Counted from the first letter of the stretch, positions 1-64,000 are shown. The stretch is 64,000 nucleotides of DNA from a virus (IMGVR_UViG_3300010167_000013), one strand, 5' to 3'. Made by a program: numbers and translations. The notes: generated by a model not told the origin, from the letters alone.

Positions 1-259
1 ACCACTATTACCATGATATCAGTGCTTCTCGTTTCGAAGTGCCATCAGCTTGCACCTCTACGTCATTTCTGACTAGTCGTTGAACATGGTACTACTAGAG
101 TACCTTAGCTGCCTATGATTATCTCTATTCTAAGGGTTTTTACTATCCCTAATCCGTTATGATTAGTGCTACCTTATCTATCACTAGTAAGTGCAGTACC
201 TTAGACCTAACGAGAACTCCCGGCAATTATGAGAAGTTTTAAGCCGACATTGGAAGTTT
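1..259 (-). ncRNA. Group I intron (IA2-like) in topoisomerase B gene, 3' part outside window
   Basis: Exon ends GAC GCC GAU (DAD). P1: GCCGAU pairs with intron GUCGGC (243-248) with the U-G wobble at the splice site. P element AAUUGCCGGGA, R element GUUCAACGACUA, P7.1 GUCAGAAAUGAC, P3 CUUCUC/GAGAAG. S element and 3' exon not in window. Confidence 0.9.
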
Positions 260-1810
260 ATCGGCGTCGGACGCAATAATGATCTTGTTGAATTGAAGTC
301 TACTAAGATCAAACTTAGTACCAACATTGCATCCCATGATTTTTATTAGATCATTGAACTCTCTATTCTCTAGTATTCCATTGAGATCTAACTTGAATAC
401 ATTTGCAGATACTCCTCGTATTGCAAATAGTGCCTGAAACTTAGGATCCCTAGATAGTTTCAGACTACCACGGGCAGAATCTCCTTCAACTATGTACAGC
501 TCCTTGTATCCCTTTCTGGAATAATCGGTACAAGGATCATAGTTTTTCATTCTGAAACTACCCCAATTGGTAACATTCTCCCTGAGAACAGCACTACGAG
601 TTTTATCAGCCTCTCGTCTCGCTCTTGCGTTTGTCTTGATTATTGTTATTAGATCTTTCAATTTATTGGGATAGCTCTTGAAGTATGCTCTCAGTGATTC
701 TACAGTTTTATCCTTGATTATTTTCTCAAGGTCATCATTTGCAAGTCTATGTTTTGTTTGGGATGTGAATAGAGAATCTAGTGTAGTATTTAGATTAACC
801 GCCACAGATAGTCCCATTTTTATGTCATCCCATTTGATGTCAAGCTTATCCCTCTCTGACAATGTATCTTTTGTTACTTGTTGAAAGTACCTACAGATGC
901 CTTCTATGCTTCCGTCCAGATGACTTCCTGAATCCACAGTGTTGGTTCCATTACAGAAGGAATCAATGTATGGGACAGATCCATTGGTATACACGAATGC
1001 AATATCCATGGATATGAATCTCTTGAATTTCTTTCCACCTATCTCTTCCATTACATTGTCATCTTCCAGCAATAGACTTATTCTATCACTAACCAAAGCA
1101 TCCTTCTCGTTTCTTAGCACCAATATATGTTCGAATGGTTGAGTCTTGTACTCTTCTACTGTTTCCTTTCCGTGCTTATCAATGTATTTAGAAACTATCT
1201 TGATTTTCTGCTTACTGAGGTATTGAAGATTCACAAGCTCACTATGAATCTGACTCCATATGATTCTGGTATTTCTTCCTAGTACCTTTGATGGTTTGAA
1301 TCTTACAGTCAGTCCATGTTTGTCTGGATGACAAGCCTTCTCTTCTTCTTCTATCTTTTCTCCTTCGTTGAATAATATTCGTTTGAGTTTATTCTCAGTT
1401 CCTCCACGATAACTTGTTACCTCGGTGATTTCTCCTAGAGCGGTATAAGCTATCGTTCCTACCCCATTAGTGCCAAGTATACTTGTGTTCAATTCACTTT
1501 TCTTTTCTGAACTGATGTTAGATCCACTGTTGAGGGTAGTCAATACCTTTTCAAGTTCATTCAATGGTACTCCTCTACCATCGTCGCTGACAGTTATTAT
1601 TCCACTATTCTCATCAAATATTATGTTTATTCCTTTAGCTGGAGATCGAGGATTCTTCACCTCATCAATGCAATTGTAAATTATCTCCAAGCACAATGAT
1701 CTTGCAGCAGCTTCATGAGAATATGAAATATACATGAGGGGCTTTGTTCGTATCTTTAGTATATCTGACTCTAGGTAGTCAAAGGTATCATCGGTGAACT
1801 TATTCATCAT
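260..1810 (-). CDS. gyrB: Type IIA topoisomerase/gyrase B subunit, exon 1
   Basis: GHKL motifs EIIYNCIDE, DDGRGVP, GTNGVG; TOPRIM VEGDSA and IIIASDAD. The ORF-track tail KLPMSA* is intron sequence. Confidence 0.9.
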
Positions 1811-1843
1811 ATCACTCCTGTAATAAAATATCTTCCACTAATA

Positions 1844-1856
1844 AGAATATATAATT
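1844..1856 (-). promoter_or_regulatory. Phage early-promoter-like motif AATTATATATTCT
   Basis: One of about 20 copies, nearly all just upstream of a start on the same strand. Confidence 0.7.
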
Positions 1857-1937
1857 ACATTTAGTACCAATTGTACCAAAAAAACTAGAGAGTTCAATAT
1901 ATCATTACCGAAGTTGTTTTTGATTAATATAGTAAGT

Positions 1938-2103
1938 ATTGTAGGACTTGTAAATAAGGAGAGTGATAATCAGGTATCAGTGGATTAAGATCACAGTTAT
2001 CATTTCCGCTTTCGTCTGAAGATATAGGATCTTATTATTGGACCTCCTGCGAATTGTTCCGATATCAAACCCCACATATCTGACCTCTCCTGTACAACAC
2101 AAT
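1938..2103. ncRNA. Candidate structured ncRNA (three-way junction)
   Basis: Long-range pairings AGGAGAG 1957-63/CTCTCCT 2085-91, TCAGGTAT 1970-77/ATATCTGA 2076-83, GTGG/CCAC, plus two internal hairpins. No sizeable ORF. Abuts a 16-bp hairpin. Confidence 0.45.
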
Positions 2104-2136
2104 GTATGAAGTGCCTATAATAGGCACTTCATACAT
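2102..2136. terminator. 16-bp stem hairpin
   Basis: ATGTATGAAGTGCCTA-TAA-TAGGCACTTCATACAT. Confidence 0.65.
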
Positions 2137-2202
2137 ATCGTTGATGGCTTTACGCCTTTTATAAATCTTTGTGGTACGGATACCCTCTTGGAATCCTCCG
2201 GG

Positions 2203-2349
2203 TTACATCTCTTCGGAGACGGTTAATAAGCTCGTGAAGAAATCCAGAATTAGAACAACTTCCTCATCTGTTAGAGATTCGTCGATTTCAATCAGTTTAA
2301 CAAATTCGCTTATTGAAGGTATACTAGAGCTTTCTCCTAGATAGTCCAT
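2203..2349 (-). CDS. Small acidic protein, 48 aa (not in ORF track)
   Basis: MDYLGESSSIPSISEFVKLIEIDESLTDEEVVLILDFFTSLLTVSEEM; GGGAG RBS and early motif at 2382-2394. Confidence 0.6.
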   Translation of the reverse strand: MDYLGESSSIPSISEFVKLIEIDESLTDEEVVLILDFFTSLLTVSEEM

Positions 2350-2408
2350 TCAAACAACAACTCCCTTCTTTTATCTACATTAGAATATATAATTCAGTTT
2401 GGAGGATA
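2345..2408 (-). repeat. 64-bp promoter+RBS cassette, copy 1 (copy 2 at 59234-59297, inverted)
   Basis: TATCCTCCAAwCTGAATTATATATTCTAATsTAGATAAA...GGAGTTGTTGTT..AATGGA shared with few mismatches. Confidence 0.85.
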
Positions 2409-2433
2409 GACGATGAAGTAGGTGGGATCCCAC

Positions 2434-4278
2434 CTACTTCCTATTCATCTCTTTCATCACGTCTCTACATAATTCTGTCACACTTGGTAAACCAAGATAA
2501 TTATATCCAAAGGTGAGATTGTTCCCACTAACATAACAGTTCACCACTTCTCCTGTCAAGTCCAGGTTTCGCATCTTCCCATTCTTATCCTTTTCCTGGT
2601 AGATGGTATTTGGAGATCTATTCTGAAACTCCCCAGACATAAACTCTTCATTGTCCAACTCACTTTTGAACACTAGGGTTCCTTGATCCATATTACATGC
2701 TATCTTGATCGATGGATAGAATGCTCCCATGTCCATGTCAATGGAATTCTCATACACCACGTTAGATGGTGATCCAAGTATTTCCATTCCAACGTTATCA
2801 TTCCATATTGGATTAGCCGTTATCGCTCCCTTGAATGTTGATTCATTGTCATCATCATCCTCATCACCCACAGAATAGAATGGATCACTTTCGTCACTAT
2901 CTATGATATTGAGGTTATTTCCTTGCACCCATCCATCTTCATTGAAGTACCTCTCTCGAACGTTTCTGAGTAGGTGAGTCTCCCTAAATATTTTATTGTA
3001 CGGAGTGAGATTAGAGTGAGACTTCATGTAATATGTCATACAATCGTTAGTCTTTCTCTCTATCCCCACTTGTAATAATACATCCTTCACGTTGTACATC
3101 ACAAACCTAGCCCAGTCCATGTATGGGAAGTATACCATATTCGTTTCAGGAGGGTATTCAATCTTCTGATCTTTCAGTTCTCTGTCACTGATTGCATTCA
3201 ATGATACCGATTTCAACATCTGTTGAGATTTTCTAATTGACGCAAAGAGTCGCATTTGGCACAAGTAGTGGGTGTATGAGCTACATGTAAAATAGTCATA
3301 TTGCTTCTCAAGGTTGAACATCAGTTTATCTACATGGAAATAGCATTTTGGATTCTCAAAGTCTGGATGACACATGATCGATCTCGGATCGTATCCTAGA
3401 GCTTTGATTCTCTCCAGTAGATACTGAATGTCAAATCTCATATTCCATGCCATGCAGAAGTTTGGTTTACGATCATTGATCAATCGGAATATATCGGCTA
3501 TTAGTTCTATCTCATCCTTGTAGTCCCTCACGATGTATTTCGCATTACCATACATCTCATCAAATGAATCATTGAGACTCTTGATGAACTTATCCATATT
3601 CCCCATTAGCTTCTCATGTTGAGCTAACTGACTCTCATAGTGGTCGTATCTAACCTTGTATTCGTCAGCATCTAAATATCCCATCTTGGATGGTTTATAT
3701 GGCTTCAGTAGAAAGGTATAGCACTCCTTGGTTTCTTCTAGGAATATGGTAGCACAGTTCACAGGAGCATATGCAGTCCCAGATAGTTTGTCCAAGTCTG
3801 GAGTGAAGTCAATGAGATCGGTCTCAATGTCGATGAAGGCTTTTGTTAATCGTACATTTCCCAGTTGATATTTATTGTACCAATCTCTCATGAAATAGAA
3901 CTCAGGTTGAAAGTCACATCCGAACGAATACCTCCATCCATATAGTCTGTCTAAACCCTTGTAGTCTTTGTTCTCGAAACATTCCTGAATGAATCTTTCC
4001 CCTTCTTCTCCAATATCTCTTGCTATTTCATATCTGATCTTGCTGATCAGAACCCTTCTTTTTTCCAACCTCTCTATTCTTTCTTGAGGTTTGTTGTAGT
4101 TGAATGTTCTGAACTCTGGCTTCACAAAGTAGATATCAACTTCGGCAGGTTCATTGGACTTATATATCCTGCCATCTTCAGTCTTGTAGATTACTTCGAA
4201 ATATTCTTCGATTCCTTTCTTTACATCGGGACGATTATATGTAACATTCAATAGAATCGGGTTGTTCCCACGTATCAC
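2434..4278 (-). CDS. Family B DNA polymerase, N-terminal subunit (3'-5' exonuclease + motif A) of a split enzyme
   Basis: ExoI FIDIETD, ExoII AWNMRFDIQY, ExoIII YNVKDV, motif A DMGAFYPS. Motifs B (KxxxNxxYG) and C (YGDTDS) absent. Confidence 0.85.
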   Translation of the reverse strand: MIRGNNPILLNVTYNRPDVKKGIEEYFEVIYKTEDGRIYKSNEPAEVDIYFVKPEFRTFNYNKPQERIERLEKRRVLISKIRYEIARDIGEEGERFIQECFENKDYKGLDRLYGWRYSFGCDFQPEFYFMRDWYNKYQLGNVRLTKAFIDIETDLIDFTPDLDKLSGTAYAPVNCATIFLEETKECYTFLLKPYKPSKMGYLDADEYKVRYDHYESQLAQHEKLMGNMDKFIKSLNDSFDEMYGNAKYIVRDYKDEIELIADIFRLINDRKPNFCMAWNMRFDIQYLLERIKALGYDPRSIMCHPDFENPKCYFHVDKLMFNLEKQYDYFTCSSYTHYLCQMRLFASIRKSQQMLKSVSLNAISDRELKDQKIEYPPETNMVYFPYMDWARFVMYNVKDVLLQVGIERKTNDCMTYYMKSHSNLTPYNKIFRETHLLRNVRERYFNEDGWVQGNNLNIIDSDESDPFYSVGDEDDDDNESTFKGAITANPIWNDNVGMEILGSPSNVVYENSIDMDMGAFYPSIKIACNMDQGTLVFKSELDNEEFMSGEFQNRSPNTIYQEKDKNGKMRNLDLTGEVVNCYVSGNNLTFGYNYLGLPSVTELCRDVMKEMNRK

Positions 4279-4358
4279 CTTTCATTTCTCCTCCCATAAA
4301 AAATACCGACTTCGTCTTCACGATGTTTGTAGTCGGTATTCTATTTAATTATTATTTA

Positions 4359-5078
4359 TTATACGAGTGACGGTATAAGAGGCTCACGATATCCATAGCT
4401 AAGTCTATGAGGGTCAACTATTGAGAAATAGGTATTAGTGAATCTGGATAATATGCAATACCTTTGTTCCAGACTCATCCCAGCTACTATCCAGGCAGAG
4501 TTCATTCCCTCAACTAGTGTTAGTATGAATAGACGTTCCCCATCAGCGAAGTCTCTCATATTTTTTCCTTTACTAGCTTCTTCTGGATGCCTCTTTCTCC
4601 ATTCCTTGGCAGTAATGTCGAATACTATTTTGTTGACCATGTCGGCTTCATCAGCTAGCATTCCTCGTAGTTGATATTTCCCAAGATCTCTATTTACTGC
4701 TGATGACGTCTCAATCTTGATGTTGTGGAAATCTCTTGTTAATTTTCTTATCAGATCCCATTGATTCCGTGTGCAAACATAAGACCCACCTTTTCTGATA
4801 GATGGCAGTACCTCACTCGTAATCCATTGTTTGAATGCTTTTGCTTTAGGGTCGTCACTCTGCATGATTAGCGAATACAGACCTGATTCGTTGACTAATG
4901 TTCCTTCTGGTTCTACAAAATTCACATCGTCTCTGTCAAGCCTATTAATAGCATAATATTGTTCAAAAATACCTACTGCATAACAAACGTCTTCTGCTAG
5001 AAACCAGATAACACCATCTTTTTCAAACGTTTTAATTCCGCCAAACAATTCGTGATTGAAGATTTGAAATTCCTTCAT
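4359..5078 (-). CDS. Bro-N domain DNA-binding/antirepressor-like protein
   Basis: FNHELFGGIK...WFLAEDVC...VNESGLYSLI...FKQWITSEVLPSIRKGGSY. C-terminus (EADMVN..TAKEW..NMRDFA) resembles the tail of KilA-N proteins. Start moved to MKEF after a GAAGGAG RBS. Confidence 0.85.
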   Translation of the reverse strand: MKEFQIFNHELFGGIKTFEKDGVIWFLAEDVCYAVGIFEQYYAINRLDRDDVNFVEPEGTLVNESGLYSLIMQSDDPKAKAFKQWITSEVLPSIRKGGSYVCTRNQWDLIRKLTRDFHNIKIETSSAVNRDLGKYQLRGMLADEADMVNKIVFDITAKEWRKRHPEEASKGKNMRDFADGERLFILTLVEGMNSAWIVAGMSLEQRYCILSRFTNTYFSIVDPHRLSYGYREPLIPSLV

Positions 5079-5293
5079 TGCATTTATCTCCTTCACATTG
5101 GAATTACGATAAATGAGACGGGAGATTTCTCTCCTCATCCCATTTATCTATTATAATATAATGGCATTCCTATAGGGTTCCTGTGATTGGACAGGCCATT
5201 GCCCTATGGTAATAATACAAGTAGCTGCTCCTCTCTGCATTATATGTCTTATATTATAATATATAATTCTGTGAAGGACCTCTCGTTCGGGTG

Positions 5294-5551
5294 CTAGAAG
5301 TGCCAGTATTTATCTTTATCTTTTTTCTTCTTTTTGTTCTTTTTGATTGACAGATAGAGGGAGTGGCTATTCCTTCCATCCTTTCCTTTTCTTTTCTTTT
5401 TTTGTGGCTTGGTGTAATCTTTCACCACATCATACACTGCTCTGTTCTGACCACTTTTCTTGTAACCTAGTAGATACTTCTGGATGTTATCCATCGTTAT
5501 CATAGATACTAGATTTTCCAGAAACTTGTTGGGCATTTTCTCATCAGACAT
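5294..5551 (-). CDS. Hypothetical basic protein
   Basis: 85 aa, GAGGAGG RBS, Lys-rich C-terminus. Confidence 0.7.
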   Translation of the reverse strand: MSDEKMPNKFLENLVSMITMDNIQKYLLGYKKSGQNRAVYDVVKDYTKPQKKKRKGKDGRNSHSLYLSIKKNKKKKKDKDKYWHF

Positions 5552-5565
5552 TACAATATCCTCCT

Positions 5566-6417
5566 CTATCTGTTGGGGTCGTAGAATGGGTCATAACCTC
5601 TGAACAACTGTTTGGTCAGATCTACTGCTACGTCCTTGTTGAGTTTGATTGGAGATTTTCTTCTTCTACGAGCTTCCTCATGTGTCTTTGCCATCCTCTT
5701 GGCAACTCCCTTGGACACGACATACATATCCATCCATCTCACGAGTATCTCAGCTCGGTATTCCTTGATCCATCTTGAGTTACCAGGGATGAAATCCTTG
5801 AGGAACGCTTGTACTATCTTCTTATCTTTCCTACGAGCATCCTTGTTTGATGATATCAAAAACCCATGCCTCTTGATATTCTTCTTTGCTCTCTTGGAAC
5901 TCTTCATGACTCTTGACTGTCCATATTTCTTCTTTTTCATCTTTGGACTTGGAAACAGAGCATCGATTGATGAGTAATCATCATCTTCGTCATCGTCATC
6001 ATCTTCCATGTCTTCATCATCGTGAAGTTTGCTGGATATATAATCGGTGGAACTAGAAGATGAATACTCTATCATATCGTTGTCACACTCCAGAAAATAC
6101 TCATCCAGATCCATTATGACAAGTGCACATGAAGTTCTCATGTCACCCATATGGTAGTAATCTATCCCAATCTCGGTTACAGTATCCTGAAGATTATCTG
6201 TAAATAAAGATACGATGTTAGTTGCCAACACTGGGACATTCATGGTCTCTAGTACATCATCTCGGTACAAGATTGCATATCCATATTGCACTTCATTGAC
6301 TCTGATTTCATTTTCGTCAGAGAATGTTTTTCCATATATCGATTCGTCATACCTTGGAATCTCAGTTAGCTCAATATCAGATGGGAAGACATTGATCCTC
6401 AACCTGGTTCTGTTCAT
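5566..6417 (-). CDS. Hypothetical protein with acidic tract then basic region
   Basis: 283-aa ORF with RBS, in operon. Confidence 0.75.
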   Translation of the reverse strand: MNRTRLRINVFPSDIELTEIPRYDESIYGKTFSDENEIRVNEVQYGYAILYRDDVLETMNVPVLATNIVSLFTDNLQDTVTEIGIDYYHMGDMRTSCALVIMDLDEYFLECDNDMIEYSSSSSTDYISSKLHDDEDMEDDDDDEDDDYSSIDALFPSPKMKKKKYGQSRVMKSSKRAKKNIKRHGFLISSNKDARRKDKKIVQAFLKDFIPGNSRWIKEYRAEILVRWMDMYVVSKGVAKRMAKTHEEARRRRKSPIKLNKDVAVDLTKQLFRGYDPFYDPNR

Positions 6418-6444
6418 TCGTATTCTCCTTTTATTTTATTTTCA

Positions 6445-6687
6445 TTAATCCAACATGTTCCACTCATCATAATCTTTAAATACACTTTTATCTCCTGCTT
6501 TTAGTTTCTTGATTAGCTTCTTGACCATCCTAATTGCATGGCTGACATTCTCCCTACTTTCCATTATCCCCTTTGGAATCACCATCACTTCCTCCAGAAC
6601 CATTATGTAGTCTTCGATATGATCTGCAAGTAGCTTCATATCATCCTTGGTAATATTCGCTGGATCGAACTCATTATGCATGACCAT
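6445..6687 (-). CDS. Hypothetical protein
   Basis: 80 aa, GGAGGTG RBS, early motif at 6733-6745. Confidence 0.7.
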   Translation of the reverse strand: MVMHNEFDPANITKDDMKLLADHIEDYIMVLEEVMVIPKGIMESRENVSHAIRMVKKLIKKLKAGDKSVFKDYDEWNMLD

Positions 6688-6763
6688 ATCATCACCTCCG
6701 AAATTAAAACGATACTAATCTTCGATATATTTATAATATATAATTAAAAATGGGGGATTATTT

Positions 6764-8062
6764 ATGACTATAATAGGTATCAAGGAGAATTATGTTTCCA
6801 ATATACTCACATGGGCAATTGCCAACGGAGCCGACATAAAGGATGACCCGCCACTAGTAGAACTAATCAATAGGGAGCTCCATTATCTCGTCACAATTGT
6901 GGATGTAAATCTATTTGAGTTATTCAGACTAACACAAAGGTATCGAGATAAACTAAGAATAGTGAATGAGAAACAAGCTGAGATACCAACCAATGCAAGT
7001 CTGCATGAATCATTCCCAGGAGATCATCCGAGGAAAGATGATAATGGGAATATTGAATGTTGGGAAATAGCCAGGGATTGTATCGTCAAGTTCATGAACT
7101 TGGTATCTCAAATGCAGACAGATGATGATATCATTCATCCAGGGGCAGTTAGATTATTCATTCCAATGATATGTAGAAAATATTCTGTACAGATACCAGT
7201 TGACTTTGTAGACCTTGTCGAAGCTCTATCTCCTGATGAAGCAGCTAAGTTATTTACTCGGGAATATCCTAGCACACTTCAGGCCATTGTAGATGGAACT
7301 CCAATTTCCGACTCAACGACTGATAGGATCATGCACAATGCCATCAGAATACTTTCCATGGCATTCGTCAAAGCTACTGAACCTCTTCGATACAATGATC
7401 GGTACATATCATATCTCAAGACCATCAAATATTCCCCACTCAAGAAATATCAGGGGAATAAGTTGTACAAGTTTGGACTACTTGGATTCTCCAAGAAAGA
7501 CACCATATCTCGATCTGAGTTAAATTGCACTCTGTTCAAACCCAATCCAGTCAACATGATGACAGCATTGAAACGGTTGGGTAAACTCAACAGTCCACTT
7601 GAGTTTGAGTTTGTTGTTCAGATGCCAATTCAATACATGCAATTATTGGAGAATTCATTTGGTCAGGATGTGTTGTCGATATCATGTGAATCCCCAATGA
7701 AGACAATAATCGAAGGTGACCTGATATATGATGATTTCAAAACTCCAGAATACGCCGGAGAAGACAACGAGAGTGAAATAGAAAAGCACACCAATAGCAT
7801 TGAGGCTTACCGTGTGAGAATAACAGAATGCAATGTGACAATGCTAGTATACTATCCGATATTATTCACCAAGGACGGTGTAGATGAGAGTGCTGGTTTT
7901 GCACTACTACCATCATTGTACAAGTCAATAGCAGTGATTAAATTCAATTCAGAAAATATTCAAAAGTTCATTGGTCACAATGATCCGTTGATATCAGAGA
8001 TGTTTCAAGAAATGTCTGAGGTAATGGAATCTGTCAATGAGGACATCAGAAAAGTAAAATAA
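6764..8062 (+). CDS. Hypothetical protein, possibly a degenerate tandem ThyX-fold
   Basis: Two halves echo the ThyX pattern (AVRLFIPM; AGFALLPSLYKSIAVIKFNSENIQKFI versus ARxxLP...N.R.L..F) but lack RHRxxS. CDS is solid, fold call is tentative. Confidence 0.4.
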   Translation: MTIIGIKENYVSNILTWAIANGADIKDDPPLVELINRELHYLVTIVDVNLFELFRLTQRYRDKLRIVNEKQAEIPTNASLHESFPGDHPRKDDNGNIECWEIARDCIVKFMNLVSQMQTDDDIIHPGAVRLFIPMICRKYSVQIPVDFVDLVEALSPDEAAKLFTREYPSTLQAIVDGTPISDSTTDRIMHNAIRILSMAFVKATEPLRYNDRYISYLKTIKYSPLKKYQGNKLYKFGLLGFSKKDTISRSELNCTLFKPNPVNMMTALKRLGKLNSPLEFEFVVQMPIQYMQLLENSFGQDVLSISCESPMKTIIEGDLIYDDFKTPEYAGEDNESEIEKHTNSIEAYRVRITECNVTMLVYYPILFTKDGVDESAGFALLPSLYKSIAVIKFNSENIQKFIGHNDPLISEMFQEMSEVMESVNEDIRKVK

Positions 8063-8105
8063 ATAAAGCATGGGAAGGGAGTGATCCCTTCCCATATTTA
8101 CTATC

Positions 8106-8729
8106 TCAACTACGCATAACAAAACTTCTTGTTATTGACATTAGTATGGCTGGTATTATTACCAGCAGACATGTCATGCATGTTTCCTCATTGGCATAGT
8201 AGAAGTTTTTGATCGCTTCTGTGAATTTCTTCACCTTTTTCTTGATCGCATTCCAGAATCTGTGAAGCTTCGACCCTAACTCTATCTTGTCCAGATTGAT
8301 TCCACTTTCTTTTTGTGCGTCTTTGATTCGATCATCGATGTCCCTAATCCTAGAATTGAAATAAGCTATCTTCTTACTTTCTTTCTTCTTCCGAGGACTA
8401 AGGTCGGAGAGTTTGTACTGAAGACGAGTTTTCTTTGCTAACAATGCTATTATCTCATCTTCGTACTCTTTCTTACTTTTCTTTTCCTTTTCTTTTTCCA
8501 ATTTCTTCAATACCACCATTCTACTGGCATTGTCATCTGCCATTTCTTTCTTTCGTACTTTTGTGAATTCCTCATCGACCGACAGAGGTCCTCTGGTAGA
8601 ACTGCTTTTGATTGTTGGCATTGGTACCACCCTAGATGGTTTCTTCTTGTAGTCGACTGGAAACTCCCTTCTTAACCTCTGATCTGCCTCTTTGAATATC
8701 TCTGGCACTGGGCCAATGTAGTGTGGCAT
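8106..8729 (-). CDS. Coiled-coil protein with C-terminal TM anchor
   Basis: Charged helical body, hydrophobic CLLVIIPAILMSI end; early motif 8807-8819. Confidence 0.7.
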   Translation of the reverse strand: MPHYIGPVPEIFKEADQRLRREFPVDYKKKPSRVVPMPTIKSSSTRGPLSVDEEFTKVRKKEMADDNASRMVVLKKLEKEKEKKSKKEYEDEIIALLAKKTRLQYKLSDLSPRKKKESKKIAYFNSRIRDIDDRIKDAQKESGINLDKIELGSKLHRFWNAIKKKVKKFTEAIKNFYYANEETCMTCLLVIIPAILMSITRSFVMRS

Positions 8730-8822
8730 TTACAGCATCCCTCCAATGATTGAGATTGGTGTTCTGGATTTCTCCAGAACACCAATAACCTAATCTGCTT
8801 ACTATTATAATATATAATTCTA

Positions 8823-10616
8823 TTAATACCTTCCTGTTAGATATGTTCCATTCTCAAACCTTTCCAGTAGCTTGGAGAAGAACTCATCTGCAATTATTCC
8901 CTCAGAGAAATAATTCCCAACTTGACCTAGTGATGCTTTCCTCTGTTTGGAGTATGTATCTAATGATGGGATAAGTCCAGCTAGGTTGCACATGTAATCA
9001 TTCAATGTTTCATTGAATAAGAAAGACGCTGGATCATGTGCTGGAGAAATAGCCATGGCATTGTACAGTTCCCCAATGGTAAAGTTTACTCTGACAGTGA
9101 GAGGAAACCCATGAACAGATACATGTTTGGCAGATGGGTTTTTCACGATAGTCATCTGTTTGACTATGCCAAGTTCACATGTACACATCCCAGGAATGTA
9201 TGACTGTACCAAGAATGGAGATGCTGTTGTGTTTGATGTTATCATTCTAGGAGCTGCTAATCCAATTAGATGCATCAGTGGAACCACTATATTCATGTAG
9301 TAGTTGTACAGATCTCCATATGGAGTAGTCAATGTTATTGTGTACTCGTAATCCATTGTGGACTTGGATGACTTGTATATCTCAGGATAAATCATCTTCT
9401 GTCCCTTCAGAGACTTGAGAGCACCCGAGAATAGGTTAGATAGATACCCAGATCCTGTGACTGGTTGGATTAGCTTTCCAAGATTCAGCGCAGCATCTCC
9501 AACGGTATCTCCGAGAAATCCAACTAAGCCTTCGATTATTCCATTATCTGCTCTTGAGTTTGTGAAGAAAGCTATCTCTGAACCGATACCCTCGCTGATA
9601 CCACCTACCGTTGATTCAATAAATGATTCCCCGGTAGTATTACTCAAACTCTCTGTGAATGCAACAGGTTCCACCAGAAACATTAGCGATGTTATTTTCT
9701 TGGAAGCAACATCATACATGGTACTTTCACCTGCAGTATCAAATGCCTTTTGGACACTGTCTTTGAACGTATCTAAGACTCCATCGAATATTTCTGTGTC
9801 AAATACGGCATTTAGAATTGCATCCTTGGCGAAGTCAATTACCTTTCCTCCAATTTCAATTGCTGATCCAAGTACTCCCTTGACAGTACCAAGCATGGTA
9901 TTGGTGTCAATATAAGCTCCAATATGCTCAGTTACTGTCTTGATATACGAACCTTCTCCAACCATCATTCGATAGTTTTCCCATCTGAGTGTTTGGAACA
10001 CATCGAATCTTTCTCCTCCTGCAGTATTGATGAATGTCCCTTGAGGATATGGGGAGTCGATGACAACCTTCTGCTTGTCAGGATCAAGTTCATTATCAGC
10101 TAATCCAAGAAATATAGCCATTGATCTGCACATGTAATTTACATACTGCATGTACTCAACATATGTTTCCCGAAATCCAAACATCCTCCTCTGAAGTGTA
10201 GCTCCTTTTGAGAAGGGAGACATCTTGGCCAAACTCAACAGCATAGATTGCATGAATGTTGTATTGTCACTCTGGACATCCTTGTATGCATTAGTGAATA
10301 ATTCAATGATCCCTAGTCCATCACTGCCTCCAGTGTATCTTGGCATTCCTGGTTTGATATGAAGAATCGGGCTGTATAGAAGGAAGTTTCTCAAGTACTC
10401 TGATCCAACGTAAGGATTCACGGTATCAAATCTTTTATCAACCGTATCAAGCAATTGGTATGGAGCTCCAAATAATTTATTTGAGTAATTCGCTAACGCT
10501 CCTGAGAATCCTCCTCTTCCTGTTTCAGGATTTTGCCGATGAATTCCCTCCAAGGATGTTAATTCTTCTGTCAGTATACTCTCCATGACTTTAATCGGGT
10601 CATATTCTTCTGGCAT
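8823..10616 (-). CDS. Virion structural protein (baseplate/tail-tube initiator-like)
   Basis: Directly downstream of the tape measure. YPEIY..S..TPYG..SPFLV pattern resembles phiKZ-type tail proteins. Start moved to MPEEY (AGGTGA RBS), below the terminator. Confidence 0.6.
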   Translation of the reverse strand: MPEEYDPIKVMESILTEELTSLEGIHRQNPETGRGGFSGALANYSNKLFGAPYQLLDTVDKRFDTVNPYVGSEYLRNFLLYSPILHIKPGMPRYTGGSDGLGIIELFTNAYKDVQSDNTTFMQSMLLSLAKMSPFSKGATLQRRMFGFRETYVEYMQYVNYMCRSMAIFLGLADNELDPDKQKVVIDSPYPQGTFINTAGGERFDVFQTLRWENYRMMVGEGSYIKTVTEHIGAYIDTNTMLGTVKGVLGSAIEIGGKVIDFAKDAILNAVFDTEIFDGVLDTFKDSVQKAFDTAGESTMYDVASKKITSLMFLVEPVAFTESLSNTTGESFIESTVGGISEGIGSEIAFFTNSRADNGIIEGLVGFLGDTVGDAALNLGKLIQPVTGSGYLSNLFSGALKSLKGQKMIYPEIYKSSKSTMDYEYTITLTTPYGDLYNYYMNIVVPLMHLIGLAAPRMITSNTTASPFLVQSYIPGMCTCELGIVKQMTIVKNPSAKHVSVHGFPLTVRVNFTIGELYNAMAISPAHDPASFLFNETLNDYMCNLAGLIPSLDTYSKQRKASLGQVGNYFSEGIIADEFFSKLLERFENGTYLTGRY

Positions 10617-10655
10617 ATCGTCACCTACTTTATTTGTTTTAATATGAGTGTTACA

Positions 10656-10689
10656 AATATGGGAAGGGGTAATTACCCCTTCCCATATT
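10656..10689. terminator. 34-bp perfect palindrome after tape measure gene
   Basis: AATATGGGAAGGGGTAA|TTACCCCTTCCCATATT. Confidence 0.7.
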
Positions 10690-10690
10690 A

Positions 10691-13600
10691 TCACGGTTTC
10701 ACAATAGATTGAATAGATCTTGTGTTTCCACTATTGTGTAGACTCGGTTTACTTGAACTTTTGATTTTCCCTAGATTGCCAATGGCTGTTCGAAGCCCAG
10801 TATCTACTCCGAATTCTTTTTGATTGAGTGAATCTAGGTAGTCAGATGAGTTACCTGTGTTACCATTGATCTCTCTGAGTTCTATCAACATTTCTCTGAA
10901 TAGAGACTCAAGATTCCCAGATCCTTGGTTCAATTGGTAGCTGAAATCATCCATTCCTAGTCCACTAGTTGTTGGTCGATACGACGGACCCCCTCTTCCT
11001 CCAACACTAACTCTACCAGTTGGTATTCTTCTACCGGATAGTTTCATTTGTGGAGGTTGAGACTTCATGTATTTCTGGTTTCCTGATGATAGGCCTGGCC
11101 CACCCATTCCTGGATTAATAACTGTCGCATCGGTACTATTCGGTGGTCTTACGTCTTTATCCGATTTGACAGATTCTGCATAAAAACGATTGCTAGCAGC
11201 ATTCGCGTAACTAATTCGTTTGTCAATCATAGGGTTACCGGCTCTTGTGAATGTGGCCTCAAATAACCTTGTTGCTTGTTTAATATCTCCAATTCTCTTA
11301 AAAGCGTCGAACCCTTCTGGAAGTGCATTAGCTCTTCTATCATCAAGTGCCTTCTGCCATGCTTGTCTATCAGAGGCTGATCCCTTATCTGACAAAAGCC
11401 CTTGCATTCTCCATCCAATGTGCTGCCCTGGGTATGGCCTATTTTTACTCAACTCTTCCCAGAGGAACTCCAGCTGGGTTTCCAAGTCATCCCAAGGTTT
11501 CCCTTTCTTCCTAGCAAACTCTTCTAGATCTTCAAAACGTCCCCCAACTTCCCATTGCGCAATTCCACGTCCTCGTCCAGCCCCACCAGCTTGCATTGAT
11601 TTCGGATTCAACCCAGACTCCTGTTGAAGATTACCAATTATTGCCGAAGTGGCTTCATGACTCAACCCTTTGCCTCTAAAAAAATTGTATATCTTTGCTG
11701 CATTATCAGCATCAGAGCTTATAAATCCTTCAGCCGTATTAGATCCACCGAACATTTCATTGCCCATGACATATGCTAGTTTTACTGCATTGATCATACT
11801 ATTACGGTACCCCTGATCTGAACTAAGATTGGAAGCTGAGTCTATATACCATAGACAAAAATGCCCACCGTAATTTGGAGCACCATTCCAAGGTGGTCCG
11901 TCCAGATTCCCTTGAGCTAGTCCATTATTTGAACCAGTAACAATTTTCTTATGATGAGGATAACTATGAGTGGAAGTTGCTATTAACCTACCATTCACTT
12001 TGAGAACTGTGGGAAGAGCTGTCCAATTCCATTTTCCTCCTGCAGCCATCCTTTTTATCTCGGTATCATCTCTAGTTACCGGTTCATAGTCGGTGTGAGT
12101 TGTAACACCATTTCCTGTTCCGTGTATCATATAACTAGTTTTAGAATTGAGATCAATTAATTCAGCTACACCACTCCACTTAACATCCTCCATCTCTGCC
12201 CTTGTGAGTAATTCGACAGGGCCCTTTACTCCGGCTAGATCTGAATCTGTTATTCTGAGATTTTCCGTATACGAACCACTCGGAGTTGACTTCTCAGTAG
12301 AAAACCATGATTGTTTTCCTTCTTCGTCGCTCTTATATGATAATCCCAATAATCCCAGAAAGCGTTTTCCAACACCTGAGACCCAACTTATTAAGTTATC
12401 GAACCAGCTTTTTTCTTCCTCTGGTTCTTCATTGTAGTATTCTGATAATACTTGAGCTCTTCCCACTCCGTAAGTCGTTGATTGATCGATAGATCTTCCC
12501 AACATAGACGTTGGATCAATTGGACTTTTTGTCTGCATGTCATTTATTTCATAATGTAAATGTGGGCCAGTAGAACGTCCAGTTGTACCCATATCGCCTA
12601 ATATTGATCCAGCTCTTACATTGGCTCCTCTCCTGATGTTAGAAGGTATGCTATTATCCTTCAAATGCCAATTTTTTATTAGCAGACCGCTATCAGTTAC
12701 GTAATCTACATAGTTGCCATATATGTTGTCCTGACCAGTATCGAGAACTTTTCCTGGAATCATTGCCATAACTTCTGCTTCATTGCTGTTATCTGCTGGG
12801 ACAATATCAATACCACTATGCCAGTTATCCTTCCTCCATGAACTATACCCATATGGATCTGTTACCCTAAAAGGTTTCCCAAGTGGGTTAGACATAATAT
12901 TCTTTTGAGATGTAGCAGCAGGTGATGTATAACCACTCATCATCCTTTGCATTTGAGGATCCATGTTCCCCCATGATCTCTCATCAATATAACCTGGTCT
13001 CGTAGGAAGACCTTCACCGCCTACTTCTAGAGGAACCCCACTATGTTCACTAGCGAACTCAGAAGTATAGTCCCTGGCCTTTCCTAATAATCCAATGAAG
13101 CTATCCCATATTCCTTTTCCAAGGTTTTTTATCCCTCCAAATATTTGTGGAACTATCAGAGAGGGAAGATTCACTATTTTTGACAAGTATGTGGCTGCAA
13201 CACCAAGCCCTCCGATGCTACTTCCTTCTGGAATATCTGGCGCTTTCCAGTATTCTCTGCTAAATACTGATATTTTCCCTTGTCTTGCGTCATTAATTGT
13301 TTTCTCTCCTGCTTCAACAATAGAAGCTAAAGATCCACCATCAAAATTTTTAAATTTTTCTGACGCTTTGGATCCTATGTACCCAATCATGGCAGGAACT
13401 GCATTCAATACTCTGTGTGTGAATCCGAAAATCTTTGATAGTTTTCCAAGAGGTTCATCCTCTTCGTCGTTGAATGACCAATACTCTTTACCAAAAATAT
13501 GTATTTCTCCAGATTTTACTTTATTTACGTCTTCTTCAGCATCTGATATACCAGATGAAGCGGAACCTATAAAGTTTTTAATTCCTTTCATCATATTAGA

Positions 13601-16600
13601 TCCAAGGAATCCTATCATTGCTGGAACAATGTTTAGTAGTCTATGCGTAAATCCGAATACTTTAGCAAGCTTTCCTAGAGGATTTTCCGTTTCCTCGGCA
13701 TCAGATGACCAGTAGTCCCTATTAAAAACTGTCATTTCTCCAGATCTAACCTTATCTATGTCCTCTTCAGCATCGGATATACCTTGAGGAATAGACGTGA
13801 CTAAGCTCTTAATTCCTTTGAACATTCCTTTGAATACATCAACTAACCCTTTTATTGGCATTCCCATAAAACCTATAGCAGCATGCATAGATTTCTTTAG
13901 CCCATAGTTTGGATCATCTTCGCTAACTGTAAGTACATCTCCTTGTTCTCCGGTAAGTATCCATTTCATGTTTCCTGCAACTAAATCTTTTGCGAATTTT
14001 CCAACATCAAACGCCCCAGATGCTTTTTCTTTGATCTTTGATCCAAACTCCTTTAGCCCGGCCCCAATCCCACTTGCGACATTACTAACACCAGTTTTAT
14101 CGAGCACCCCTTTAAGCCCACCGCTAGTAGCAACAGATCCATCCTCATTGTATTGAATGTTCCCTTCAGCATCTAAGAGAGTTTTACCTGTCCATAGACG
14201 CTTTCCAGTTCCACGGTTTACCATGTCATTGAATGTTGACATGTCTAGGCTGGTGCCGAACTTTTCATTATATTGTGCTAGCTCTTCTTCCATTCCTGAT
14301 TGTTTTTCCTCTAACCTTGATTGCCCATCCGGAACTATACTAGAATAAATTAACTCTGCAAGAAGTTGTCGTAATCCTTTCCCACCATTTAATGGAGCAA
14401 TTACAACATCAATAATCTCAACAAGTCCAACATAAGGCAGATTAAATACAGCTCCTAATCCCGTAGCTATAGCTTTCATAGGGCCATCAGCATCTTTAGG
14501 CTTTACTCTAAACAAGTTCTCAACGTTACATGCCTGGATTATGGCACCAGCTCCAGCCATTACTGCAATACCAATACCGGTAATAGCTACTGCTGTGTCT
14601 TTAATGCCAAGCTTGGTAAGAAGACCCGTAAACTTCGACATCAATGGTTGGAGGATTTTCTCCGTCATCTTATTTCCGATACTTTCGAATAATCCTATGA
14701 CCTTTGGAGCTGCATTGGGAAATATTTTATTCAAAGCATTACCAATAGACGGAAGAAGTTTCTCTGTAATTAATTTTCGTACTTTTCCAGCTACACCTTT
14801 GCCTGTTATAGCATCCTTAGTTACTTTGATTTGAGCAGCGGCTCCAGCAGCACGTCCACCCATCTCAGCCCAGTTCTCATCAACACCAAAAGCTGTTAAA
14901 GCTTTATTAACAACTTTCTGGGCACCCCAACCCGCTACTCCTCCAATTGCTAGAGAAGTTCCAAAGCTGGAGATGCCGCCACCAACAGCTCTTCCAGATC
15001 TTCCAAGTGGATCATCTTTAAGAGCTTTAGCTTTATCATAAGCAGTGGTAGATTGCCTCTGCATATCCAATGCTCTACTTGTAGCTGATGAGGGATCTGC
15101 CAACGCCTGTTTCATAGTTTGGCCACTGGCCATTCGTTGATTTAATCCTTGAGATGCTAAATCTTTAGCCGAGGATTTTAAAATATCTCCTTTAGCGGTA
15201 TAAGCTACGGAACTTGATCCACGCCTTAAGACCTGTTGTACCATATGTTGCCATGGGCGATTTCTTGCTCTAGTCGCATTTACGTTAGTTATATCGTTTC
15301 CAGCGGCATCCGTTTGAACATGATAGATGTCGGCAACAGGATTTATATAATCCACTGCACTATCTGTTCTTATATCGAATGGAGCTGTCACCATATTGTA
15401 CACAGCATTCGGATCTTTGGAATCTTTCCCGTTCTTAATCCAGTCCAATAGGTTAGCACCAGCTGTAAGAATATTATTTCCAATGCCACCGAGAAGATTT
15501 CCTGCAAAATCTCGGAAGTCTTTATTAAATATTGCAAGAGCTGCTAATGCTCCTCCTGCCAACGCTTTCCAATTAGAAAGAAAGCCACTAACAAGTTTAG
15601 ATATCAAAGACTCTTTTTTATCCTCTTCCTCTGGTTTCTTTCTTTTGTAGTTTATAAGTGATTTTATTCTTGATATTATATTACCTTTATTAGGCTCTTC
15701 TTTAGCAGCTTCGTCTACTACACCAATAAAATCCTTGGCTTCATTATTGTCAACATGGTCTCCGTCCGATGTCATTATGCCAGCAGTATTCATTGCAGCA
15801 TTAGCAGCTGCAACTGCATCAGCTTTTCTATCAGCCCTTTTATTCATCTTTTTTAATTCTTCTGCAGATGTACTAGTGCTTTCAGCTATTACTTGTTCTT
15901 CTACGCTAGCAGTAGATTCCTTCATACCTCCCCAGAACTTAGATCTCTTTTTCTCATTATGCTTCTGCCAGGTCTTGTAGTTCTCATAGATGTTTTCTTC
16001 AGAGGCATTGTTATTATCTATGAGAGCATTTCTATCTTTGCTTCTCTTGGAAATCATACCTCGACCGCCAATTGCGTTACCTTTCTCATCGTACCTGGTT
16101 TCTCCAGCAATCATCCTAGCAACCAATCCCATTGCACCGCCTGCTGCAGCACCACCGGCACCAACTGCTCCACGGAATAAATTACCTAGTAGAGTTATTG
16201 GAGCTTTTGCAATTGCAGTTACAGCCTTGAATGGGGCTAGGATTATTTTCCCAATAATACTAAATACTTTGCCAAAAGCGGTATTTGCTGAATTAGTAAT
16301 CCGATCTTTTATTGCAGCCCCTATGTCGGAAAGAGGTCCCATGATGTTCTTCTTCAAAACATCTCCGAGTTTTTTGAACGATTTCCCTACTTGGTACTTT
16401 ATTGGGTCGATAATACTATTTACCGCTCTTGTGACCAACCCATCTTTCTCATCGCCCTTTTCCTTCTTACCGAATAGAGTTTTCTTTATTTTATCTCCAA
16501 TTCCAGTAGCAGATAAAGCGTTCCCAGCCAAAGCCCCGAACAGAAGACCAAACGGGCCACCTAATAAACCAGCTCCAGCAAATGCACCAAAAGACGTACT

Positions 16601-18922
16601 CAGCAATTTCTTCCGTTTTGCTTCTACGCCTTCTTCTTCTTTTTCACCTGGGGTACTAAAATTGAAAAAGCCCTTGACTTCATCAAACCATTTGCTAGCG
16701 TTCTGTTTAGTCCCCTTGAACATATTCGAAACACTTTCTTGAACAAAACCAAAGATTCCTTTATTCTCTTTGACCTTGGTAATGATTGCATCTCCGCTGT
16801 TTGTATCTGTACCTGATTGATATTCATATGGTGTTCCAAATAATTTATGCTTCAAGTAGCCACTGATATTTCCAAATGAATCATTTATTCTGGTGAGACC
16901 CTTCTTCATGGCATCCCCACCAACTTGAGTAACATCCCTGACAATCAAACCAAATGCATTTTTTACGTCATCGGCGTTTCCACGGAAAAGTGCATTCGCT
17001 AAGTTTCCACCTCGTTGTTTACCCCAACGAGCGAATCTAGCCCCTCCGGAAATATCTTCTACTGATCCATCCTCTAGAGTTTGATTCCTCAACTCATTCG
17101 GACTACCGTCATCGTATCCCCCGCCACCAAACACTGTTCTCTCATTGGCAGCTAACTTCGGAGGTCTGATCATCTTAGGTCTGTACCCAGCTGGTTTCGT
17201 AAGATACGAATCGTCTAGTTTCGTGTACGGTTCTTTTGCTCTTGCAGCGCCTTTAGCACTTCCAACTTGATATACATTGATACCTTCATTCAATCGACGA
17301 TATATTTCATACAGAGCCATATTTGTGTAGCTAACACCTGATGCTTGTGTGACAGGATCCCTGTCGCTAAGTGCACTTTTAGCTCCATACTCTCTCTGAA
17401 TGGTATCTCTGTCTAATGCTACACTGGTACTCTTGACTGGCATATTGTTGCCATACGCACGTTCCTGGCTAACATAGTCTTTCATTCTTCGATTGGAAAT
17501 CACATTCAATTTACCGATCTGATTTACCACATCGAATAATTCAAATGAATCCAACGACGACATTGTTTTCAGGAATGATTTGCGATCAGCCTCACTGACA
17601 TTGACACCACGAAGCATCTTGTTCATGGCATCTTCTAATTTAGCAGAACTCTGCAGAGTTTCTCTGGCTCCTGATGTGGTAGCTCCTATTTCATTCAACA
17701 GGAGATCATACATCATCCTGCCGGATTTGCTATTCCCAACCTTATTCTGGATGGACTTCCTAGAATCATACAACGTATTTGTGTTAGCCGACATTCGGCG
17801 GAACTCATTCCTGGCAGCTCCTCTAGATGTGAACTGCCCGGATCTATAATTGTATGTAACCTCGGGTCCACCTAGAGCAACCAATATCCTTGACAAATAT
17901 CCAGGAATAGCTTGAGTAATAGCTTCCTTTGTCACAGTATCAAATGGTACTGCTTTCAATTCCAGAGAAGAACGTTTGGTTGATACATCTTTCCGATTGG
18001 CATCAATTCCAAACAATTTTCCAATCTGTCCTCTGAAGCTGTAATTATTTGAATTCTCTCCAAGTCTGATCAGGGATCCTAGTATCACATCACCAACAGC
18101 TTTGTCGAGAGCTTGCATATTTCCTTTCATGTTCGGAGCTATTTTATTTAGACCGGCCCCTATTCCCATCTTGATGAAATCTTGTGGGGTTGCCTGTCCA
18201 CCCATTTGGAATAACATGGGTATCATCGAGAACAAAGCTCCATATTCAGAATTCTTCAGATTGCCTTTTACCATCTTCTTGTATTCTGAGAAGAACCCTG
18301 AACCACCCTTGAATATATCTTCTTTGGATGATTTACTAGCATTGGCAGCCACTGTAGTTTCAATAAGAGTGGCTGTGTTCTTTGACAACACTTCTAGGAT
18401 TTTGTTGAGTGTGGTGTTAGTTTTGTCAAACCCAGAAGATATGACAGCTGTTTGCTTGTCTATCGATGTCAACAGATTTGCTGTAGCAGATAACTGAGCC
18501 TCGACCATTTTATGAGAACTCTCTACCACGGTCTTCGAAATTTGATTTGCGTTCCTTCCCCACTCGGTTGTTTGAAGTTCTGCTAACTCACCGGGGTCAT
18601 CCACTTCTATATCAAAAGCTAATTGTGAATCAGTGTCTCCCATATCACTGAAGTCGTTTTCTTTCTGAAGATACCAACTGGTGATTCTTCTCCAACCCTG
18701 TTGAAGATTCATCTGTCTGATCTTTGGTAATATGGAAGAATTGGTGTTGGCAAAGGTAGATTGCAATTCCTGCATAGTCTCTTTTGCTCCTGATACTGTT
18801 GATCCAACAACTGGCATTACCTCGGCTATATATTCCCCAGTAGCACCAGTGATATATCCAGCAGTTTTCTTCAAAAATTCTGCTGCAACATTTCTTTTTT
18901 TACTTCCAATAGAAGCACTCAT
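10691..18922 (-). CDS. Tape-measure-like tail protein with M23 peptidase, His-Cys wall-enzyme domain and phage tail lysozyme
   Basis: 2743 aa, Gly/Ala-rich helical. M23 HSGID...HL...STGPHLHYE; HTDYEP..DT..W.W..PH..GHFC; IIGNLQQESGLNP...GRGIAQW. Confidence 0.85.
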   Translation of the reverse strand: MSASIGSKKRNVAAEFLKKTAGYITGATGEYIAEVMPVVGSTVSGAKETMQELQSTFANTNSSILPKIRQMNLQQGWRRITSWYLQKENDFSDMGDTDSQLAFDIEVDDPGELAELQTTEWGRNANQISKTVVESSHKMVEAQLSATANLLTSIDKQTAVISSGFDKTNTTLNKILEVLSKNTATLIETTVAANASKSSKEDIFKGGSGFFSEYKKMVKGNLKNSEYGALFSMIPMLFQMGGQATPQDFIKMGIGAGLNKIAPNMKGNMQALDKAVGDVILGSLIRLGENSNNYSFRGQIGKLFGIDANRKDVSTKRSSLELKAVPFDTVTKEAITQAIPGYLSRILVALGGPEVTYNYRSGQFTSRGAARNEFRRMSANTNTLYDSRKSIQNKVGNSKSGRMMYDLLLNEIGATTSGARETLQSSAKLEDAMNKMLRGVNVSEADRKSFLKTMSSLDSFELFDVVNQIGKLNVISNRRMKDYVSQERAYGNNMPVKSTSVALDRDTIQREYGAKSALSDRDPVTQASGVSYTNMALYEIYRRLNEGINVYQVGSAKGAARAKEPYTKLDDSYLTKPAGYRPKMIRPPKLAANERTVFGGGGYDDGSPNELRNQTLEDGSVEDISGGARFARWGKQRGGNLANALFRGNADDVKNAFGLIVRDVTQVGGDAMKKGLTRINDSFGNISGYLKHKLFGTPYEYQSGTDTNSGDAIITKVKENKGIFGFVQESVSNMFKGTKQNASKWFDEVKGFFNFSTPGEKEEEGVEAKRKKLLSTSFGAFAGAGLLGGPFGLLFGALAGNALSATGIGDKIKKTLFGKKEKGDEKDGLVTRAVNSIIDPIKYQVGKSFKKLGDVLKKNIMGPLSDIGAAIKDRITNSANTAFGKVFSIIGKIILAPFKAVTAIAKAPITLLGNLFRGAVGAGGAAAGGAMGLVARMIAGETRYDEKGNAIGGRGMISKRSKDRNALIDNNNASEENIYENYKTWQKHNEKKRSKFWGGMKESTASVEEQVIAESTSTSAEELKKMNKRADRKADAVAAANAAMNTAGIMTSDGDHVDNNEAKDFIGVVDEAAKEEPNKGNIISRIKSLINYKRKKPEEEDKKESLISKLVSGFLSNWKALAGGALAALAIFNKDFRDFAGNLLGGIGNNILTAGANLLDWIKNGKDSKDPNAVYNMVTAPFDIRTDSAVDYINPVADIYHVQTDAAGNDITNVNATRARNRPWQHMVQQVLRRGSSSVAYTAKGDILKSSAKDLASQGLNQRMASGQTMKQALADPSSATSRALDMQRQSTTAYDKAKALKDDPLGRSGRAVGGGISSFGTSLAIGGVAGWGAQKVVNKALTAFGVDENWAEMGGRAAGAAAQIKVTKDAITGKGVAGKVRKLITEKLLPSIGNALNKIFPNAAPKVIGLFESIGNKMTEKILQPLMSKFTGLLTKLGIKDTAVAITGIGIAVMAGAGAIIQACNVENLFRVKPKDADGPMKAIATGLGAVFNLPYVGLVEIIDVVIAPLNGGKGLRQLLAELIYSSIVPDGQSRLEEKQSGMEEELAQYNEKFGTSLDMSTFNDMVNRGTGKRLWTGKTLLDAEGNIQYNEDGSVATSGGLKGVLDKTGVSNVASGIGAGLKEFGSKIKEKASGAFDVGKFAKDLVAGNMKWILTGEQGDVLTVSEDDPNYGLKKSMHAAIGFMGMPIKGLVDVFKGMFKGIKSLVTSIPQGISDAEEDIDKVRSGEMTVFNRDYWSSDAEETENPLGKLAKVFGFTHRLLNIVPAMIGFLGSNMMKGIKNFIGSASSGISDAEEDVNKVKSGEIHIFGKEYWSFNDEEDEPLGKLSKIFGFTHRVLNAVPAMIGYIGSKASEKFKNFDGGSLASIVEAGEKTINDARQGKISVFSREYWKAPDIPEGSSIGGLGVAATYLSKIVNLPSLIVPQIFGGIKNLGKGIWDSFIGLLGKARDYTSEFASEHSGVPLEVGGEGLPTRPGYIDERSWGNMDPQMQRMMSGYTSPAATSQKNIMSNPLGKPFRVTDPYGYSSWRKDNWHSGIDIVPADNSNEAEVMAMIPGKVLDTGQDNIYGNYVDYVTDSGLLIKNWHLKDNSIPSNIRRGANVRAGSILGDMGTTGRSTGPHLHYEINDMQTKSPIDPTSMLGRSIDQSTTYGVGRAQVLSEYYNEEPEEEKSWFDNLISWVSGVGKRFLGLLGLSYKSDEEGKQSWFSTEKSTPSGSYTENLRITDSDLAGVKGPVELLTRAEMEDVKWSGVAELIDLNSKTSYMIHGTGNGVTTHTDYEPVTRDDTEIKRMAAGGKWNWTALPTVLKVNGRLIATSTHSYPHHKKIVTGSNNGLAQGNLDGPPWNGAPNYGGHFCLWYIDSASNLSSDQGYRNSMINAVKLAYVMGNEMFGGSNTAEGFISSDADNAAKIYNFFRGKGLSHEATSAIIGNLQQESGLNPKSMQAGGAGRGRGIAQWEVGGRFEDLEEFARKKGKPWDDLETQLEFLWEELSKNRPYPGQHIGWRMQGLLSDKGSASDRQAWQKALDDRRANALPEGFDAFKRIGDIKQATRLFEATFTRAGNPMIDKRISYANAASNRFYAESVKSDKDVRPPNSTDATVINPGMGGPGLSSGNQKYMKSQPPQMKLSGRRIPTGRVSVGGRGGPSYRPTTSGLGMDDFSYQLNQGSGNLESLFREMLIELREINGNTGNSSDYLDSLNQKEFGVDTGLRTAIGNLGKIKSSSKPSLHNSGNTRSIQSIVKP
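13130..13790 (-). repeat. Three roughly 75-aa internal repeats in tape measure
   Basis: GISDAEED..KV.SGE...F...YWS...PLGKL.K.FGFTHR.LN.VPAMIG twice, plus a diverged third copy. Confidence 0.75.
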
Positions 18923-19053
18923 CTATGATCTCACCTCACTTTCTATAAAAATAATCTAGCTGTTATTGTGCAAGTTTAATCAATTGGTTATCGAGATCAG
19001 CAGATAATCGATAAAAAAAGAAGATCCGAAGACCTTCTCTTTGAAGGAGAGTA

Positions 19054-19323
19054 TCAGAGATTTGCTAACTTCTCCATCTTGGTAATGTCATCCATATCCT
19101 CGTCATGAATGATTTCGTCGGCGTTCCAATACTTCTGTCCAAGGTGCAACAAGGAGCCTCCAATTGCAGCACCGGTGAAGTATAACCCCAGGTTCTTTAC
19201 CCATCTCGGTTTGACGTCAACATTGCCGAGTGCTTTGCCGACAACAAAGGATGCAAACCATGCTCCGGCCCAGTAGGATACTGCAATGATCTTTCCGAAC
19301 GGCACTTTCTCAAGTTTACTCAT
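19054..19323 (-). CDS. Small membrane protein
   Basis: Two hydrophobic segments, GGAGGT RBS, early motif 19370-19381. Confidence 0.7.
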   Translation of the reverse strand: MSKLEKVPFGKIIAVSYWAGAWFASFVVGKALGNVDVKPRWVKNLGLYFTGAAIGGSLLHLGQKYWNADEIIHDEDMDDITKMEKLANL

Positions 19324-19470
19324 AGCAATTTACCTCCCAATTAGATTATTTTTTCATTGCTATACTATTATAATATATAATCAGGCACAGAGCATATGCG
19401 ATTTACAATTATATATTCTATGTGAACCCAGTATAGTAACTTAGATTATTTTAATTCGGGAGGATAAGAT

Positions 19471-20778
19471 ATGCCAGCAAAGAAGAAAGATCTAGTAGAT
19501 CGAATAGCAGATGAAATGGATCGCCAGACAACATTCAACCCATTGCTACATGCCCTGAGGGAAAACGACAAGAAGAATTTATTCAAGACCAATGTTACTA
19601 CCTATTACCACAAGACTGGATATGCCCTATTCGATTATTACTTCGGGTCGGTGATAAATCTTCACAATGAACTAGGAGAAATAGTAAAACAGGAATCCAG
19701 AGTAGGACAAGCTGCTGGAACAGTAAACATGATCATTGGTGCGACTGGTTCGGCCAAAACCACATTGGCAATTCAGTTATCATCCAATATCATCAGGCCA
19801 TTCAAGAATTCAAACGTCATTCATTATGACTGTGAGCAGAGGATAGATATATCCAGGATAGAAAACATTACCAAGCTTCATCCATCTGATTTTGAAGAAG
19901 GTGGTAGGTACATTCTCAAGTCAGAATCTATTGGACTGGATATCATGCAAGAATCTATAGTCCAACTGTATGCAGCCAAGATGAAGATCAAAGATCAGAT
20001 TTCGTATCACACTGGACAGCTAAATGAGTTCGGGAAAGAAATAGTAATACTAGAACCTACGGTGGTGATAGTTGATTCTGTGACAGCTGTAATCAATGAA
20101 ACCTTCTCTGTCGATAACTCCAAGGAGTTATCAAGTGCAATGGAGCTTCAGAGTAATACTGAAGGAGCAAGATCGGCTAAATCAATGAGAGGGTTTCTGA
20201 AGGATATCCTTCCACTCTGCAAGGAAGCTAATATCATAATCTACTTCATAAACCATATCAACATGAACATGAGTATGAATGCATTCATACCTCCTAGCAA
20301 GCAACAAAACTTTCTGAAAGTAGATGAATCTATTCCAGGTGGTAGAGGATTGCTGTATTATCCGTTCAACATAATAAAGTTGACAGCCAAACCAGGAGAT
20401 GACTTCGTTGAAGACTCCGATGGATTCACCGGACATATGGTGATGGTAGAACCAATAAAATCATCATCAAATCAGTCTGGGAATAATAGCAAGAATGTTT
20501 CATTTGAAATGGTATTCTCATTCAAGCATGGATTTGACCCATTGCGTAGTCTGATAGTGTATGGCAGGGAGAGGGGAATAATAGAAGGGACAAAGAATAG
20601 AATGAAGTTCAAAGATGATCCCTCATTCACTTTCTCATTGAAAGATATCAACAAAGAAAAAGATGATAAACCCATCTGGGAAGGAATCAAGTTATATATC
20701 TTTCCTGAGTTGGAAACACATCTTAGTTTCATAGAACCAGAAGAAATCAAGTTTGATCATAGAAGTATGGATTATTAA
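19471..20778 (+). CDS. RecA/UvsX-like recombinase
   Basis: Walker A GATGSAKT, YDCE, Walker B VVIVDS, FINH, PGG; early motif 19407-19419. Confidence 0.85.
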   Translation: MPAKKKDLVDRIADEMDRQTTFNPLLHALRENDKKNLFKTNVTTYYHKTGYALFDYYFGSVINLHNELGEIVKQESRVGQAAGTVNMIIGATGSAKTTLAIQLSSNIIRPFKNSNVIHYDCEQRIDISRIENITKLHPSDFEEGGRYILKSESIGLDIMQESIVQLYAAKMKIKDQISYHTGQLNEFGKEIVILEPTVVIVDSVTAVINETFSVDNSKELSSAMELQSNTEGARSAKSMRGFLKDILPLCKEANIIIYFINHINMNMSMNAFIPPSKQQNFLKVDESIPGGRGLLYYPFNIIKLTAKPGDDFVEDSDGFTGHMVMVEPIKSSSNQSGNNSKNVSFEMVFSFKHGFDPLRSLIVYGRERGIIEGTKNRMKFKDDPSFTFSLKDINKEKDDKPIWEGIKLYIFPELETHLSFIEPEEIKFDHRSMDY

Positions 20779-20787
20779 AAATAACAA

Positions 20788-20828
20788 TGAAGAATACAGA
20801 GGGGTGGTGAACCCCTCTGTATTCTTCA
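20788..20828. terminator. Bidirectional terminator
   Basis: 18-bp stem TGAAGAATACAGAGGGGT/ACCCCTCTGTATTCTTCA between convergent units. Confidence 0.75.
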
Positions 20829-20867
20829 ACAGTATTTGAACCTACAGTACTCTGGTTAAAATGGTGA

Positions 20868-20943
20868 TCGGGATGACAGGATTTGAACCTGCAAGTCTCC
20901 TAGTCCCAAACCAGGCGCGATAGCCAAGTTACGCTACATCCCG
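20868..20943 (-). tRNA. tRNA-Pro(UGG)
   Basis: Acceptor CGGGATG/CATCCCG, anticodon arm CCTGG-TTTGGGA-CTAGG, T arm GCAGG-TTCAAAT-CCTGT. Followed by TCACCA. Confidence 0.92.
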
Positions 20944-20949
20944 ATATTG

Positions 20950-21687
20950 CTATTTTTTCTTCTTTCCACCCATCATGATTTGTCGTACATGTGGATTTTC
21001 ATCTGACTTGATTTCATTCGGATGAACAAACACAATATACTCAACAGTTCCTTTATTTATTGGATGTATCGATACTATCTCAACTTTCCCAGGAACAGCA
21101 TCTGTTGCAGGATCTTCTAGCATATCCTCGATTATCTTTTCCGGTCTCACTGAGAAGAATATCCAACTCTCATTGTTCTTTGTTGATATTCTCCTGGGTG
21201 TAGTGTAGAGTTTGATGTCCTCGATGAATGATTCTGTCAATCCTATCTTCTTTTCAACTTCTTCCAGTTTCCGATAGTCATTGAGAATATCATCCAAAGC
21301 TTTCCCATCATACTGATACTTACGAATGAATCCAACGAAAATATCTTCAATGAATCGGGGATTTATTTCATTCTCACCAATTCTATCGAACCAACCGGAA
21401 TCTCCTTTTTTGTCCAACACATCATCGGAGAATGCAACAGTCAACGATGCATATCCTTTTGGCGGATCTACTCTTTTATTCTCGGTGTACTTTACTACAA
21501 GCTCAATCTTAGTTTCTGGCTTGAAGAATCTTGCTTTCTGAACCAAGAATGATTTCATTTCTTCTGTGGTTATTTGGTACACGTAAATATTTCCGATAGG
21601 TGCTACCTTGGATCGGTTGGGCGGAAATAGCATACCAGCTGGTATTTCCTTTTTGCAACTTGGACAATGGACTGTTGATACTGCCAT
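20950..21687 (-). CDS. Hypothetical protein (N-terminal CxxC)
   Basis: 245 aa, GAGGAGG RBS, early motif 21740-21752. Confidence 0.75.
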   Translation of the reverse strand: MAVSTVHCPSCKKEIPAGMLFPPNRSKVAPIGNIYVYQITTEEMKSFLVQKARFFKPETKIELVVKYTENKRVDPPKGYASLTVAFSDDVLDKKGDSGWFDRIGENEINPRFIEDIFVGFIRKYQYDGKALDDILNDYRKLEEVEKKIGLTESFIEDIKLYTTPRRISTKNNESWIFFSVRPEKIIEDMLEDPATDAVPGKVEIVSIHPINKGTVEYIVFVHPNEIKSDENPHVRQIMMGGKKKK

Positions 21688-21750
21688 AACATTACTCCTC
21701 CTCGATAATAAATATATTACGCAGATTGTTAGACAAGTAATAATATATAA

Positions 21751-22026
21751 TTATGGATACCATCTTCGTTTGATAACATACCCCTTCTCCCTTAGTCCGT
21801 TTACGATAAGCTGAACAAATGGTTTTGCTATAGCTCTAGGGGTAATAGAATGACTTCCTCCAATGGTCATGACATTTCCTCTGGGAAAACTGACATCACA
21901 CAACAGACTCCATCCCCATGATTGGACTCCGAATCTCTGATATTCGCTCGGTAGATTATTGATCACAGATTGAACATCGACTGCTGAAATATCCTTGTCA
22001 GCTCTAATCACACAGTGCCATCCCAT
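21751..22026 (-). CDS. Hypothetical protein
   Basis: 91 aa, AGGAGGT RBS. Confidence 0.7.
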   Translation of the reverse strand: MGWHCVIRADKDISAVDVQSVINNLPSEYQRFGVQSWGWSLLCDVSFPRGNVMTIGGSHSITPRAIAKPFVQLIVNGLREKGYVIKRRWYP

Positions 22027-22135
22027 GTTATCATACCTCCTTGTATTGATGTTATATTAGTCAATATAATTTATTTGCATCTGCAGTAATAATATATAAA
22101 TGAAGAGGGAGGGACTTAGTCCCTCCCTCTTGTTC

Positions 22136-23532
22136 TCATGTCTCTTCTATTATAATGTCTAGATCCAAGTTGTGTAATGTTATGGAAGAATTATGCTTGG
22201 ATTTCAAGCTCAAATTCAGGTTACTGTGTGACAATTGCGTACTCAGTAACCCAGCTTGTTTCACACCCAGTAGATAGAATAGTCTACCAGCACAGTATGA
22301 ACATATCTTGGTATTCACACAAGACATTGGGGATCGGATCAGAATCTTCTTTCCAACATACCTGTCAACATTCTCTCTGGTGAGCAATTGAAGTTGTCCT
22401 CCAGATTCGAAATATGAGTAAACCAGATCTTCCTTATTTCGTTCAGTTACTGTTACTGGGATCAAGTTCTTGGTTTTGCAATCAGTACCTTCTTCGTCAA
22501 CTTCAATCATCTGAAGCAATGCTAGTAGTTTTTTACCCATGTATCCAGAATCAGCAGTAGCTATTGATGCCGGATACTGACCGGCCAATATACTGTTAGC
22601 ATGTGCAGGAATGTCCTTTATCTCAATTCCGTTCATGAATGAAGTGTCTATGAAATCAAATTCATTCGTCAGCTTATTCATTACCGGACCTTTGAGTATT
22701 GCATTGTTTTTGTAATTACTGGCAAAGTCCAGATCCCCGGATTTGTACAGATCCATTCCAGGATCATCTTCCAGAAGTTCCTTAGCTCTTGCTACTAATT
22801 GATCACTGATATCTGTCATGACATCGATGTTCCCAGCCTCAATTTCATCCTTGTGCTTGGATACCAATTGTTTCTTCAGTGTTTCAATTTCCTTCAATGG
22901 TTTAGCCATCTTCATGGATATGGTATGAGCTAGCATGCCATTCAACCAGTATCCTAAATTATCCCTTCTGTCGCTGTACGCATTGAACTGCGCACGTGTG
23001 ATAACATCTTCCAGATACAAGTATCCTATCTGATGATCAACTTCACGAAGTCCTTCCTTACCCAATAGTTTGTCAGTAATTAATTTAGTTGCTCCAATTA
23101 TTCCAGCACCTTGTAATACGTATTTATTGAACATGAATCTACCAATGGTTGTTTTTACTTCAGGATGTCCATTGTAAAAATAATTTGCCGGAATGGTAAT
23201 TCTATCCCAGGTTTTATGTCTAGCTTTTCTACGAGTGGTATTGATGCTACCTTGAATATTTGCTGTATCAGCAAACATCTTGGCTATCAGTGAACGAGTA
23301 AATCCATCTGGACTAGTTGACAGATACATTCTAGCATCGGTGGGATCTACATCCTTCGGATCATCTCCTAACTTTGTCAATGAGTAGTATGAATTAAATA
23401 CTTCTTTTGCTACTACTCTGGCATTGGTTCCGGTAACATTGAGTGCTGTCATTTTTCTATTCATGATTTCTTCAGCTTCTAAATTTGCTTCATCAGTCCA
23501 CAGACCTCTGATAGACACAGTATCTCCGTCAA
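22136..23532 (-). CDS. Multisubunit RNA polymerase beta', exon 2
   Basis: Begins TT GAC GGA GAT (F-DGD). TTIGR, bridge helix TADSGYMGKKL, Zn site DC..RSPMSC..IC..CAG, trigger-loop-like STQLS..LNLSLKSKH. Confidence 0.9.
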
Positions 23533-24830
23533 CAATTAGAATATCTATCTCATCTAACTACTAATTTATTACTTACTCTACATATATTTTAAAAAAATAT
23601 ATTAGAGGTGATAATGTGGTTACTCCAGAATTATTGAAACAGAACCAGGAGTTACTAAATTCTTTTCTTGTTGGTGCCCAAATTCCAGATGAGTACAAAC
23701 TTCCTCCACATGAGCGTATCTTTGGGTATATTTATTGCATTGAAAATAAATTGAATGGAAGGAAGTACATAGGGGCTGTATACTCTGGATGGATGGATGT
23801 GCAAGATCCTGACCCTAGTAATCTGTTGCGCAAAAGAGCTTCCAACTACATCTATGAATATAACTCTGCTAGAAAAACTACATCTTCCGCCAAAAAAACA
23901 TTTCGTCCAATAATACAGGCGTTGTGTGATGATGGATTTGAAAATTTCACCATGTATCCAATAGCAGAGACCACCAAGAATAATCACGTGTCAGCAGAGA
24001 TATATTTCATAGAAAAGCTTGACACTATAGATGATGGGTATAATGTATACCTTGGGAGAGGCAGAAACTCTCATACAGGAAGGAAGTTCTTGAGCAAAGA
24101 CAAAGAGGTGAGATCTGATAAAATAATTGGGGTGAACCTCAACAAGAAAGAAATACTCTTCTCAGACTCAATGAAATTATTTGCCGATTTTATCGGAACC
24201 TCCAAAGATATGATCAAGAATGTCAACCGAATAGGTAGATCATACAAAGGATGGTTTATATTCTACATCGATGACGAGAAGAGAAATCACGTTCTGAATA
24301 TGGTTGTGAATGGTACAATTCAGCATCAGACACAACATTCAGAGAGATCTAAAAAATTTTATTCTGGAGTATTTAGTAGTATTTCCGCCTTTATCCATGA
24401 ATATCCACACTCAGAGATATTTTCTGATTTCACTGAGTTGTCTTCATTGATATACTCGGATGAAATAGATGATATCTAACTAGGACTATATCTTCATCCC
24501 CCAAAGTATGTCATCTGGAGGAGTCTGGCGCTTCGAAACATAGCTTCCACTATGCCCCTACTCTCTTTCGAGATAGTCTCTACACCCGCATGACATGTTA
24601 CATCAGAGGCTTGGCACGGTATTGACATAGCTATCCATTCGCATGGACCTTAGTGTCTCTTAGGAAGTGTATTCGTGTGTTTGGAATAGATGAGTTGGCT
24701 AGGCTCACCCCACCTTATATAACTTCTACCGTTAGCAGGATATGATCCCACACCGCTTGTTAGGCGTTCACCAGATTATTCTTGTAGTATGTTACCATAC
24801 TAGCGGACCTCGATTTCAGAGTTTTAAATC
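23533..24830 (-). ncRNA. Group I intron (1298 nt) in the RNAP catalytic motif
   Basis: P1 GCGGAUU/GGUCCGC with U-G at the splice site. Q AAUACCGUGCCAAG, R GUGUAGAGACUA, S GAAGAUAUAGUCC, P3 UCUGG/CCAGA, terminal G at 23533. Splicing yields GCG GAT T|TT GAC GGA GAT = ADFDGD in frame. Confidence 0.95.
23616..24479 (+). CDS. GIY-YIG homing endonuclease, antisense to host intron
   Basis: GYIYCIENKLNGRKYIG...R...E..FI...GYN; own GAGGTG RBS; lies between S element and terminal G. Confidence 0.85.
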   Translation: MVTPELLKQNQELLNSFLVGAQIPDEYKLPPHERIFGYIYCIENKLNGRKYIGAVYSGWMDVQDPDPSNLLRKRASNYIYEYNSARKTTSSAKKTFRPIIQALCDDGFENFTMYPIAETTKNNHVSAEIYFIEKLDTIDDGYNVYLGRGRNSHTGRKFLSKDKEVRSDKIIGVNLNKKEILFSDSMKLFADFIGTSKDMIKNVNRIGRSYKGWFIFYIDDEKRNHVLNMVVNGTIQHQTQHSERSKKFYSGVFSSISAFIHEYPHSEIFSDFTELSSLIYSDEIDDI

Positions 24831-26241
24831 AATCCGCGCCTAATCCTTCGAGAAGGCTGGGTCCAAATACAGCAGTGTCAACAAACTGCACTCCAACCTT
24901 GTCATGTTCTATTTTGAAATCAATATCAGGATAAAATGGGTACTCCTTCCCATTGAATATGAGTTTCACGTGTTTATTCGTAGACTGAACCCTGATCTTG
25001 TTCATGAAGATACCCTTGTCAGTACCAACAGGATATCGAGTAACCATACAATGTCTCTTCTCACATACATCAACACATGCCAAATATAAAATGTCAGTAA
25101 CTGTCATTGCTCTATTGAGGGTAGTCTGAATGTTATTCGGGAGAAGCTTTTTCCCCTTCAACAATATAACTGCCATGAATGTTTTATCATCCTTTGTTCC
25201 AGGTACTTCAGCCTCAACCTTGATCAACTTGAATCTATTATCTGGGTTGAAGATGTAATCATTGATCAACTTCTTGATTGTTTTCTCTGAGAACTGAACC
25301 TCAGGTTCCTTCAGTTTTGCAACGACTTCCTTGTTTGATTTTTCATCGTAGAATGTTACTAGATTTGGGTCATTGATTATTTCTCTGATGAAGAAATTTT
25401 TCAACCATGCCTCAATGAATGGATAGAAGGTTGAACAACATTGTGCTATTGGCAGAGCTGTATGATCGATATCCACCATGTTTTCCTGAATAGTTTCCTT
25501 GTTGTACGGGAAAGCTGATATGACCGACCTAGTACCGTATTCAACCGACTTCCCGATTAGGTACTTTCTGATCACACCTCTTTTTCTTGAGATCTGTTCT
25601 CTGAAGTAATTGGTTATTTCTAATAGTGTATCCTGCACCTTTGCTTGTGTGGAGTATTGAGTGCGTGCAAATAATCCACTTTGAGATAGTAACGATACTG
25701 CCCTGATTAGCTTGACATATAGATCGTTCAGTTCATTGACATGGTCAGAAGAGTCTACTGTTCCTGCTAGCATTACATCTCGATATGCAGGTGGGCATAC
25801 TATTTGTTTTGTGATGAAGACTTGATCTTTTCTGATATTCCTCAATAATGTGAGTGATCTATCATTTGTTGACTTTAGCTTGTCCCATTTGATCTCATCC
25901 CAATGTTCATATAAATTTCTGAGGCCAGTCCATCCATTTTCATCTTGTATCAGTAATCCATTCTCGATCGAGTATCTTTTCTGTCCCGAGATTAGATTGG
26001 TGATATTTCTGAACAAACCTTTGACCACAGTTCCGTAGATATGTGGATGTAGAAATGGCATCTTGAGATCAATGTATGCAAACGTACCTCTTCTATCTCC
26101 CTTGGATATTCCGAAAATGTCGTTGGATAGAATTCCTTGTGGGTCGTAAGTTGCTTTGTTGGAAAACAACTGTGGAGACGTGACTTCTTGTAACTTGTTT
26201 ACCTTTATCAACCGTTCGATGTCCAGTAGGTCTATCTTCAT
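24831..26241 (-). CDS. Multisubunit RNA polymerase beta', exon 1
   Basis: GILSNDIFG, YIDL..P.LHP, PPAYR, GKSVEYGTRSVIS (GKRVDYSGRSVI), TRYP; ends GLGAD. Confidence 0.9.
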
Positions 26242-26303
26242 TTTATCATCTCCATTTCATTTAATGGTAGTTAAAAAGACGGTGGAATGATCCACCGTCT
26301 TTA

Positions 26304-26777
26304 TCATCCTTTTGCACTCTGCATTTCTAGCTTCTGTTGGAACACATGTTTCTCGATTAATCCTTCCACCAATGATTCTAGCTTTTCTCTACCACCAACT
26401 ACTTTCGACAGTGCACCATTTGGATCTAGTAAACTTGGAGGAAGACTGTTGTAGATCAATTGTTCTGCTGACTTTTTCAGCTGTCTAGCTTCCTCTGCTG
26501 TGAGCTTTTCATGCTTGGCTCTCAGTTCTTCAGCGAATTGCATATTCGATGCTACCGCAGCATCTACTACAGTATCTAGTTCATCTAACAGATTGACCTT
26601 GGTCTGGGTAACGGAATGCAATGCCTCTGTCTCATTCTTGCTCACAATACTATTCGTTATTTTATCGGCATAGCTTTTTACAACTACAAGTATCGTTGAT
26701 CCAACTATGATCAACAGAGGTGCCAAGATGGTATTGACGATCACATCTGTCAATGTGGTTAATGATTCCATGTACAT
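26304..26777 (-). CDS. Holin-like membrane protein
   Basis: Single N-terminal TM plus helical domain ending L..LIE..V; next to SLT gene. Confidence 0.5.
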   Translation of the reverse strand: MYMESLTTLTDVIVNTILAPLLIIVGSTILVVVKSYADKITNSIVSKNETEALHSVTQTKVNLLDELDTVVDAAVASNMQFAEELRAKHEKLTAEEARQLKKSAEQLIYNSLPPSLLDPNGALSKVVGGREKLESLVEGLIEKHVFQQKLEMQSAKG

Positions 26778-26854
26778 TCTCCTCTCTATGATTTTATATA
26801 CAAGTAATGTGCAAGATGAAAAATAAAGCCTGCCTAGTTAGGCAGGCTTTATCA

Positions 26855-27829
26855 TCACTGATGTCGTATTCTTAGTTGACTCATTCTCCCTACTACCAAG
26901 TTGGAATAATTAGATGAGTAGTTTCCTGCATTCCATTCTGTTGAGGCTCCTCCTTCACCAAGATGGTATGCCATTAGTGCTCTATGACTGGAACCGTATT
27001 TGCTTAGGTACATTCCTAACATGTGTACACCAGCTTCAATATTTTCGTAGGGATCCAGAAAGTTGTTGATACCCAAGTCTCTGCTTAGCCAACCGTGGTT
27101 ACTCCGATTGATCTGCATCAATCCGTAGTCGTTTGTTGCGCTAATTAACGCTTCTTGGTATGTACTTTCCGTCCATATGACAGCTAGACTCAGTGTCATT
27201 GGTACTCCCTTCAACTTGCATTGTTCGAATAGATATTCTTGAACATTGTCTGACAATGGTACATCGTAATATATCATGTCAGCTGGTACTTCAATTGTTA
27301 ATCTTGTTGGTTCAACCTCATTGTGTTCCACTTCTTCGTTAATTTCTTCTTCTGCTACTTCCTCCTCTTCATCCGTGGTATCCACTTCTTCTTCATCCAT
27401 TTGTGATAAGTATTGGACTTTGTACGAAGCAAGTGGTATTCTTTCCACGAGTGGGATAAGTTCTAAATCTTTTACTACCAATTGTACATCTTCTGTTATC
27501 ACCTCTTCTGTTATTGGTGGAAGATACTCAACTAATTTCTCTACAACAATATCATCTTCCAGGATAATGTTGTGGTCTGGTATCTCTTTTGAGATAGTCT
27601 TGGCGAGAGCTAATACTAGAAACACTACCAATGAACTTGAGTAAATTATTCTTCTACATCGGATAGCATTCCTTCTTGTGGACGGTGTTGCTGTCATAAC
27701 TTTGCTGTCCACTGATTTGCTCCCGTGAGATTGAATCCTAATGGGTTGCAGACTTTTTCTAATCTGCTTCGCCGTTGGTGATGGCGGTACCCTCAAAGGA
27801 CCACTCCTCGGGATAGTCATTGGGTGCAT
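26855..27829 (-). CDS. Membrane-anchored lytic transglycosylase (SLT)
   Basis: TM segment, acidic linker, VIWTES, DYGLMQIN, NIEAG, AYHLG. Confidence 0.85.
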   Translation of the reverse strand: MHPMTIPRSGPLRVPPSPTAKQIRKSLQPIRIQSHGSKSVDSKVMTATPSTRRNAIRCRRIIYSSSLVVFLVLALAKTISKEIPDHNIILEDDIVVEKLVEYLPPITEEVITEDVQLVVKDLELIPLVERIPLASYKVQYLSQMDEEEVDTTDEEEEVAEEEINEEVEHNEVEPTRLTIEVPADMIYYDVPLSDNVQEYLFEQCKLKGVPMTLSLAVIWTESTYQEALISATNDYGLMQINRSNHGWLSRDLGINNFLDPYENIEAGVHMLGMYLSKYGSSHRALMAYHLGEGGASTEWNAGNYSSNYSNLVVGRMSQLRIRHQ

Positions 27830-27950
27830 TGTTAAGTTCCTCCTTAAACCTTAATCATTTCCCATACCTTATAATATATATTTTCATTTGATAGTACTTT
27901 TTTCTTCGAATATATATTATATATGTAATCAATAATAAAGGAGAAATGAT

Positions 27951-28754
27951 ATGGATTATTCACCAGAGTCCGTCAATCAGCTTCTTGGGGATCTGAATGA
28001 ATTTATTCATCAGGGAACCAAACTCTTCGAGTACCACATGGAGCATATTGAATTAGTTCGAAGGTATTCGCTCTTGATAAACAAGAGGCTATCAGCTAGT
28101 ATTGACACCAATAAAATCGAAACAATTTCATTGGCACACGATTTGTTCAAGGAAAGATCCTTGGACAAAAAGAAAACATTTATTACGTGGAGAGACTATC
28201 AGATTCCTCAGAACATCAACAGATATGTTCGAATGAATCTAGATGTCTTGGAGGAATATGGATTAGCAGAGTACTTCAACAGTGATATCCAATTACATCC
28301 TCAGGCAGCTGCCATTTTCCTGATACAAGAACTTGGGATAACAGATACTGATATTCTGTATCCTGTGATCTTTCATGCATGTCCAATCATCCCGGTGTAT
28401 GAAACACTCCACGCTGATACCAGAAGAATGATTGATGTTGTGATGCTAGCTGATAAATTATCCTCGAACACGTTGAAGATTAACTCCAGAAATCTCAAGA
28501 GTAGGGTTGACCTTGATAAAGTTGTGTTTAGTGATAATGGCCATGAGTTCAATTACACCCTTGGGCTATTCATTGCAAGACTTTTATCCCAGGGAAATTC
28601 AAAAGAAGAAAACTCAATTATTAGTACTAATCACTACTACAAAAGATTATGTGAAATAAATCCAATGGTAAGTGGTAAGAATTACTCAATCAGAACACTA
28701 GGGAGGTACAAAACTTGGCAAAAACGAAGTCACAGACACTTGCAGATGCGATAA
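27951..28754 (+). CDS. HD-domain phosphohydrolase, YqeK (Ap4A hydrolase)-like
   Basis: H...LAHDLFKE...LHPQAAA..ELGITD.DIL..V.FH...LADK. Confidence 0.7.
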   Translation: MDYSPESVNQLLGDLNEFIHQGTKLFEYHMEHIELVRRYSLLINKRLSASIDTNKIETISLAHDLFKERSLDKKKTFITWRDYQIPQNINRYVRMNLDVLEEYGLAEYFNSDIQLHPQAAAIFLIQELGITDTDILYPVIFHACPIIPVYETLHADTRRMIDVVMLADKLSSNTLKINSRNLKSRVDLDKVVFSDNGHEFNYTLGLFIARLLSQGNSKEENSIISTNHYYKRLCEINPMVSGKNYSIRTLGRYKTWQKRSHRHLQMR

Positions 28755-29233
28755 TACATTTTAAAGATGTGATGCAGCGTGCAACACTATCATCTTATTA
28801 TCATGTAAACAATATTATTCTTTCTAAGAATGATGACGGTAACACGATACTGATCGTTCCGGATCTAACACTGTGGAACTCCATACTGGATGAGAAAGAC
28901 ATTGAAGTGAAGGAACTTGATATCTCTGTACCAGAAGAAGCTGAGAATTTACAATGGTTTAGATACGGTGAGGATTTGGGTGATGGCTGGTACGATATCG
29001 ATGTCAGTGAAGAATTATTCACTGGGAAGATATTCCAGATCAAAGTAAAAGATCTGGAGTATTCCATTCCAATCAATCGGGAACTAATGCCAATGAAGCT
29101 CAAGAAAGCTGAGTATGTAAATGTCAGCTATCGAGTGTTTGGTAAACCGTTGGTGCTGGCCATCAAAAAAAGGTTTGACTTCCCCGTCGAAGATACTGGG
29201 TTTACCATGATTAGATTATTCCAAGTGATATGA
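28715..29233 (+). CDS. Hypothetical protein
   Basis: 172 aa, GGGAGG RBS, overlaps upstream gene. Confidence 0.75.
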   Translation: MAKTKSQTLADAIIHFKDVMQRATLSSYYHVNNIILSKNDDGNTILIVPDLTLWNSILDEKDIEVKELDISVPEEAENLQWFRYGEDLGDGWYDIDVSEELFTGKIFQIKVKDLEYSIPINRELMPMKLKKAEYVNVSYRVFGKPLVLAIKKRFDFPVEDTGFTMIRLFQVI

Positions 29234-29287
29234 AAAAATGAGGGACTGGAAGTCCCTCATTTTTTATTAATACACTTCACATTTATT

Positions 29288-29722
29288 CTACCTTGTTTTT
29301 ACTACGACATTTGGCATGTTATGATAATACTCGGGGATCGGGGTATTCAGATCGACTTGAACTACTTGTGGGTTATTAGTATTCCACAAATATATCATAT
29401 ATTTCCAAACCGTGTGTCCAAGCTCATTCTTAGAGTTTAAGAAATTAATGAGTGATCTTATCTCCCTTGTATCCATACTATCTTTGTGAGAACCATGAAG
29501 GAAATATTTTTCTTCTTCAAACAATATGCATCCTCCACCTTTGCCTTTGCTAGGAATCCCCTCATTGGGATCAAGCCCTCTGTAGAAATGAAAATGTGGG
29601 TAATTGCCTTCACGACCCCAGATAGCTAACTTGATACTATCGAATCCCCCTGCTACTGTTGCCATTTCCAAATAGGAAATATGAGTGGGTTTATCGTAAG
29701 CATCATCTAGTACATATTCCAT
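29288..29722 (-). CDS. DUF4160-like (DhiT toxin-like) protein with N-terminal leader
   Basis: I.I..RE..PHFH...C.....W..N pattern; adjacent to DUF2442-like gene. Confidence 0.55.
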   Translation of the reverse strand: MEYVLDDAYDKPTHISYLEMATVAGGFDSIKLAIWGREGNYPHFHFYRGLDPNEGIPSKGKGGGCILFEEEKYFLHGSHKDSMDTREIRSLINFLNSKNELGHTVWKYMIYLWNTNNPQVVQVDLNTPIPEYYHNMPNVVVKTR

Positions 29723-30019
29723 TTAAACACTAACCCCATTCTCAAATATAGTACCTAGCCCAAATATTGCATCTAAACCTAGTTCCTCATTTTTCCAATG
29801 CGGTGCCCCATAAACATTACTGCACATAACTGCATCAAATACTTCCTTATTCCTAAGACCCCTGAAGTATGGTTCATCGATGTACGGAGTCATATCAAAT
29901 ATTACTTTTTCTCCGGTGTAAAACTCTACTAGTATTCTGTAATTCTCTAGGGGAACCACAGAAATAGCAGATGCTGGTTGCTGTTCATCTTCGAATAATA
30001 AACCTTCTTTGACATACAA
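29723..30019 (-). CDS. DUF2442-like (DhiA antitoxin-like) protein, copy 1
   Basis: V.PLENYRILVEF.TGE...FD..P.....F..L.....F..V....G...W.N..D pattern. Confidence 0.75.
   Translation of the reverse strand: MYVKEGLLFEDEQQPASAISVVPLENYRILVEFYTGEKVIFDMTPYIDEPYFRGLRNKEVFDAVMCSNVYGAPHWKNEELGLDAIFGLGTIFENGVSV
29862..29949 (-). repeat. 88-bp exact repeat shared with 59701-59788 (inverted)
   Basis: Base-by-base identity TAGAGAATTACAG...CATACTTCAG. Confidence 0.95.
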
Positions 30020-30104
30020 TTCAATTACCTCCTCTTTACAATGATATATTATTACTTTATATCAATATAGAATATATAATTGCAAAATAGGAGGATACGG
30101 TTAC

Positions 30105-31535
30105 ATGACACTGGATATCTACAACACTCATATTGAACTTTATCCATACAAACAAGATGACTATCCAGCACTAGAAGATTTGTACAGAGCTACCGATAAA
30201 TTTACTCTGAAGGAATATCCATGTGGGTACCTAATCGAAGATGGTAAGCTATTTCTTCCAAGAGGAACAAGCATTAGCAAGATAGAATACATGGTTGGTG
30301 CGAAGGCAAACCATAACTTTGAAAGCGACCCAAAGGAGAAGATGAGCAAGGAGTTTAGTTCACTATTCGAGCCTAGGAATAAACTACAGGAAGAAGCTAT
30401 TGATTTCCTAATGAATGATCCTAACCCCCAACTAGCGCTAAATGCAGCTCCCGGTACAGGAAAAAGTTTCATGGTCGCGTTTACTTCTACACAACTATCA
30501 GAGAAGACAATCATAATATCTCCAAATGAAGGATTGAAATCTCAGTGGATAGGAACATACCACAAGATGTTCAACTACAAGCCGAAGAATCTGATGAATA
30601 TATCTGGGTCTAATGTGATGGACTCTATCATATTGGATGAGGTGGAACCTGCCGATATATATTTCGTTAACCACGCTACTCTTCGTAATTACATAAATCA
30701 ACACAATGGATATGCTCTACACAAGTTCTTCAAGAAGATCAAGGTTGGAATAAAAGTATATGATGAATCCCATCTGGAGTTTGCAAATATACTACTGATA
30801 GACTTCTTCAGTAATACAGCACGCACATGGTACTTGACAGCTACATTTGATCGTAGTGACAAAACTGAATCTGTATGTTTCAAGAGAGCATTCAGTAGTG
30901 TTGAAACATATGGTGAGTATGAGTCTAAAACGTCCATGGAGAAGCATGTAGTATATCATGTTGTGAATATCAATAGTAGAATATCTCCCAAGGAAAGATA
31001 CAAGGTGATTCCATATGGAAGAGGGATGTCATCAGCTACATATGGGCAATATGCATTCAACCGCGATCCAAATCAGACAGCCTACAATACCATTCTTACT
31101 CTCATGGAGAAGATAAAAGACCTGGAAGGCAAGATCCTGATCTTTGTTCCACTCATTGAAGCTGTGGATGATATCGTAAGGAAATTGAAGATAGATTGTC
31201 CTGAGAGAACAGTAGCCGGGTATCACTCAAAGATATCAAAGGATGAAAAAGAATCTGCGATCAAAAAGGATACAATAGTATCTACCATTAAATCATGTGG
31301 TGTTGGGAGAGACATACCAGGGCTGAGATCCATCATATGCATAGAACCTCACTCCTCTCGTGTTGTTGCAGAACAGATGATTGGCCGACTACGTCCCTAC
31401 TCTGAAGATAAACTTACATACTTTTTCGACATAGTTGATATATCAATTGCCCCAGTAACATGGTGGTGGAAAGCTCGCCATAAAAAGATACAGGAGTTGG
31501 TGAAGGAAACAATCTATCTAAACTTGGATGAATAA
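30105..31535 (+). CDS. SF2 helicase (UvsW/XPB-like)
   Basis: APGTGKS, YDESH, LTAT, GRDIPGL, QMIGRLR. Confidence 0.9.
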   Translation: MTLDIYNTHIELYPYKQDDYPALEDLYRATDKFTLKEYPCGYLIEDGKLFLPRGTSISKIEYMVGAKANHNFESDPKEKMSKEFSSLFEPRNKLQEEAIDFLMNDPNPQLALNAAPGTGKSFMVAFTSTQLSEKTIIISPNEGLKSQWIGTYHKMFNYKPKNLMNISGSNVMDSIILDEVEPADIYFVNHATLRNYINQHNGYALHKFFKKIKVGIKVYDESHLEFANILLIDFFSNTARTWYLTATFDRSDKTESVCFKRAFSSVETYGEYESKTSMEKHVVYHVVNINSRISPKERYKVIPYGRGMSSATYGQYAFNRDPNQTAYNTILTLMEKIKDLEGKILIFVPLIEAVDDIVRKLKIDCPERTVAGYHSKISKDEKESAIKKDTIVSTIKSCGVGRDIPGLRSIICIEPHSSRVVAEQMIGRLRPYSEDKLTYFFDIVDISIAPVTWWWKARHKKIQELVKETIYLNLDE

Positions 31536-31576
31536 AAAAATAAACCCTGGATATTCTCCAGGGTTTATTTTTTTAT
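31532..31576. terminator. Bidirectional terminator
   Basis: A-tract AAACCCTGGA-TATTC-TCCAGGGTTT T-tract between convergent genes. Confidence 0.8.
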
Positions 31577-31579
31577 GAC

Positions 31580-32017
31580 TCATACACATTCGAAGATCAC
31601 TTCATCTGCCCAGGCGCACATTTTTCTTTCCATGACAAATATGCTGTGAGATCCTGATCTGATGGAATAGCAAAGATTGTCGGTGGCTATTCTTAGACTG
31701 TCCTCTGGAGTTCCATACACATCACATGCTACATACGATATGTAGGACTCACAGTTGTTGACCTTCAGTTTGCCAGCGTATTCACGGGAGCGCTTCATGT
31801 TCCCTTCTTTCTTCTCGCCAAGATACTTGAGAGGTGATATACTACCTATATCTAGTGCGGTTCGAAGCTCAATGAATATGTTACCCCATGCCCCATATGC
31901 GCTGGAGTAGTAATACGGGTTAGACCAAAGGCTTTCACGGATTTTAAAACTGTAGAGCTTTTCTGTTGTGTAGAATTCTGTTACATCAGATATGAATCTA
32001 TCCAATCTTTCCAACAC
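31580..32017 (-). CDS. Hypothetical protein
   Basis: 145 aa, GGAGGAG RBS. Confidence 0.7.
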   Translation of the reverse strand: MLERLDRFISDVTEFYTTEKLYSFKIRESLWSNPYYYSSAYGAWGNIFIELRTALDIGSISPLKYLGEKKEGNMKRSREYAGKLKVNNCESYISYVACDVYGTPEDSLRIATDNLCYSIRSGSHSIFVMERKMCAWADEVIFECV

Positions 32018-32192
32018 CGTAACTCCTCCCTCTAGAGATGTGTTTCCTCATCAGCTGTTAATTTAGGTAGATCAGTATGGCATCATCTAACCAGATATGA
32101 TCTCCGCCTTGAAACCTGTATTAGTTACGAAGGTTCCGTGTACTTTCAATTGGATCGTGACTATACCTCCTATGGTATTTTTTTTGTTTTTA

Positions 32193-32522
32193 TTACCAAA
32201 TCCTATGACGTCTGCCGCCTTCGACTAACTCTCCTGCTTCCAAATACTCGCGTTCATGACGCTTGAGTTTCTCGATATCGAGTTCATAAGCATCATTGTA
32301 GTAATGCTTTAAAATCCTCGGGGCTTCATAAAACACAACCACCTTATTGCCCCAGTCGTTATATTCCTCATGATTTGGAGTTAAAGCTTGTTCCGCCCAC
32401 TTGACCGCGTCAGCCGATGGTACAATTCCGCCATCCGTATACTCTAACTTGATGTCCCCTTTTCTCAGGCGTGCTAATAATACTTTTCGCACTCTGTAGA
32501 AGTCGCTTGCATTTTTTCTCAT
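32193..32522 (-). CDS. Hypothetical protein
   Basis: 109 aa, GGGAGGT RBS, early-like motif 32568-32577. Confidence 0.7.
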   Translation of the reverse strand: MRKNASDFYRVRKVLLARLRKGDIKLEYTDGGIVPSADAVKWAEQALTPNHEEYNDWGNKVVVFYEAPRILKHYYNDAYELDIEKLKRHEREYLEAGELVEGGRRHRIW

Positions 32523-32666
32523 CTGATTATACCTCCCAGTATAATATTTTATTTTTGTTACATACTAAGAATATATACATATCACAGAAGGATATACGAT
32601 TTATAATTATATATTATAAACAGTACCTAAGTAGTTCATTAGTTATCTCAAAAGGAGGAAGTATGC

Positions 32667-33272
32667 ATGATTGAAGTAACAAACCCTGGAGAAATGGATA
32701 TGGCGGTCAAATATGCCACCTGCAAGATCCTGGATGTCATGGGTGATCTAGTTCCACGATTTGGTGTTGAGAAGGCAGTTTCAATGCTGGAAGAGGCAGT
32801 GGCCGATATAATCGAGTATTATACCGTTGATTATGAAAAGGGTGATCATTGCTGCTGCAACGAAGAAGAGGAATGCTGTGATGTAGATGGGTGTGAGAAT
32901 GCAAGTACCCCAGATGCTCCAACTATTCCCGTCGGCCCAACCAAGAAAAAGAAGAAGTCCAAGAAAGGAAAGTCGGTGAAGGGTGAGTTGAAAACATCTC
33001 TACTCAGTGCTTCGCCAACTACCGAACTTCGTTACTTCGAGAAGTACATGAAGAATCATCTTGATGCTCAGTTTGAAAAATCAATGAAGAAGATGCAGGA
33101 GAAGATCCTGAAGAAGGTGACAACAAGAACCATGGAATACATCAAGGGCAGGCAACTGGTGACTAATTTTAGGTTTGAGGAATACATGGAAGAGTTACTG
33201 GAACGCTTGGAGAGGAATAATCCTGGATGGGTAATACCCAAACACGAAGATATTCTTGATGTCATAGAGTGA
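32667..33272 (+). CDS. Hypothetical protein with Cys/acidic cluster
   Basis: HCCCNEEEECCDVDGC; RBS; early motif 32605-32617. Confidence 0.75.
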   Translation: MIEVTNPGEMDMAVKYATCKILDVMGDLVPRFGVEKAVSMLEEAVADIIEYYTVDYEKGDHCCCNEEEECCDVDGCENASTPDAPTIPVGPTKKKKKSKKGKSVKGELKTSLLSASPTTELRYFEKYMKNHLDAQFEKSMKKMQEKILKKVTTRTMEYIKGRQLVTNFRFEEYMEELLERLERNNPGWVIPKHEDILDVIE

Positions 33273-33312
33273 TGAAAGTAGGAGGGATTCACTCCCTCCT
33301 ACTTTTTTGTTT

Positions 33313-36300
33313 TTAGTTCAAATCAAACACTGGATTGTTGCGAACAATCCTTCCTGTTCTTTTCTTCGAATTGATATTCACCGAATTGAAGTCATATATC
33401 TTGTACGCAGCTTCGTTACGAGTATGAACTAATTCTCCTAGCTCGTCATACAACCTGGCTGTTGTTCCGTACCATTCATCATCACTAATAACAACGTGTT
33501 CATGAATAGGAGAGTTTGGGTTATTGATCTCCTCGACCCACTCATCGTTCAAGAGATCTGCTATCTCATCATCCGTAATCGGTTTGAATCCGAACTGTTC
33601 GAATCTCATATTCGACCCACTGAGAGAAACTCCTTCCAGTGTAGGTATGTCAATCAGCATGAACTGATATGAAGAGCTATCAAGTCCAATTATTGGCATA
33701 TCTCCAGGAACATGTATTCTCTGGATGATGTCATCTTCTTCATCTACATTTGGAGGATAATCCTTGAATGACGGATGTGTTTGTTCTACCTGATTCCATA
33801 CGGGTGACAGTAGATATTCTTGTTCTTCCAGACTGTAGTTATCATCCGGAAGTGTTCCTTCAATTGCTTTGTCTAGATATGTTTCGTAATTCCAGTAGGC
33901 AAATGGTCTACCGTATGAACTGGATCTCATTTCCAAGAACATGTCACTGAAGAATTCATTTGGGTCTCTGTTGACTTCGATTATCTCAAAATTCCTCAGG
34001 GATTTTAGTCCATGTAAAATTATCTTTGATGGAGAAATAATTGTTACCTCATCATACAGTAGCCTTCCGTTCATCCAGAACTCGAAGTACTTCTTGTTCA
34101 GTGGCTTATTTATTTTTCCTTCCAGGTTGATATATCCATGGCTAGGAACCCTCCTCTGAACATACACCGACCGCATTGGGTATGGGACTGAATGTATCTC
34201 CAGATGTTCATACCTACGATATAGATTCATGAAGGTGACATCTGTTCCAGTAGATGTTTCCCTAGTATGAAATGATGGCATCCCAGTAGATGGGTTGATC
34301 AAAGGGAACCTTCCTCTGTCGGTGATGATGTACAGTCTTTCGTGATGAATGTTGTAATTCGGGATATGAAACTTCGGAGATAGTATCCAGTTTGGTTCGA
34401 TGAATGACCATGTCTGTGGGGTCTTACTTATTATGATATCATAGTCATATGGCCCATCTAGATCATACTGGACTATTACCTTGAACTCTTCCGGAACTGG
34501 AGCTAGCTCATTGGTTACATTGTGAATATAACCATCTCCGTATAATTCCTGCTCCTCTGTCTTGAACTCGATCAGTACAACACCCATTTGGAGTCGTGTC
34601 TGACTACTCTTCTGATATACTTGGAACTCTAGTGCTATGTTTTCTGTCGGAGGATTTGGACAGTGAACTGGAGTGAACGTGAGCATTGGTGCATATTCTC
34701 CAAGTTGTGCTGTCACAGTACCAAAAATATGAATACCAAATTCTTGGTTCCATCCCCAGACAGGTCCATCGGAGAAATCTTCTCCAGCTTTGGAAATAAT
34801 AGACTGGATCATTCTGGTGTTGGTTTCATATCCTCTGTTGAATGCTCTGTTATCCTTGAAACGAACCTCAAACATCTGCCTGTCAAGAATGTCTTCGAAC
34901 CTGTTGGCTGATCTGTTGAATATCTTGATGTCCTTCAGATGAATTTGATTTTTGTAGTGTTTGTAGTTGGCTAATTTGAAGTCCATTTCATATCCAAGTG
35001 GATCTCCTTCAGAAAATCCAATGGTGAAACTTTCCCTCTGTTCATACGGAAACAGCTTCCTAATCCTGATGCTCTTCCCTGTGTCAACAGGCATGTTTAT
35101 TGCACTAGTTTTTACTTCATCGATAATAGATGTGTAGATGTCCATGACAGCATTTCTCTTGAGGTCAACGGCTCTCATCTGGTTGGAGGGGAGTTTATTC
35201 CAATAGAACTTCATGTTGTATGCGTACAGTCCCTCTTCCAGGAAAGTCAATCTGAATCCCCAGTCTTCGTTATCAGGATCATCTCTTACTTCAAGCTTCC
35301 ATCTTTCCTCGTTGTGTAGGTCTTCCCATTTCATCAGTGTCCAATTGAACACAGATAGATCATCTACAGTCATCTCATGGATATACATGGTCTTATTTAC
35401 TTTCTCTGGAATATGTTCCCTGGGATATTTCCCATCGACTATTCCATCCTGAATCTCTGTGAACGATTTCGTTCTCCATGGGGCTGATGGATATTGTTGT
35501 TTGATGTTTGGGAAGTCTGGATACCAGTCTACGTTCATCCAATCAACATCGATATGATTCCACTTCAGATCAGCAACAATGGGAAGATTGTATACAAAGA
35601 ACCCAGCAACAACGAATGTGCGTATTCTGTAGATCATTCTGTGTCCATTGTTCGTCTCATCTGATTCTACAGCTACTCTCTTCCCAACAGAACCTTCTGG
35701 CCATTCGTTTCTATGCTTCGGTAGATCAGCAAATGTGGGTACTGTAAGATCGACCTTCAGAGTACCAAGCAGCTCTTCAATAGAATCAATCTGTTGTACC
35801 AATACTAGTTTGATATCAACGTCTTCTCCACTAGATATGATATCCTTGGATACTGTGAATTCTTTTACTTCCCAGCTTTCCTTGAGTTCAAATCCGGCAT
35901 TGTGAAAACGAAGATGTTCGAACAATTGATACTCTCCCCTAGATGCACCTGGAGGAAGTCTTAGTTCATCTTTGATGAATGGATGAGTTGGTGGAATTAG
36001 ATTCATCACCCTATTCCATCTGTCCTCACTCAGAGGATCTATTCCTCCCTGATACCAACCACCATCAGGATCTCCGATTGGAGGATCGATTATGTCAGGC
36101 ATTTTCACAGATGGGTACATGAATGTACTATTCCTGTCATCGCCATCTGACTCGTCAAATCGTTTTGAAATGAATTCTATTCCTGGGTACGAGAGTGTTG
36201 CATCCTTTTTTATTCCTTCTTCAGGGATCCTGTCGTAGTAGGAAATTGTGAACTCATCGTCTATGTTGTTCATGCTGTCTGTTATCACTTCACCGTTTAG

Positions 36301-39300
36301 TGTCTGAGGATCCTTCCGCTCAAATACTAATTTACCATCGGCCATATCTATGTACGATATTCCCTTGTATGGTTCGTACAGTAGAGCAGCTACCTTCAAT
36401 CTCAGGGCGAATTGAGTTGCATCAACAAATATATCCTGTCCAACAGAATACCCTGCTCCAGGATCTTTTATCACAATATCATCTATCCTGTACACAAAGT
36501 ATTGATCTGCTGGAATAAATATGGAAGAATTCTTGAGACCCAGTACATCGTTTGCATTGACGTAGACAACATCAATCTTTCCTGGATGTAGTATATTGTC
36601 ACTGTCCTCACGACGTTGATAACACTTGGTGACCTGTCTTCCTCCTATGAATACCTCATACGTCATGTTCAGGTCATGTATATTTTCAAACTTGAACATG
36701 AATAGATCATTATCATCTACTTGCTGGGTTGAATTGAGAGATGGATTTTCGGTGTTCAATATGCTACTATCCTTCAGTAACAGCTCAACACAGAATATGT
36801 CTACAGTCAGTCCACTTCCTATTCCGGTCCTTGTGATTGTTTTTCTTATTCCCCATATCGGATATGGAAGAGCATAATCCATCAATGGTTGTAGACCTAA
36901 TACATTTCCATCCTCTGTGGTTGTAACTTGGAATAATACTACATCATTGCGTATCACATCATCTAGTGCTGGGAACAACGACTCTTCATCTTCATTCACC
37001 GGTATTTCTGGTATTATCTCGATGATGTCTCCAGCCCTGTATCCTTTCCCTCTCAGTGCTGGGAGAACATTTCTGATTCGATACCAATGATCCTGAGGAA
37101 GATTACCAAGGTCAACAGATTCTATCTTGGTAATTGTTCCTGAGACAATTCCTTCAATCGGTATTACATGTGATGGTATACTCACGGTGATTGTATTTTT
37201 TATTTGCCCCAACCAAGCATCAAGACGAATAATCTCGTCACTCAGTTCATCTATCTTTTCACTTGGATCCCATCTTGGAAATACTTCCTTTTTGTAGATC
37301 CATATTGCTTCTCTAGAATCCTGAATCTTATCCAGAACTCTTGGTACATCCCTCCATGCGATTCCAATTCCCATGAACACCAGAAGCTCATCATAGATAG
37401 ATCTTACCTCATTATCATGGAGGAGAAAATCTTCATCAACTAGATCATTAGCATCTGCATATCGATATACATTGTGAATTAGTTTTTCAAAATCTCCTGC
37501 AAATTCCTGGAGATTAACCTTGTATCTGATATCGATGAATGTCTTACTCGGAGGAATTATTGTCTTGAGTAAGTTCAATACATCCGTCATGTAATTCTGA
37601 GTTCCAGATGTGACGTACTCAGAAAATACATCTACAATATCATTCCAATCCTTATCCACCTCATCTATGCTACTCAACAACAGATTGTATTCCGTGTTGT
37701 TGGATGGGTTGACTGTCAATACGAACTGGGTTATTCTGGATAAAATATTTCTTACTCTGACTATCAGTGGTAATATGATCGTATCATTGGATATTGCTTC
37801 TCTTGTTGAAGATATTGCTTTCACCATGAACCCAGAGCCAATACCACTGGATATACTATCGTACGGTCGAATCTGAGTGCATGGATCCCTGAAGTTGGTC
37901 TTCCGATAGTTGGTATCCTCTACCTCTTTGACCTTGAATGTTTCTCCCTCAGTGTCAACAACTTTGTATGATCCCAACTTCGGAATGAACACCACATCTC
38001 CAACTTCATGACGGAATCCACCATTGTAGATTTCTATCTCATCTATCTCAAAAACTTCCGAGTAACTAGGCCATCCACTATCTGGTACATATGGCTCATT
38101 GATAATATCCATGTATTCCAGTAGAGATAAAATTATTGCCAATCTATCTTCAAGTATAGTCAAGAAGGGACTTGGTACTTCTGTAGTATCCAGTAGTACT
38201 TCAAATACGTCTCCCTCATGTTCCACGAATGCATACCAGTCCCAGTAGATAGTATCTACGTTGTCCAGTGCCTCTTCTGCTTCCCACCTACGATTTTCAC
38301 CAGCGATATATGAGACAGCCTCAAGCATCTTCTCCAGATTCAAAACAAAATCAGATCCGAACACCTTCTCGGTATCACTGATATCAAACCCATCAAATGA
38401 ATTCAGTAATTCGATTATCTCGAATATGGTATCCTTGAGGTCGTTTCTCGCATCATAGTACGATTCGATGTGAATGTTGAAGCTATTGATCATGTCTTGA
38501 GCATTGTCAAATCTATCCACAATATCTTGAGTAGGAGTGATACTCCTATCCAACCAAAATAACTCAACGGCTGCTCTGAACTTACCAAGATCCACTTTGA
38601 CATTCTCAACTAGTTCTACGAAGAATTGCACCTCTTCATTCGAGTAGGTTTTCCTTGGATCAAAACTACTGTTCAATAGTGCTGATGAAACAAAGAATGC
38701 ATTTCTCTTCTCTTTGACATCTGTAGACCACGGATCAAGAAATTCATTGATCTCTCCAACAACACTGATGTCATCTGGATTAGTCTTCGAATGATCAAGG
38801 TATGAACGAAGATCGTTGACACAGAGCATGAATGCAGCCATGTCGAATCCTTCAACCCGTATCATCACCTCATTGATCTTGTCAGCCAATGTGCCCACTA
38901 TATCATTGATATCGGAGAGTAGATCTTTTTTCTCGTTGTACACATTCTTTTCTTCGATGTGTACTCTCACTTCTGAAATTATAATTTTTACCTCATCAAG
39001 AATACCCTTGTGTCTGAGAAGTCCAGCAGCAATCCAGTTGATATCCTCGATGGAGTAGACATACATATTTAGGTTGTTGATAAAGTCCATTATCTCTTCC
39101 ATGTTACTAAGGAGCTTCTGGATAATGTCCCTCAGACCTTCGATTTGATCAATGTCCAGATTGTAATGTTCGATCGACAGTTGATCGAGTACCCAGGCAA
39201 TATTTGTGAAAATATCCATGGTTACATCAATTATCTCTGTCTGTATCTCTAGGATGATTGGACTGATCCTTCTCATGTCAAATGTACTTGGAGGCCTCTT

Positions 39301-41538
39301 GAGTAATCTTGATTCATATTCCCAGTCATCCATGATTCTGATGATGTAATCGAAGTAGGATGGTATCCAGTGTTTATTCAGGTAGACCTCAAAATTTGTG
39401 ATTCTTTTGAAGTCATTCCAATTGAGCTCAATGGATTCCTTCATTTTAGATACTGCATCATCGAATGGGAATTCAAAATTAGAACTCTTCAGATATGCAG
39501 CCAATCCTAACTTGAAGTATGGATCCATCGTCTGTAGAAACAAATCATTGAATCGCTGATACGATGGGTTGTTGATGATGTACTCGATTACTTCCCATCT
39601 TTGTTGGGTCATTAGTAGTCCTTTGTAGATAGAACGTATTCCCATCCAGTAGAACTTCTCCATGAATATATCCCTGTAGACTGCGGATGGTTCATGGTGA
39701 AACTCAAGAACATCTTCATTCCAGGTAGAGGTCGGTCTACTGATATCTCTCGATTCATCTAGTACATTCATTGTGTCGGAATAAAAAAAGAATGCCTTGA
39801 ACACACGATTGTGTACTGGGGATATTCCGTCTAGCAGATATACATCAGGAAACTGATGATGCACTTGAACCGGAGAGGGTCTCCATACCTTGTCATTGAC
39901 ATTGTACTCAAATATCCAGAAATCATTCTCCTCAACAGGTCTCTGAAATCTGACTTTGCCAATTAACTCCTTGGGGTCCTTCCAGATGTGTCTGTTGTAG
40001 ATTCCCCTCAGTATCTCAACAATGTAATATTTGTCAACTAGTTCAGTTGGTATTGTGATCAGAGTTGAAGACATCTGCCAGAAGTTCATATCCCATGCAC
40101 TTGTTGGATGGAACCAGACACTCAAGTCTCCATTGATTCTGATATCCTCAACAGCTGGCATGAATTGATTATCAAAGATAGCGTTGTAGATGAAATCATG
40201 ATCTGCTCTTCTTTTCTCGTAGAATTTATTCTGGGTATCTCTGATTGAAGTTATTTTCTTCACTAGATCATTGAGCTGTTCGTTCAGACCATCATCATCC
40301 ACATCTTGGTATTTCAGATACATTCCAAACTCATCTATCTGTTTGGCTCCCTCGACAATCACATCTCGTAGGTTTCTAACTTCTTCCACTAGAGAATCAA
40401 ATGGTTCAACTAGCGGATTCTCATACGCATCCGACAGAACTATCGGTCGAATCATCTGTTGCCAACCGTCGAATGAAGATAGTATATTTCCCTTGATATC
40501 TACGTAGACTTGTTTGTCTTCATCTGTATTGGTCATAACCTTCTTCACCGCAACAGATTTCGATACCAGGACCGGTCGTATTCCTGGTTCATATGAGCGA
40601 TGTATCACATCAACTGGAAGCATTATCGGGTACTCATGGAAAAACTTCGGTACAACTATCGACATCCACAACCATTCTGATAGCTCAGACATGATGTATG
40701 TTTTGTTGATGTTGCTGATATTATTGAGATCAATATACCCATCTACCACATCAACAAACTCTAGATTGTCTCCCAATACTTCAATTCTAGTCTGTCCATC
40801 TTTTCTGTATTCGGGATCACTGATCTTGTTGAATGTCAACATTACCTTGGAGCTATTCATGATTCTCTTGTCACTGATGTATCCCACTGGTACTTTCCAA
40901 TTCCATTGGTTCTCACATAGTTCTCTACTGATGAGAGCACGATATTGAAAGTTGGTATCAAACTTGTAGATGTACACTGGGTAGTTTTTCAGCACCCAGT
41001 AATCATTGTACTGAAACTTCAGTGTAATCTCTTGCTCATCAATGAATATTTTGTACTCGGAGTATATCTTCTGATTGATGAACAACATCAGATGCCATCC
41101 GAAGATATCCCAGTTATTCAGGATATCTTCAACCCTAATCCATGTGCGATAGAACTGAGATAGTTTGAATCGATCTCTCTCGTTGGGATGTATCCAGGTA
41201 TTCCATGGGATTCTGTATTCACAGAGATTGGTGCTTGGAATGTATGTCATGTCAGACATACTACACTCATGCTTGAAGAAGTTGGTGTTGTCATGGTTGC
41301 TTGCTACTAGTTTATGTGATGAATTCAGATAGATATCAGTCAATGATTCTCTTAGTACTTGTTCATCGAATGAATTATTCAGCACAGCATTGTTTCTGAA
41401 GACAGATGATCTGGACCCATCTGAGTCAGGAATGTGGTACCCTTGTTCTATGACATCATTATGATTGGATATCATATCTGCTGTACTGAGGTACTCGTCG
41501 AAAGCATCCCGATACCATTGAGGATTGTAGCTGCCCAT
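33313..41538 (-). CDS. Giant virion structural protein (baseplate-like), 2741 aa
   Basis: Acidic and aromatic-rich, repeated G.GY..GD motifs, no early motif. Function inferred. Confidence 0.6.
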   Translation of the reverse strand: MGSYNPQWYRDAFDEYLSTADMISNHNDVIEQGYHIPDSDGSRSSVFRNNAVLNNSFDEQVLRESLTDIYLNSSHKLVASNHDNTNFFKHECSMSDMTYIPSTNLCEYRIPWNTWIHPNERDRFKLSQFYRTWIRVEDILNNWDIFGWHLMLFINQKIYSEYKIFIDEQEITLKFQYNDYWVLKNYPVYIYKFDTNFQYRALISRELCENQWNWKVPVGYISDKRIMNSSKVMLTFNKISDPEYRKDGQTRIEVLGDNLEFVDVVDGYIDLNNISNINKTYIMSELSEWLWMSIVVPKFFHEYPIMLPVDVIHRSYEPGIRPVLVSKSVAVKKVMTNTDEDKQVYVDIKGNILSSFDGWQQMIRPIVLSDAYENPLVEPFDSLVEEVRNLRDVIVEGAKQIDEFGMYLKYQDVDDDGLNEQLNDLVKKITSIRDTQNKFYEKRRADHDFIYNAIFDNQFMPAVEDIRINGDLSVWFHPTSAWDMNFWQMSSTLITIPTELVDKYYIVEILRGIYNRHIWKDPKELIGKVRFQRPVEENDFWIFEYNVNDKVWRPSPVQVHHQFPDVYLLDGISPVHNRVFKAFFFYSDTMNVLDESRDISRPTSTWNEDVLEFHHEPSAVYRDIFMEKFYWMGIRSIYKGLLMTQQRWEVIEYIINNPSYQRFNDLFLQTMDPYFKLGLAAYLKSSNFEFPFDDAVSKMKESIELNWNDFKRITNFEVYLNKHWIPSYFDYIIRIMDDWEYESRLLKRPPSTFDMRRISPIILEIQTEIIDVTMDIFTNIAWVLDQLSIEHYNLDIDQIEGLRDIIQKLLSNMEEIMDFINNLNMYVYSIEDINWIAAGLLRHKGILDEVKIIISEVRVHIEEKNVYNEKKDLLSDINDIVGTLADKINEVMIRVEGFDMAAFMLCVNDLRSYLDHSKTNPDDISVVGEINEFLDPWSTDVKEKRNAFFVSSALLNSSFDPRKTYSNEEVQFFVELVENVKVDLGKFRAAVELFWLDRSITPTQDIVDRFDNAQDMINSFNIHIESYYDARNDLKDTIFEIIELLNSFDGFDISDTEKVFGSDFVLNLEKMLEAVSYIAGENRRWEAEEALDNVDTIYWDWYAFVEHEGDVFEVLLDTTEVPSPFLTILEDRLAIILSLLEYMDIINEPYVPDSGWPSYSEVFEIDEIEIYNGGFRHEVGDVVFIPKLGSYKVVDTEGETFKVKEVEDTNYRKTNFRDPCTQIRPYDSISSGIGSGFMVKAISSTREAISNDTIILPLIVRVRNILSRITQFVLTVNPSNNTEYNLLLSSIDEVDKDWNDIVDVFSEYVTSGTQNYMTDVLNLLKTIIPPSKTFIDIRYKVNLQEFAGDFEKLIHNVYRYADANDLVDEDFLLHDNEVRSIYDELLVFMGIGIAWRDVPRVLDKIQDSREAIWIYKKEVFPRWDPSEKIDELSDEIIRLDAWLGQIKNTITVSIPSHVIPIEGIVSGTITKIESVDLGNLPQDHWYRIRNVLPALRGKGYRAGDIIEIIPEIPVNEDEESLFPALDDVIRNDVVLFQVTTTEDGNVLGLQPLMDYALPYPIWGIRKTITRTGIGSGLTVDIFCVELLLKDSSILNTENPSLNSTQQVDDNDLFMFKFENIHDLNMTYEVFIGGRQVTKCYQRREDSDNILHPGKIDVVYVNANDVLGLKNSSIFIPADQYFVYRIDDIVIKDPGAGYSVGQDIFVDATQFALRLKVAALLYEPYKGISYIDMADGKLVFERKDPQTLNGEVITDSMNNIDDEFTISYYDRIPEEGIKKDATLSYPGIEFISKRFDESDGDDRNSTFMYPSVKMPDIIDPPIGDPDGGWYQGGIDPLSEDRWNRVMNLIPPTHPFIKDELRLPPGASRGEYQLFEHLRFHNAGFELKESWEVKEFTVSKDIISSGEDVDIKLVLVQQIDSIEELLGTLKVDLTVPTFADLPKHRNEWPEGSVGKRVAVESDETNNGHRMIYRIRTFVVAGFFVYNLPIVADLKWNHIDVDWMNVDWYPDFPNIKQQYPSAPWRTKSFTEIQDGIVDGKYPREHIPEKVNKTMYIHEMTVDDLSVFNWTLMKWEDLHNEERWKLEVRDDPDNEDWGFRLTFLEEGLYAYNMKFYWNKLPSNQMRAVDLKRNAVMDIYTSIIDEVKTSAINMPVDTGKSIRIRKLFPYEQRESFTIGFSEGDPLGYEMDFKLANYKHYKNQIHLKDIKIFNRSANRFEDILDRQMFEVRFKDNRAFNRGYETNTRMIQSIISKAGEDFSDGPVWGWNQEFGIHIFGTVTAQLGEYAPMLTFTPVHCPNPPTENIALEFQVYQKSSQTRLQMGVVLIEFKTEEQELYGDGYIHNVTNELAPVPEEFKVIVQYDLDGPYDYDIIISKTPQTWSFIEPNWILSPKFHIPNYNIHHERLYIITDRGRFPLINPSTGMPSFHTRETSTGTDVTFMNLYRRYEHLEIHSVPYPMRSVYVQRRVPSHGYINLEGKINKPLNKKYFEFWMNGRLLYDEVTIISPSKIILHGLKSLRNFEIIEVNRDPNEFFSDMFLEMRSSSYGRPFAYWNYETYLDKAIEGTLPDDNYSLEEQEYLLSPVWNQVEQTHPSFKDYPPNVDEEDDIIQRIHVPGDMPIIGLDSSSYQFMLIDIPTLEGVSLSGSNMRFEQFGFKPITDDEIADLLNDEWVEEINNPNSPIHEHVVISDDEWYGTTARLYDELGELVHTRNEAAYKIYDFNSVNINSKKRTGRIVRNNPVFDLN

Positions 41539-41650
41539 TAGTATCTCCCCTTGTCATATAATGGTTTAATAGTGGGTCAAGAGTATGATATATGATACTG
41601 ACCAAATTTTAACAATATTACAGACTTTGTCCACAAGGAGGATATGAATA

Positions 41651-42805
41651 ATGAGCCCCCAAGATGCTATCGAAATGAAAAATACAATTACATTTCTCAT
41701 GGAGTCTATTGATATCATGACCAAGGATATCAATTCATTGAAGTTAGATCAACAGAGAACCCTGAGAGCTAACACTGTGATACCACCTGGTGTAACCTGC
41801 AAGGTTGCATATGATTCGAGTGGATTGGTCATCAAGTCACTTGAGCTAGAAGACGAAGACATTCCCCAGTTGTCGATTGACAAGATATCTGGATTGAGAA
41901 ATATATTGAATTCACAACAGGTTGAAACCAAACCCAAGAAAGATGAAGTAGTACCCAAGAGAACAATAAAAGCTGGTACCGGAACCAAAGTGAACTATGA
42001 TGAAAATGGATTGGTCACATCATCCACGGATCTAACTCAGGATGATATTCCAAGTCTTGCAATTGAGAAGATCACCGGACTGAAAGACCTACTGTCTACA
42101 CTGGAGCTGCAAGAACAGGTAGCTCCTCCGACTAAAACCAAGATCAATCCTGGAACATTCCCCAAGATAACATTTGACTCAGATGGTAGAGTAGTGGTTG
42201 GTTCCAAGTTATCCATCGATGATATCCCAGGAGATATCATCAACAGAATCAATCTACTCGAGAGTAGATTGACATCATTTGCATCCAGGGAATCCGTCAA
42301 TAATCTACTCAAAATAACCGACAACAAATTGAATTGCAATCCATCCATCAATGCAGGTACATTTACCAAGGTAATAGTAGATCAGAATGGACTAGTGATT
42401 TCTGGAACAGATCTAACCATCCATGACCTTCCTGAGATAAACATTCATGATATCCCGGAATTAGCTTCTATTCTGAAGAAGAAAGCTGACCAATCAGATG
42501 TGATCGAACTGAACAACCAGCTGTCACTGATGAGCAATTCGAATCAACTGGTTGAAATGAACAAGATTAAGACCAAGTTAGATACCAAGGCTGACGAGGT
42601 TGAGGTGAAAAATTTATCCAATCAGGTCAGAGAGTTCAAGAAGGATGTTGATAATTTATCTCAGAAATTACCGAGTGAACATCTACCAATAGAGATAAAA
42701 CAGCTGTGGAGTATAATTACAACACTCACTGGTAGAATATCTGTACTGGAAGAAAAAATGAATATCCAATCTAACTTCAGTAGAACAGTAGAAGAGAAGG
42801 ATTAA
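41651..42805 (+). CDS. Fibre-like repeat protein
   Basis: Four repeats GT..KV..D..GLV.....L...DIP.L.I.KI.GL, then coiled coil. Confidence 0.65.
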   Translation: MSPQDAIEMKNTITFLMESIDIMTKDINSLKLDQQRTLRANTVIPPGVTCKVAYDSSGLVIKSLELEDEDIPQLSIDKISGLRNILNSQQVETKPKKDEVVPKRTIKAGTGTKVNYDENGLVTSSTDLTQDDIPSLAIEKITGLKDLLSTLELQEQVAPPTKTKINPGTFPKITFDSDGRVVVGSKLSIDDIPGDIINRINLLESRLTSFASRESVNNLLKITDNKLNCNPSINAGTFTKVIVDQNGLVISGTDLTIHDLPEINIHDIPELASILKKKADQSDVIELNNQLSLMSNSNQLVEMNKIKTKLDTKADEVEVKNLSNQVREFKKDVDNLSQKLPSEHLPIEIKQLWSIITTLTGRISVLEEKMNIQSNFSRTVEEKD

Positions 42806-42817
42806 TCCTTCTCTTCT
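42790..42817. terminator. 28-bp perfect palindrome
   Basis: AGAAGAGAAGGATT|AATCCTTCTCTTCT. Confidence 0.65.
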
Positions 42818-42850
42818 CTTCTGTCGAAATTTGGAAAGATCCCGAGAATC

Positions 42851-42936
42851 ATATTACGTAGTAGTACAAAGTACAGCTACGTAAGGTAGTTGCTACCGCA
42901 ACGGAGTATTACGTACTACGTACGTAATATATAATT
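42851..42936. repeat. TACGTA-rich nested inverted repeat overlapping an orphan early-promoter motif
   Basis: Five TACGTA (42855, 42878, 42910, 42917, 42921); IR 42851-67/42913-30; hairpin 42907-29. Confidence 0.8.
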
Positions 42937-43016
42937 TCAAAAAGGACCACTTGTATTAGTGAGGATTTACCGAGAGCTAGCATGTAAAAATCAAAAAAGA
43001 GGAATGGTCCTCTTTT

Positions 43017-44369
43017 TTATTTGCAGTGTTTTTTTACAAATTCATCCACAGTCAATTTCAGGAAAATGACATCGAATTGCAAGTCAGCTACCGTTAGTTT
43101 GTCACTCTTCAGCTTCATGCTGTCTGGAAGAATCTTTCCATCGTAGTAATCGTACGTGAACTTTTTGAATACCTCCATGCCTACCAGTGGTATCTCTAGG
43201 ACCAGATCAATTCTACCTGGTCTCAAGAATACCGGAGAAAACTTCTCGATGTAGTTTGTTGTCATGATGGTAATTCTGTCTTCTCCACTAGTGATTCCAT
43301 CTAGAGCATTCAGCATATGACCAAATGTCTGTCTATATCCAATCTTATCCTCTTTCCCTATCTCCTCTTTCTCTAATTCGATATCTGTGTCACTAATGAG
43401 GAAAGGATACTTGTCGATGTCCGATATGATAAACAGAGGATAGGTCACATCATTGCTGTTGGACTCCAGTGCATGTGGAATAAATCTCCCACCTTTACCT
43501 CCCCGTATCACATAGATATTACGACCCCATTCAGACGCAAGTGTCTTGGCTATGGACTCTTTACCTGATGCAGGAGGTCCATGTAAGACGATCTTCAAGT
43601 TATGTGTTCTACCTATTTTCTTGTAGTACTCTTTCGATGCAAAGAAGTTGTTCACGGTATCGATTAGTTTCGTCTTGATCTCCTTCGGTAAATATATTGT
43701 AGACATACTACGTTTGTTGATCGGAAGTCCCTTCATCCAGTAAGTGTATCCATCAGATCCTTCATGAAGATCATGATACACATTTACTGTTGGAGAGTCA
43801 GGTCTCAACTTCAGTAGACTGTTCCTGTGTAGAATCATATCCCGTTCAAAATTTACAACGAATGCTGGATCAAGATTGTAGGTAATGATTGTGTACGTTC
43901 TTTCGACATTTATCCTACCACTTGGGTAACTGATTGATTTTGTCTGAATTATCAGAATAATATTGTAGTCCATGTATTTCAAGGTATGAGTACCATCAGC
44001 AAGACGATAGTAGATGTCGGTGGTATCCTGATCTGAGTTAGCTAACTCCAACCTACTACTCTTCTTGACATCATTGTACTTGTACAATATTCCGTACAAT
44101 GATTCCTCCAACCACTGATCGGAATATGTTACTCCAATCTTGAAGGTTATTTCTCTCTGGAATCTTCCTCTGATTGATTTGATTACGAATGAACCAACAG
44201 TGGTAACTACATCGGTGAGATTCTCATCGATTAGTTCATTCAATGGTCCAAGTAGAACCCTACCTAGTCTATCCTTGACTACTCCCTTTGCTCTTGTTAC
44301 TACATCCATGTCTACAACCCCCAGTAGAAATATCCAGACCCGTCCAATGACGGGTCTGGATTCACACAT
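43017..44369 (-). CDS. BCS1-like AAA+ ATPase (atypical Walker motifs)
   Basis: HGPPASGKES, IISDID, LNALDG, MTTN, LRPGRID. Start may be MDVV (about 44309). Confidence 0.8.
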   Translation of the reverse strand: MCESRPVIGRVWIFLLGVVDMDVVTRAKGVVKDRLGRVLLGPLNELIDENLTDVVTTVGSFVIKSIRGRFQREITFKIGVTYSDQWLEESLYGILYKYNDVKKSSRLELANSDQDTTDIYYRLADGTHTLKYMDYNIILIIQTKSISYPSGRINVERTYTIITYNLDPAFVVNFERDMILHRNSLLKLRPDSPTVNVYHDLHEGSDGYTYWMKGLPINKRSMSTIYLPKEIKTKLIDTVNNFFASKEYYKKIGRTHNLKIVLHGPPASGKESIAKTLASEWGRNIYVIRGGKGGRFIPHALESNSNDVTYPLFIISDIDKYPFLISDTDIELEKEEIGKEDKIGYRQTFGHMLNALDGITSGEDRITIMTTNYIEKFSPVFLRPGRIDLVLEIPLVGMEVFKKFTYDYYDGKILPDSMKLKSDKLTVADLQFDVIFLKLTVDEFVKKHCK

Positions 44370-44370
44370 T

Positions 44371-45636
44371 TTATTTTATGAATTTATCGAACAGCGTCTT
44401 TGGTTTTATCTGCTCTTCTCTCTTCAGCTTTTGTATTTCCTTCTTCCGTGCTAGTATTTCATTGTACTCATGGTCTTCATTTGAAACATACTTCGATGAC
44501 TCATCTGTAGCTTTGGCTCTCCTCAACTCCTGAATCCTCTCTGCTATCTTCTTGGACCTATCATTGATTGGAGATAATCCAGATGCCACCAGGTACAGGA
44601 AGTTGTGAGCTTCTCCTTTGTCATTGACAGCGTTGTGATTGAATCTCTCAATCGGAGTACCAACGAAGTCACAGAGTTTCTCCAGCTTGGATTGGTAGAG
44701 CTTATTTACTTCCTGGGTGAAATACGATATGATTCCCCACTTTGCTACCCTCTTGTTCCGATCTGTCTCAGTGTGACATGACTGTTTGATGGCCTTGATA
44801 ATGATGTCGTCGATCGATGCATCTTCCAGTACTTTCTCTGTCAATCCTTTCTTTATTCTAGTAACTAAAAGTCTACCAGGTTCCTTGATGATACTCTCCA
44901 TGTCTGCCTTGTCTATCGAGTCATATGGAGTTGGGTAGTTGTCAATACATGTGAGTATTCTGAGATCTTCAACTATTCCATCATTCACAAGTTCAAGACA
45001 TTCGGTATCGGAGAATTGAGATCTGGTTTCATTGTCATAGATCATGTAGACGGTATCATCATCCAGATCATTGTACAATTCACTCAAGAACTCCTCTGTG
45101 TTCTGTTGATTACCCTCATTTGCTTGGATTTGAGGTAATACTGCAACTAGAATGAAATGAGTATCGGGGAAGCAATTTTTGAGAACATACATCAGTCCAG
45201 GTCCAGCCCCACTGCCAGTACCTCCAGCTGTAGATACCACAATGAAGACATATCTCTTTTCCTTGATGAGAGATTTGAAATCCTCTCTGGTAAGAATTAC
45301 ATCCAATTCCTCCCTGATGTAGTTCTTCATTTTGAATCGATTGGCACCAGTTCCCTCTATTTCATCCCTGTCACCAATTTTGAATTTGATGGTTCCTTCT
45401 CCAACCATTGACAGGTCTGTATCAGAGGTATTGATGTAGATAGTGTCGAATAAGTTGGAGTACCTCTGCTCCATGAGCCATGTTATTTGCGACCCACAAT
45501 TCCCTATTCCGATCATTGCAAATTCCTTCTTCATTTCTTTCCGTCCCTTCATTTTTGATGTTTTTATTCCCGATATTATTTTCAACATCGGAGATACGTT
45601 CTGGAGTTTGTACCAAGCATTACCATGTGAGTTCAC
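44371..45636 (-). CDS. Tubulin/FtsZ-family GTPase (PhuZ/TubZ-like)
   Basis: IGIGNCG, INTS..D, GTGANR, AGGTGSG signature, YDNE, IDKAD (T7); C-terminal coiled tail. Confidence 0.9.
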   Translation of the reverse strand: MNSHGNAWYKLQNVSPMLKIISGIKTSKMKGRKEMKKEFAMIGIGNCGSQITWLMEQRYSNLFDTIYINTSDTDLSMVGEGTIKFKIGDRDEIEGTGANRFKMKNYIREELDVILTREDFKSLIKEKRYVFIVVSTAGGTGSGAGPGLMYVLKNCFPDTHFILVAVLPQIQANEGNQQNTEEFLSELYNDLDDDTVYMIYDNETRSQFSDTECLELVNDGIVEDLRILTCIDNYPTPYDSIDKADMESIIKEPGRLLVTRIKKGLTEKVLEDASIDDIIIKAIKQSCHTETDRNKRVAKWGIISYFTQEVNKLYQSKLEKLCDFVGTPIERFNHNAVNDKGEAHNFLYLVASGLSPINDRSKKIAERIQELRRAKATDESSKYVSNEDHEYNEILARKKEIQKLKREEQIKPKTLFDKFIK

Positions 45637-45702
45637 AATGAAGTTTCCTCCTCAAATCAAATAACATTGTTCACAAATGATAAATTATCCCACTCATACT
45701 CT

Positions 45703-45734
45703 ATAATATATAATCGAATAGAATTATATATTCT
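45703..45734. promoter_or_regulatory. Back-to-back early-promoter motifs for tubulin (-) and primase (+)
   Basis: ATAATATATAAT cgaatag AATTATATATTCT. Confidence 0.7.
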
Positions 45735-45774
45735 ATGACATACGGAAGATCATTGCTTTAGAGGAGAAAAGATT

Positions 45775-46749
45775 ATGAATATGATGGAAATAAAATTGAA
45801 GACAATGGATGAGATAGAGAAGACCCAACCAATATTCAGGAAAGCAGGAACCTCTGAGTTCAAGATTCGATGTCCAATCTGTGGGGATAGTCAGAAGGAT
45901 CCAAATGATGCCCACATGTATTTGAAATGTAGTTTGGATCCAAGTGAACCGATCCTGTACAACTGCTTCAAATGTAATGCCAAGGGGAAGGTTACGAAAA
46001 ACTTCCTGGAGAAATTAGGCATTGACACTAGGGAACTATCAGAACTAGATGATCAGATCTTCAACAAGATACATTCTGTGAAGAAGACCAATGTAGATAT
46101 ACTTACTGGGACACCTGTGCTGGAATCAAATCAGACTAACTACATCACTCAAAGATTGGGAAAGGGATTCAGTGCATATGACTACGACAAGTTCAAGATA
46201 ATATGGGATATGAATACACTGATTCCATATATCACTGACACTAGGATCAAGAACACTCTCCCTAGTAACAGAGATAGTGTTTCGTTTCTCTCAGATGATA
46301 AGTCTTCGATACTGACTAGGTTCTTCTGGGACGACTATCCAAGATGGAAGAAGAGTAAGGTATTCTCCTCTGAGAATAAATCATTTTATACCATCAAGAC
46401 AACAATAGATTTACTCACAAAAGATCTGATAGTTGTCAACATCGCTGAAGGAATATTCGACATACTGTCAGTGTACAAGAACTTCAGTACAGTAGAGAAC
46501 TCAGTTCATATTGCTACACTTGGATCTGATTACGAGAGTGGAGTACATCATGCCATTGGGAATGGATTCATTGGAGATAACATTGTACTCAGAATATATA
46601 TTGACAGTGACATCGATGAGAAGATGTTGAAGTACCGAATTAAACGATACAAATGGCTATTCAATAAAATATATATATGTAAAAATGGGTTAGGTAACGA
46701 TTTCGGAGTACACATCAAGGATATACAATTGGTAGAGTATCTAATATGA
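45775..46749 (+). CDS. DNA primase (T4 gp61-like)
   Basis: Zn finger CPICGDS..H...CFKC; TOPRIM AEGIFD and YIDSD. Confidence 0.85.
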   Translation: MNMMEIKLKTMDEIEKTQPIFRKAGTSEFKIRCPICGDSQKDPNDAHMYLKCSLDPSEPILYNCFKCNAKGKVTKNFLEKLGIDTRELSELDDQIFNKIHSVKKTNVDILTGTPVLESNQTNYITQRLGKGFSAYDYDKFKIIWDMNTLIPYITDTRIKNTLPSNRDSVSFLSDDKSSILTRFFWDDYPRWKKSKVFSSENKSFYTIKTTIDLLTKDLIVVNIAEGIFDILSVYKNFSTVENSVHIATLGSDYESGVHHAIGNGFIGDNIVLRIYIDSDIDEKMLKYRIKRYKWLFNKIYICKNGLGNDFGVHIKDIQLVEYLI

Positions 46750-46761
46750 GGAGGAAGAATA

Positions 46762-47157
46762 ATGATTACCATGGAATACTTGAAACAGCTAGAGAAAGAG
46801 TACGATGAGTGCATGGGAGTTCAGGGGTGTGGCAACGCAACGACATGCTTCGATTTGATCAACAAAGGTCGTGCCATGCTGAAAGAAGCATTGGCATTAG
46901 TTGAAGAAAGAGATACTGCACTAATAGCATTGAAAGAGATACAGAAGGTCATAGATGTATATCGCAAAGAAGAGGTTCAGCCTCAGAAACCTCCGAAACG
47001 TACAGTGGTTATACCATGGGATGACACCAGATGCCCGAGATGCGAAGAGGATTGCTATGTAGATAATCCAAGTAGTATTACCTGTGAGCATTGTGGATAT
47101 AAATTTGCTATCCTATATGGTGGAATCGGTGCTGGTGGTAAATCTACTACTAATTAG
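46762..47157 (+). CDS. Hypothetical protein with C-terminal Zn ribbon
   Basis: CPRC...CEHCG. Confidence 0.75.
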   Translation: MITMEYLKQLEKEYDECMGVQGCGNATTCFDLINKGRAMLKEALALVEERDTALIALKEIQKVIDVYRKEEVQPQKPPKRTVVIPWDDTRCPRCEEDCYVDNPSSITCEHCGYKFAILYGGIGAGGKSTTN

Positions 47158-47171
47158 ACTGGAGATACCAT

Positions 47172-48254
47172 ATGGAGGTATACAAACCGGGGATTTCATT
47201 GTCTTCCAATCTATTGATGTTGAAATGGGATCTCCTGAACTCACATGTACACCATCACCCAATCAAAATAACTCCAGGGGATCACATCAATGTATTCATC
47301 AACTTTGAGGGAATACTACGCAATCTCAGCATGCAGAAAAATCTGTCAAACCTGGTGAGCTTTCACAAACAGAAGGTTGTACTAGAACTGGAATCATCTA
47401 TTCTCAACCTAATCGGTGCATACAGAACATACTTCAAGAAGGAAAGATGTATCCCGAAGATGTATTTCTACTTCACCGACTTGAATGATAGGAAGCAACA
47501 GATGACTGTGTACAATAAATTCTACAGAACGTACTACAGGAACAAGTATGTACAGAACCCACAGTTTAGAGATATGGGTATATTGTTGAATAAAACAATA
47601 ATACCAGAGGTGAAACTGATCCTCTCATATATCCCTGATTGTTACTTCATCGAGAGCAAGACATTTGATGGGAGCATAATTCCCCTGATAGTATCATCGT
47701 TCTCTGATTCCAAGAACGTAATAATCACAACAGATATATTTGACACTCTCTATCTGTACAATCCCAACTTCTTGGTGATCTACATCAAGAGAAGATATTC
47801 GAACTTTAGTGTGATGAGTACGATACAGGATACTGTTGAGTCCATCATCAAGAACGAGAATCCGTTTGATCTGACACTATTCAATTCAGAGTTGTACTAC
47901 AAGTTGCTGTTGTCTATCAAGGGAAGCAAGATCAGAAATATCAGTTCAGCAAAAGGATTTGGGTATGGAAAGTGTCTGAAGTTATTGAAGGAAGGATTGG
48001 AGAAGGATATAGTACTGAGAGACTTTGAGTCAATAGGCTCAGTACTTCAATTGTTTCCAGAGAAGTACCAAATGGATATCAAGGATGCATTCCAGTGTAC
48101 AGATTTAGATATCCAGTATGGGTTATTGAGTGATACCGATATTGAGGAAATAAAATCCCAGATGGTGGACAAGATGGATGTTGCCTCAATGGAAGCATTG
48201 AACAACAAACGGTTTCTGGAATTCCCGATACAACTGCAAAATTTATTAGATTAG
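47172..48254 (+). CDS. 5'-3' exonuclease/RNase H (PIN/FEN-fold)-like, degenerate
   Basis: FINFEG, Y..YR, IITTDIFD, HhH KGFG; most catalytic Asp positions replaced. Confidence 0.55.
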   Translation: MEVYKPGISLSSNLLMLKWDLLNSHVHHHPIKITPGDHINVFINFEGILRNLSMQKNLSNLVSFHKQKVVLELESSILNLIGAYRTYFKKERCIPKMYFYFTDLNDRKQQMTVYNKFYRTYYRNKYVQNPQFRDMGILLNKTIIPEVKLILSYIPDCYFIESKTFDGSIIPLIVSSFSDSKNVIITTDIFDTLYLYNPNFLVIYIKRRYSNFSVMSTIQDTVESIIKNENPFDLTLFNSELYYKLLLSIKGSKIRNISSAKGFGYGKCLKLLKEGLEKDIVLRDFESIGSVLQLFPEKYQMDIKDAFQCTDLDIQYGLLSDTDIEEIKSQMVDKMDVASMEALNNKRFLEFPIQLQNLLD

Positions 48255-48329
48255 TAAGTATCATTAGTACTAAATCTCAAAAATAAGCAAAAAATAAACG
48301 AGGGTATTATCCCTCGTTTATTTTTTTAT

Positions 48330-48800
48330 TTACTTCTTTAGATCGGCAAACAATGTAGCAGTACTAATTTCGCCATTCCAATGTTTTAACATTATTCCAT
48401 GATTAGCTGAAATATAATCAAACACTTCATCTTTCGGTTTTCCTTTTAACTCTTTTTCTGCCTTTGTTAATTGTGTTCCTTTTAATAGAATTTCAGGTTG
48501 TTCTGCAATACTTACTGGAATCAGATTATCACTCTTCACCCTTACTTTTACTCTAGGGGTATCGTGTTTATTCTGTCTAGACTTTCCTGCATCATCAAAC
48601 CATAGTCCATATGGAAGTCCTGAATCCTCAGGTTGAAAATTTGCCATCTCAAATATTCCATCTTTGTACATGGCAATATTTTCCAACACTTGTAACTGAA
48701 ATGCTTTCATTTCAACAGTTGCTACTTCCTTACCAACTTTTTTTATATCGTTCATTGACACTTCCCTTCCTATTCTATTTTGCAAACTTCTATTTTGCAA
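48330..48800 (-). CDS. DUF4160-like protein with N-terminal leader (no adjacent antitoxin)
   Basis: EMAN..SGLP..LW...HDTPRVKV...YI..N...LKHWN. Confidence 0.5.
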   Translation of the reverse strand: MQNRSLQNRIGREVSMNDIKKVGKEVATVEMKAFQLQVLENIAMYKDGIFEMANFQPEDSGLPYGLWFDDAGKSRQNKHDTPRVKVRVKSDNLIPVSIAEQPEILLKGTQLTKAEKELKGKPKDEVFDYISANHGIMLKHWNGEISTATLFADLKK

Positions 48801-49140
48801 ACTTCTCTAATTTTGTTGTTGTCTTGTATCGTATTGCATTTGATAATTCTTCCGCTGATATGTCACTGAACAGACAGGCATTGACAACTTGAATAAATAC
48901 ATCTGCTAGTTCTTCTGCTTTTGCTTCTTTATTTATATACTCTGGGAATTTGTATCCTGGTATATTGAGCTCCAGACCCTTTGGTCTATTGTCCTCCTTC
49001 TTCGCTTCCTCTGCTTCTTCATGGATACCTGCGATTGCTTTCCAGAAGTACTCTGGGTTATCTCCGACTTTTATTCCCAGTACTTCCTGTATTTGTTTCT
49101 GTATTACAAATGCCTCATGGATACATTGATTATCCATCAT
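48790..49140 (-). CDS. MazG/dimeric dUTPase-like NTP pyrophosphatase
   Basis: EEAEE and EELADV motifs; early motif 49156-49168. Confidence 0.75.
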   Translation of the reverse strand: MMDNQCIHEAFVIQKQIQEVLGIKVGDNPEYFWKAIAGIHEEAEEAKKEDNRPKGLELNIPGYKFPEYINKEAKAEELADVFIQVVNACLFSDISAEELSNAIRYKTTTKLEKFAK

Positions 49141-49188
49141 ATAACCTCCACACTAAGAATATATAATTAAGAATTAATAATATCCGAT

Positions 49189-49226
49189 GACATGAAGGGA
49201 TCCTCATATGAGGATCCCTTCATGTC
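49189..49226. terminator. 38-bp perfect palindrome
   Basis: GACATGAAGGGATCCTCAT|ATGAGGATCCCTTCATGTC. Confidence 0.65.
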
Positions 49227-49242
49227 CCTCCACTGAAAATAT

Positions 49243-50310
49243 TTAAACACTTACTCTTGGAAGGAAGTTTCCTGTCAGATAAACACGGTGTGGTCTATCT
49301 AAAACTAATTTTTTGACATGACCAATTGCATGCCATTCGATGGACTTGATCTGTAGCTTGAACTTAGGTTCTCTGTTGACTATTCTTTTTTTGTTCAACA
49401 TCATTTTTTCCATGAAGTCGATGTAGTAAAAAAACCCAGGATAGTTATCATGATGGGTTTGTACGTCAAGTCTGTATTTTCTCCCTCTAGCTACTGGAAG
49501 GTGTGGATCGTAGGAGATGATCGATAACACCCCAAGACTCCACAGAACCTCTTGAACAGCCTTCAGTTTTTCCTCATCATGATGAGCTATTGCGCAATTA
49601 TCAGGAAAGAAGTACTCGTCGAACCCGGTGTCAAACACCCCTCGAATGAATTGCCATCTGTCATTCAGAGAAGCTCTTCTATATTCCATTGGTATTATTG
49701 GATAATTTTTATTTCTAGCACGAAAGGTATACAATGGAAAGAAGTCCCACCATCTCAGTATCTGATTTCTGGGAGCTCCATTGTAGGTGAAGTATACCGT
49801 ATTATCACTCAACTTATCTGCAAAGTTCAGTTGATACTTGTGGGCAAGGAAAGCATTCGTTGCTGGTCTATCTAATGGTAGATTGATGTACTCATCATCA
49901 TAGTTTCCATATATCAGCAGTGCTCCAGCAATATATGGATCCGGAACCAGAATATCACGAATACTACTCTTGTTGTATGTAATTGCACTTATTTTGATAT
50001 TTCCCCTGGTTGAATTTACACTGGTAGGATGATCAAGCATGAAATTTTCTCGTTCTCTCAGCAATGTGTCTACGTTTGTGATAGAATACCCAATAAACAT
50101 CAATTCCGACAACGTGTAATAATCTACTCTTCCGTCTGTGTATTCAACTTTGTAGATTTTCTCAGTTCTAGAGTTTACTATACTTCGAACTTCATACTCT
50201 TCACTGGTTTTGTAATCGTACACAATGTCTCCAACATATACGTGTTCGATTGGTACATCTCCATCTTGTGTCTGAATGATTATGGGTATACTATCTCCAA
50301 AGGTATTCAT
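49243..50310 (-). CDS. Free-standing intein-like protein (Hint + degenerate LAGLIDADG)
   Basis: TQDGDVPIEHVYVGD (block A-like), DPYIAGALLIYG, IPMEY..AS...R.QFIRGVFDTG, IKSIE...YLTGNF (block F/G). No N-terminal C/S and no terminal HN. Confidence 0.75.
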   Translation of the reverse strand: MNTFGDSIPIIIQTQDGDVPIEHVYVGDIVYDYKTSEEYEVRSIVNSRTEKIYKVEYTDGRVDYYTLSELMFIGYSITNVDTLLRERENFMLDHPTSVNSTRGNIKISAITYNKSSIRDILVPDPYIAGALLIYGNYDDEYINLPLDRPATNAFLAHKYQLNFADKLSDNTVYFTYNGAPRNQILRWWDFFPLYTFRARNKNYPIIPMEYRRASLNDRWQFIRGVFDTGFDEYFFPDNCAIAHHDEEKLKAVQEVLWSLGVLSIISYDPHLPVARGRKYRLDVQTHHDNYPGFFYYIDFMEKMMLNKKRIVNREPKFKLQIKSIEWHAIGHVKKLVLDRPHRVYLTGNFLPRVSV

Positions 50311-50403
50311 GTTATCCTCCCTCCTGTTGATATGGGCAATAATATTAATCAACGGTTCAGAAACAAGCATATTAACCATCGAAGGTAAAGGAGTTCAGAC
50401 GAT

Positions 50404-51411
50404 ATGACAGAGAGTAGTGCTACAATTTCTTCAATTTATTCTGAGTTGGTCAACAAACGTAGGGCTGATAAAGAAGCGAAAGATGAGCAGAAAAGGCTGG
50501 AGAAAGAAGCCAAGAGGCTAGAAAAAGAAGGCTCAGAAGAAGAAACACCGAAAACTAAAAAGGAAAAAAGGCAAGCTGAGCTAGATGCATGGAATGAGAT
50601 TATCATTGGACTGACAGGTGATGATTTAGACTACATTCCCAAGAAGAAAAACAAGAGGAAATATAAAAAGTGGGTTGGTGATGAGCTCACAGAGAATGTA
50701 GTACTGAAAGGGAAAGCTCAGAAAAAGAAAAAGAGGAACTACAACAAGGAGTTTGAACCAGAACTAAATATGTTGAAAGCTGTTGTTGCAGACCAAAACA
50801 AATTCATTGCTGATCTCCAGAAGAGATATCAAACTGCAGCTGGTCCTAATACCAAAGATGCTATGCCACTGAATAAGAACCTAATAGAGTTAGCCGCTGT
50901 CGTCAACAATGCTAGAGGTAACTCTCTTGGACTGTTGAGAGAAATTGGAAATATCAAGAGAACGATAGCCAATCTCTACATGGATCAGAAAAACTTTGAT
51001 GCTAAATATGGAGGTCTTGGGAGTTTAGAATCACAGGATCTTGGGCTAATGGGATCAAATATAGCAAGCTCCATGTTCAATCCTACTGGTAATCCAATTT
51101 ATTCTGCTCCTACTGTAGATTCCAATGTTCCGACTATGCCTAGTCAGGAAATGGTGTTTTCAAGATTCGATCCATCTACATGGGATGGTGGGGGACTAGT
51201 GGATGATAGTACCAGGTTTGAAACAATGGATAAAACAATAGTAGTTGAATGGCACAAAGAATCTGACATAGCTAGATTCAAGGCAGTTGATCCAAGTGGG
51301 AATGAGATAGTAGGATGTCCAGTGCCAACCTGTTCCATCAAGACAATCGATCAGAACAATAAGATGGCCAAAGATGAGTTTGACCAGGTATATCAGGTGG
51401 AAGTTATCTAG
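50404..51411 (+). CDS. Hypothetical protein
   Basis: 335 aa, coiled-coil/basic; co-oriented with the next structural gene. Confidence 0.75.
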   Translation: MTESSATISSIYSELVNKRRADKEAKDEQKRLEKEAKRLEKEGSEEETPKTKKEKRQAELDAWNEIIIGLTGDDLDYIPKKKNKRKYKKWVGDELTENVVLKGKAQKKKKRNYNKEFEPELNMLKAVVADQNKFIADLQKRYQTAAGPNTKDAMPLNKNLIELAAVVNNARGNSLGLLREIGNIKRTIANLYMDQKNFDAKYGGLGSLESQDLGLMGSNIASSMFNPTGNPIYSAPTVDSNVPTMPSQEMVFSRFDPSTWDGGGLVDDSTRFETMDKTIVVEWHKESDIARFKAVDPSGNEIVGCPVPTCSIKTIDQNNKMAKDEFDQVYQVEVI

Positions 51412-51428
51412 TAGGAAGGAGGGATATA

Positions 51429-54305
51429 GTGGAATCGAAATCCAAACAGGTGAATCCTATCCAGGATTTATTCAATGATATTGAGAAGATCATTGACTTC
51501 ATGGAGGTAAAGGATCTCAATGAAGCAACGAAGTATGAGACTCCTGAGATCAGAAATGATTCTGAATTATGGATGGGAGCTATGATGGAGTCAGATACAT
51601 ATTTGACCTATCGCTCGTACTGGAATAACTCCATGTTTCAAGAAGTACTTCCCAATGTCAAGTTCAATAATATTCGTTTGTGGATGGAGAAACCCCATAA
51701 TATTCCGGTAGATTTCAGAGACAACTTGTTGAAGCGAGGACGAAATACCTTCTTAGACTCATACGTTGAACGTAACACCTACTACAGGATGCTCAATGGA
51801 TTACCTTCAATAGAAACTCCAAGCAGTGAATACATATACCTATCAGAGCCACTACGAAACCATCTATCAGCTGATGATATTCCGGTACATGAGTTGTCGT
51901 TGTTAGTTCAGAATAGGTATGTATCCACAGAGGAATATCGAGAAGTTCTGAAGGATAATCCGGATAAACCATATCTGAAGTATTTGGGGATATACAAGAT
52001 AGATCTATTCACTGCCCGTAAGGCAAAAGATTTCGAACTAATAAGATTCCTGCCAATGAGTCGTTCGGATATCAACCCTCATCTTCTGAAAGAGTTCGGG
52101 TCTCTATACAACGAGTACAGGGAATATGTAATGGCTGTACTGTACAATAGACACCTTGAGAATATATATGAGAATTACAGAACATTCATGGGAGTATTGA
52201 TAACATCCTTCGTACTAATGCAGATCTCCAACAAAGCTGCTGAGAGTGCAACTGATCGTAAATTCCTTGATGATGCTGTGCTCCATATCATACTATCGAT
52301 GCATGGGATACCCCGTAGTCTGTTGATGACAAATGAGGTACGTAGAAATCTAGTGATAAATCTTCTCAAGCTTACACGAGAGAAGGCAACCGATGACGTC
52401 TACTACAGCCTTATTCAGATACTCGGGTATCACGATGTGGTCATCAGTAAACTGATGCTGATGAGAGGCCAACAGTTTGACAAAGATTCAGGTCAAGCTA
52501 CATTCGCAGATAGTACCGAATTGAATGATTTCTCAGATGTTGATAAAATAACCTCTATTGATCCTGATACAAATGAACTAGTTCAGAAACTCAACGTCGA
52601 CCCATACTTCGTTGCAGTAGATCTGAAGGACCCAAATCCATACGACACAATAACTAGTGGGAAGGCTCCAATCTATAGCTATGAGTCAGTAACCGACCCA
52701 GATCCAACATGGTGGGATCTTGCAGATACTCAGGACCTATTGAAGAACACTCACTACACAATAGCAGACTCCAAATATATCATGGCGGAAGTTATCATTC
52801 ATCAGATAAACTACCTATTCGAATCCATATATTTCACACGATTGATACTGGACAACAAAGAGTACACGGATACGTTTACAATTACTATTCCAGAAATATT
52901 TGGAACTGATCAAGTATCTATCTATGATTTGATGGTATTCATATTAGCTGCTACCTGTATGAATAATGGGTTGAGTGGAAATATCATCACATCCGATGAA
53001 GGATTATTTGCAACCGCTGGTTTCAACTTCGACATCGACTTGACAATATTCCAAACCTTCTTGAATAATACCAAGTATGTTGATCGGGATAGGATCATGT
53101 TATTCATGGAAAATTTATCCATGAGAACTCCATCAGATATCAACAGATTGTTCAACGAGGTAATGTATCCGATGAGAGAATGGTTACAAACCAAGATATC
53201 CCAATCGGTTGATAGGTATGAGTTCCTGGAATATGAAGCTATCTACAGAGCACTGTTCACGTATGACATAGCAAAGAATAGTTTCTTGGAGGACTTCAAA
53301 CCTCCAATGAAAATAATAGAAGAGAAGCATGGTATCTCTAGTGAAGACATGCAAGTTTACCAGCATTTCTACCCAAGACATTTCTCTGGGGAAGCGATAA
53401 AAACAGATGAGATGTCATCCAATCCATCTTACTTCCCATTCACCAATGTTCCAGTAACTTGGCACATCGATGTTCCGTACAAAGGTACTCTCTACTTTCA
53501 TGACATTCTAAACTCACCAGACATCAGGGATTTGAAATCAGATGACAATTACATATTCATGGATTCAGATGGAGATGAATTAATAGTAGACAGAGATGCC
53601 CTGAGGGATGTTTTGGAAGCTATCAACAGACTGTCGGATGATGAAGTGAGAGAAGCTTGCTTCAGAGTAAATACTCCGATACTGAATTCTAGTGGAGGAA
53701 TGATACCAAAGGAAACTAGGCTTCCTGCAAACATTCGTAGTACTGGAATATTCAAACAGATCCTAATCGATAAGATACTGATGGATATCGATGGATTGGC
53801 TATCCCTCCAGTAACATACTTGGAGTATCTATATCGAAAGAACCCAAAGCTACATGAGCTTCTAACAGTAAATGATAGATTTGAACGAGATAAAGAACTA
53901 TGGATGCAGGATGTAATGACGATAGTGCTGGCGTTGGAAACAGAATTAAATATGCACATGAAATACTTCGAACAATCCATAGTTGGATCAGAAATGTTGT
54001 TCAAGCCACTAATCACATTGATCAAGCACTTCAAGTCTACCTACGTAAACTTTGCCAAAACAGGCCTAAGATATGTATTTGGAGACAAGATCGATGCTGG
54101 TGGGACATCGAATATGCTGAAATTATTTGACTCTATGTCAATGGTTATTCACTTCGTGTTATTCTCCAGAAAAGGTGAACATACAGAGTTCGGGTTGTAC
54201 GACACCGAACACAAAACAAAACACAAGATCGTCATGAAAGACAGGTCGGGACTGTCAATAAATGATGAAGTAAGATTTTTGAAAAATAAAAAAGAGATAA
54301 TTTGA
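51429..54305 (+). CDS. Virion structural (baseplate-like) protein
   Basis: 958 aa; NTYYRMLNGLP motif recalled from phiKZ-type structural proteins. Confidence 0.6.
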   Translation: MESKSKQVNPIQDLFNDIEKIIDFMEVKDLNEATKYETPEIRNDSELWMGAMMESDTYLTYRSYWNNSMFQEVLPNVKFNNIRLWMEKPHNIPVDFRDNLLKRGRNTFLDSYVERNTYYRMLNGLPSIETPSSEYIYLSEPLRNHLSADDIPVHELSLLVQNRYVSTEEYREVLKDNPDKPYLKYLGIYKIDLFTARKAKDFELIRFLPMSRSDINPHLLKEFGSLYNEYREYVMAVLYNRHLENIYENYRTFMGVLITSFVLMQISNKAAESATDRKFLDDAVLHIILSMHGIPRSLLMTNEVRRNLVINLLKLTREKATDDVYYSLIQILGYHDVVISKLMLMRGQQFDKDSGQATFADSTELNDFSDVDKITSIDPDTNELVQKLNVDPYFVAVDLKDPNPYDTITSGKAPIYSYESVTDPDPTWWDLADTQDLLKNTHYTIADSKYIMAEVIIHQINYLFESIYFTRLILDNKEYTDTFTITIPEIFGTDQVSIYDLMVFILAATCMNNGLSGNIITSDEGLFATAGFNFDIDLTIFQTFLNNTKYVDRDRIMLFMENLSMRTPSDINRLFNEVMYPMREWLQTKISQSVDRYEFLEYEAIYRALFTYDIAKNSFLEDFKPPMKIIEEKHGISSEDMQVYQHFYPRHFSGEAIKTDEMSSNPSYFPFTNVPVTWHIDVPYKGTLYFHDILNSPDIRDLKSDDNYIFMDSDGDELIVDRDALRDVLEAINRLSDDEVREACFRVNTPILNSSGGMIPKETRLPANIRSTGIFKQILIDKILMDIDGLAIPPVTYLEYLYRKNPKLHELLTVNDRFERDKELWMQDVMTIVLALETELNMHMKYFEQSIVGSEMLFKPLITLIKHFKSTYVNFAKTGLRYVFGDKIDAGGTSNMLKLFDSMSMVIHFVLFSRKGEHTEFGLYDTEHKTKHKIVMKDRSGLSINDEVRFLKNKKEII

Positions 54306-54306
54306 A

Positions 54307-54346
54307 AAATAAATATCAGGGGAAGTACTTCCCCTGATATTTATTT
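54307..54346. terminator. 40-bp perfect palindrome, bidirectional terminator
   Basis: AAATAAATATCAGGGGAAGT|ACTTCCCCTGATATTTATTT. Confidence 0.75.
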
Positions 54347-54348
54347 CA

Positions 54349-54678
54349 TCATGCACTAGTATCAATAGTAATCGTGAAGGAAACATTGCCACCTGTGAAT
54401 GGGAGTATATCCTCAACTGATTCAAAATCAACTATCTCATATGCCACACCATCTTTGCAGAGCACTATTACATATGTGAGTAACCCAGTGCCTACGTCAT
54501 CACTGTACAACTCAAATGTGTACTTCAGATTATCTTCCCCATCATTCTCTGGAAGTGATATTGTACACCTGTATTTATTTTGATCCTCTTCTACTACAGG
54601 ATAGAATTCATCCAAATCATGTGAGAACACTTGAAGGTTATCCAATGAATTGATAACTATGTTGGCCAAGGGAATCAA
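54349..54678 (-). CDS. Hypothetical acidic protein
   Basis: 109 aa, overlaps upstream stop. Confidence 0.65.
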   Translation of the reverse strand: MIPLANIVINSLDNLQVFSHDLDEFYPVVEEDQNKYRCTISLPENDGEDNLKYTFELYSDDVGTGLLTYVIVLCKDGVAYEIVDFESVEDILPFTGGNVSFTITIDTSA

Positions 54679-55199
54679 CCCTCCTTGATACTCAGTGACC
54701 TATTGACAACCTGTTTTGTCATTTCCAGAATCATTTCCCTACCTAGTTCTTTTATCCTCTCACTGTCATCTTTTCTGATTATATCCATGAGTTGGTAGAT
54801 ACGATAGTCACAGAATATTTTCTCCGGATCAACCTTGATGCCATTGTCATTTGCTGCAAGTTCAAGATTGGTTTGTCGTATCTTGTTTCTGAACTTGCTA
54901 CAGGTCCGTTTGAGAGCTAGAGGGGTAGTATGATATTTTATCGCTAGATCATTTACGTTAGCTCCATCATCCAATTCAGTTAGGATCAGTGCCCAGTCTC
55001 TTTTTACTGGGGGATCTTCAGATTTCTTTTCTCTGCGTGATGGCACAACTGGCTCTATCTCTGTGCCTTCGTATCCCTTCACTATTTCTCTTATTTCACT
55101 TTCCTTGCAGCAGTTTAGTTCTGCAAGCACCTTGATTTGTTTTTCTTTGTTTGTTGCCAGGCTGTACTTGTACCTTATTTCCTTTTCCGTATATTGCAA
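54675..55199 (-). CDS. Hypothetical protein, possible HTH
   Basis: IKVLAELNCC...EIREI; VNDLAIKYHTT. Confidence 0.65.
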   Translation of the reverse strand: MQYTEKEIRYKYSLATNKEKQIKVLAELNCCKESEIREIVKGYEGTEIEPVVPSRREKKSEDPPVKRDWALILTELDDGANVNDLAIKYHTTPLALKRTCSKFRNKIRQTNLELAANDNGIKVDPEKIFCDYRIYQLMDIIRKDDSERIKELGREMILEMTKQVVNRSLSIKEG

Positions 55200-55257
55200 T
55201 AGAATCCCACCTTGCCGTATATGTTTTAATTTATATTCAGGTCGGTAGTGTTCTACA

Positions 55258-55485
55258 TCAAGTACCCCATACTCTCTTGAAATTTACTCTCAGTTCCTCA
55301 TATTCGGTATGAGGAAGAGGTAGAGACGGATCTACTCCTTCTTTTCCACAGATTGCGCATATCCATGGGAATTTCTTGTCTCGATGGTAATTAGAGTATA
55401 CCTTGTGATGATCAATGCACTTCGTTGAATCATTCATCCTAATTGGAACATTGTCGTACATAGACAACTGTGTATACTCTTCCAT
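55258..55485 (-). CDS. Small Cys/His protein
   Basis: C.DH...WICAICGKEG. Confidence 0.65.
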   Translation of the reverse strand: MEEYTQLSMYDNVPIRMNDSTKCIDHHKVYSNYHRDKKFPWICAICGKEGVDPSLPLPHTEYEELRVNFKRVWGT

Positions 55486-55495
55486 ATCAATGCTC

Positions 55496-55660
55496 CTATT
55501 CTGTGAAGTACTCTAGTTTTTCTGTCAGTGGAATTGGATTTCCTTTTTCATCAAGTACTAGATTTCCATTTGAATCTCTCTTATACACGATGGTGGTACT
55601 ACTCAGTCCCTCTCTGAACTTCAGATCATTACCATCATTTGCTCTTACTGTTTTTTCCAT
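55496..55660 (-). CDS. Small protein, 54 aa (not in ORF track)
   Basis: MEKTVRANDGNDLKFREGLSSTTIVYKRDSNGNLVLDEKGNPIPLTEKLEYFTE; AAGGAG RBS; fills operon gap. Confidence 0.6.
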   Translation of the reverse strand: MEKTVRANDGNDLKFREGLSSTTIVYKRDSNGNLVLDEKGNPIPLTEKLEYFTE

Positions 55661-55823
55661 CTGCGAACAGCTCCTTTCTATCGATTACTTTGTTCCCATC
55701 AACTTTAACAAGATGTGAGTATTTTCCAACCTTGATGGTTCCATTTTTTATCGAGAGGATTATCCCATCCAGATCATCACCTCTGTATTTCTCAAACCTA
55801 CTGATGCATTTCATTTCGATCAA
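55635..55823 (-). CDS. Small hypothetical protein
   Basis: 62 aa, early motif 55835-55847. Confidence 0.55.
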   Translation of the reverse strand: MIEMKCISRFEKYRGDDLDGIILSIKNGTIKVGKYSHLVKVDGNKVIDRKELFADGKNSKSK

Positions 55824-55897
55824 CCTCCTGCTGTAGAATATATAATTCAGTGAACCCGATAGATAATATCATATACAATGAAGGGTGGTAACCATAG

Positions 55898-57022
55898 ATG
55901 GAACTAACATTGGACTTGGGTGCTATTGATGATGTTGTACTGGAGTCAACACTCGAGGGTGTCGAATACCTTGAATTCTGTGATACCCTGAACTACCTCT
56001 CCAGTTTTTTAGACCAAAGATTATACTTGGAAGCCAGGGTAGATGATGCGAAAACGTTTGGGGATAAAATGGGGGATGCTTTCAGGAATACAGCCAATAC
56101 AACAAAGGATGTAGGGGTTGCGTACGACAAGGTCACAGATGGTGGTGGAGTGTTAGCAAAATCTGTCTGGGATCTGATGATGACAGCAATAAAGTTTTCA
56201 GTCAAGGTTCTTTCATTTGTGCTCAAGAATATTGCCAAGATCCCGAGATTCGCGAATAATACATTCAAGAAGATCGGACGGATACCGAAGAACATACGTG
56301 ACCTGATCAAGGGTAACATCAAATTATACATAGCTGCTCAAGACCTTCAATACTTCTACAATACAATATTCCCAAATGTGAGAAACTTCCTCAGCTTAGC
56401 CAAGGGGATGTCAGAAGGAGAAGTATGGGGAACTTTCTGGAAAGGCGATGCATCCGACACCAAGAACCCAAAACAGGGAGCATTCAAAAGTGGAAGAGAT
56501 GATATGGCTATCTACAAATCCATGAAAGAAATTTCAGATAAATTGAGGAAAGTTAGATTTGAGTTGTCTACTATTGAAATGGGCGACCAAGGAGCTCTTG
56601 ACACATACTTTGGTGACAGCAAGTCGATATCGTTCAAAGATATCTCAGGACGAACTCATCAGTCATCGTACCGAGAAGCATTAGCGGCACTATCAACCGA
56701 ACTCACTGGAAATGGTTCTGATTCTCTTCAGACTCAATTGGAAGATATTCAGAAAATGCTGAGTGAGAAACTCAACGTTACCCAAGGAAACCAAGAATTT
56801 GCTAACTTGAAGTCACGTGAGCAACAGAATGTCAAGAACAGCATACTGATGGTATCAGAAGTAGTTCGTATCGTAGGAGATTTTGTCAGATACATATTCG
56901 CCGACATTAGTGCATTGGACAAGGCTGCAACCACAGTTCTCATGAAACGTGGGGTTAATCCCCCAGTTCAAATAAACCCGCCCTCTTCGAAGAAACCAAA
57001 GAAAAAGGAAGAGAAGGCCTAG
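55898..57022 (+). CDS. Putative internal head protein with acidic propeptide
   Basis: Acidic N-terminus with repeated xLE sites (VLE, TLE, YLE, YLE), then a helical basic body. Confidence 0.5.
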   Translation: MELTLDLGAIDDVVLESTLEGVEYLEFCDTLNYLSSFLDQRLYLEARVDDAKTFGDKMGDAFRNTANTTKDVGVAYDKVTDGGGVLAKSVWDLMMTAIKFSVKVLSFVLKNIAKIPRFANNTFKKIGRIPKNIRDLIKGNIKLYIAAQDLQYFYNTIFPNVRNFLSLAKGMSEGEVWGTFWKGDASDTKNPKQGAFKSGRDDMAIYKSMKEISDKLRKVRFELSTIEMGDQGALDTYFGDSKSISFKDISGRTHQSSYREALAALSTELTGNGSDSLQTQLEDIQKMLSEKLNVTQGNQEFANLKSREQQNVKNSILMVSEVVRIVGDFVRYIFADISALDKAATTVLMKRGVNPPVQINPPSSKKPKKKEEKA

Positions 57023-57705
57023 GCCTTCTCTTTTTTTACATTTGGAATTTGCCAGCATATTCCTGTGTAACCCTTCTCCTGTAGGAAGTCATTGGCTCGT
57101 GAGAAATGCTTGCATCCAAAGAATCTATCTCCGGCTAATGGACTAGGATGTGCTGCAGTCAATATCAAATGACTGTGAGTATTGACAGTATACATCTTCT
57201 GTTGTGCATCCCTTCCCCAGAGCATGAACACAGCAGGGTTTCCTATTCTGTCAATTATCTCTATGATCTTATCTGTGAATACTTCCCAGCCTTTACCACG
57301 ATGAGATTTGCTTATTCCCTCTCTCACAGTCAGTATTGTATTTAGTAGCAAGACTCCCTGTCTAGCCCATGGTATTAAACATCCATTGTCCGGGATGAAG
57401 CAACCTATGTCTTCACGTAACTCTTTGAATATATTCAAGAGTGATGGAGGTATTCTGATTCCTGGTTGGACTGAGAATGCTAGTCCATGAGCTTCACCAT
57501 GATTGATATATGGGTCTTGCCCAATTATTACCACCTTGATATCTCTACATGCAGTGTACCTCAGTGAATTGAATATATCGATCATAGGTGGATAGCATGA
57601 TACAGATGAGTACTCATGCTTCAGAAAAGCTACAAGCTGTTGGTAGTAATCTTTCTGAAATTCATCCTTCAGTAATTCATCCCAGTCGTTCCCTATGGTT
57701 ATCAT
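57019..57705 (-). CDS. ung: Uracil-DNA glycosylase, family 1
   Basis: GQDPY, HGLAFS, PPSLLNI, GVLLLN, LWG, HPSPL. Confidence 0.97.
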   Translation of the reverse strand: MITIGNDWDELLKDEFQKDYYQQLVAFLKHEYSSVSCYPPMIDIFNSLRYTACRDIKVVIIGQDPYINHGEAHGLAFSVQPGIRIPPSLLNIFKELREDIGCFIPDNGCLIPWARQGVLLLNTILTVREGISKSHRGKGWEVFTDKIIEIIDRIGNPAVFMLWGRDAQQKMYTVNTHSHLILTAAHPSPLAGDRFFGCKHFSRANDFLQEKGYTGICWQIPNVKKEKA

Positions 57706-57842
57706 ATTTTTTTAGTAACAAGTTTCCCACACTCACTACATTGAGACACAACAACCTTTGTCATACCACCATCCATCTTGTACGAATGGGCCAAACCAAA
57801 CCGATGCCTACAGAATAACTGTTTGAAGAACCTAGAGATCAT
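57702..57842 (-). CDS. Small CxH...CxxCG zinc-finger protein (DUF1660-like), 46 aa
   Basis: MISRFFKQLFCRHRF...QCSECGKLVTKKI; ATGA overlap with ung. Confidence 0.65.
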   Translation of the reverse strand: MISRFFKQLFCRHRFGLAHSYKMDGGMTKVVVSQCSECGKLVTKKI

Positions 57843-57996
57843 ACCATCTTCCCCTCCTGACTTTTCCACATTTAGAACATTTTCTAGAAGACTTTGAACC
57901 GGATATGAATATCATACTAGAAGATGCACCATATTGTTGAAGCTGTATCGCGTAATCATGCTGACACAGTAAACGTTTCACAAATAGTTTCATCAT
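57832..57996 (-). CDS. Small CxH...CxxCG zinc-finger protein (DUF1660-like), 54 aa
   Basis: MMKLFVKRLLCQHDY...KCSKCGKVR; AGGAGTG RBS. Confidence 0.65.
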   Translation of the reverse strand: MMKLFVKRLLCQHDYAIQLQQYGASSSMIFISGSKSSRKCSKCGKVRRGRWYDL

Positions 57997-58038
57997 ATCC
58001 AATTCACTCCTTTATAAATTTTTATACCACACACTGAG

Positions 58039-59229
58039 GTGATTATATTGAATCTCACAACAGATCAGTACTACTCATTGTCCAAGTTAGATCGTTGGTA
58101 CAACAAGTACACTCAGCAGTTCATAGATATCTCTGGAGTTATTGGTACAGGTACCTGGGAATTAGTTCAACTGTTCATTGAAAATACTAATTTAGACGCC
58201 AGAGAAGTAATGTATCTTTCACCGAATCAGAAGCAAGTTCTTGAGCTGGCATTTCGAAAATATCACTCGTATTACATATACCCTATAATATATAATTACA
58301 TTCGGATAGTAGATTTTGAATCTCTTCCAGTAGTAAATGGGTACAGCAAGGAAGTCAAATATGAATGGAAAAAGGAAGTCAGAAAAAGAATCGATGTGAA
58401 ATACAAGTTGATCGTAGTACTGGACTCATCTCTGTTGAACTTCCAGACTATCCAGGATCTATCCACATTTGGTATTCCTATCATACTTCTGAAAGATCCG
58501 ATGCTGCTTCCAGCATCGGATACGTACACATTCTTGAGAGATGCTAATATCAAACTCTATGAACTCAACCCAGAGTATCTAAAAGATCCCATCGCATATT
58601 TTGCCCACAAGATATTGAACAGGGAAAGATTAGATTACGGTAACTATGATAATGTATCAATTGTTCCAAGAAAGCAGATCAATCTATTCAACCTCAGATC
58701 ATCTGATATGAATATCGCCATATCGGATACTCTCAGAGATAGTATCAACCGAATATACCGGGAGAGGATACTGAAGAGGAAGGATATGACTACTGTACCA
58801 AATGAGAGAGTAGTGGCAATGAATACAATGTACAGCAGGAAGATTACTAATCAAGACAACAAAAAAGTGAAAGTGTATTTATCCAAGGGAACTGTTGGTA
58901 CATTGCCAAAGGTGAACAAACATGCAGTTGGAACAAAGTACGTCAATGTTGACTTTCAGCCTGAATTCTATCATGAGTCATTCACTGGTCTCATTATCAA
59001 TAGACACTACCTTAACAAGGTAGAGCTCCCATCTCAGCAAATGATACCAGATGAAATTGCCAACTTTGAATATGCATATGCACTTACTGTACAGATGAGC
59101 AGATTATCTCACTGGGATAAAGTAACACTCATAGTAGATAACAATCAGGAGAATGATCCTGATTTACAGCAGATGCTATTATACACAGCAATTACTAGAG
59201 CTGTCAAGTCGTTGACAATTGTGATCTAG
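58039..59229 (+). CDS. Dda/RecD-like SF1B helicase, catalytically degenerate
   Basis: LTTDQ, GVIGTGTW (no Lys), VLDSS (no DE), KDPMLLP, YAYALTV, LYTAITRA. Confidence 0.75.
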   Translation: MIILNLTTDQYYSLSKLDRWYNKYTQQFIDISGVIGTGTWELVQLFIENTNLDAREVMYLSPNQKQVLELAFRKYHSYYIYPIIYNYIRIVDFESLPVVNGYSKEVKYEWKKEVRKRIDVKYKLIVVLDSSLLNFQTIQDLSTFGIPIILLKDPMLLPASDTYTFLRDANIKLYELNPEYLKDPIAYFAHKILNRERLDYGNYDNVSIVPRKQINLFNLRSSDMNIAISDTLRDSINRIYRERILKRKDMTTVPNERVVAMNTMYSRKITNQDNKKVKVYLSKGTVGTLPKVNKHAVGTKYVNVDFQPEFYHESFTGLIINRHYLNKVELPSQQMIPDEIANFEYAYALTVQMSRLSHWDKVTLIVDNNQENDPDLQQMLLYTAITRAVKSLTIVI

Positions 59230-59233
59230 AGTA

Positions 59234-59297
59234 TATCCTCCAATCTGAATTATATATTCTAATCTAGATAAAGAAAAGGAGTTGTTGTTCAAATGGA
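59234..59297 (+). repeat. 64-bp promoter+RBS cassette, copy 2
   Basis: Matches 2345-2408 reverse complement. Confidence 0.85.
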
Positions 59298-59619
59298 TGA
59301 TATTGGAAAAGAGTTTGAGTTAAACATTGTCAATGATATCATTACAGAGATGGGTGAGGTGGGTAAGACACCGGATAAAATTACATTGAGGATGAGAATG
59401 GAACCAGTCCATCAGAACTTTCCTCATATTCATGCCTGGAAGGCTGGAAGGAAAGCAGTATTTCTTGCCGATGGCTCGCTTGTAGTTAATAGTTCGAAAT
59501 CTCCATTGACAAGTGACGAAGTAAAAAGTGTCTATCGCTGGATCTCTTCTCATAAAGACGGTCTTGATGAAAACTGGCAGATACTGAAAGCCGGAGGAAA
59601 GGTGAAAATACTTCCATAG
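59293..59619 (+). CDS. DUF4160-like (DhiT toxin-like) protein with N-terminal leader
   Basis: E..H...PHIHA...A.F..DG...V..WI..H...L.ENW. Confidence 0.7.
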   Translation: MDDIGKEFELNIVNDIITEMGEVGKTPDKITLRMRMEPVHQNFPHIHAWKAGRKAVFLADGSLVVNSSKSPLTSDEVKSVYRWISSHKDGLDENWQILKAGGKVKILP

Positions 59620-59630
59620 GAGGATATAAT

Positions 59631-59924
59631 ATGCATATCAGTAGAGGAGTGTTGATGACAGATGACAATGATTTGGCGGGTATTGTGGATGTCATCCCAT
59701 TAGAGAATTACAGAATACTAGTAGAGTTTTACACCGGAGAAAAAGTAATATTTGATATGACTCCGTACATCGATGAACCATACTTCAGAGGCCTTAGAAA
59801 TAAGGAAGTATTTGATGCGGTTCGTCATGACTATGAAGCCCCATTGTGGCAAAATGAGGAACTAGGTCTAGACGCAGAAATGGGATTGTGCACTATATTT
59901 GAGAATGGGATTAGTGTTCAATAG
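59631..59924 (+). CDS. DUF2442-like antitoxin, copy 2
   Basis: Near-identical core to 29723-30019. Confidence 0.75.
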   Translation: MHISRGVLMTDDNDLAGIVDVIPLENYRILVEFYTGEKVIFDMTPYIDEPYFRGLRNKEVFDAVRHDYEAPLWQNEELGLDAEMGLCTIFENGISVQ

Positions 59925-59933
59925 GAGGAAGTT

Positions 59934-60722
59934 ATGGACTATCTAAAAGAAACAGTCAGAGTTGATATCGGTGATCCACCTGGAGTAGCTGTTGGTACTG
60001 TCAAAGAGTATGTTGGGTTGAGTGAAAAGGAGACAGCTAAGTTGCTGTACGTCAGACTGAATAAGGATAGAACTAACTTAAACTACCTGAATATCCATGA
60101 GTGCACTGAGTACGCTAAGGAGATAAGGGAAGGACAGCTGAAAGAGTACCTACCAAGGAACAAAATGTTCATTACAGAAGCTGCTCTCACATATTTATCG
60201 GAAGTAACGTTCTCAAGCATAAAAGACAGATTCAATAATATGTCGTCTATCGTGAGAGCAAAGTATCATCTCACCAAAAAACAATTGATAGACATCCAGG
60301 GATTGCAAGAACAACAAGGAGACGAATCGAAAAAGTTGGGTATACCATTGAATAGTATACCGATTAAACTACCAGAGGATATTGAAATTAGCGGACACGC
60401 AATGAACATGATTAACTCCAGAGAAATGAAGCAAAAATTGGCTAGAAGAATGGGTCGTGATAACCCTGATGAAATCAAACCAGTTGAGCTTGCGCAGTAT
60501 ATTATAGACACTTCAATGTTCATGTTCAATCAAAAAAGCAAGCTTAGCAACAAAATTGATGGAAAAACACGTCTATATGTATCATCGGATGGAGCAACTG
60601 CTATATCGGTCTCTGAGAATACAGAAGGTACTATTGTAACAATATTCCATGTAAGTGAGTTCGACAAATATCACCTTGGGGTGATAGTTAGGAGGGTAGA
60701 AACATGGTTGGGGATAAAATAG
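59934..60722 (+). CDS. Putative toxin (C-terminal RNase-like domain)
   Basis: ISGHAMNMINSR...YV...GTIVTIF pattern; overlapped by a small immunity-like gene. Confidence 0.4.
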   Translation: MDYLKETVRVDIGDPPGVAVGTVKEYVGLSEKETAKLLYVRLNKDRTNLNYLNIHECTEYAKEIREGQLKEYLPRNKMFITEAALTYLSEVTFSSIKDRFNNMSSIVRAKYHLTKKQLIDIQGLQEQQGDESKKLGIPLNSIPIKLPEDIEISGHAMNMINSREMKQKLARRMGRDNPDEIKPVELAQYIIDTSMFMFNQKSKLSNKIDGKTRLYVSSDGATAISVSENTEGTIVTIFHVSEFDKYHLGVIVRRVETWLGIK

Positions 60723-61006
60723 AATACGAAATATCGCAGTTAGACGAAGAAGAAAGGAACATGTATTTTAGCATACGCGCTATTATAAGTGGTTGGGACC
60801 CTCTATATTTGCTCATCAATGGAGCTCCTAATGATGAGTATCATTGCGAGGCCAGCAGAATTCTCGAAATAATAAAAACCGATAACAAGGCTTCTAAACT
60901 TGAAAAATACTTTGATGAGTTCTTTGATAGCAACCTGAAGAAAAATAAACGAGCTTTTATGAAAGAAAGTCGTTTGGTGTCAAGAATACTTCTTGAGGTA
61001 TGCTAA
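60704..61006 (+). CDS. DUF1871/YugE-like protein, putative immunity protein
   Basis: WDPL....AP.DEY..EA..I motif. Confidence 0.7.
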   Translation: MVGDKIEYEISQLDEEERNMYFSIRAIISGWDPLYLLINGAPNDEYHCEASRILEIIKTDNKASKLEKYFDEFFDSNLKKNKRAFMKESRLVSRILLEVC

Positions 61007-61110
61007 ATGGAACTTGAGTCTAGAGTAAACAAACAAGATTGGATAGAGTTTGGTAATCCACCAAATGAAATGGCTAGACAATTTATGATGGAGAATTTCG
61101 GATGCTGTAT
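61007..61110 (+). pseudogene. Possible truncated paralog of the 59934 N-terminus
   Basis: GAGGT RBS; IEFGNPPNEMARQFMMENFG versus VDIGDPPGVAVGTVKEYVG; frame runs into the terminator hairpin 61108-61139. Confidence 0.3.
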
Positions 61111-61138
61111 TGGGAGGGTGCAAGCGCACCCTCCCAAT

Positions 61139-62455
61139 TTACTCCTTTTCAGGATCATCAGATTTTTTCAAAATGATTCTATGTGAAGAGCTCATGTAGT
61201 GCTCTGTCTCAAGCTTAATGTAGTGATATGCATATGCTAATCGATATTCATTCTTCCCATACTTCTCATGTTTCAGTGGTTCATCGAAGATCACTCTGAA
61301 AGTTTTGTTTGGTGTGAATGCATTGATGTCCAGATTATCACCATTGATGTAAATAATACATTCGTTTTCTTCCATTCTAGTCTTGATCACTTCTCCGGTG
61401 TATTTGTTTTCTTTCTTGATGAATGTAATTCTTTCATTACGTTCATCTATGTATGATTGATCGGCTTCATACACGTTGATTGTGACATCATCGGTAACAA
61501 CCATCTTAGCTTCACTGCCTAGTTCAACATTCTTACTGATACTAAACTTCTGTGGATTGATATCCATTTCGGTAATAGTTGGGTAGAATATATTTTCTCC
61601 CTGTACTCGGATCATTCCATTCCCAGGAACAGATTGATCTAATGTTGATATCATGAAAGATGTCTCTGTCCATTCGTCTTCTCTCTTGGCTGTAACTTTT
61701 CCATTCGAGTTCAGAATATACAGTGTATCGATATCATAGTAGATTAGAGCTCCTTTTTTGTACAACCCGTAGTATTGGTCCAGGTATATCAAATCTTTGT
61801 ACGCTGGATTAGCTGGGAGCAACAACTCTCTATAAACTTCATCGTTCTCCAACTTACTCATCAATACGTTTTTATGTTTGGTCTGAGTAAGTATTTCCCC
61901 AATAACATTTTGAATAGTTGAATTTGTGTAAACTCTGTTAACAGTCTTTCTGGATGCCTTCAATAGCTTTGGGTTGAATAGATAGATATCCAATAGATTT
62001 TGTGTTTCGTAGTAGTTTTCTTCATCGATATAATTCAAGTTGAAGTCAGTAGACTCATTCAGAGCTAATCGTTCTTCTAAGACCTTGATGTCAGTTGCTT
62101 CGTCTTCATCATTAAAGTGAACAGAGAACTCAAGGTTCCAAACTTCTTCTGGAGATGTTATGGGATTTTCGATATCGGTATCCATCCCGAATTTATCAAA
62201 CTCAAACTTCACAACTATCTCTTTTTTATTCTTCAGAATCCACAATCTTCTACGAACATCTACTCTCAGGGTAACCTTGAGAATAGCCATCAAATTGAAC
62301 TCGTAATCGTTCACGTATTCGACCGTCAAGATATTACTATGATCCAACTCAATCTTTTCATCGTCTTTCATGATAACAAAACTCTTTACCTGATACTTAC
62401 ATAAGTATAGCTTCTTCTCAATATTTTCCTCTGGGTTCACAGAAACCAACTCCAT
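61139..62455 (-). CDS. Putative tail/baseplate hub protein
   Basis: 438 aa acidic beta-rich; hub-like layout; next to fibre genes. Confidence 0.45.
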   Translation of the reverse strand: MELVSVNPEENIEKKLYLCKYQVKSFVIMKDDEKIELDHSNILTVEYVNDYEFNLMAILKVTLRVDVRRRLWILKNKKEIVVKFEFDKFGMDTDIENPITSPEEVWNLEFSVHFNDEDEATDIKVLEERLALNESTDFNLNYIDEENYYETQNLLDIYLFNPKLLKASRKTVNRVYTNSTIQNVIGEILTQTKHKNVLMSKLENDEVYRELLLPANPAYKDLIYLDQYYGLYKKGALIYYDIDTLYILNSNGKVTAKREDEWTETSFMISTLDQSVPGNGMIRVQGENIFYPTITEMDINPQKFSISKNVELGSEAKMVVTDDVTINVYEADQSYIDERNERITFIKKENKYTGEVIKTRMEENECIIYINGDNLDINAFTPNKTFRVIFDEPLKHEKYGKNEYRLAYAYHYIKLETEHYMSSSHRIILKKSDDPEKE

Positions 62456-62474
62456 AATATAATTTTATTAGGAG

Positions 62475-63395
62475 GTGATGCCGATGAACAATGTTATTGA
62501 TGTAAGTAATCTACAGCATCTGATGAGTGCTATCAAGAGTAAACTTGATAGGAAGTCCAACTTGGATCATCTCCATGGTAACATGGTGAACATATCAAGG
62601 ATAATAACACTCGAAGATGTAGAGACTATGAACATCGAGGAATTAGAAAAAACACTTTTGTTGTTCTCTACAGTGATTGATGAATTTTATGTTGATGGAG
62701 CTAATGGATCTGATTTATCAGGTGATGGATCGGAAGGACGACCTTGGAAAACAATTCAACACTCAATAGATAGTATGAAAAAACTATGTTCTCCCATAGG
62801 GAGAATATCGTTATATATTGCCAATGGGATATATGTGGAAAATGTTGAAATAGAAAGTATGAATATTAATGTAATAGGAAATGATGTTACACCAAATGCC
62901 GTAACAATAAAGAGTCTATCTGGACGTACCTTTCAAGCATTAGGTGGCGACTTATATATCAGCGGCATTCGATTTGAAGGATCAACCCTACGAACATTTC
63001 TTGGAGCATGGAATAATCATAGTAGAATAGCTAACTGCGTTTTCTATTCCAATGTCGTAAATGAATATGACGTGTCATCTGAATCTTCCTTCGTGAGGTT
63101 GTATGATGTTAATTTCGCCGGACCACTAAGAGGAAGTATTCTTGGAGCTTCTTATCATGGGGTAATATGGCCATGGAATAATAATAAAGTCATTGATCCA
63201 ACCACAGTTACCAATTTAGTGCATTCATATCATATGGGGAATGTTATTGTTTCTGGAGCAACATCATTCACTAGTAGTGTGACCATAACAGGAAGAAGAT
63301 ATCAAGTTACCCAGATGGGTAGGTTAGAAACTTTATCTAACCTCCCCGCAGCTACTATTGCAGGTACAACAGCCACAGGCGGTACAGTCATATAG
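62475..63395 (+). CDS. Tail fibre/receptor-binding protein with beta-helix
   Basis: YVDGANGSD..GDGS...PWKTIQ, IANGIY.E; N-terminal K....H.H anchor. Confidence 0.7.
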   Translation: MMPMNNVIDVSNLQHLMSAIKSKLDRKSNLDHLHGNMVNISRIITLEDVETMNIEELEKTLLLFSTVIDEFYVDGANGSDLSGDGSEGRPWKTIQHSIDSMKKLCSPIGRISLYIANGIYVENVEIESMNINVIGNDVTPNAVTIKSLSGRTFQALGGDLYISGIRFEGSTLRTFLGAWNNHSRIANCVFYSNVVNEYDVSSESSFVRLYDVNFAGPLRGSILGASYHGVIWPWNNNKVIDPTTVTNLVHSYHMGNVIVSGATSFTSSVTITGRRYQVTQMGRLETLSNLPAATIAGTTATGGTVI

Positions 63396-63409
63396 ATAGG
63401 GTGATATCA

Positions 63410-64000
63410 GTGAACAAGATAATTGACACCTCAAATCTGAAGAGGGTACTAACAAAGATAGATGATATTAAATCAGATAAAGGTCATAGTCATGCACCAT
63501 ATGTACCTCATGGACAAGTAATAGGAGTTAATGGAACATTGGAATCGAGAAGCTTAGCAGCTAATTCATGGACTAAAGTAAAATTAATACCTGATAACGG
63601 GGACGCTGCTACTGTCAATTCTACGGGTGAGTGGATATGCCCAAAGGATGGATTGTATGAAATATCTGTAAATTATGGATATTTTGCTCCAGCAACTCAG
63701 GTTTACCTACACCTACTACTCAACTCACCTAATACTTTTGTAGAGAGTTCAAGCATAGCTCTTTCAGTGAATACGAGTAATATAAATTGGTTTCCTACTC
63801 TCAACGTCACACGAAAACTTACAAAAGATGCTAATGTTTCACTATGGGCTTATCGCGGTAATGTTGGTGTGATAGGAGCTTATGAAGCAACGTTCTCCAT
63901 CACCCTTAACTCATCCATCGACATATCAACATGGGATGCATATGAAACATGGAAATCATTAAATCCTGAAACCAATACAGCTTCATTTGATGATTGGGTA
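63410..64000 (+). CDS. Second fibre protein, partial (C1q/TNF-like domain)
   Basis: GTG start, open to window end; MNKIIDTSNL...KSDKGHSH; TGEWICPKDGLYEIS. Confidence 0.65.
   Translation, partial: MNKIIDTSNLKRVLTKIDDIKSDKGHSHAPYVPHGQVIGVNGTLESRSLAANSWTKVKLIPDNGDAATVNSTGEWICPKDGLYEISVNYGYFAPATQVYLHLLLNSPNTFVESSSIALSVNTSNINWFPTLNVTRKLTKDANVSLWAYRGNVGVIGAYEATFSITLNSSIDISTWDAYETWKSLNPETNTASFDDWV

Follow-up and report, generated by a model that had tools for sequence, protein, structure and literature searches.

In a 64,000-nt stretch of viral DNA (hereafter, the window), which our analysis supports as belonging to a jumbo phage, dispersed DUF4160-like genes encode proteins with an N-terminal leader that is real and restricted to one phage lineage. 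Our preferred reading, to which we give about an even chance of being correct, is that these genes form a branch of the DUF4160 (DhiT toxin-like) superfamily that bears a leader and is specific to this phage lineage, and that they encode early intracellular effectors or toxin/antitoxin (TA)-like conflict modules. The injected virion RNA polymerase would read the early promoters of these genes within minutes of infection, and the proteins would serve as such effectors or modules within the cell just infected, where they may shut off the host, exclude competing phages, or interfere with host defence based on DUF4160/DUF2442. The leader would not be removed but would form an N-terminal module with an accessory or regulatory role, and the DUF4160-like proteins would not be capsid-delivered cargo, the role envisaged in a preliminary description of this DNA.

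Gene Content of the Three Operons

Table 1. Features of operons A, B, and C and the putative head protein gene in the window.
Feature	Position	Strand	Remarks
Early-type promoter motif, upstream of operon A	30069..30081	-	AATTATATATTCT
DUF2442a, 98 aa, first gene of operon A	29723..30019	-	TTG start behind AGAGGAGG
P0001, divergent DUF4160-like, 144 aa	29288..29722	-	Junction SYLE/MA; leader residues 1-19 (29666-29722); Met20 at 29663-29665
Early-type promoter motif, upstream of operon B	49156..49168	-	
116-aa protein	48790..49140	-	Weak MazG-like pyrophosphatase signal
P0002/P0008, 141 aa, leader-bearing, plausibly DUF4160-like	48330..48755	-	Junction GIFE/MA; leader residues 1-36; Met37 at 48645-48647
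P0005, 374 aa, probable phiKZ-type internal head protein	55898..57022	+	No early promoter of its own
Early-type promoter motif, upstream of operon C	59248..59260	+	
P0003, DUF4160 protein, 108 aa	59293..59619	+	Junction IITE/MG; leader residues 1-19; Met20 at 59350-59352
DUF2442b, 97 aa, canonical place downstream of DUF4160	59631..59924	+	Pfam PF10387, 26.6 bits
P0004, 262 aa, third gene of operon C	59934..60722	+	FITE/AA at residues 79-84
100-aa protein, fourth gene of operon C	60704..61006	+	DUF1871 resemblance sub-threshold

The preliminary description listed three DUF4160-like proteins; one of these was recognised by Pfam and a second through an intermediate, while the third is only plausible. 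P0003 alone passed the Pfam cut-off for DUF4160 (PF13711; 34.2 bits, E = 3e-8, model positions 5-65; cut-off 23), and its homologue P0019 scored 43.7 bits and kept the junction as YIKE/MG. P0001 presented no direct match to this Pfam model; it is probably a DUF4160 member, linked through an intermediate homologue, a 40%-identical protein of the related phage G002 that scored 22.5 bits (23.1 bits with neighbours; cut-off 23). Comparison of P0001 with DUF4160 by hhalign gave colinear alignments (P = 0.0035 and 0.0014), and P0001 keeps the PHFH signature and the C-terminal Trp helix; the His-x-His signature is retained in both P0001 and P0003. P0002/P0008 had no match in the Pfam DUF4160 search and presents PRVK where DUF4160 has PHxH, so that the His-x-His signature is lost. 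Its family is plausibly akin to DUF4160, given hhalign comparisons in colinear register (P = 0.014, 0.11, and 0.15), one BFVD structural neighbour in common (A0A6J5L727), and a tandem arrangement with clear DUF4160 members in L010. The P0002/P0008 gene most likely starts at ATG 48755 and not at TTG 48800, because the former presents the Shine-Dalgarno (SD) sequence GGAAGGGAAG and a start column conserved in 9/11 homologues. The genome contains at least four dispersed leader-bearing copies, i.e., the three in the window and P0009, a paralogue of P0008 located further along.

DUF4160/DUF2442 pairs are present, as had been claimed, and are of the DhiTA type. Both DUF2442 genes scored over the Pfam cut-off (23.9 bits for PF10387), with DUF2442a, which also matched PHROG 37898, reaching 28.3 bits; the P0001 ATG adjoins the DUF2442a stop codon (TAAATG), and operon C has a single promoter motif upstream. 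DUF2442a and DUF2442b are 71% identical, with an identical core of 41 aa and ~97% DNA identity over ~125 nt, and, judging from their sequences, are paralogues homogenised by gene conversion; the two DUF4160 partners of this nearly identical core differ greatly from each other. The DUF1871 partner proposed alongside DUF2442 remained below threshold (PF08958; 16.6 bits, E = 0.01, cut-off 22), and searches of PDB and NCBIfam with this 100-aa protein yielded nothing. P0004, previously termed toxin-like, had no match in Pfam, PHROG, NCBIfam, PADLOC, PDB, or phage searches; the sole lead is a set of low-TM Atlas matches to small toxin domains (model pLDDT 0.48), and the toxin-like label is without family, structure, or homologue support. 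The MazG-like signal in operon B was sub-threshold in Pfam (E = 0.057) and in PHROG 3301 (E = 0.0076), and this gene was absent upstream of P0002 homologues and is thus not a conserved partner.

DUF1871 and DUF2442 had also been assigned a general protective role, which is not supported. No DUF2442 was found in the complete genomes of the related phages G001 and G002, though leader-bearing DUF4160 genes are present in both, and the P0002 family has no conserved partner gene and no DUF2442 alongside. Because G001 and G002 keep the DUF4160-like gene without DUF2442, the conserved element is the toxin-like gene.

Leaders and the Glu/Met Junction

All four junctions were located where they had been described (Table 1), and the N-terminal extensions are acidic as claimed, with leader net charges of -1 to -34 in the family. 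The junction has the form hydrophobic-x-Glu/Met-(Ala/Gly/Ser) and follows leaders of 19-36 residues in the window copies; leaders in relatives are 12-220 aa long, some with a KOW-like domain. The tetrapeptide [LIVMFY]xEM is not enriched by itself, because 13 occurrences were observed in the window proteome vs. 13.4 expected. What exceeds chance in the alignments is the position of the junction, with the Met at the canonical DUF4160 start and Glu-Met-Ala invariant, among nine invariant positions, across six P0001-type members that are 20-66% identical. The junction Met is a fossil start codon from a leaderless ancestral gene.

Comparison with bacterial homologues agreed with a phage-specific leader, which was present in 0/79 bacterial loci. 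In these loci, aligned residue 1 is the start codon (78/79), the N-terminus reads Met/Val/Leu-Pro with Pro2 invariant (79/79 for both), an SD sequence is present (64/79), and the frame closes ≤20 codons upstream (61/79). Every phage member carries a leader and has Ala, Gly, or Ser after the junction Met; the canonical Met-Pro start without an extension was absent from all phage members examined. While the internal Met had been considered as a potential true start, 9 of 12 family genes presented an AGGAG-type SD sequence at the annotated upstream start, and no SD sequence could be identified before the internal Met in 10 of the 12; genomes carrying these genes use strong GGAGG sites. With strong ribosome-binding sites upstream and none at the internal Met, the leaders are evidently translated, and since translation begins at the upstream AUG, the product keeps its acidic leader. 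Grafting of the leaders, as previously suggested, is not supported as something that took place three separate times; the junction, register, and N-terminal tips are common to the subfamilies, and the leaders therefore look inherited from a single leader-bearing ancestor. The tandem trio of leader-bearing genes in L010 supports this shared descent.

Early-Type Promoters and the Head Protein Gene

The motif TTATATATT[AC]T occurred 17 times, compared to 0.26 occurrences expected, and lies immediately in front of each of the three operons; it also precedes the tubulin and primase genes. The motif matches the early consensus of the AR9 virion RNA polymerase (AAATATATATTAT-(6N)-G; PMC5312081), the operon A copy at 12/13 positions. 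The solo homologue in G001, P0007, has its own AATTATATATTAT and AAGGAG. No early-type motif was found before the genes encoding the 958-aa virion protein, both giant proteins, the fibre-like protein, and P0005, or before the protease, portal-like, scaffold-like, and phiKZ_IP genes of G001. We infer from this distribution that the three operons are expressed early. AR9 has genes with dual early and late expression, and its early transcripts persist late (PMC5312081); the operons described here may also show dual expression. The early-type motif is common to about 17 other sites, which argues against module-specific autoregulation.

P0005 was described as carrying sites similar to those of the leaders, and four Leu-Glu pairs are indeed present within residues 1-45, ending with YLE/A at 43-46. 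This protein had no Pfam match even at E ≤ 10 and did not reach the phiKZ_IP cut-off (PF12699, 27 bits). Atlas comparison relates it to phiKZ_IP (feature score 0.91; 207 features in common), in BLASTP it aligns weakly but colinearly (E = 0.062) with an ORF of G001 that passes PF12699, and it shares the propeptide-then-helix layout; P0005 is thus a probable phiKZ-type internal head protein.

Alternative Explanations

Packaging into the capsid was not supported, as all three operons and the G001 homologue lie behind early-type promoters and the structural genes examined do not. We consider it unlikely that the leader is a targeting propeptide, removed after Glu by an S77-type protease so that the mature DUF4160 protein is packaged and injected, even though several features fit this account. 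Nearly all members have Glu at P1 and a hydrophobic residue at P3, in line with the T4 L/I-x-E rule; giant-phage head proteases are generally Glu-specific (PMC5694885), and G001 and G002 each encode a Peptidase_S77 over the cut-off, with which the junction is compatible as a cleavage site. The sites YLE/A, FIE/A, VITE/A, and IFTE/A precede conserved bodies in P0005 and the internal-head-protein-like proteins of G001, and the leader and head protein of a given genome present the same tripeptide (YLE in the window, FIE in G001), but this co-variation was recognised post hoc and comes from two genomes. In addition, the 15-residue leader of the T4-like G002 opens like the N-terminus of the capsid protein itself, and the leader shared by P0008 and P0009 is far better conserved (36/39 residues) than the rest of the protein (only 61%). 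These features are set against the genomic context, with the DUF4160-like genes located among early and replication genes and no late-type signal recognised at the operons; co-expression with the head genes is therefore not apparent from the promoters. The junction also varies, with Val at P1 in 2/11 members of the P0002 family and Ser-Phe in place of Met-Ala in one, and head-protein sites here have Ala or Ser at P1', never Met. In the AF2 model of P0003 (pLDDT 82, leader <50), the junction is predicted at the beginning of strand 1 (residues 18-25). Leaders that reach 97-220 aa and include a KOW-like domain are unlike targeting peptides, and hydrophobic-x-Glu is expected ~2.4 times per 100 residues by chance.

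A role in counter-defence, in which the early DUF2442 proteins are antitoxin mimics directed against host DUF4160 TA or Menshen-type systems and the degenerate DUF4160-like copies serve as decoys or regulators instead of toxins, appears rather doubtful and less probable again. Phage-encoded antitoxin mimics are established elsewhere, e.g., DarG-like proteins of T4-like and nucleus-forming phages (PMC11825919, PMC13309987), and host Menshen systems use DUF4160 as an effector domain. The loss of PHxH in the P0002 family, the use of one near-identical DUF2442 core with two very different DUF4160 partners, and the apparent early expression are also consistent with this role; the retention of a DUF4160-like gene without DUF2442 in G001 and G002 and the intact His-x-His signature of P0001 and P0003 are not.

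The leader could also hold the domain inactive in cis and so stand in for an antitoxin where a copy is solo; its removal or displacement, by means other than a head protease, would then release the domain. Such a pro-toxin, which we regard as improbable, would account for solo leader-bearing copies without DUF2442 in G001, G002, and the whole P0002 family and for a leader that would mask the N-terminus left free in all bacterial members, and the structure models place the junction where a low-confidence leader meets a confidently predicted domain. Against it, P0001 and P0003 have both leader and DUF2442 partner, the analysis revealed neither a candidate protease nor a trigger, and phage copies have Ala, Gly, or Ser instead of Pro after the Met. 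Finally, a mis-annotated or dual start, with the internal Met a real or alternative start and the leader untranslated or confined to a minor long isoform, can be set aside almost entirely, as the alignment of this Met with the canonical DUF4160 start and a small following residue that obeys the Met-aminopeptidase rule are outweighed by the distribution of SD sequences, by the conservation of the leader as protein sequence, in which the start column is fixed, and by the absence of the junction Met in one member.

Comparison with Known Systems

In T4, IPI-III and Alt carry capsid-targeting sequences that are removed by the prohead protease gp21, a Peptidase_S77 (PMC5694885, PMC9026906). The phage proteins described here are similar in having a short acidic extension that ends in hydrophobic-x-Glu on otherwise unrelated cargo, with an S77 protease encoded by G001 and G002; they differ in their early promoter context, in Met at P1', and in some leaders being 100-220 aa long or KOW-like. 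Inner-body and ejection proteins of phiKZ, 201phi2-1, and SPN3US (phiKZ_IP) are processed at S/A/G-x-E or A-x-E (PMC5694885). P0005 resembles this group in its clustered N-terminal Leu-Glu sites and its Atlas score, though it is below all Pfam thresholds, while the DUF4160-like genes are outside the head module, are apparently not late-type, and have a hydrophobic rather than a small P3. The SPN3US paralogues gp53 and gp54 have near-identical N-termini and diverged bodies, as reported for targeting propeptides (PMC5694885), and P0008 and P0009 likewise keep the leader on diverged bodies. This match in leader conservation runs counter to our preferred reading of early intracellular proteins, as does the junction, which corresponds exactly to a site that a Glu-specific head protease would cleave.

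Like the DarG-like orphan antitoxins (PMC11825919, PMC13309987), the DUF2442 genes are early phage genes homologous to a bacterial antitoxin; unlike these, they are accompanied by a toxin homologue. In Menshen, DUF4160 is an effector domain at the C-terminus of NsnC-like host defence proteins (PMC12065111). By analogy, the phage domain may also be a conflict effector, here as a stand-alone small early protein; our search for a structural homologue of DUF4160 found none, and none is known for the Menshen domain either (PMC12065111).

DhiTA of Dickeya dadantii 3937 has been shown experimentally to be a type II TA system with a DUF4160 toxin (DhiT) and a DUF2442 antitoxin (DhiA) (PMC8198452). Unlike DhiTA, the phage proteins have a 19-36-aa leader that is absent from the 79 bacterial loci examined and Ala or Gly after the Met, where Pro is invariant; they are preceded by a phage virion-RNA-polymerase early-type promoter instead of an autoregulated sigma-70 promoter. 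Operon A has the reverse order, with DUF2442 first and TAAATG coupling, operon B is without DUF2442, and related phages retain the toxin-like gene without any DUF2442. As in DhiTA, operon C pairs a DUF4160 with a DUF2442 gene, toxin first and in close succession (11 nt apart here); P0003 and both DUF2442 genes score over their Pfam cut-offs.

Translation and Distribution of the Leader

Judged from the sequence, the leader of the DUF4160-like proteins is real. An upstream start codon with an AGGAG-type Shine-Dalgarno (SD) sequence was found in nine of the 12 family genes for which DNA was in hand, while the internal Met at the leader/domain junction had no SD in 10 of the 12; among P0002-family members, protein-level conservation extends to the leader, which has a fixed start column. 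The internal Met as the true start, which the preliminary description had named as a refuting alternative, was rejected on this SD evidence.

On the alignments, the leader is also phage-specific. An exhaustive search with P0003 returned canonical proteins of 82–89 aa that begin, in the alignment, at Met20 or Gly21. Among 79 bacterial DUF4160 loci selected via a C-terminal motif, a start codon was present at aligned residue 1 in 78 and Pro at residue 2 in all 79; an SD preceded aligned residue 1 in 64 loci, and the upstream frame was closed within 20 codons in 61. Leaders equally common in bacterial homologues, another alternative raised, were thus not found in these 79 loci. Because bacterial proteins start at aligned residue 1, the junction Met is a fossil start codon.

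Genes and sequence features in the window, in related phages and on other contigs
Feature	Position	Strand	Description
P0001	29288-29722	-	Leader-bearing, operon A
P0002/P0008	48330-48755	-	Leader-bearing, operon B
P0003	59293-59619	+	Leader-bearing, operon C
P0004	59934-60722	+	Previously proposed toxin
P0005	55898-57022	+	Head-protein-like, 374 aa
DUF2442a	29723-30019	-	Adjoins P0001
DUF2442b	59631-59924	+	Adjoins P0003
DUF2442a/b region	29760-29960, 59680-59880		Contains the near-identical tract
15-nt unit (aagtttgcaaaatag)	48779-48808	-	Direct duplication
Glycosylase	57019-57705	-	Uracil-DNA-glycosylase superfamily
Early-type motifs	G001:C1:148903, 156349, 158442, 162947		Head-gene region
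Capsid protein and DUF4160	G002:C1:78947 and G002:C1:41502		MK-x-NL..ES-type N-terminus
KOW-like leaders	L001:5743-6387 (G001), L010:626-1273		76–97 residues
Tandem trio	L010:106-1805 (Ga0099364_10262364)		Metagenome contig
Long leader	L011:7440-8420 (Ga0123353_10000469)		326-aa protein
P0002-family member	L012 (QMCD01010698.1)		4.1-kb contig

Family Membership of the Proteins

The four junction motifs described previously (SYLE/MA, GIFE/MA, IITE/MG and FITE/AA) are all present in the translations, and the assignment of three of these proteins to a DUF4160-like family stood in part. P0003 scores above Pfam's DUF4160 cut-off. P0001 has no direct Pfam DUF4160 match, and was accepted as a divergent member because its homologue in G002, a related phage, scores 22.5–23.1 bits, its comparison with DUF4160 profiles is colinear (P = 0.0035 and 0.0014), and it retains the PHFH signature. 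For P0002, whose start was placed at the ATG at 48755, kinship to DUF4160 is tentative: PRVK replaces the PHxH of other members, profile comparisons of the family were weak (P = 0.014, 0.11, and 0.15), and the AlphaFold model was mediocre (pLDDT 68.7; four of five models near 40), with one BFVD neighbour, uncharacterised, in common with that of P0003. Its best support is gene context, as a P0002-type gene is the third in a tandem trio (on L010) whose first two genes are clear relatives of P0001 and P0007, the homologue in the related phage G001. The DUF4160 model had no PDB match at E ≤ 0.001 with Foldseek and a best Z of 5.2, within noise, with VIA-align; this absence of a structural relative agrees with PMC12065111. 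Searches with defence-system models (PADLOC) and NCBIfam gave no match.

Both putative DUF2442 partners, adjoining P0001 and P0003, exceed the Pfam cut-off, as proposed; the DUF1871 partner gave only a sub-threshold profile match, and no support was found for P0004 as a toxin. A MazG-like gene was rejected as the P0002 antitoxin, since it is not kept upstream of P0002 homologues. At the end of this MazG-like gene, where its stop codon lies a short way ahead of the ribosome-binding site of P0002, there is a direct duplication of a 15-nt unit.

The Phage and Its Relatives

The window comes from an uncultured jumbo phage, and protein-cluster tables assign its proteins to a contig of 178,815 bp; PHROG matches include a PhuZ-like tubulin, a primase, helicases, and a virion structural protein. 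GenBank phages gave no DNA match to the window and no protein match to P0001, P0002, P0004 or P0005, and P0003 had a single weak protein match among them. Two complete IMG/VR phages, G001 and G002, were reached via homologues of the proteins discussed here and used as proxies for the window phage's own protease and capsid genes and for the locus of P0009, a paralogue of P0008. G001 (292 kb) is, by protein comparison, a real relative, with a 958-aa virion protein 57–64% identical to the window copy and a P0005 orthologue 31% identical; G002 (233 kb) is T4-like, with a capsid protein of the Gp23 family. The window phage also encodes a uracil-DNA-glycosylase-superfamily protein (Pfam UDG, 63.7 bits; PHROG 12143, E = 1e-60), which co-occurs with AR9-type early promoters. 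Uracil-containing DNA is known from AR9-type phages.

Conservation of the Junction and Ancestry of the Leader

The junction tetrapeptide is not enriched in the window proteome (13 seen, 13.4 expected); although unenriched, a chance motif cannot account for the positional conservation of the junction. Glu19, Met20, and Ala21 make up three of the nine invariant columns among six P0001-type proteins at 20–66% identity, P0019, a P0003 homologue, retains YIKE/MG, and the P0002 family keeps Glu in nine and Met-Ala in 10 of its 11 members. Leaders range from 12 to 220 residues, every one net acidic, and their tips are alike across subfamilies; two contain a KOW-like domain, located at the beginning of the leader, with Pfam KOW matches that are both below the cut-off (E = 9e-4 in G001 and 0.079 on L010). 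The tandem trio on L010 carries junctions FVE/MA, IME/MA, and IFE/MA, and ahead of the start codons of its first and third genes 25 bases are identical. Junction conservation, the alike tips, and these common upstream bases point to a single leader-bearing ancestor followed by 5′-end recombination. The grafting onto toxins envisaged previously, taken as three independent events, was rejected in favour of this reading.

Two further members were found on other contigs. One is a P0002-type domain that ends a protein with a 220-residue N-terminal part of net charge -34. The other, with a full leader, has a gene for a WYL-like regulator and one for a MORN-repeat-like protein as neighbours; the context may be bacterial or prophage, and the P0002 family may thus extend beyond lytic jumbo phages.

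Promoters and Timing of Expression

An early-expressed, phage-adapted DUF4160 family acting within the infected cell is the most likely reading, to which we give about an even chance. Two of the copies lie in pairs like DhiTA, in which DUF4160 is the toxin and DUF2442 the antitoxin. AATTATATATTCT, present at the head of every DUF4160 operon and as 17 exact copies (0.26 expected), agrees with the early consensus of the AR9 virion RNA polymerase at 12 of 13 positions (PMC5312081). It also lies upstream of the tubulin and primase genes, and was not found in front of P0005, the fibre-like gene or the genes for the virion and giant proteins. P0007 is monocistronic with its own copy of the motif in front, and the early-type motif is absent from the G001 head genes. 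Early-type motifs are scattered through the head-gene region of G001, where they precede non-structural-looking genes, indicating that this lineage mixes its early and late genes on a fine scale. A late promoter was sought in the regions upstream of P0005, where the candidate GAACNCGAT was unenriched; AACA-(6N)-T[AG] was found upstream of one of 25 gene starts checked, and at the 30% G+C of the G002 genome, TATAAATA says nothing about late promoters there.

Capsid Delivery as an Alternative

That the proteins are instead capsid cargo is a coherent and cheaply testable model that we consider improbable, as the sole timing evidence, an early-type motif in front of every operon and P0007 but not of head genes, counts against it. 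In its favour, both G001 and G002 encode a Peptidase_S77 head protease, a class that cleaves after Glu (PMC5694885). The xLE sites reported for P0005 are present and clustered near its N-terminus (four Leu-Glu dipeptides in the first 45 residues, one in the remaining 329), the last site is kept in the G001 orthologue (YLE/A versus FIE/A), and P0005 is grouped with phiKZ_IP clusters in Atlas (0.91). PF12699-type genes of G001 carry VITE/A and IFTE/A before a hydrophobic helix, and the 15-residue leader in G002 begins like the N-terminus of the capsid protein; these two are the only ones among 356 predicted G002 genes with this type of N-terminus. Furthermore, P0008 and its in-genome paralogue P0009 have 36 of 39 leader residues in common, compared to 61% in the remainder, which gene conversion could equally account for: DUF2442a and DUF2442b share a tract of ~125 nt at ~97% identity (41 identical residues) amid much more diverged flanking sequence, whereas their DUF4160 partners are only ~21% identical, a pattern that resembles the product of a recent conversion event between dispersed gene copies. 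Also against capsid cargo, the junction is predicted to form the opening of strand 1 in the P0003 model, and DUF2442 is absent from both G001 and G002, so that an antitoxin for self-protection, as previously suggested, is not general. In its full form, which we rate slightly less probable again, a gut lineage of giant and T4-like phages would carry a DUF4160 toxin as virion cargo, its inherited capsid-targeting leader cut after the conserved Glu by Peptidase_S77 to expose the ancestral N-terminus; the toxin would be injected with the DNA as a first strike, and early DUF2442 would shield the phage's own infection.

Relation to Known Systems

DUF4160/DUF2442 pairs have recently been validated as a toxin-antitoxin family. 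Described here are a multi-copy DUF4160 branch, apparently specific to a phage lineage and located behind early promoters, and a sharply conserved leader junction that is built on a fossil start codon. This junction provides a clean handle for comparing DUF4160 with and without the leader, and for asking directly whether toxin-antitoxin toxins are put to new use by phages, either in takeover or as injected effectors. Should the capsid-cargo model be false, the set would still be a case of a jumbo phage having domesticated toxin genes for its early programme, some of them lacking an antitoxin; should it be true, the T4 internal-protein paradigm would extend to toxin-antitoxin toxins.
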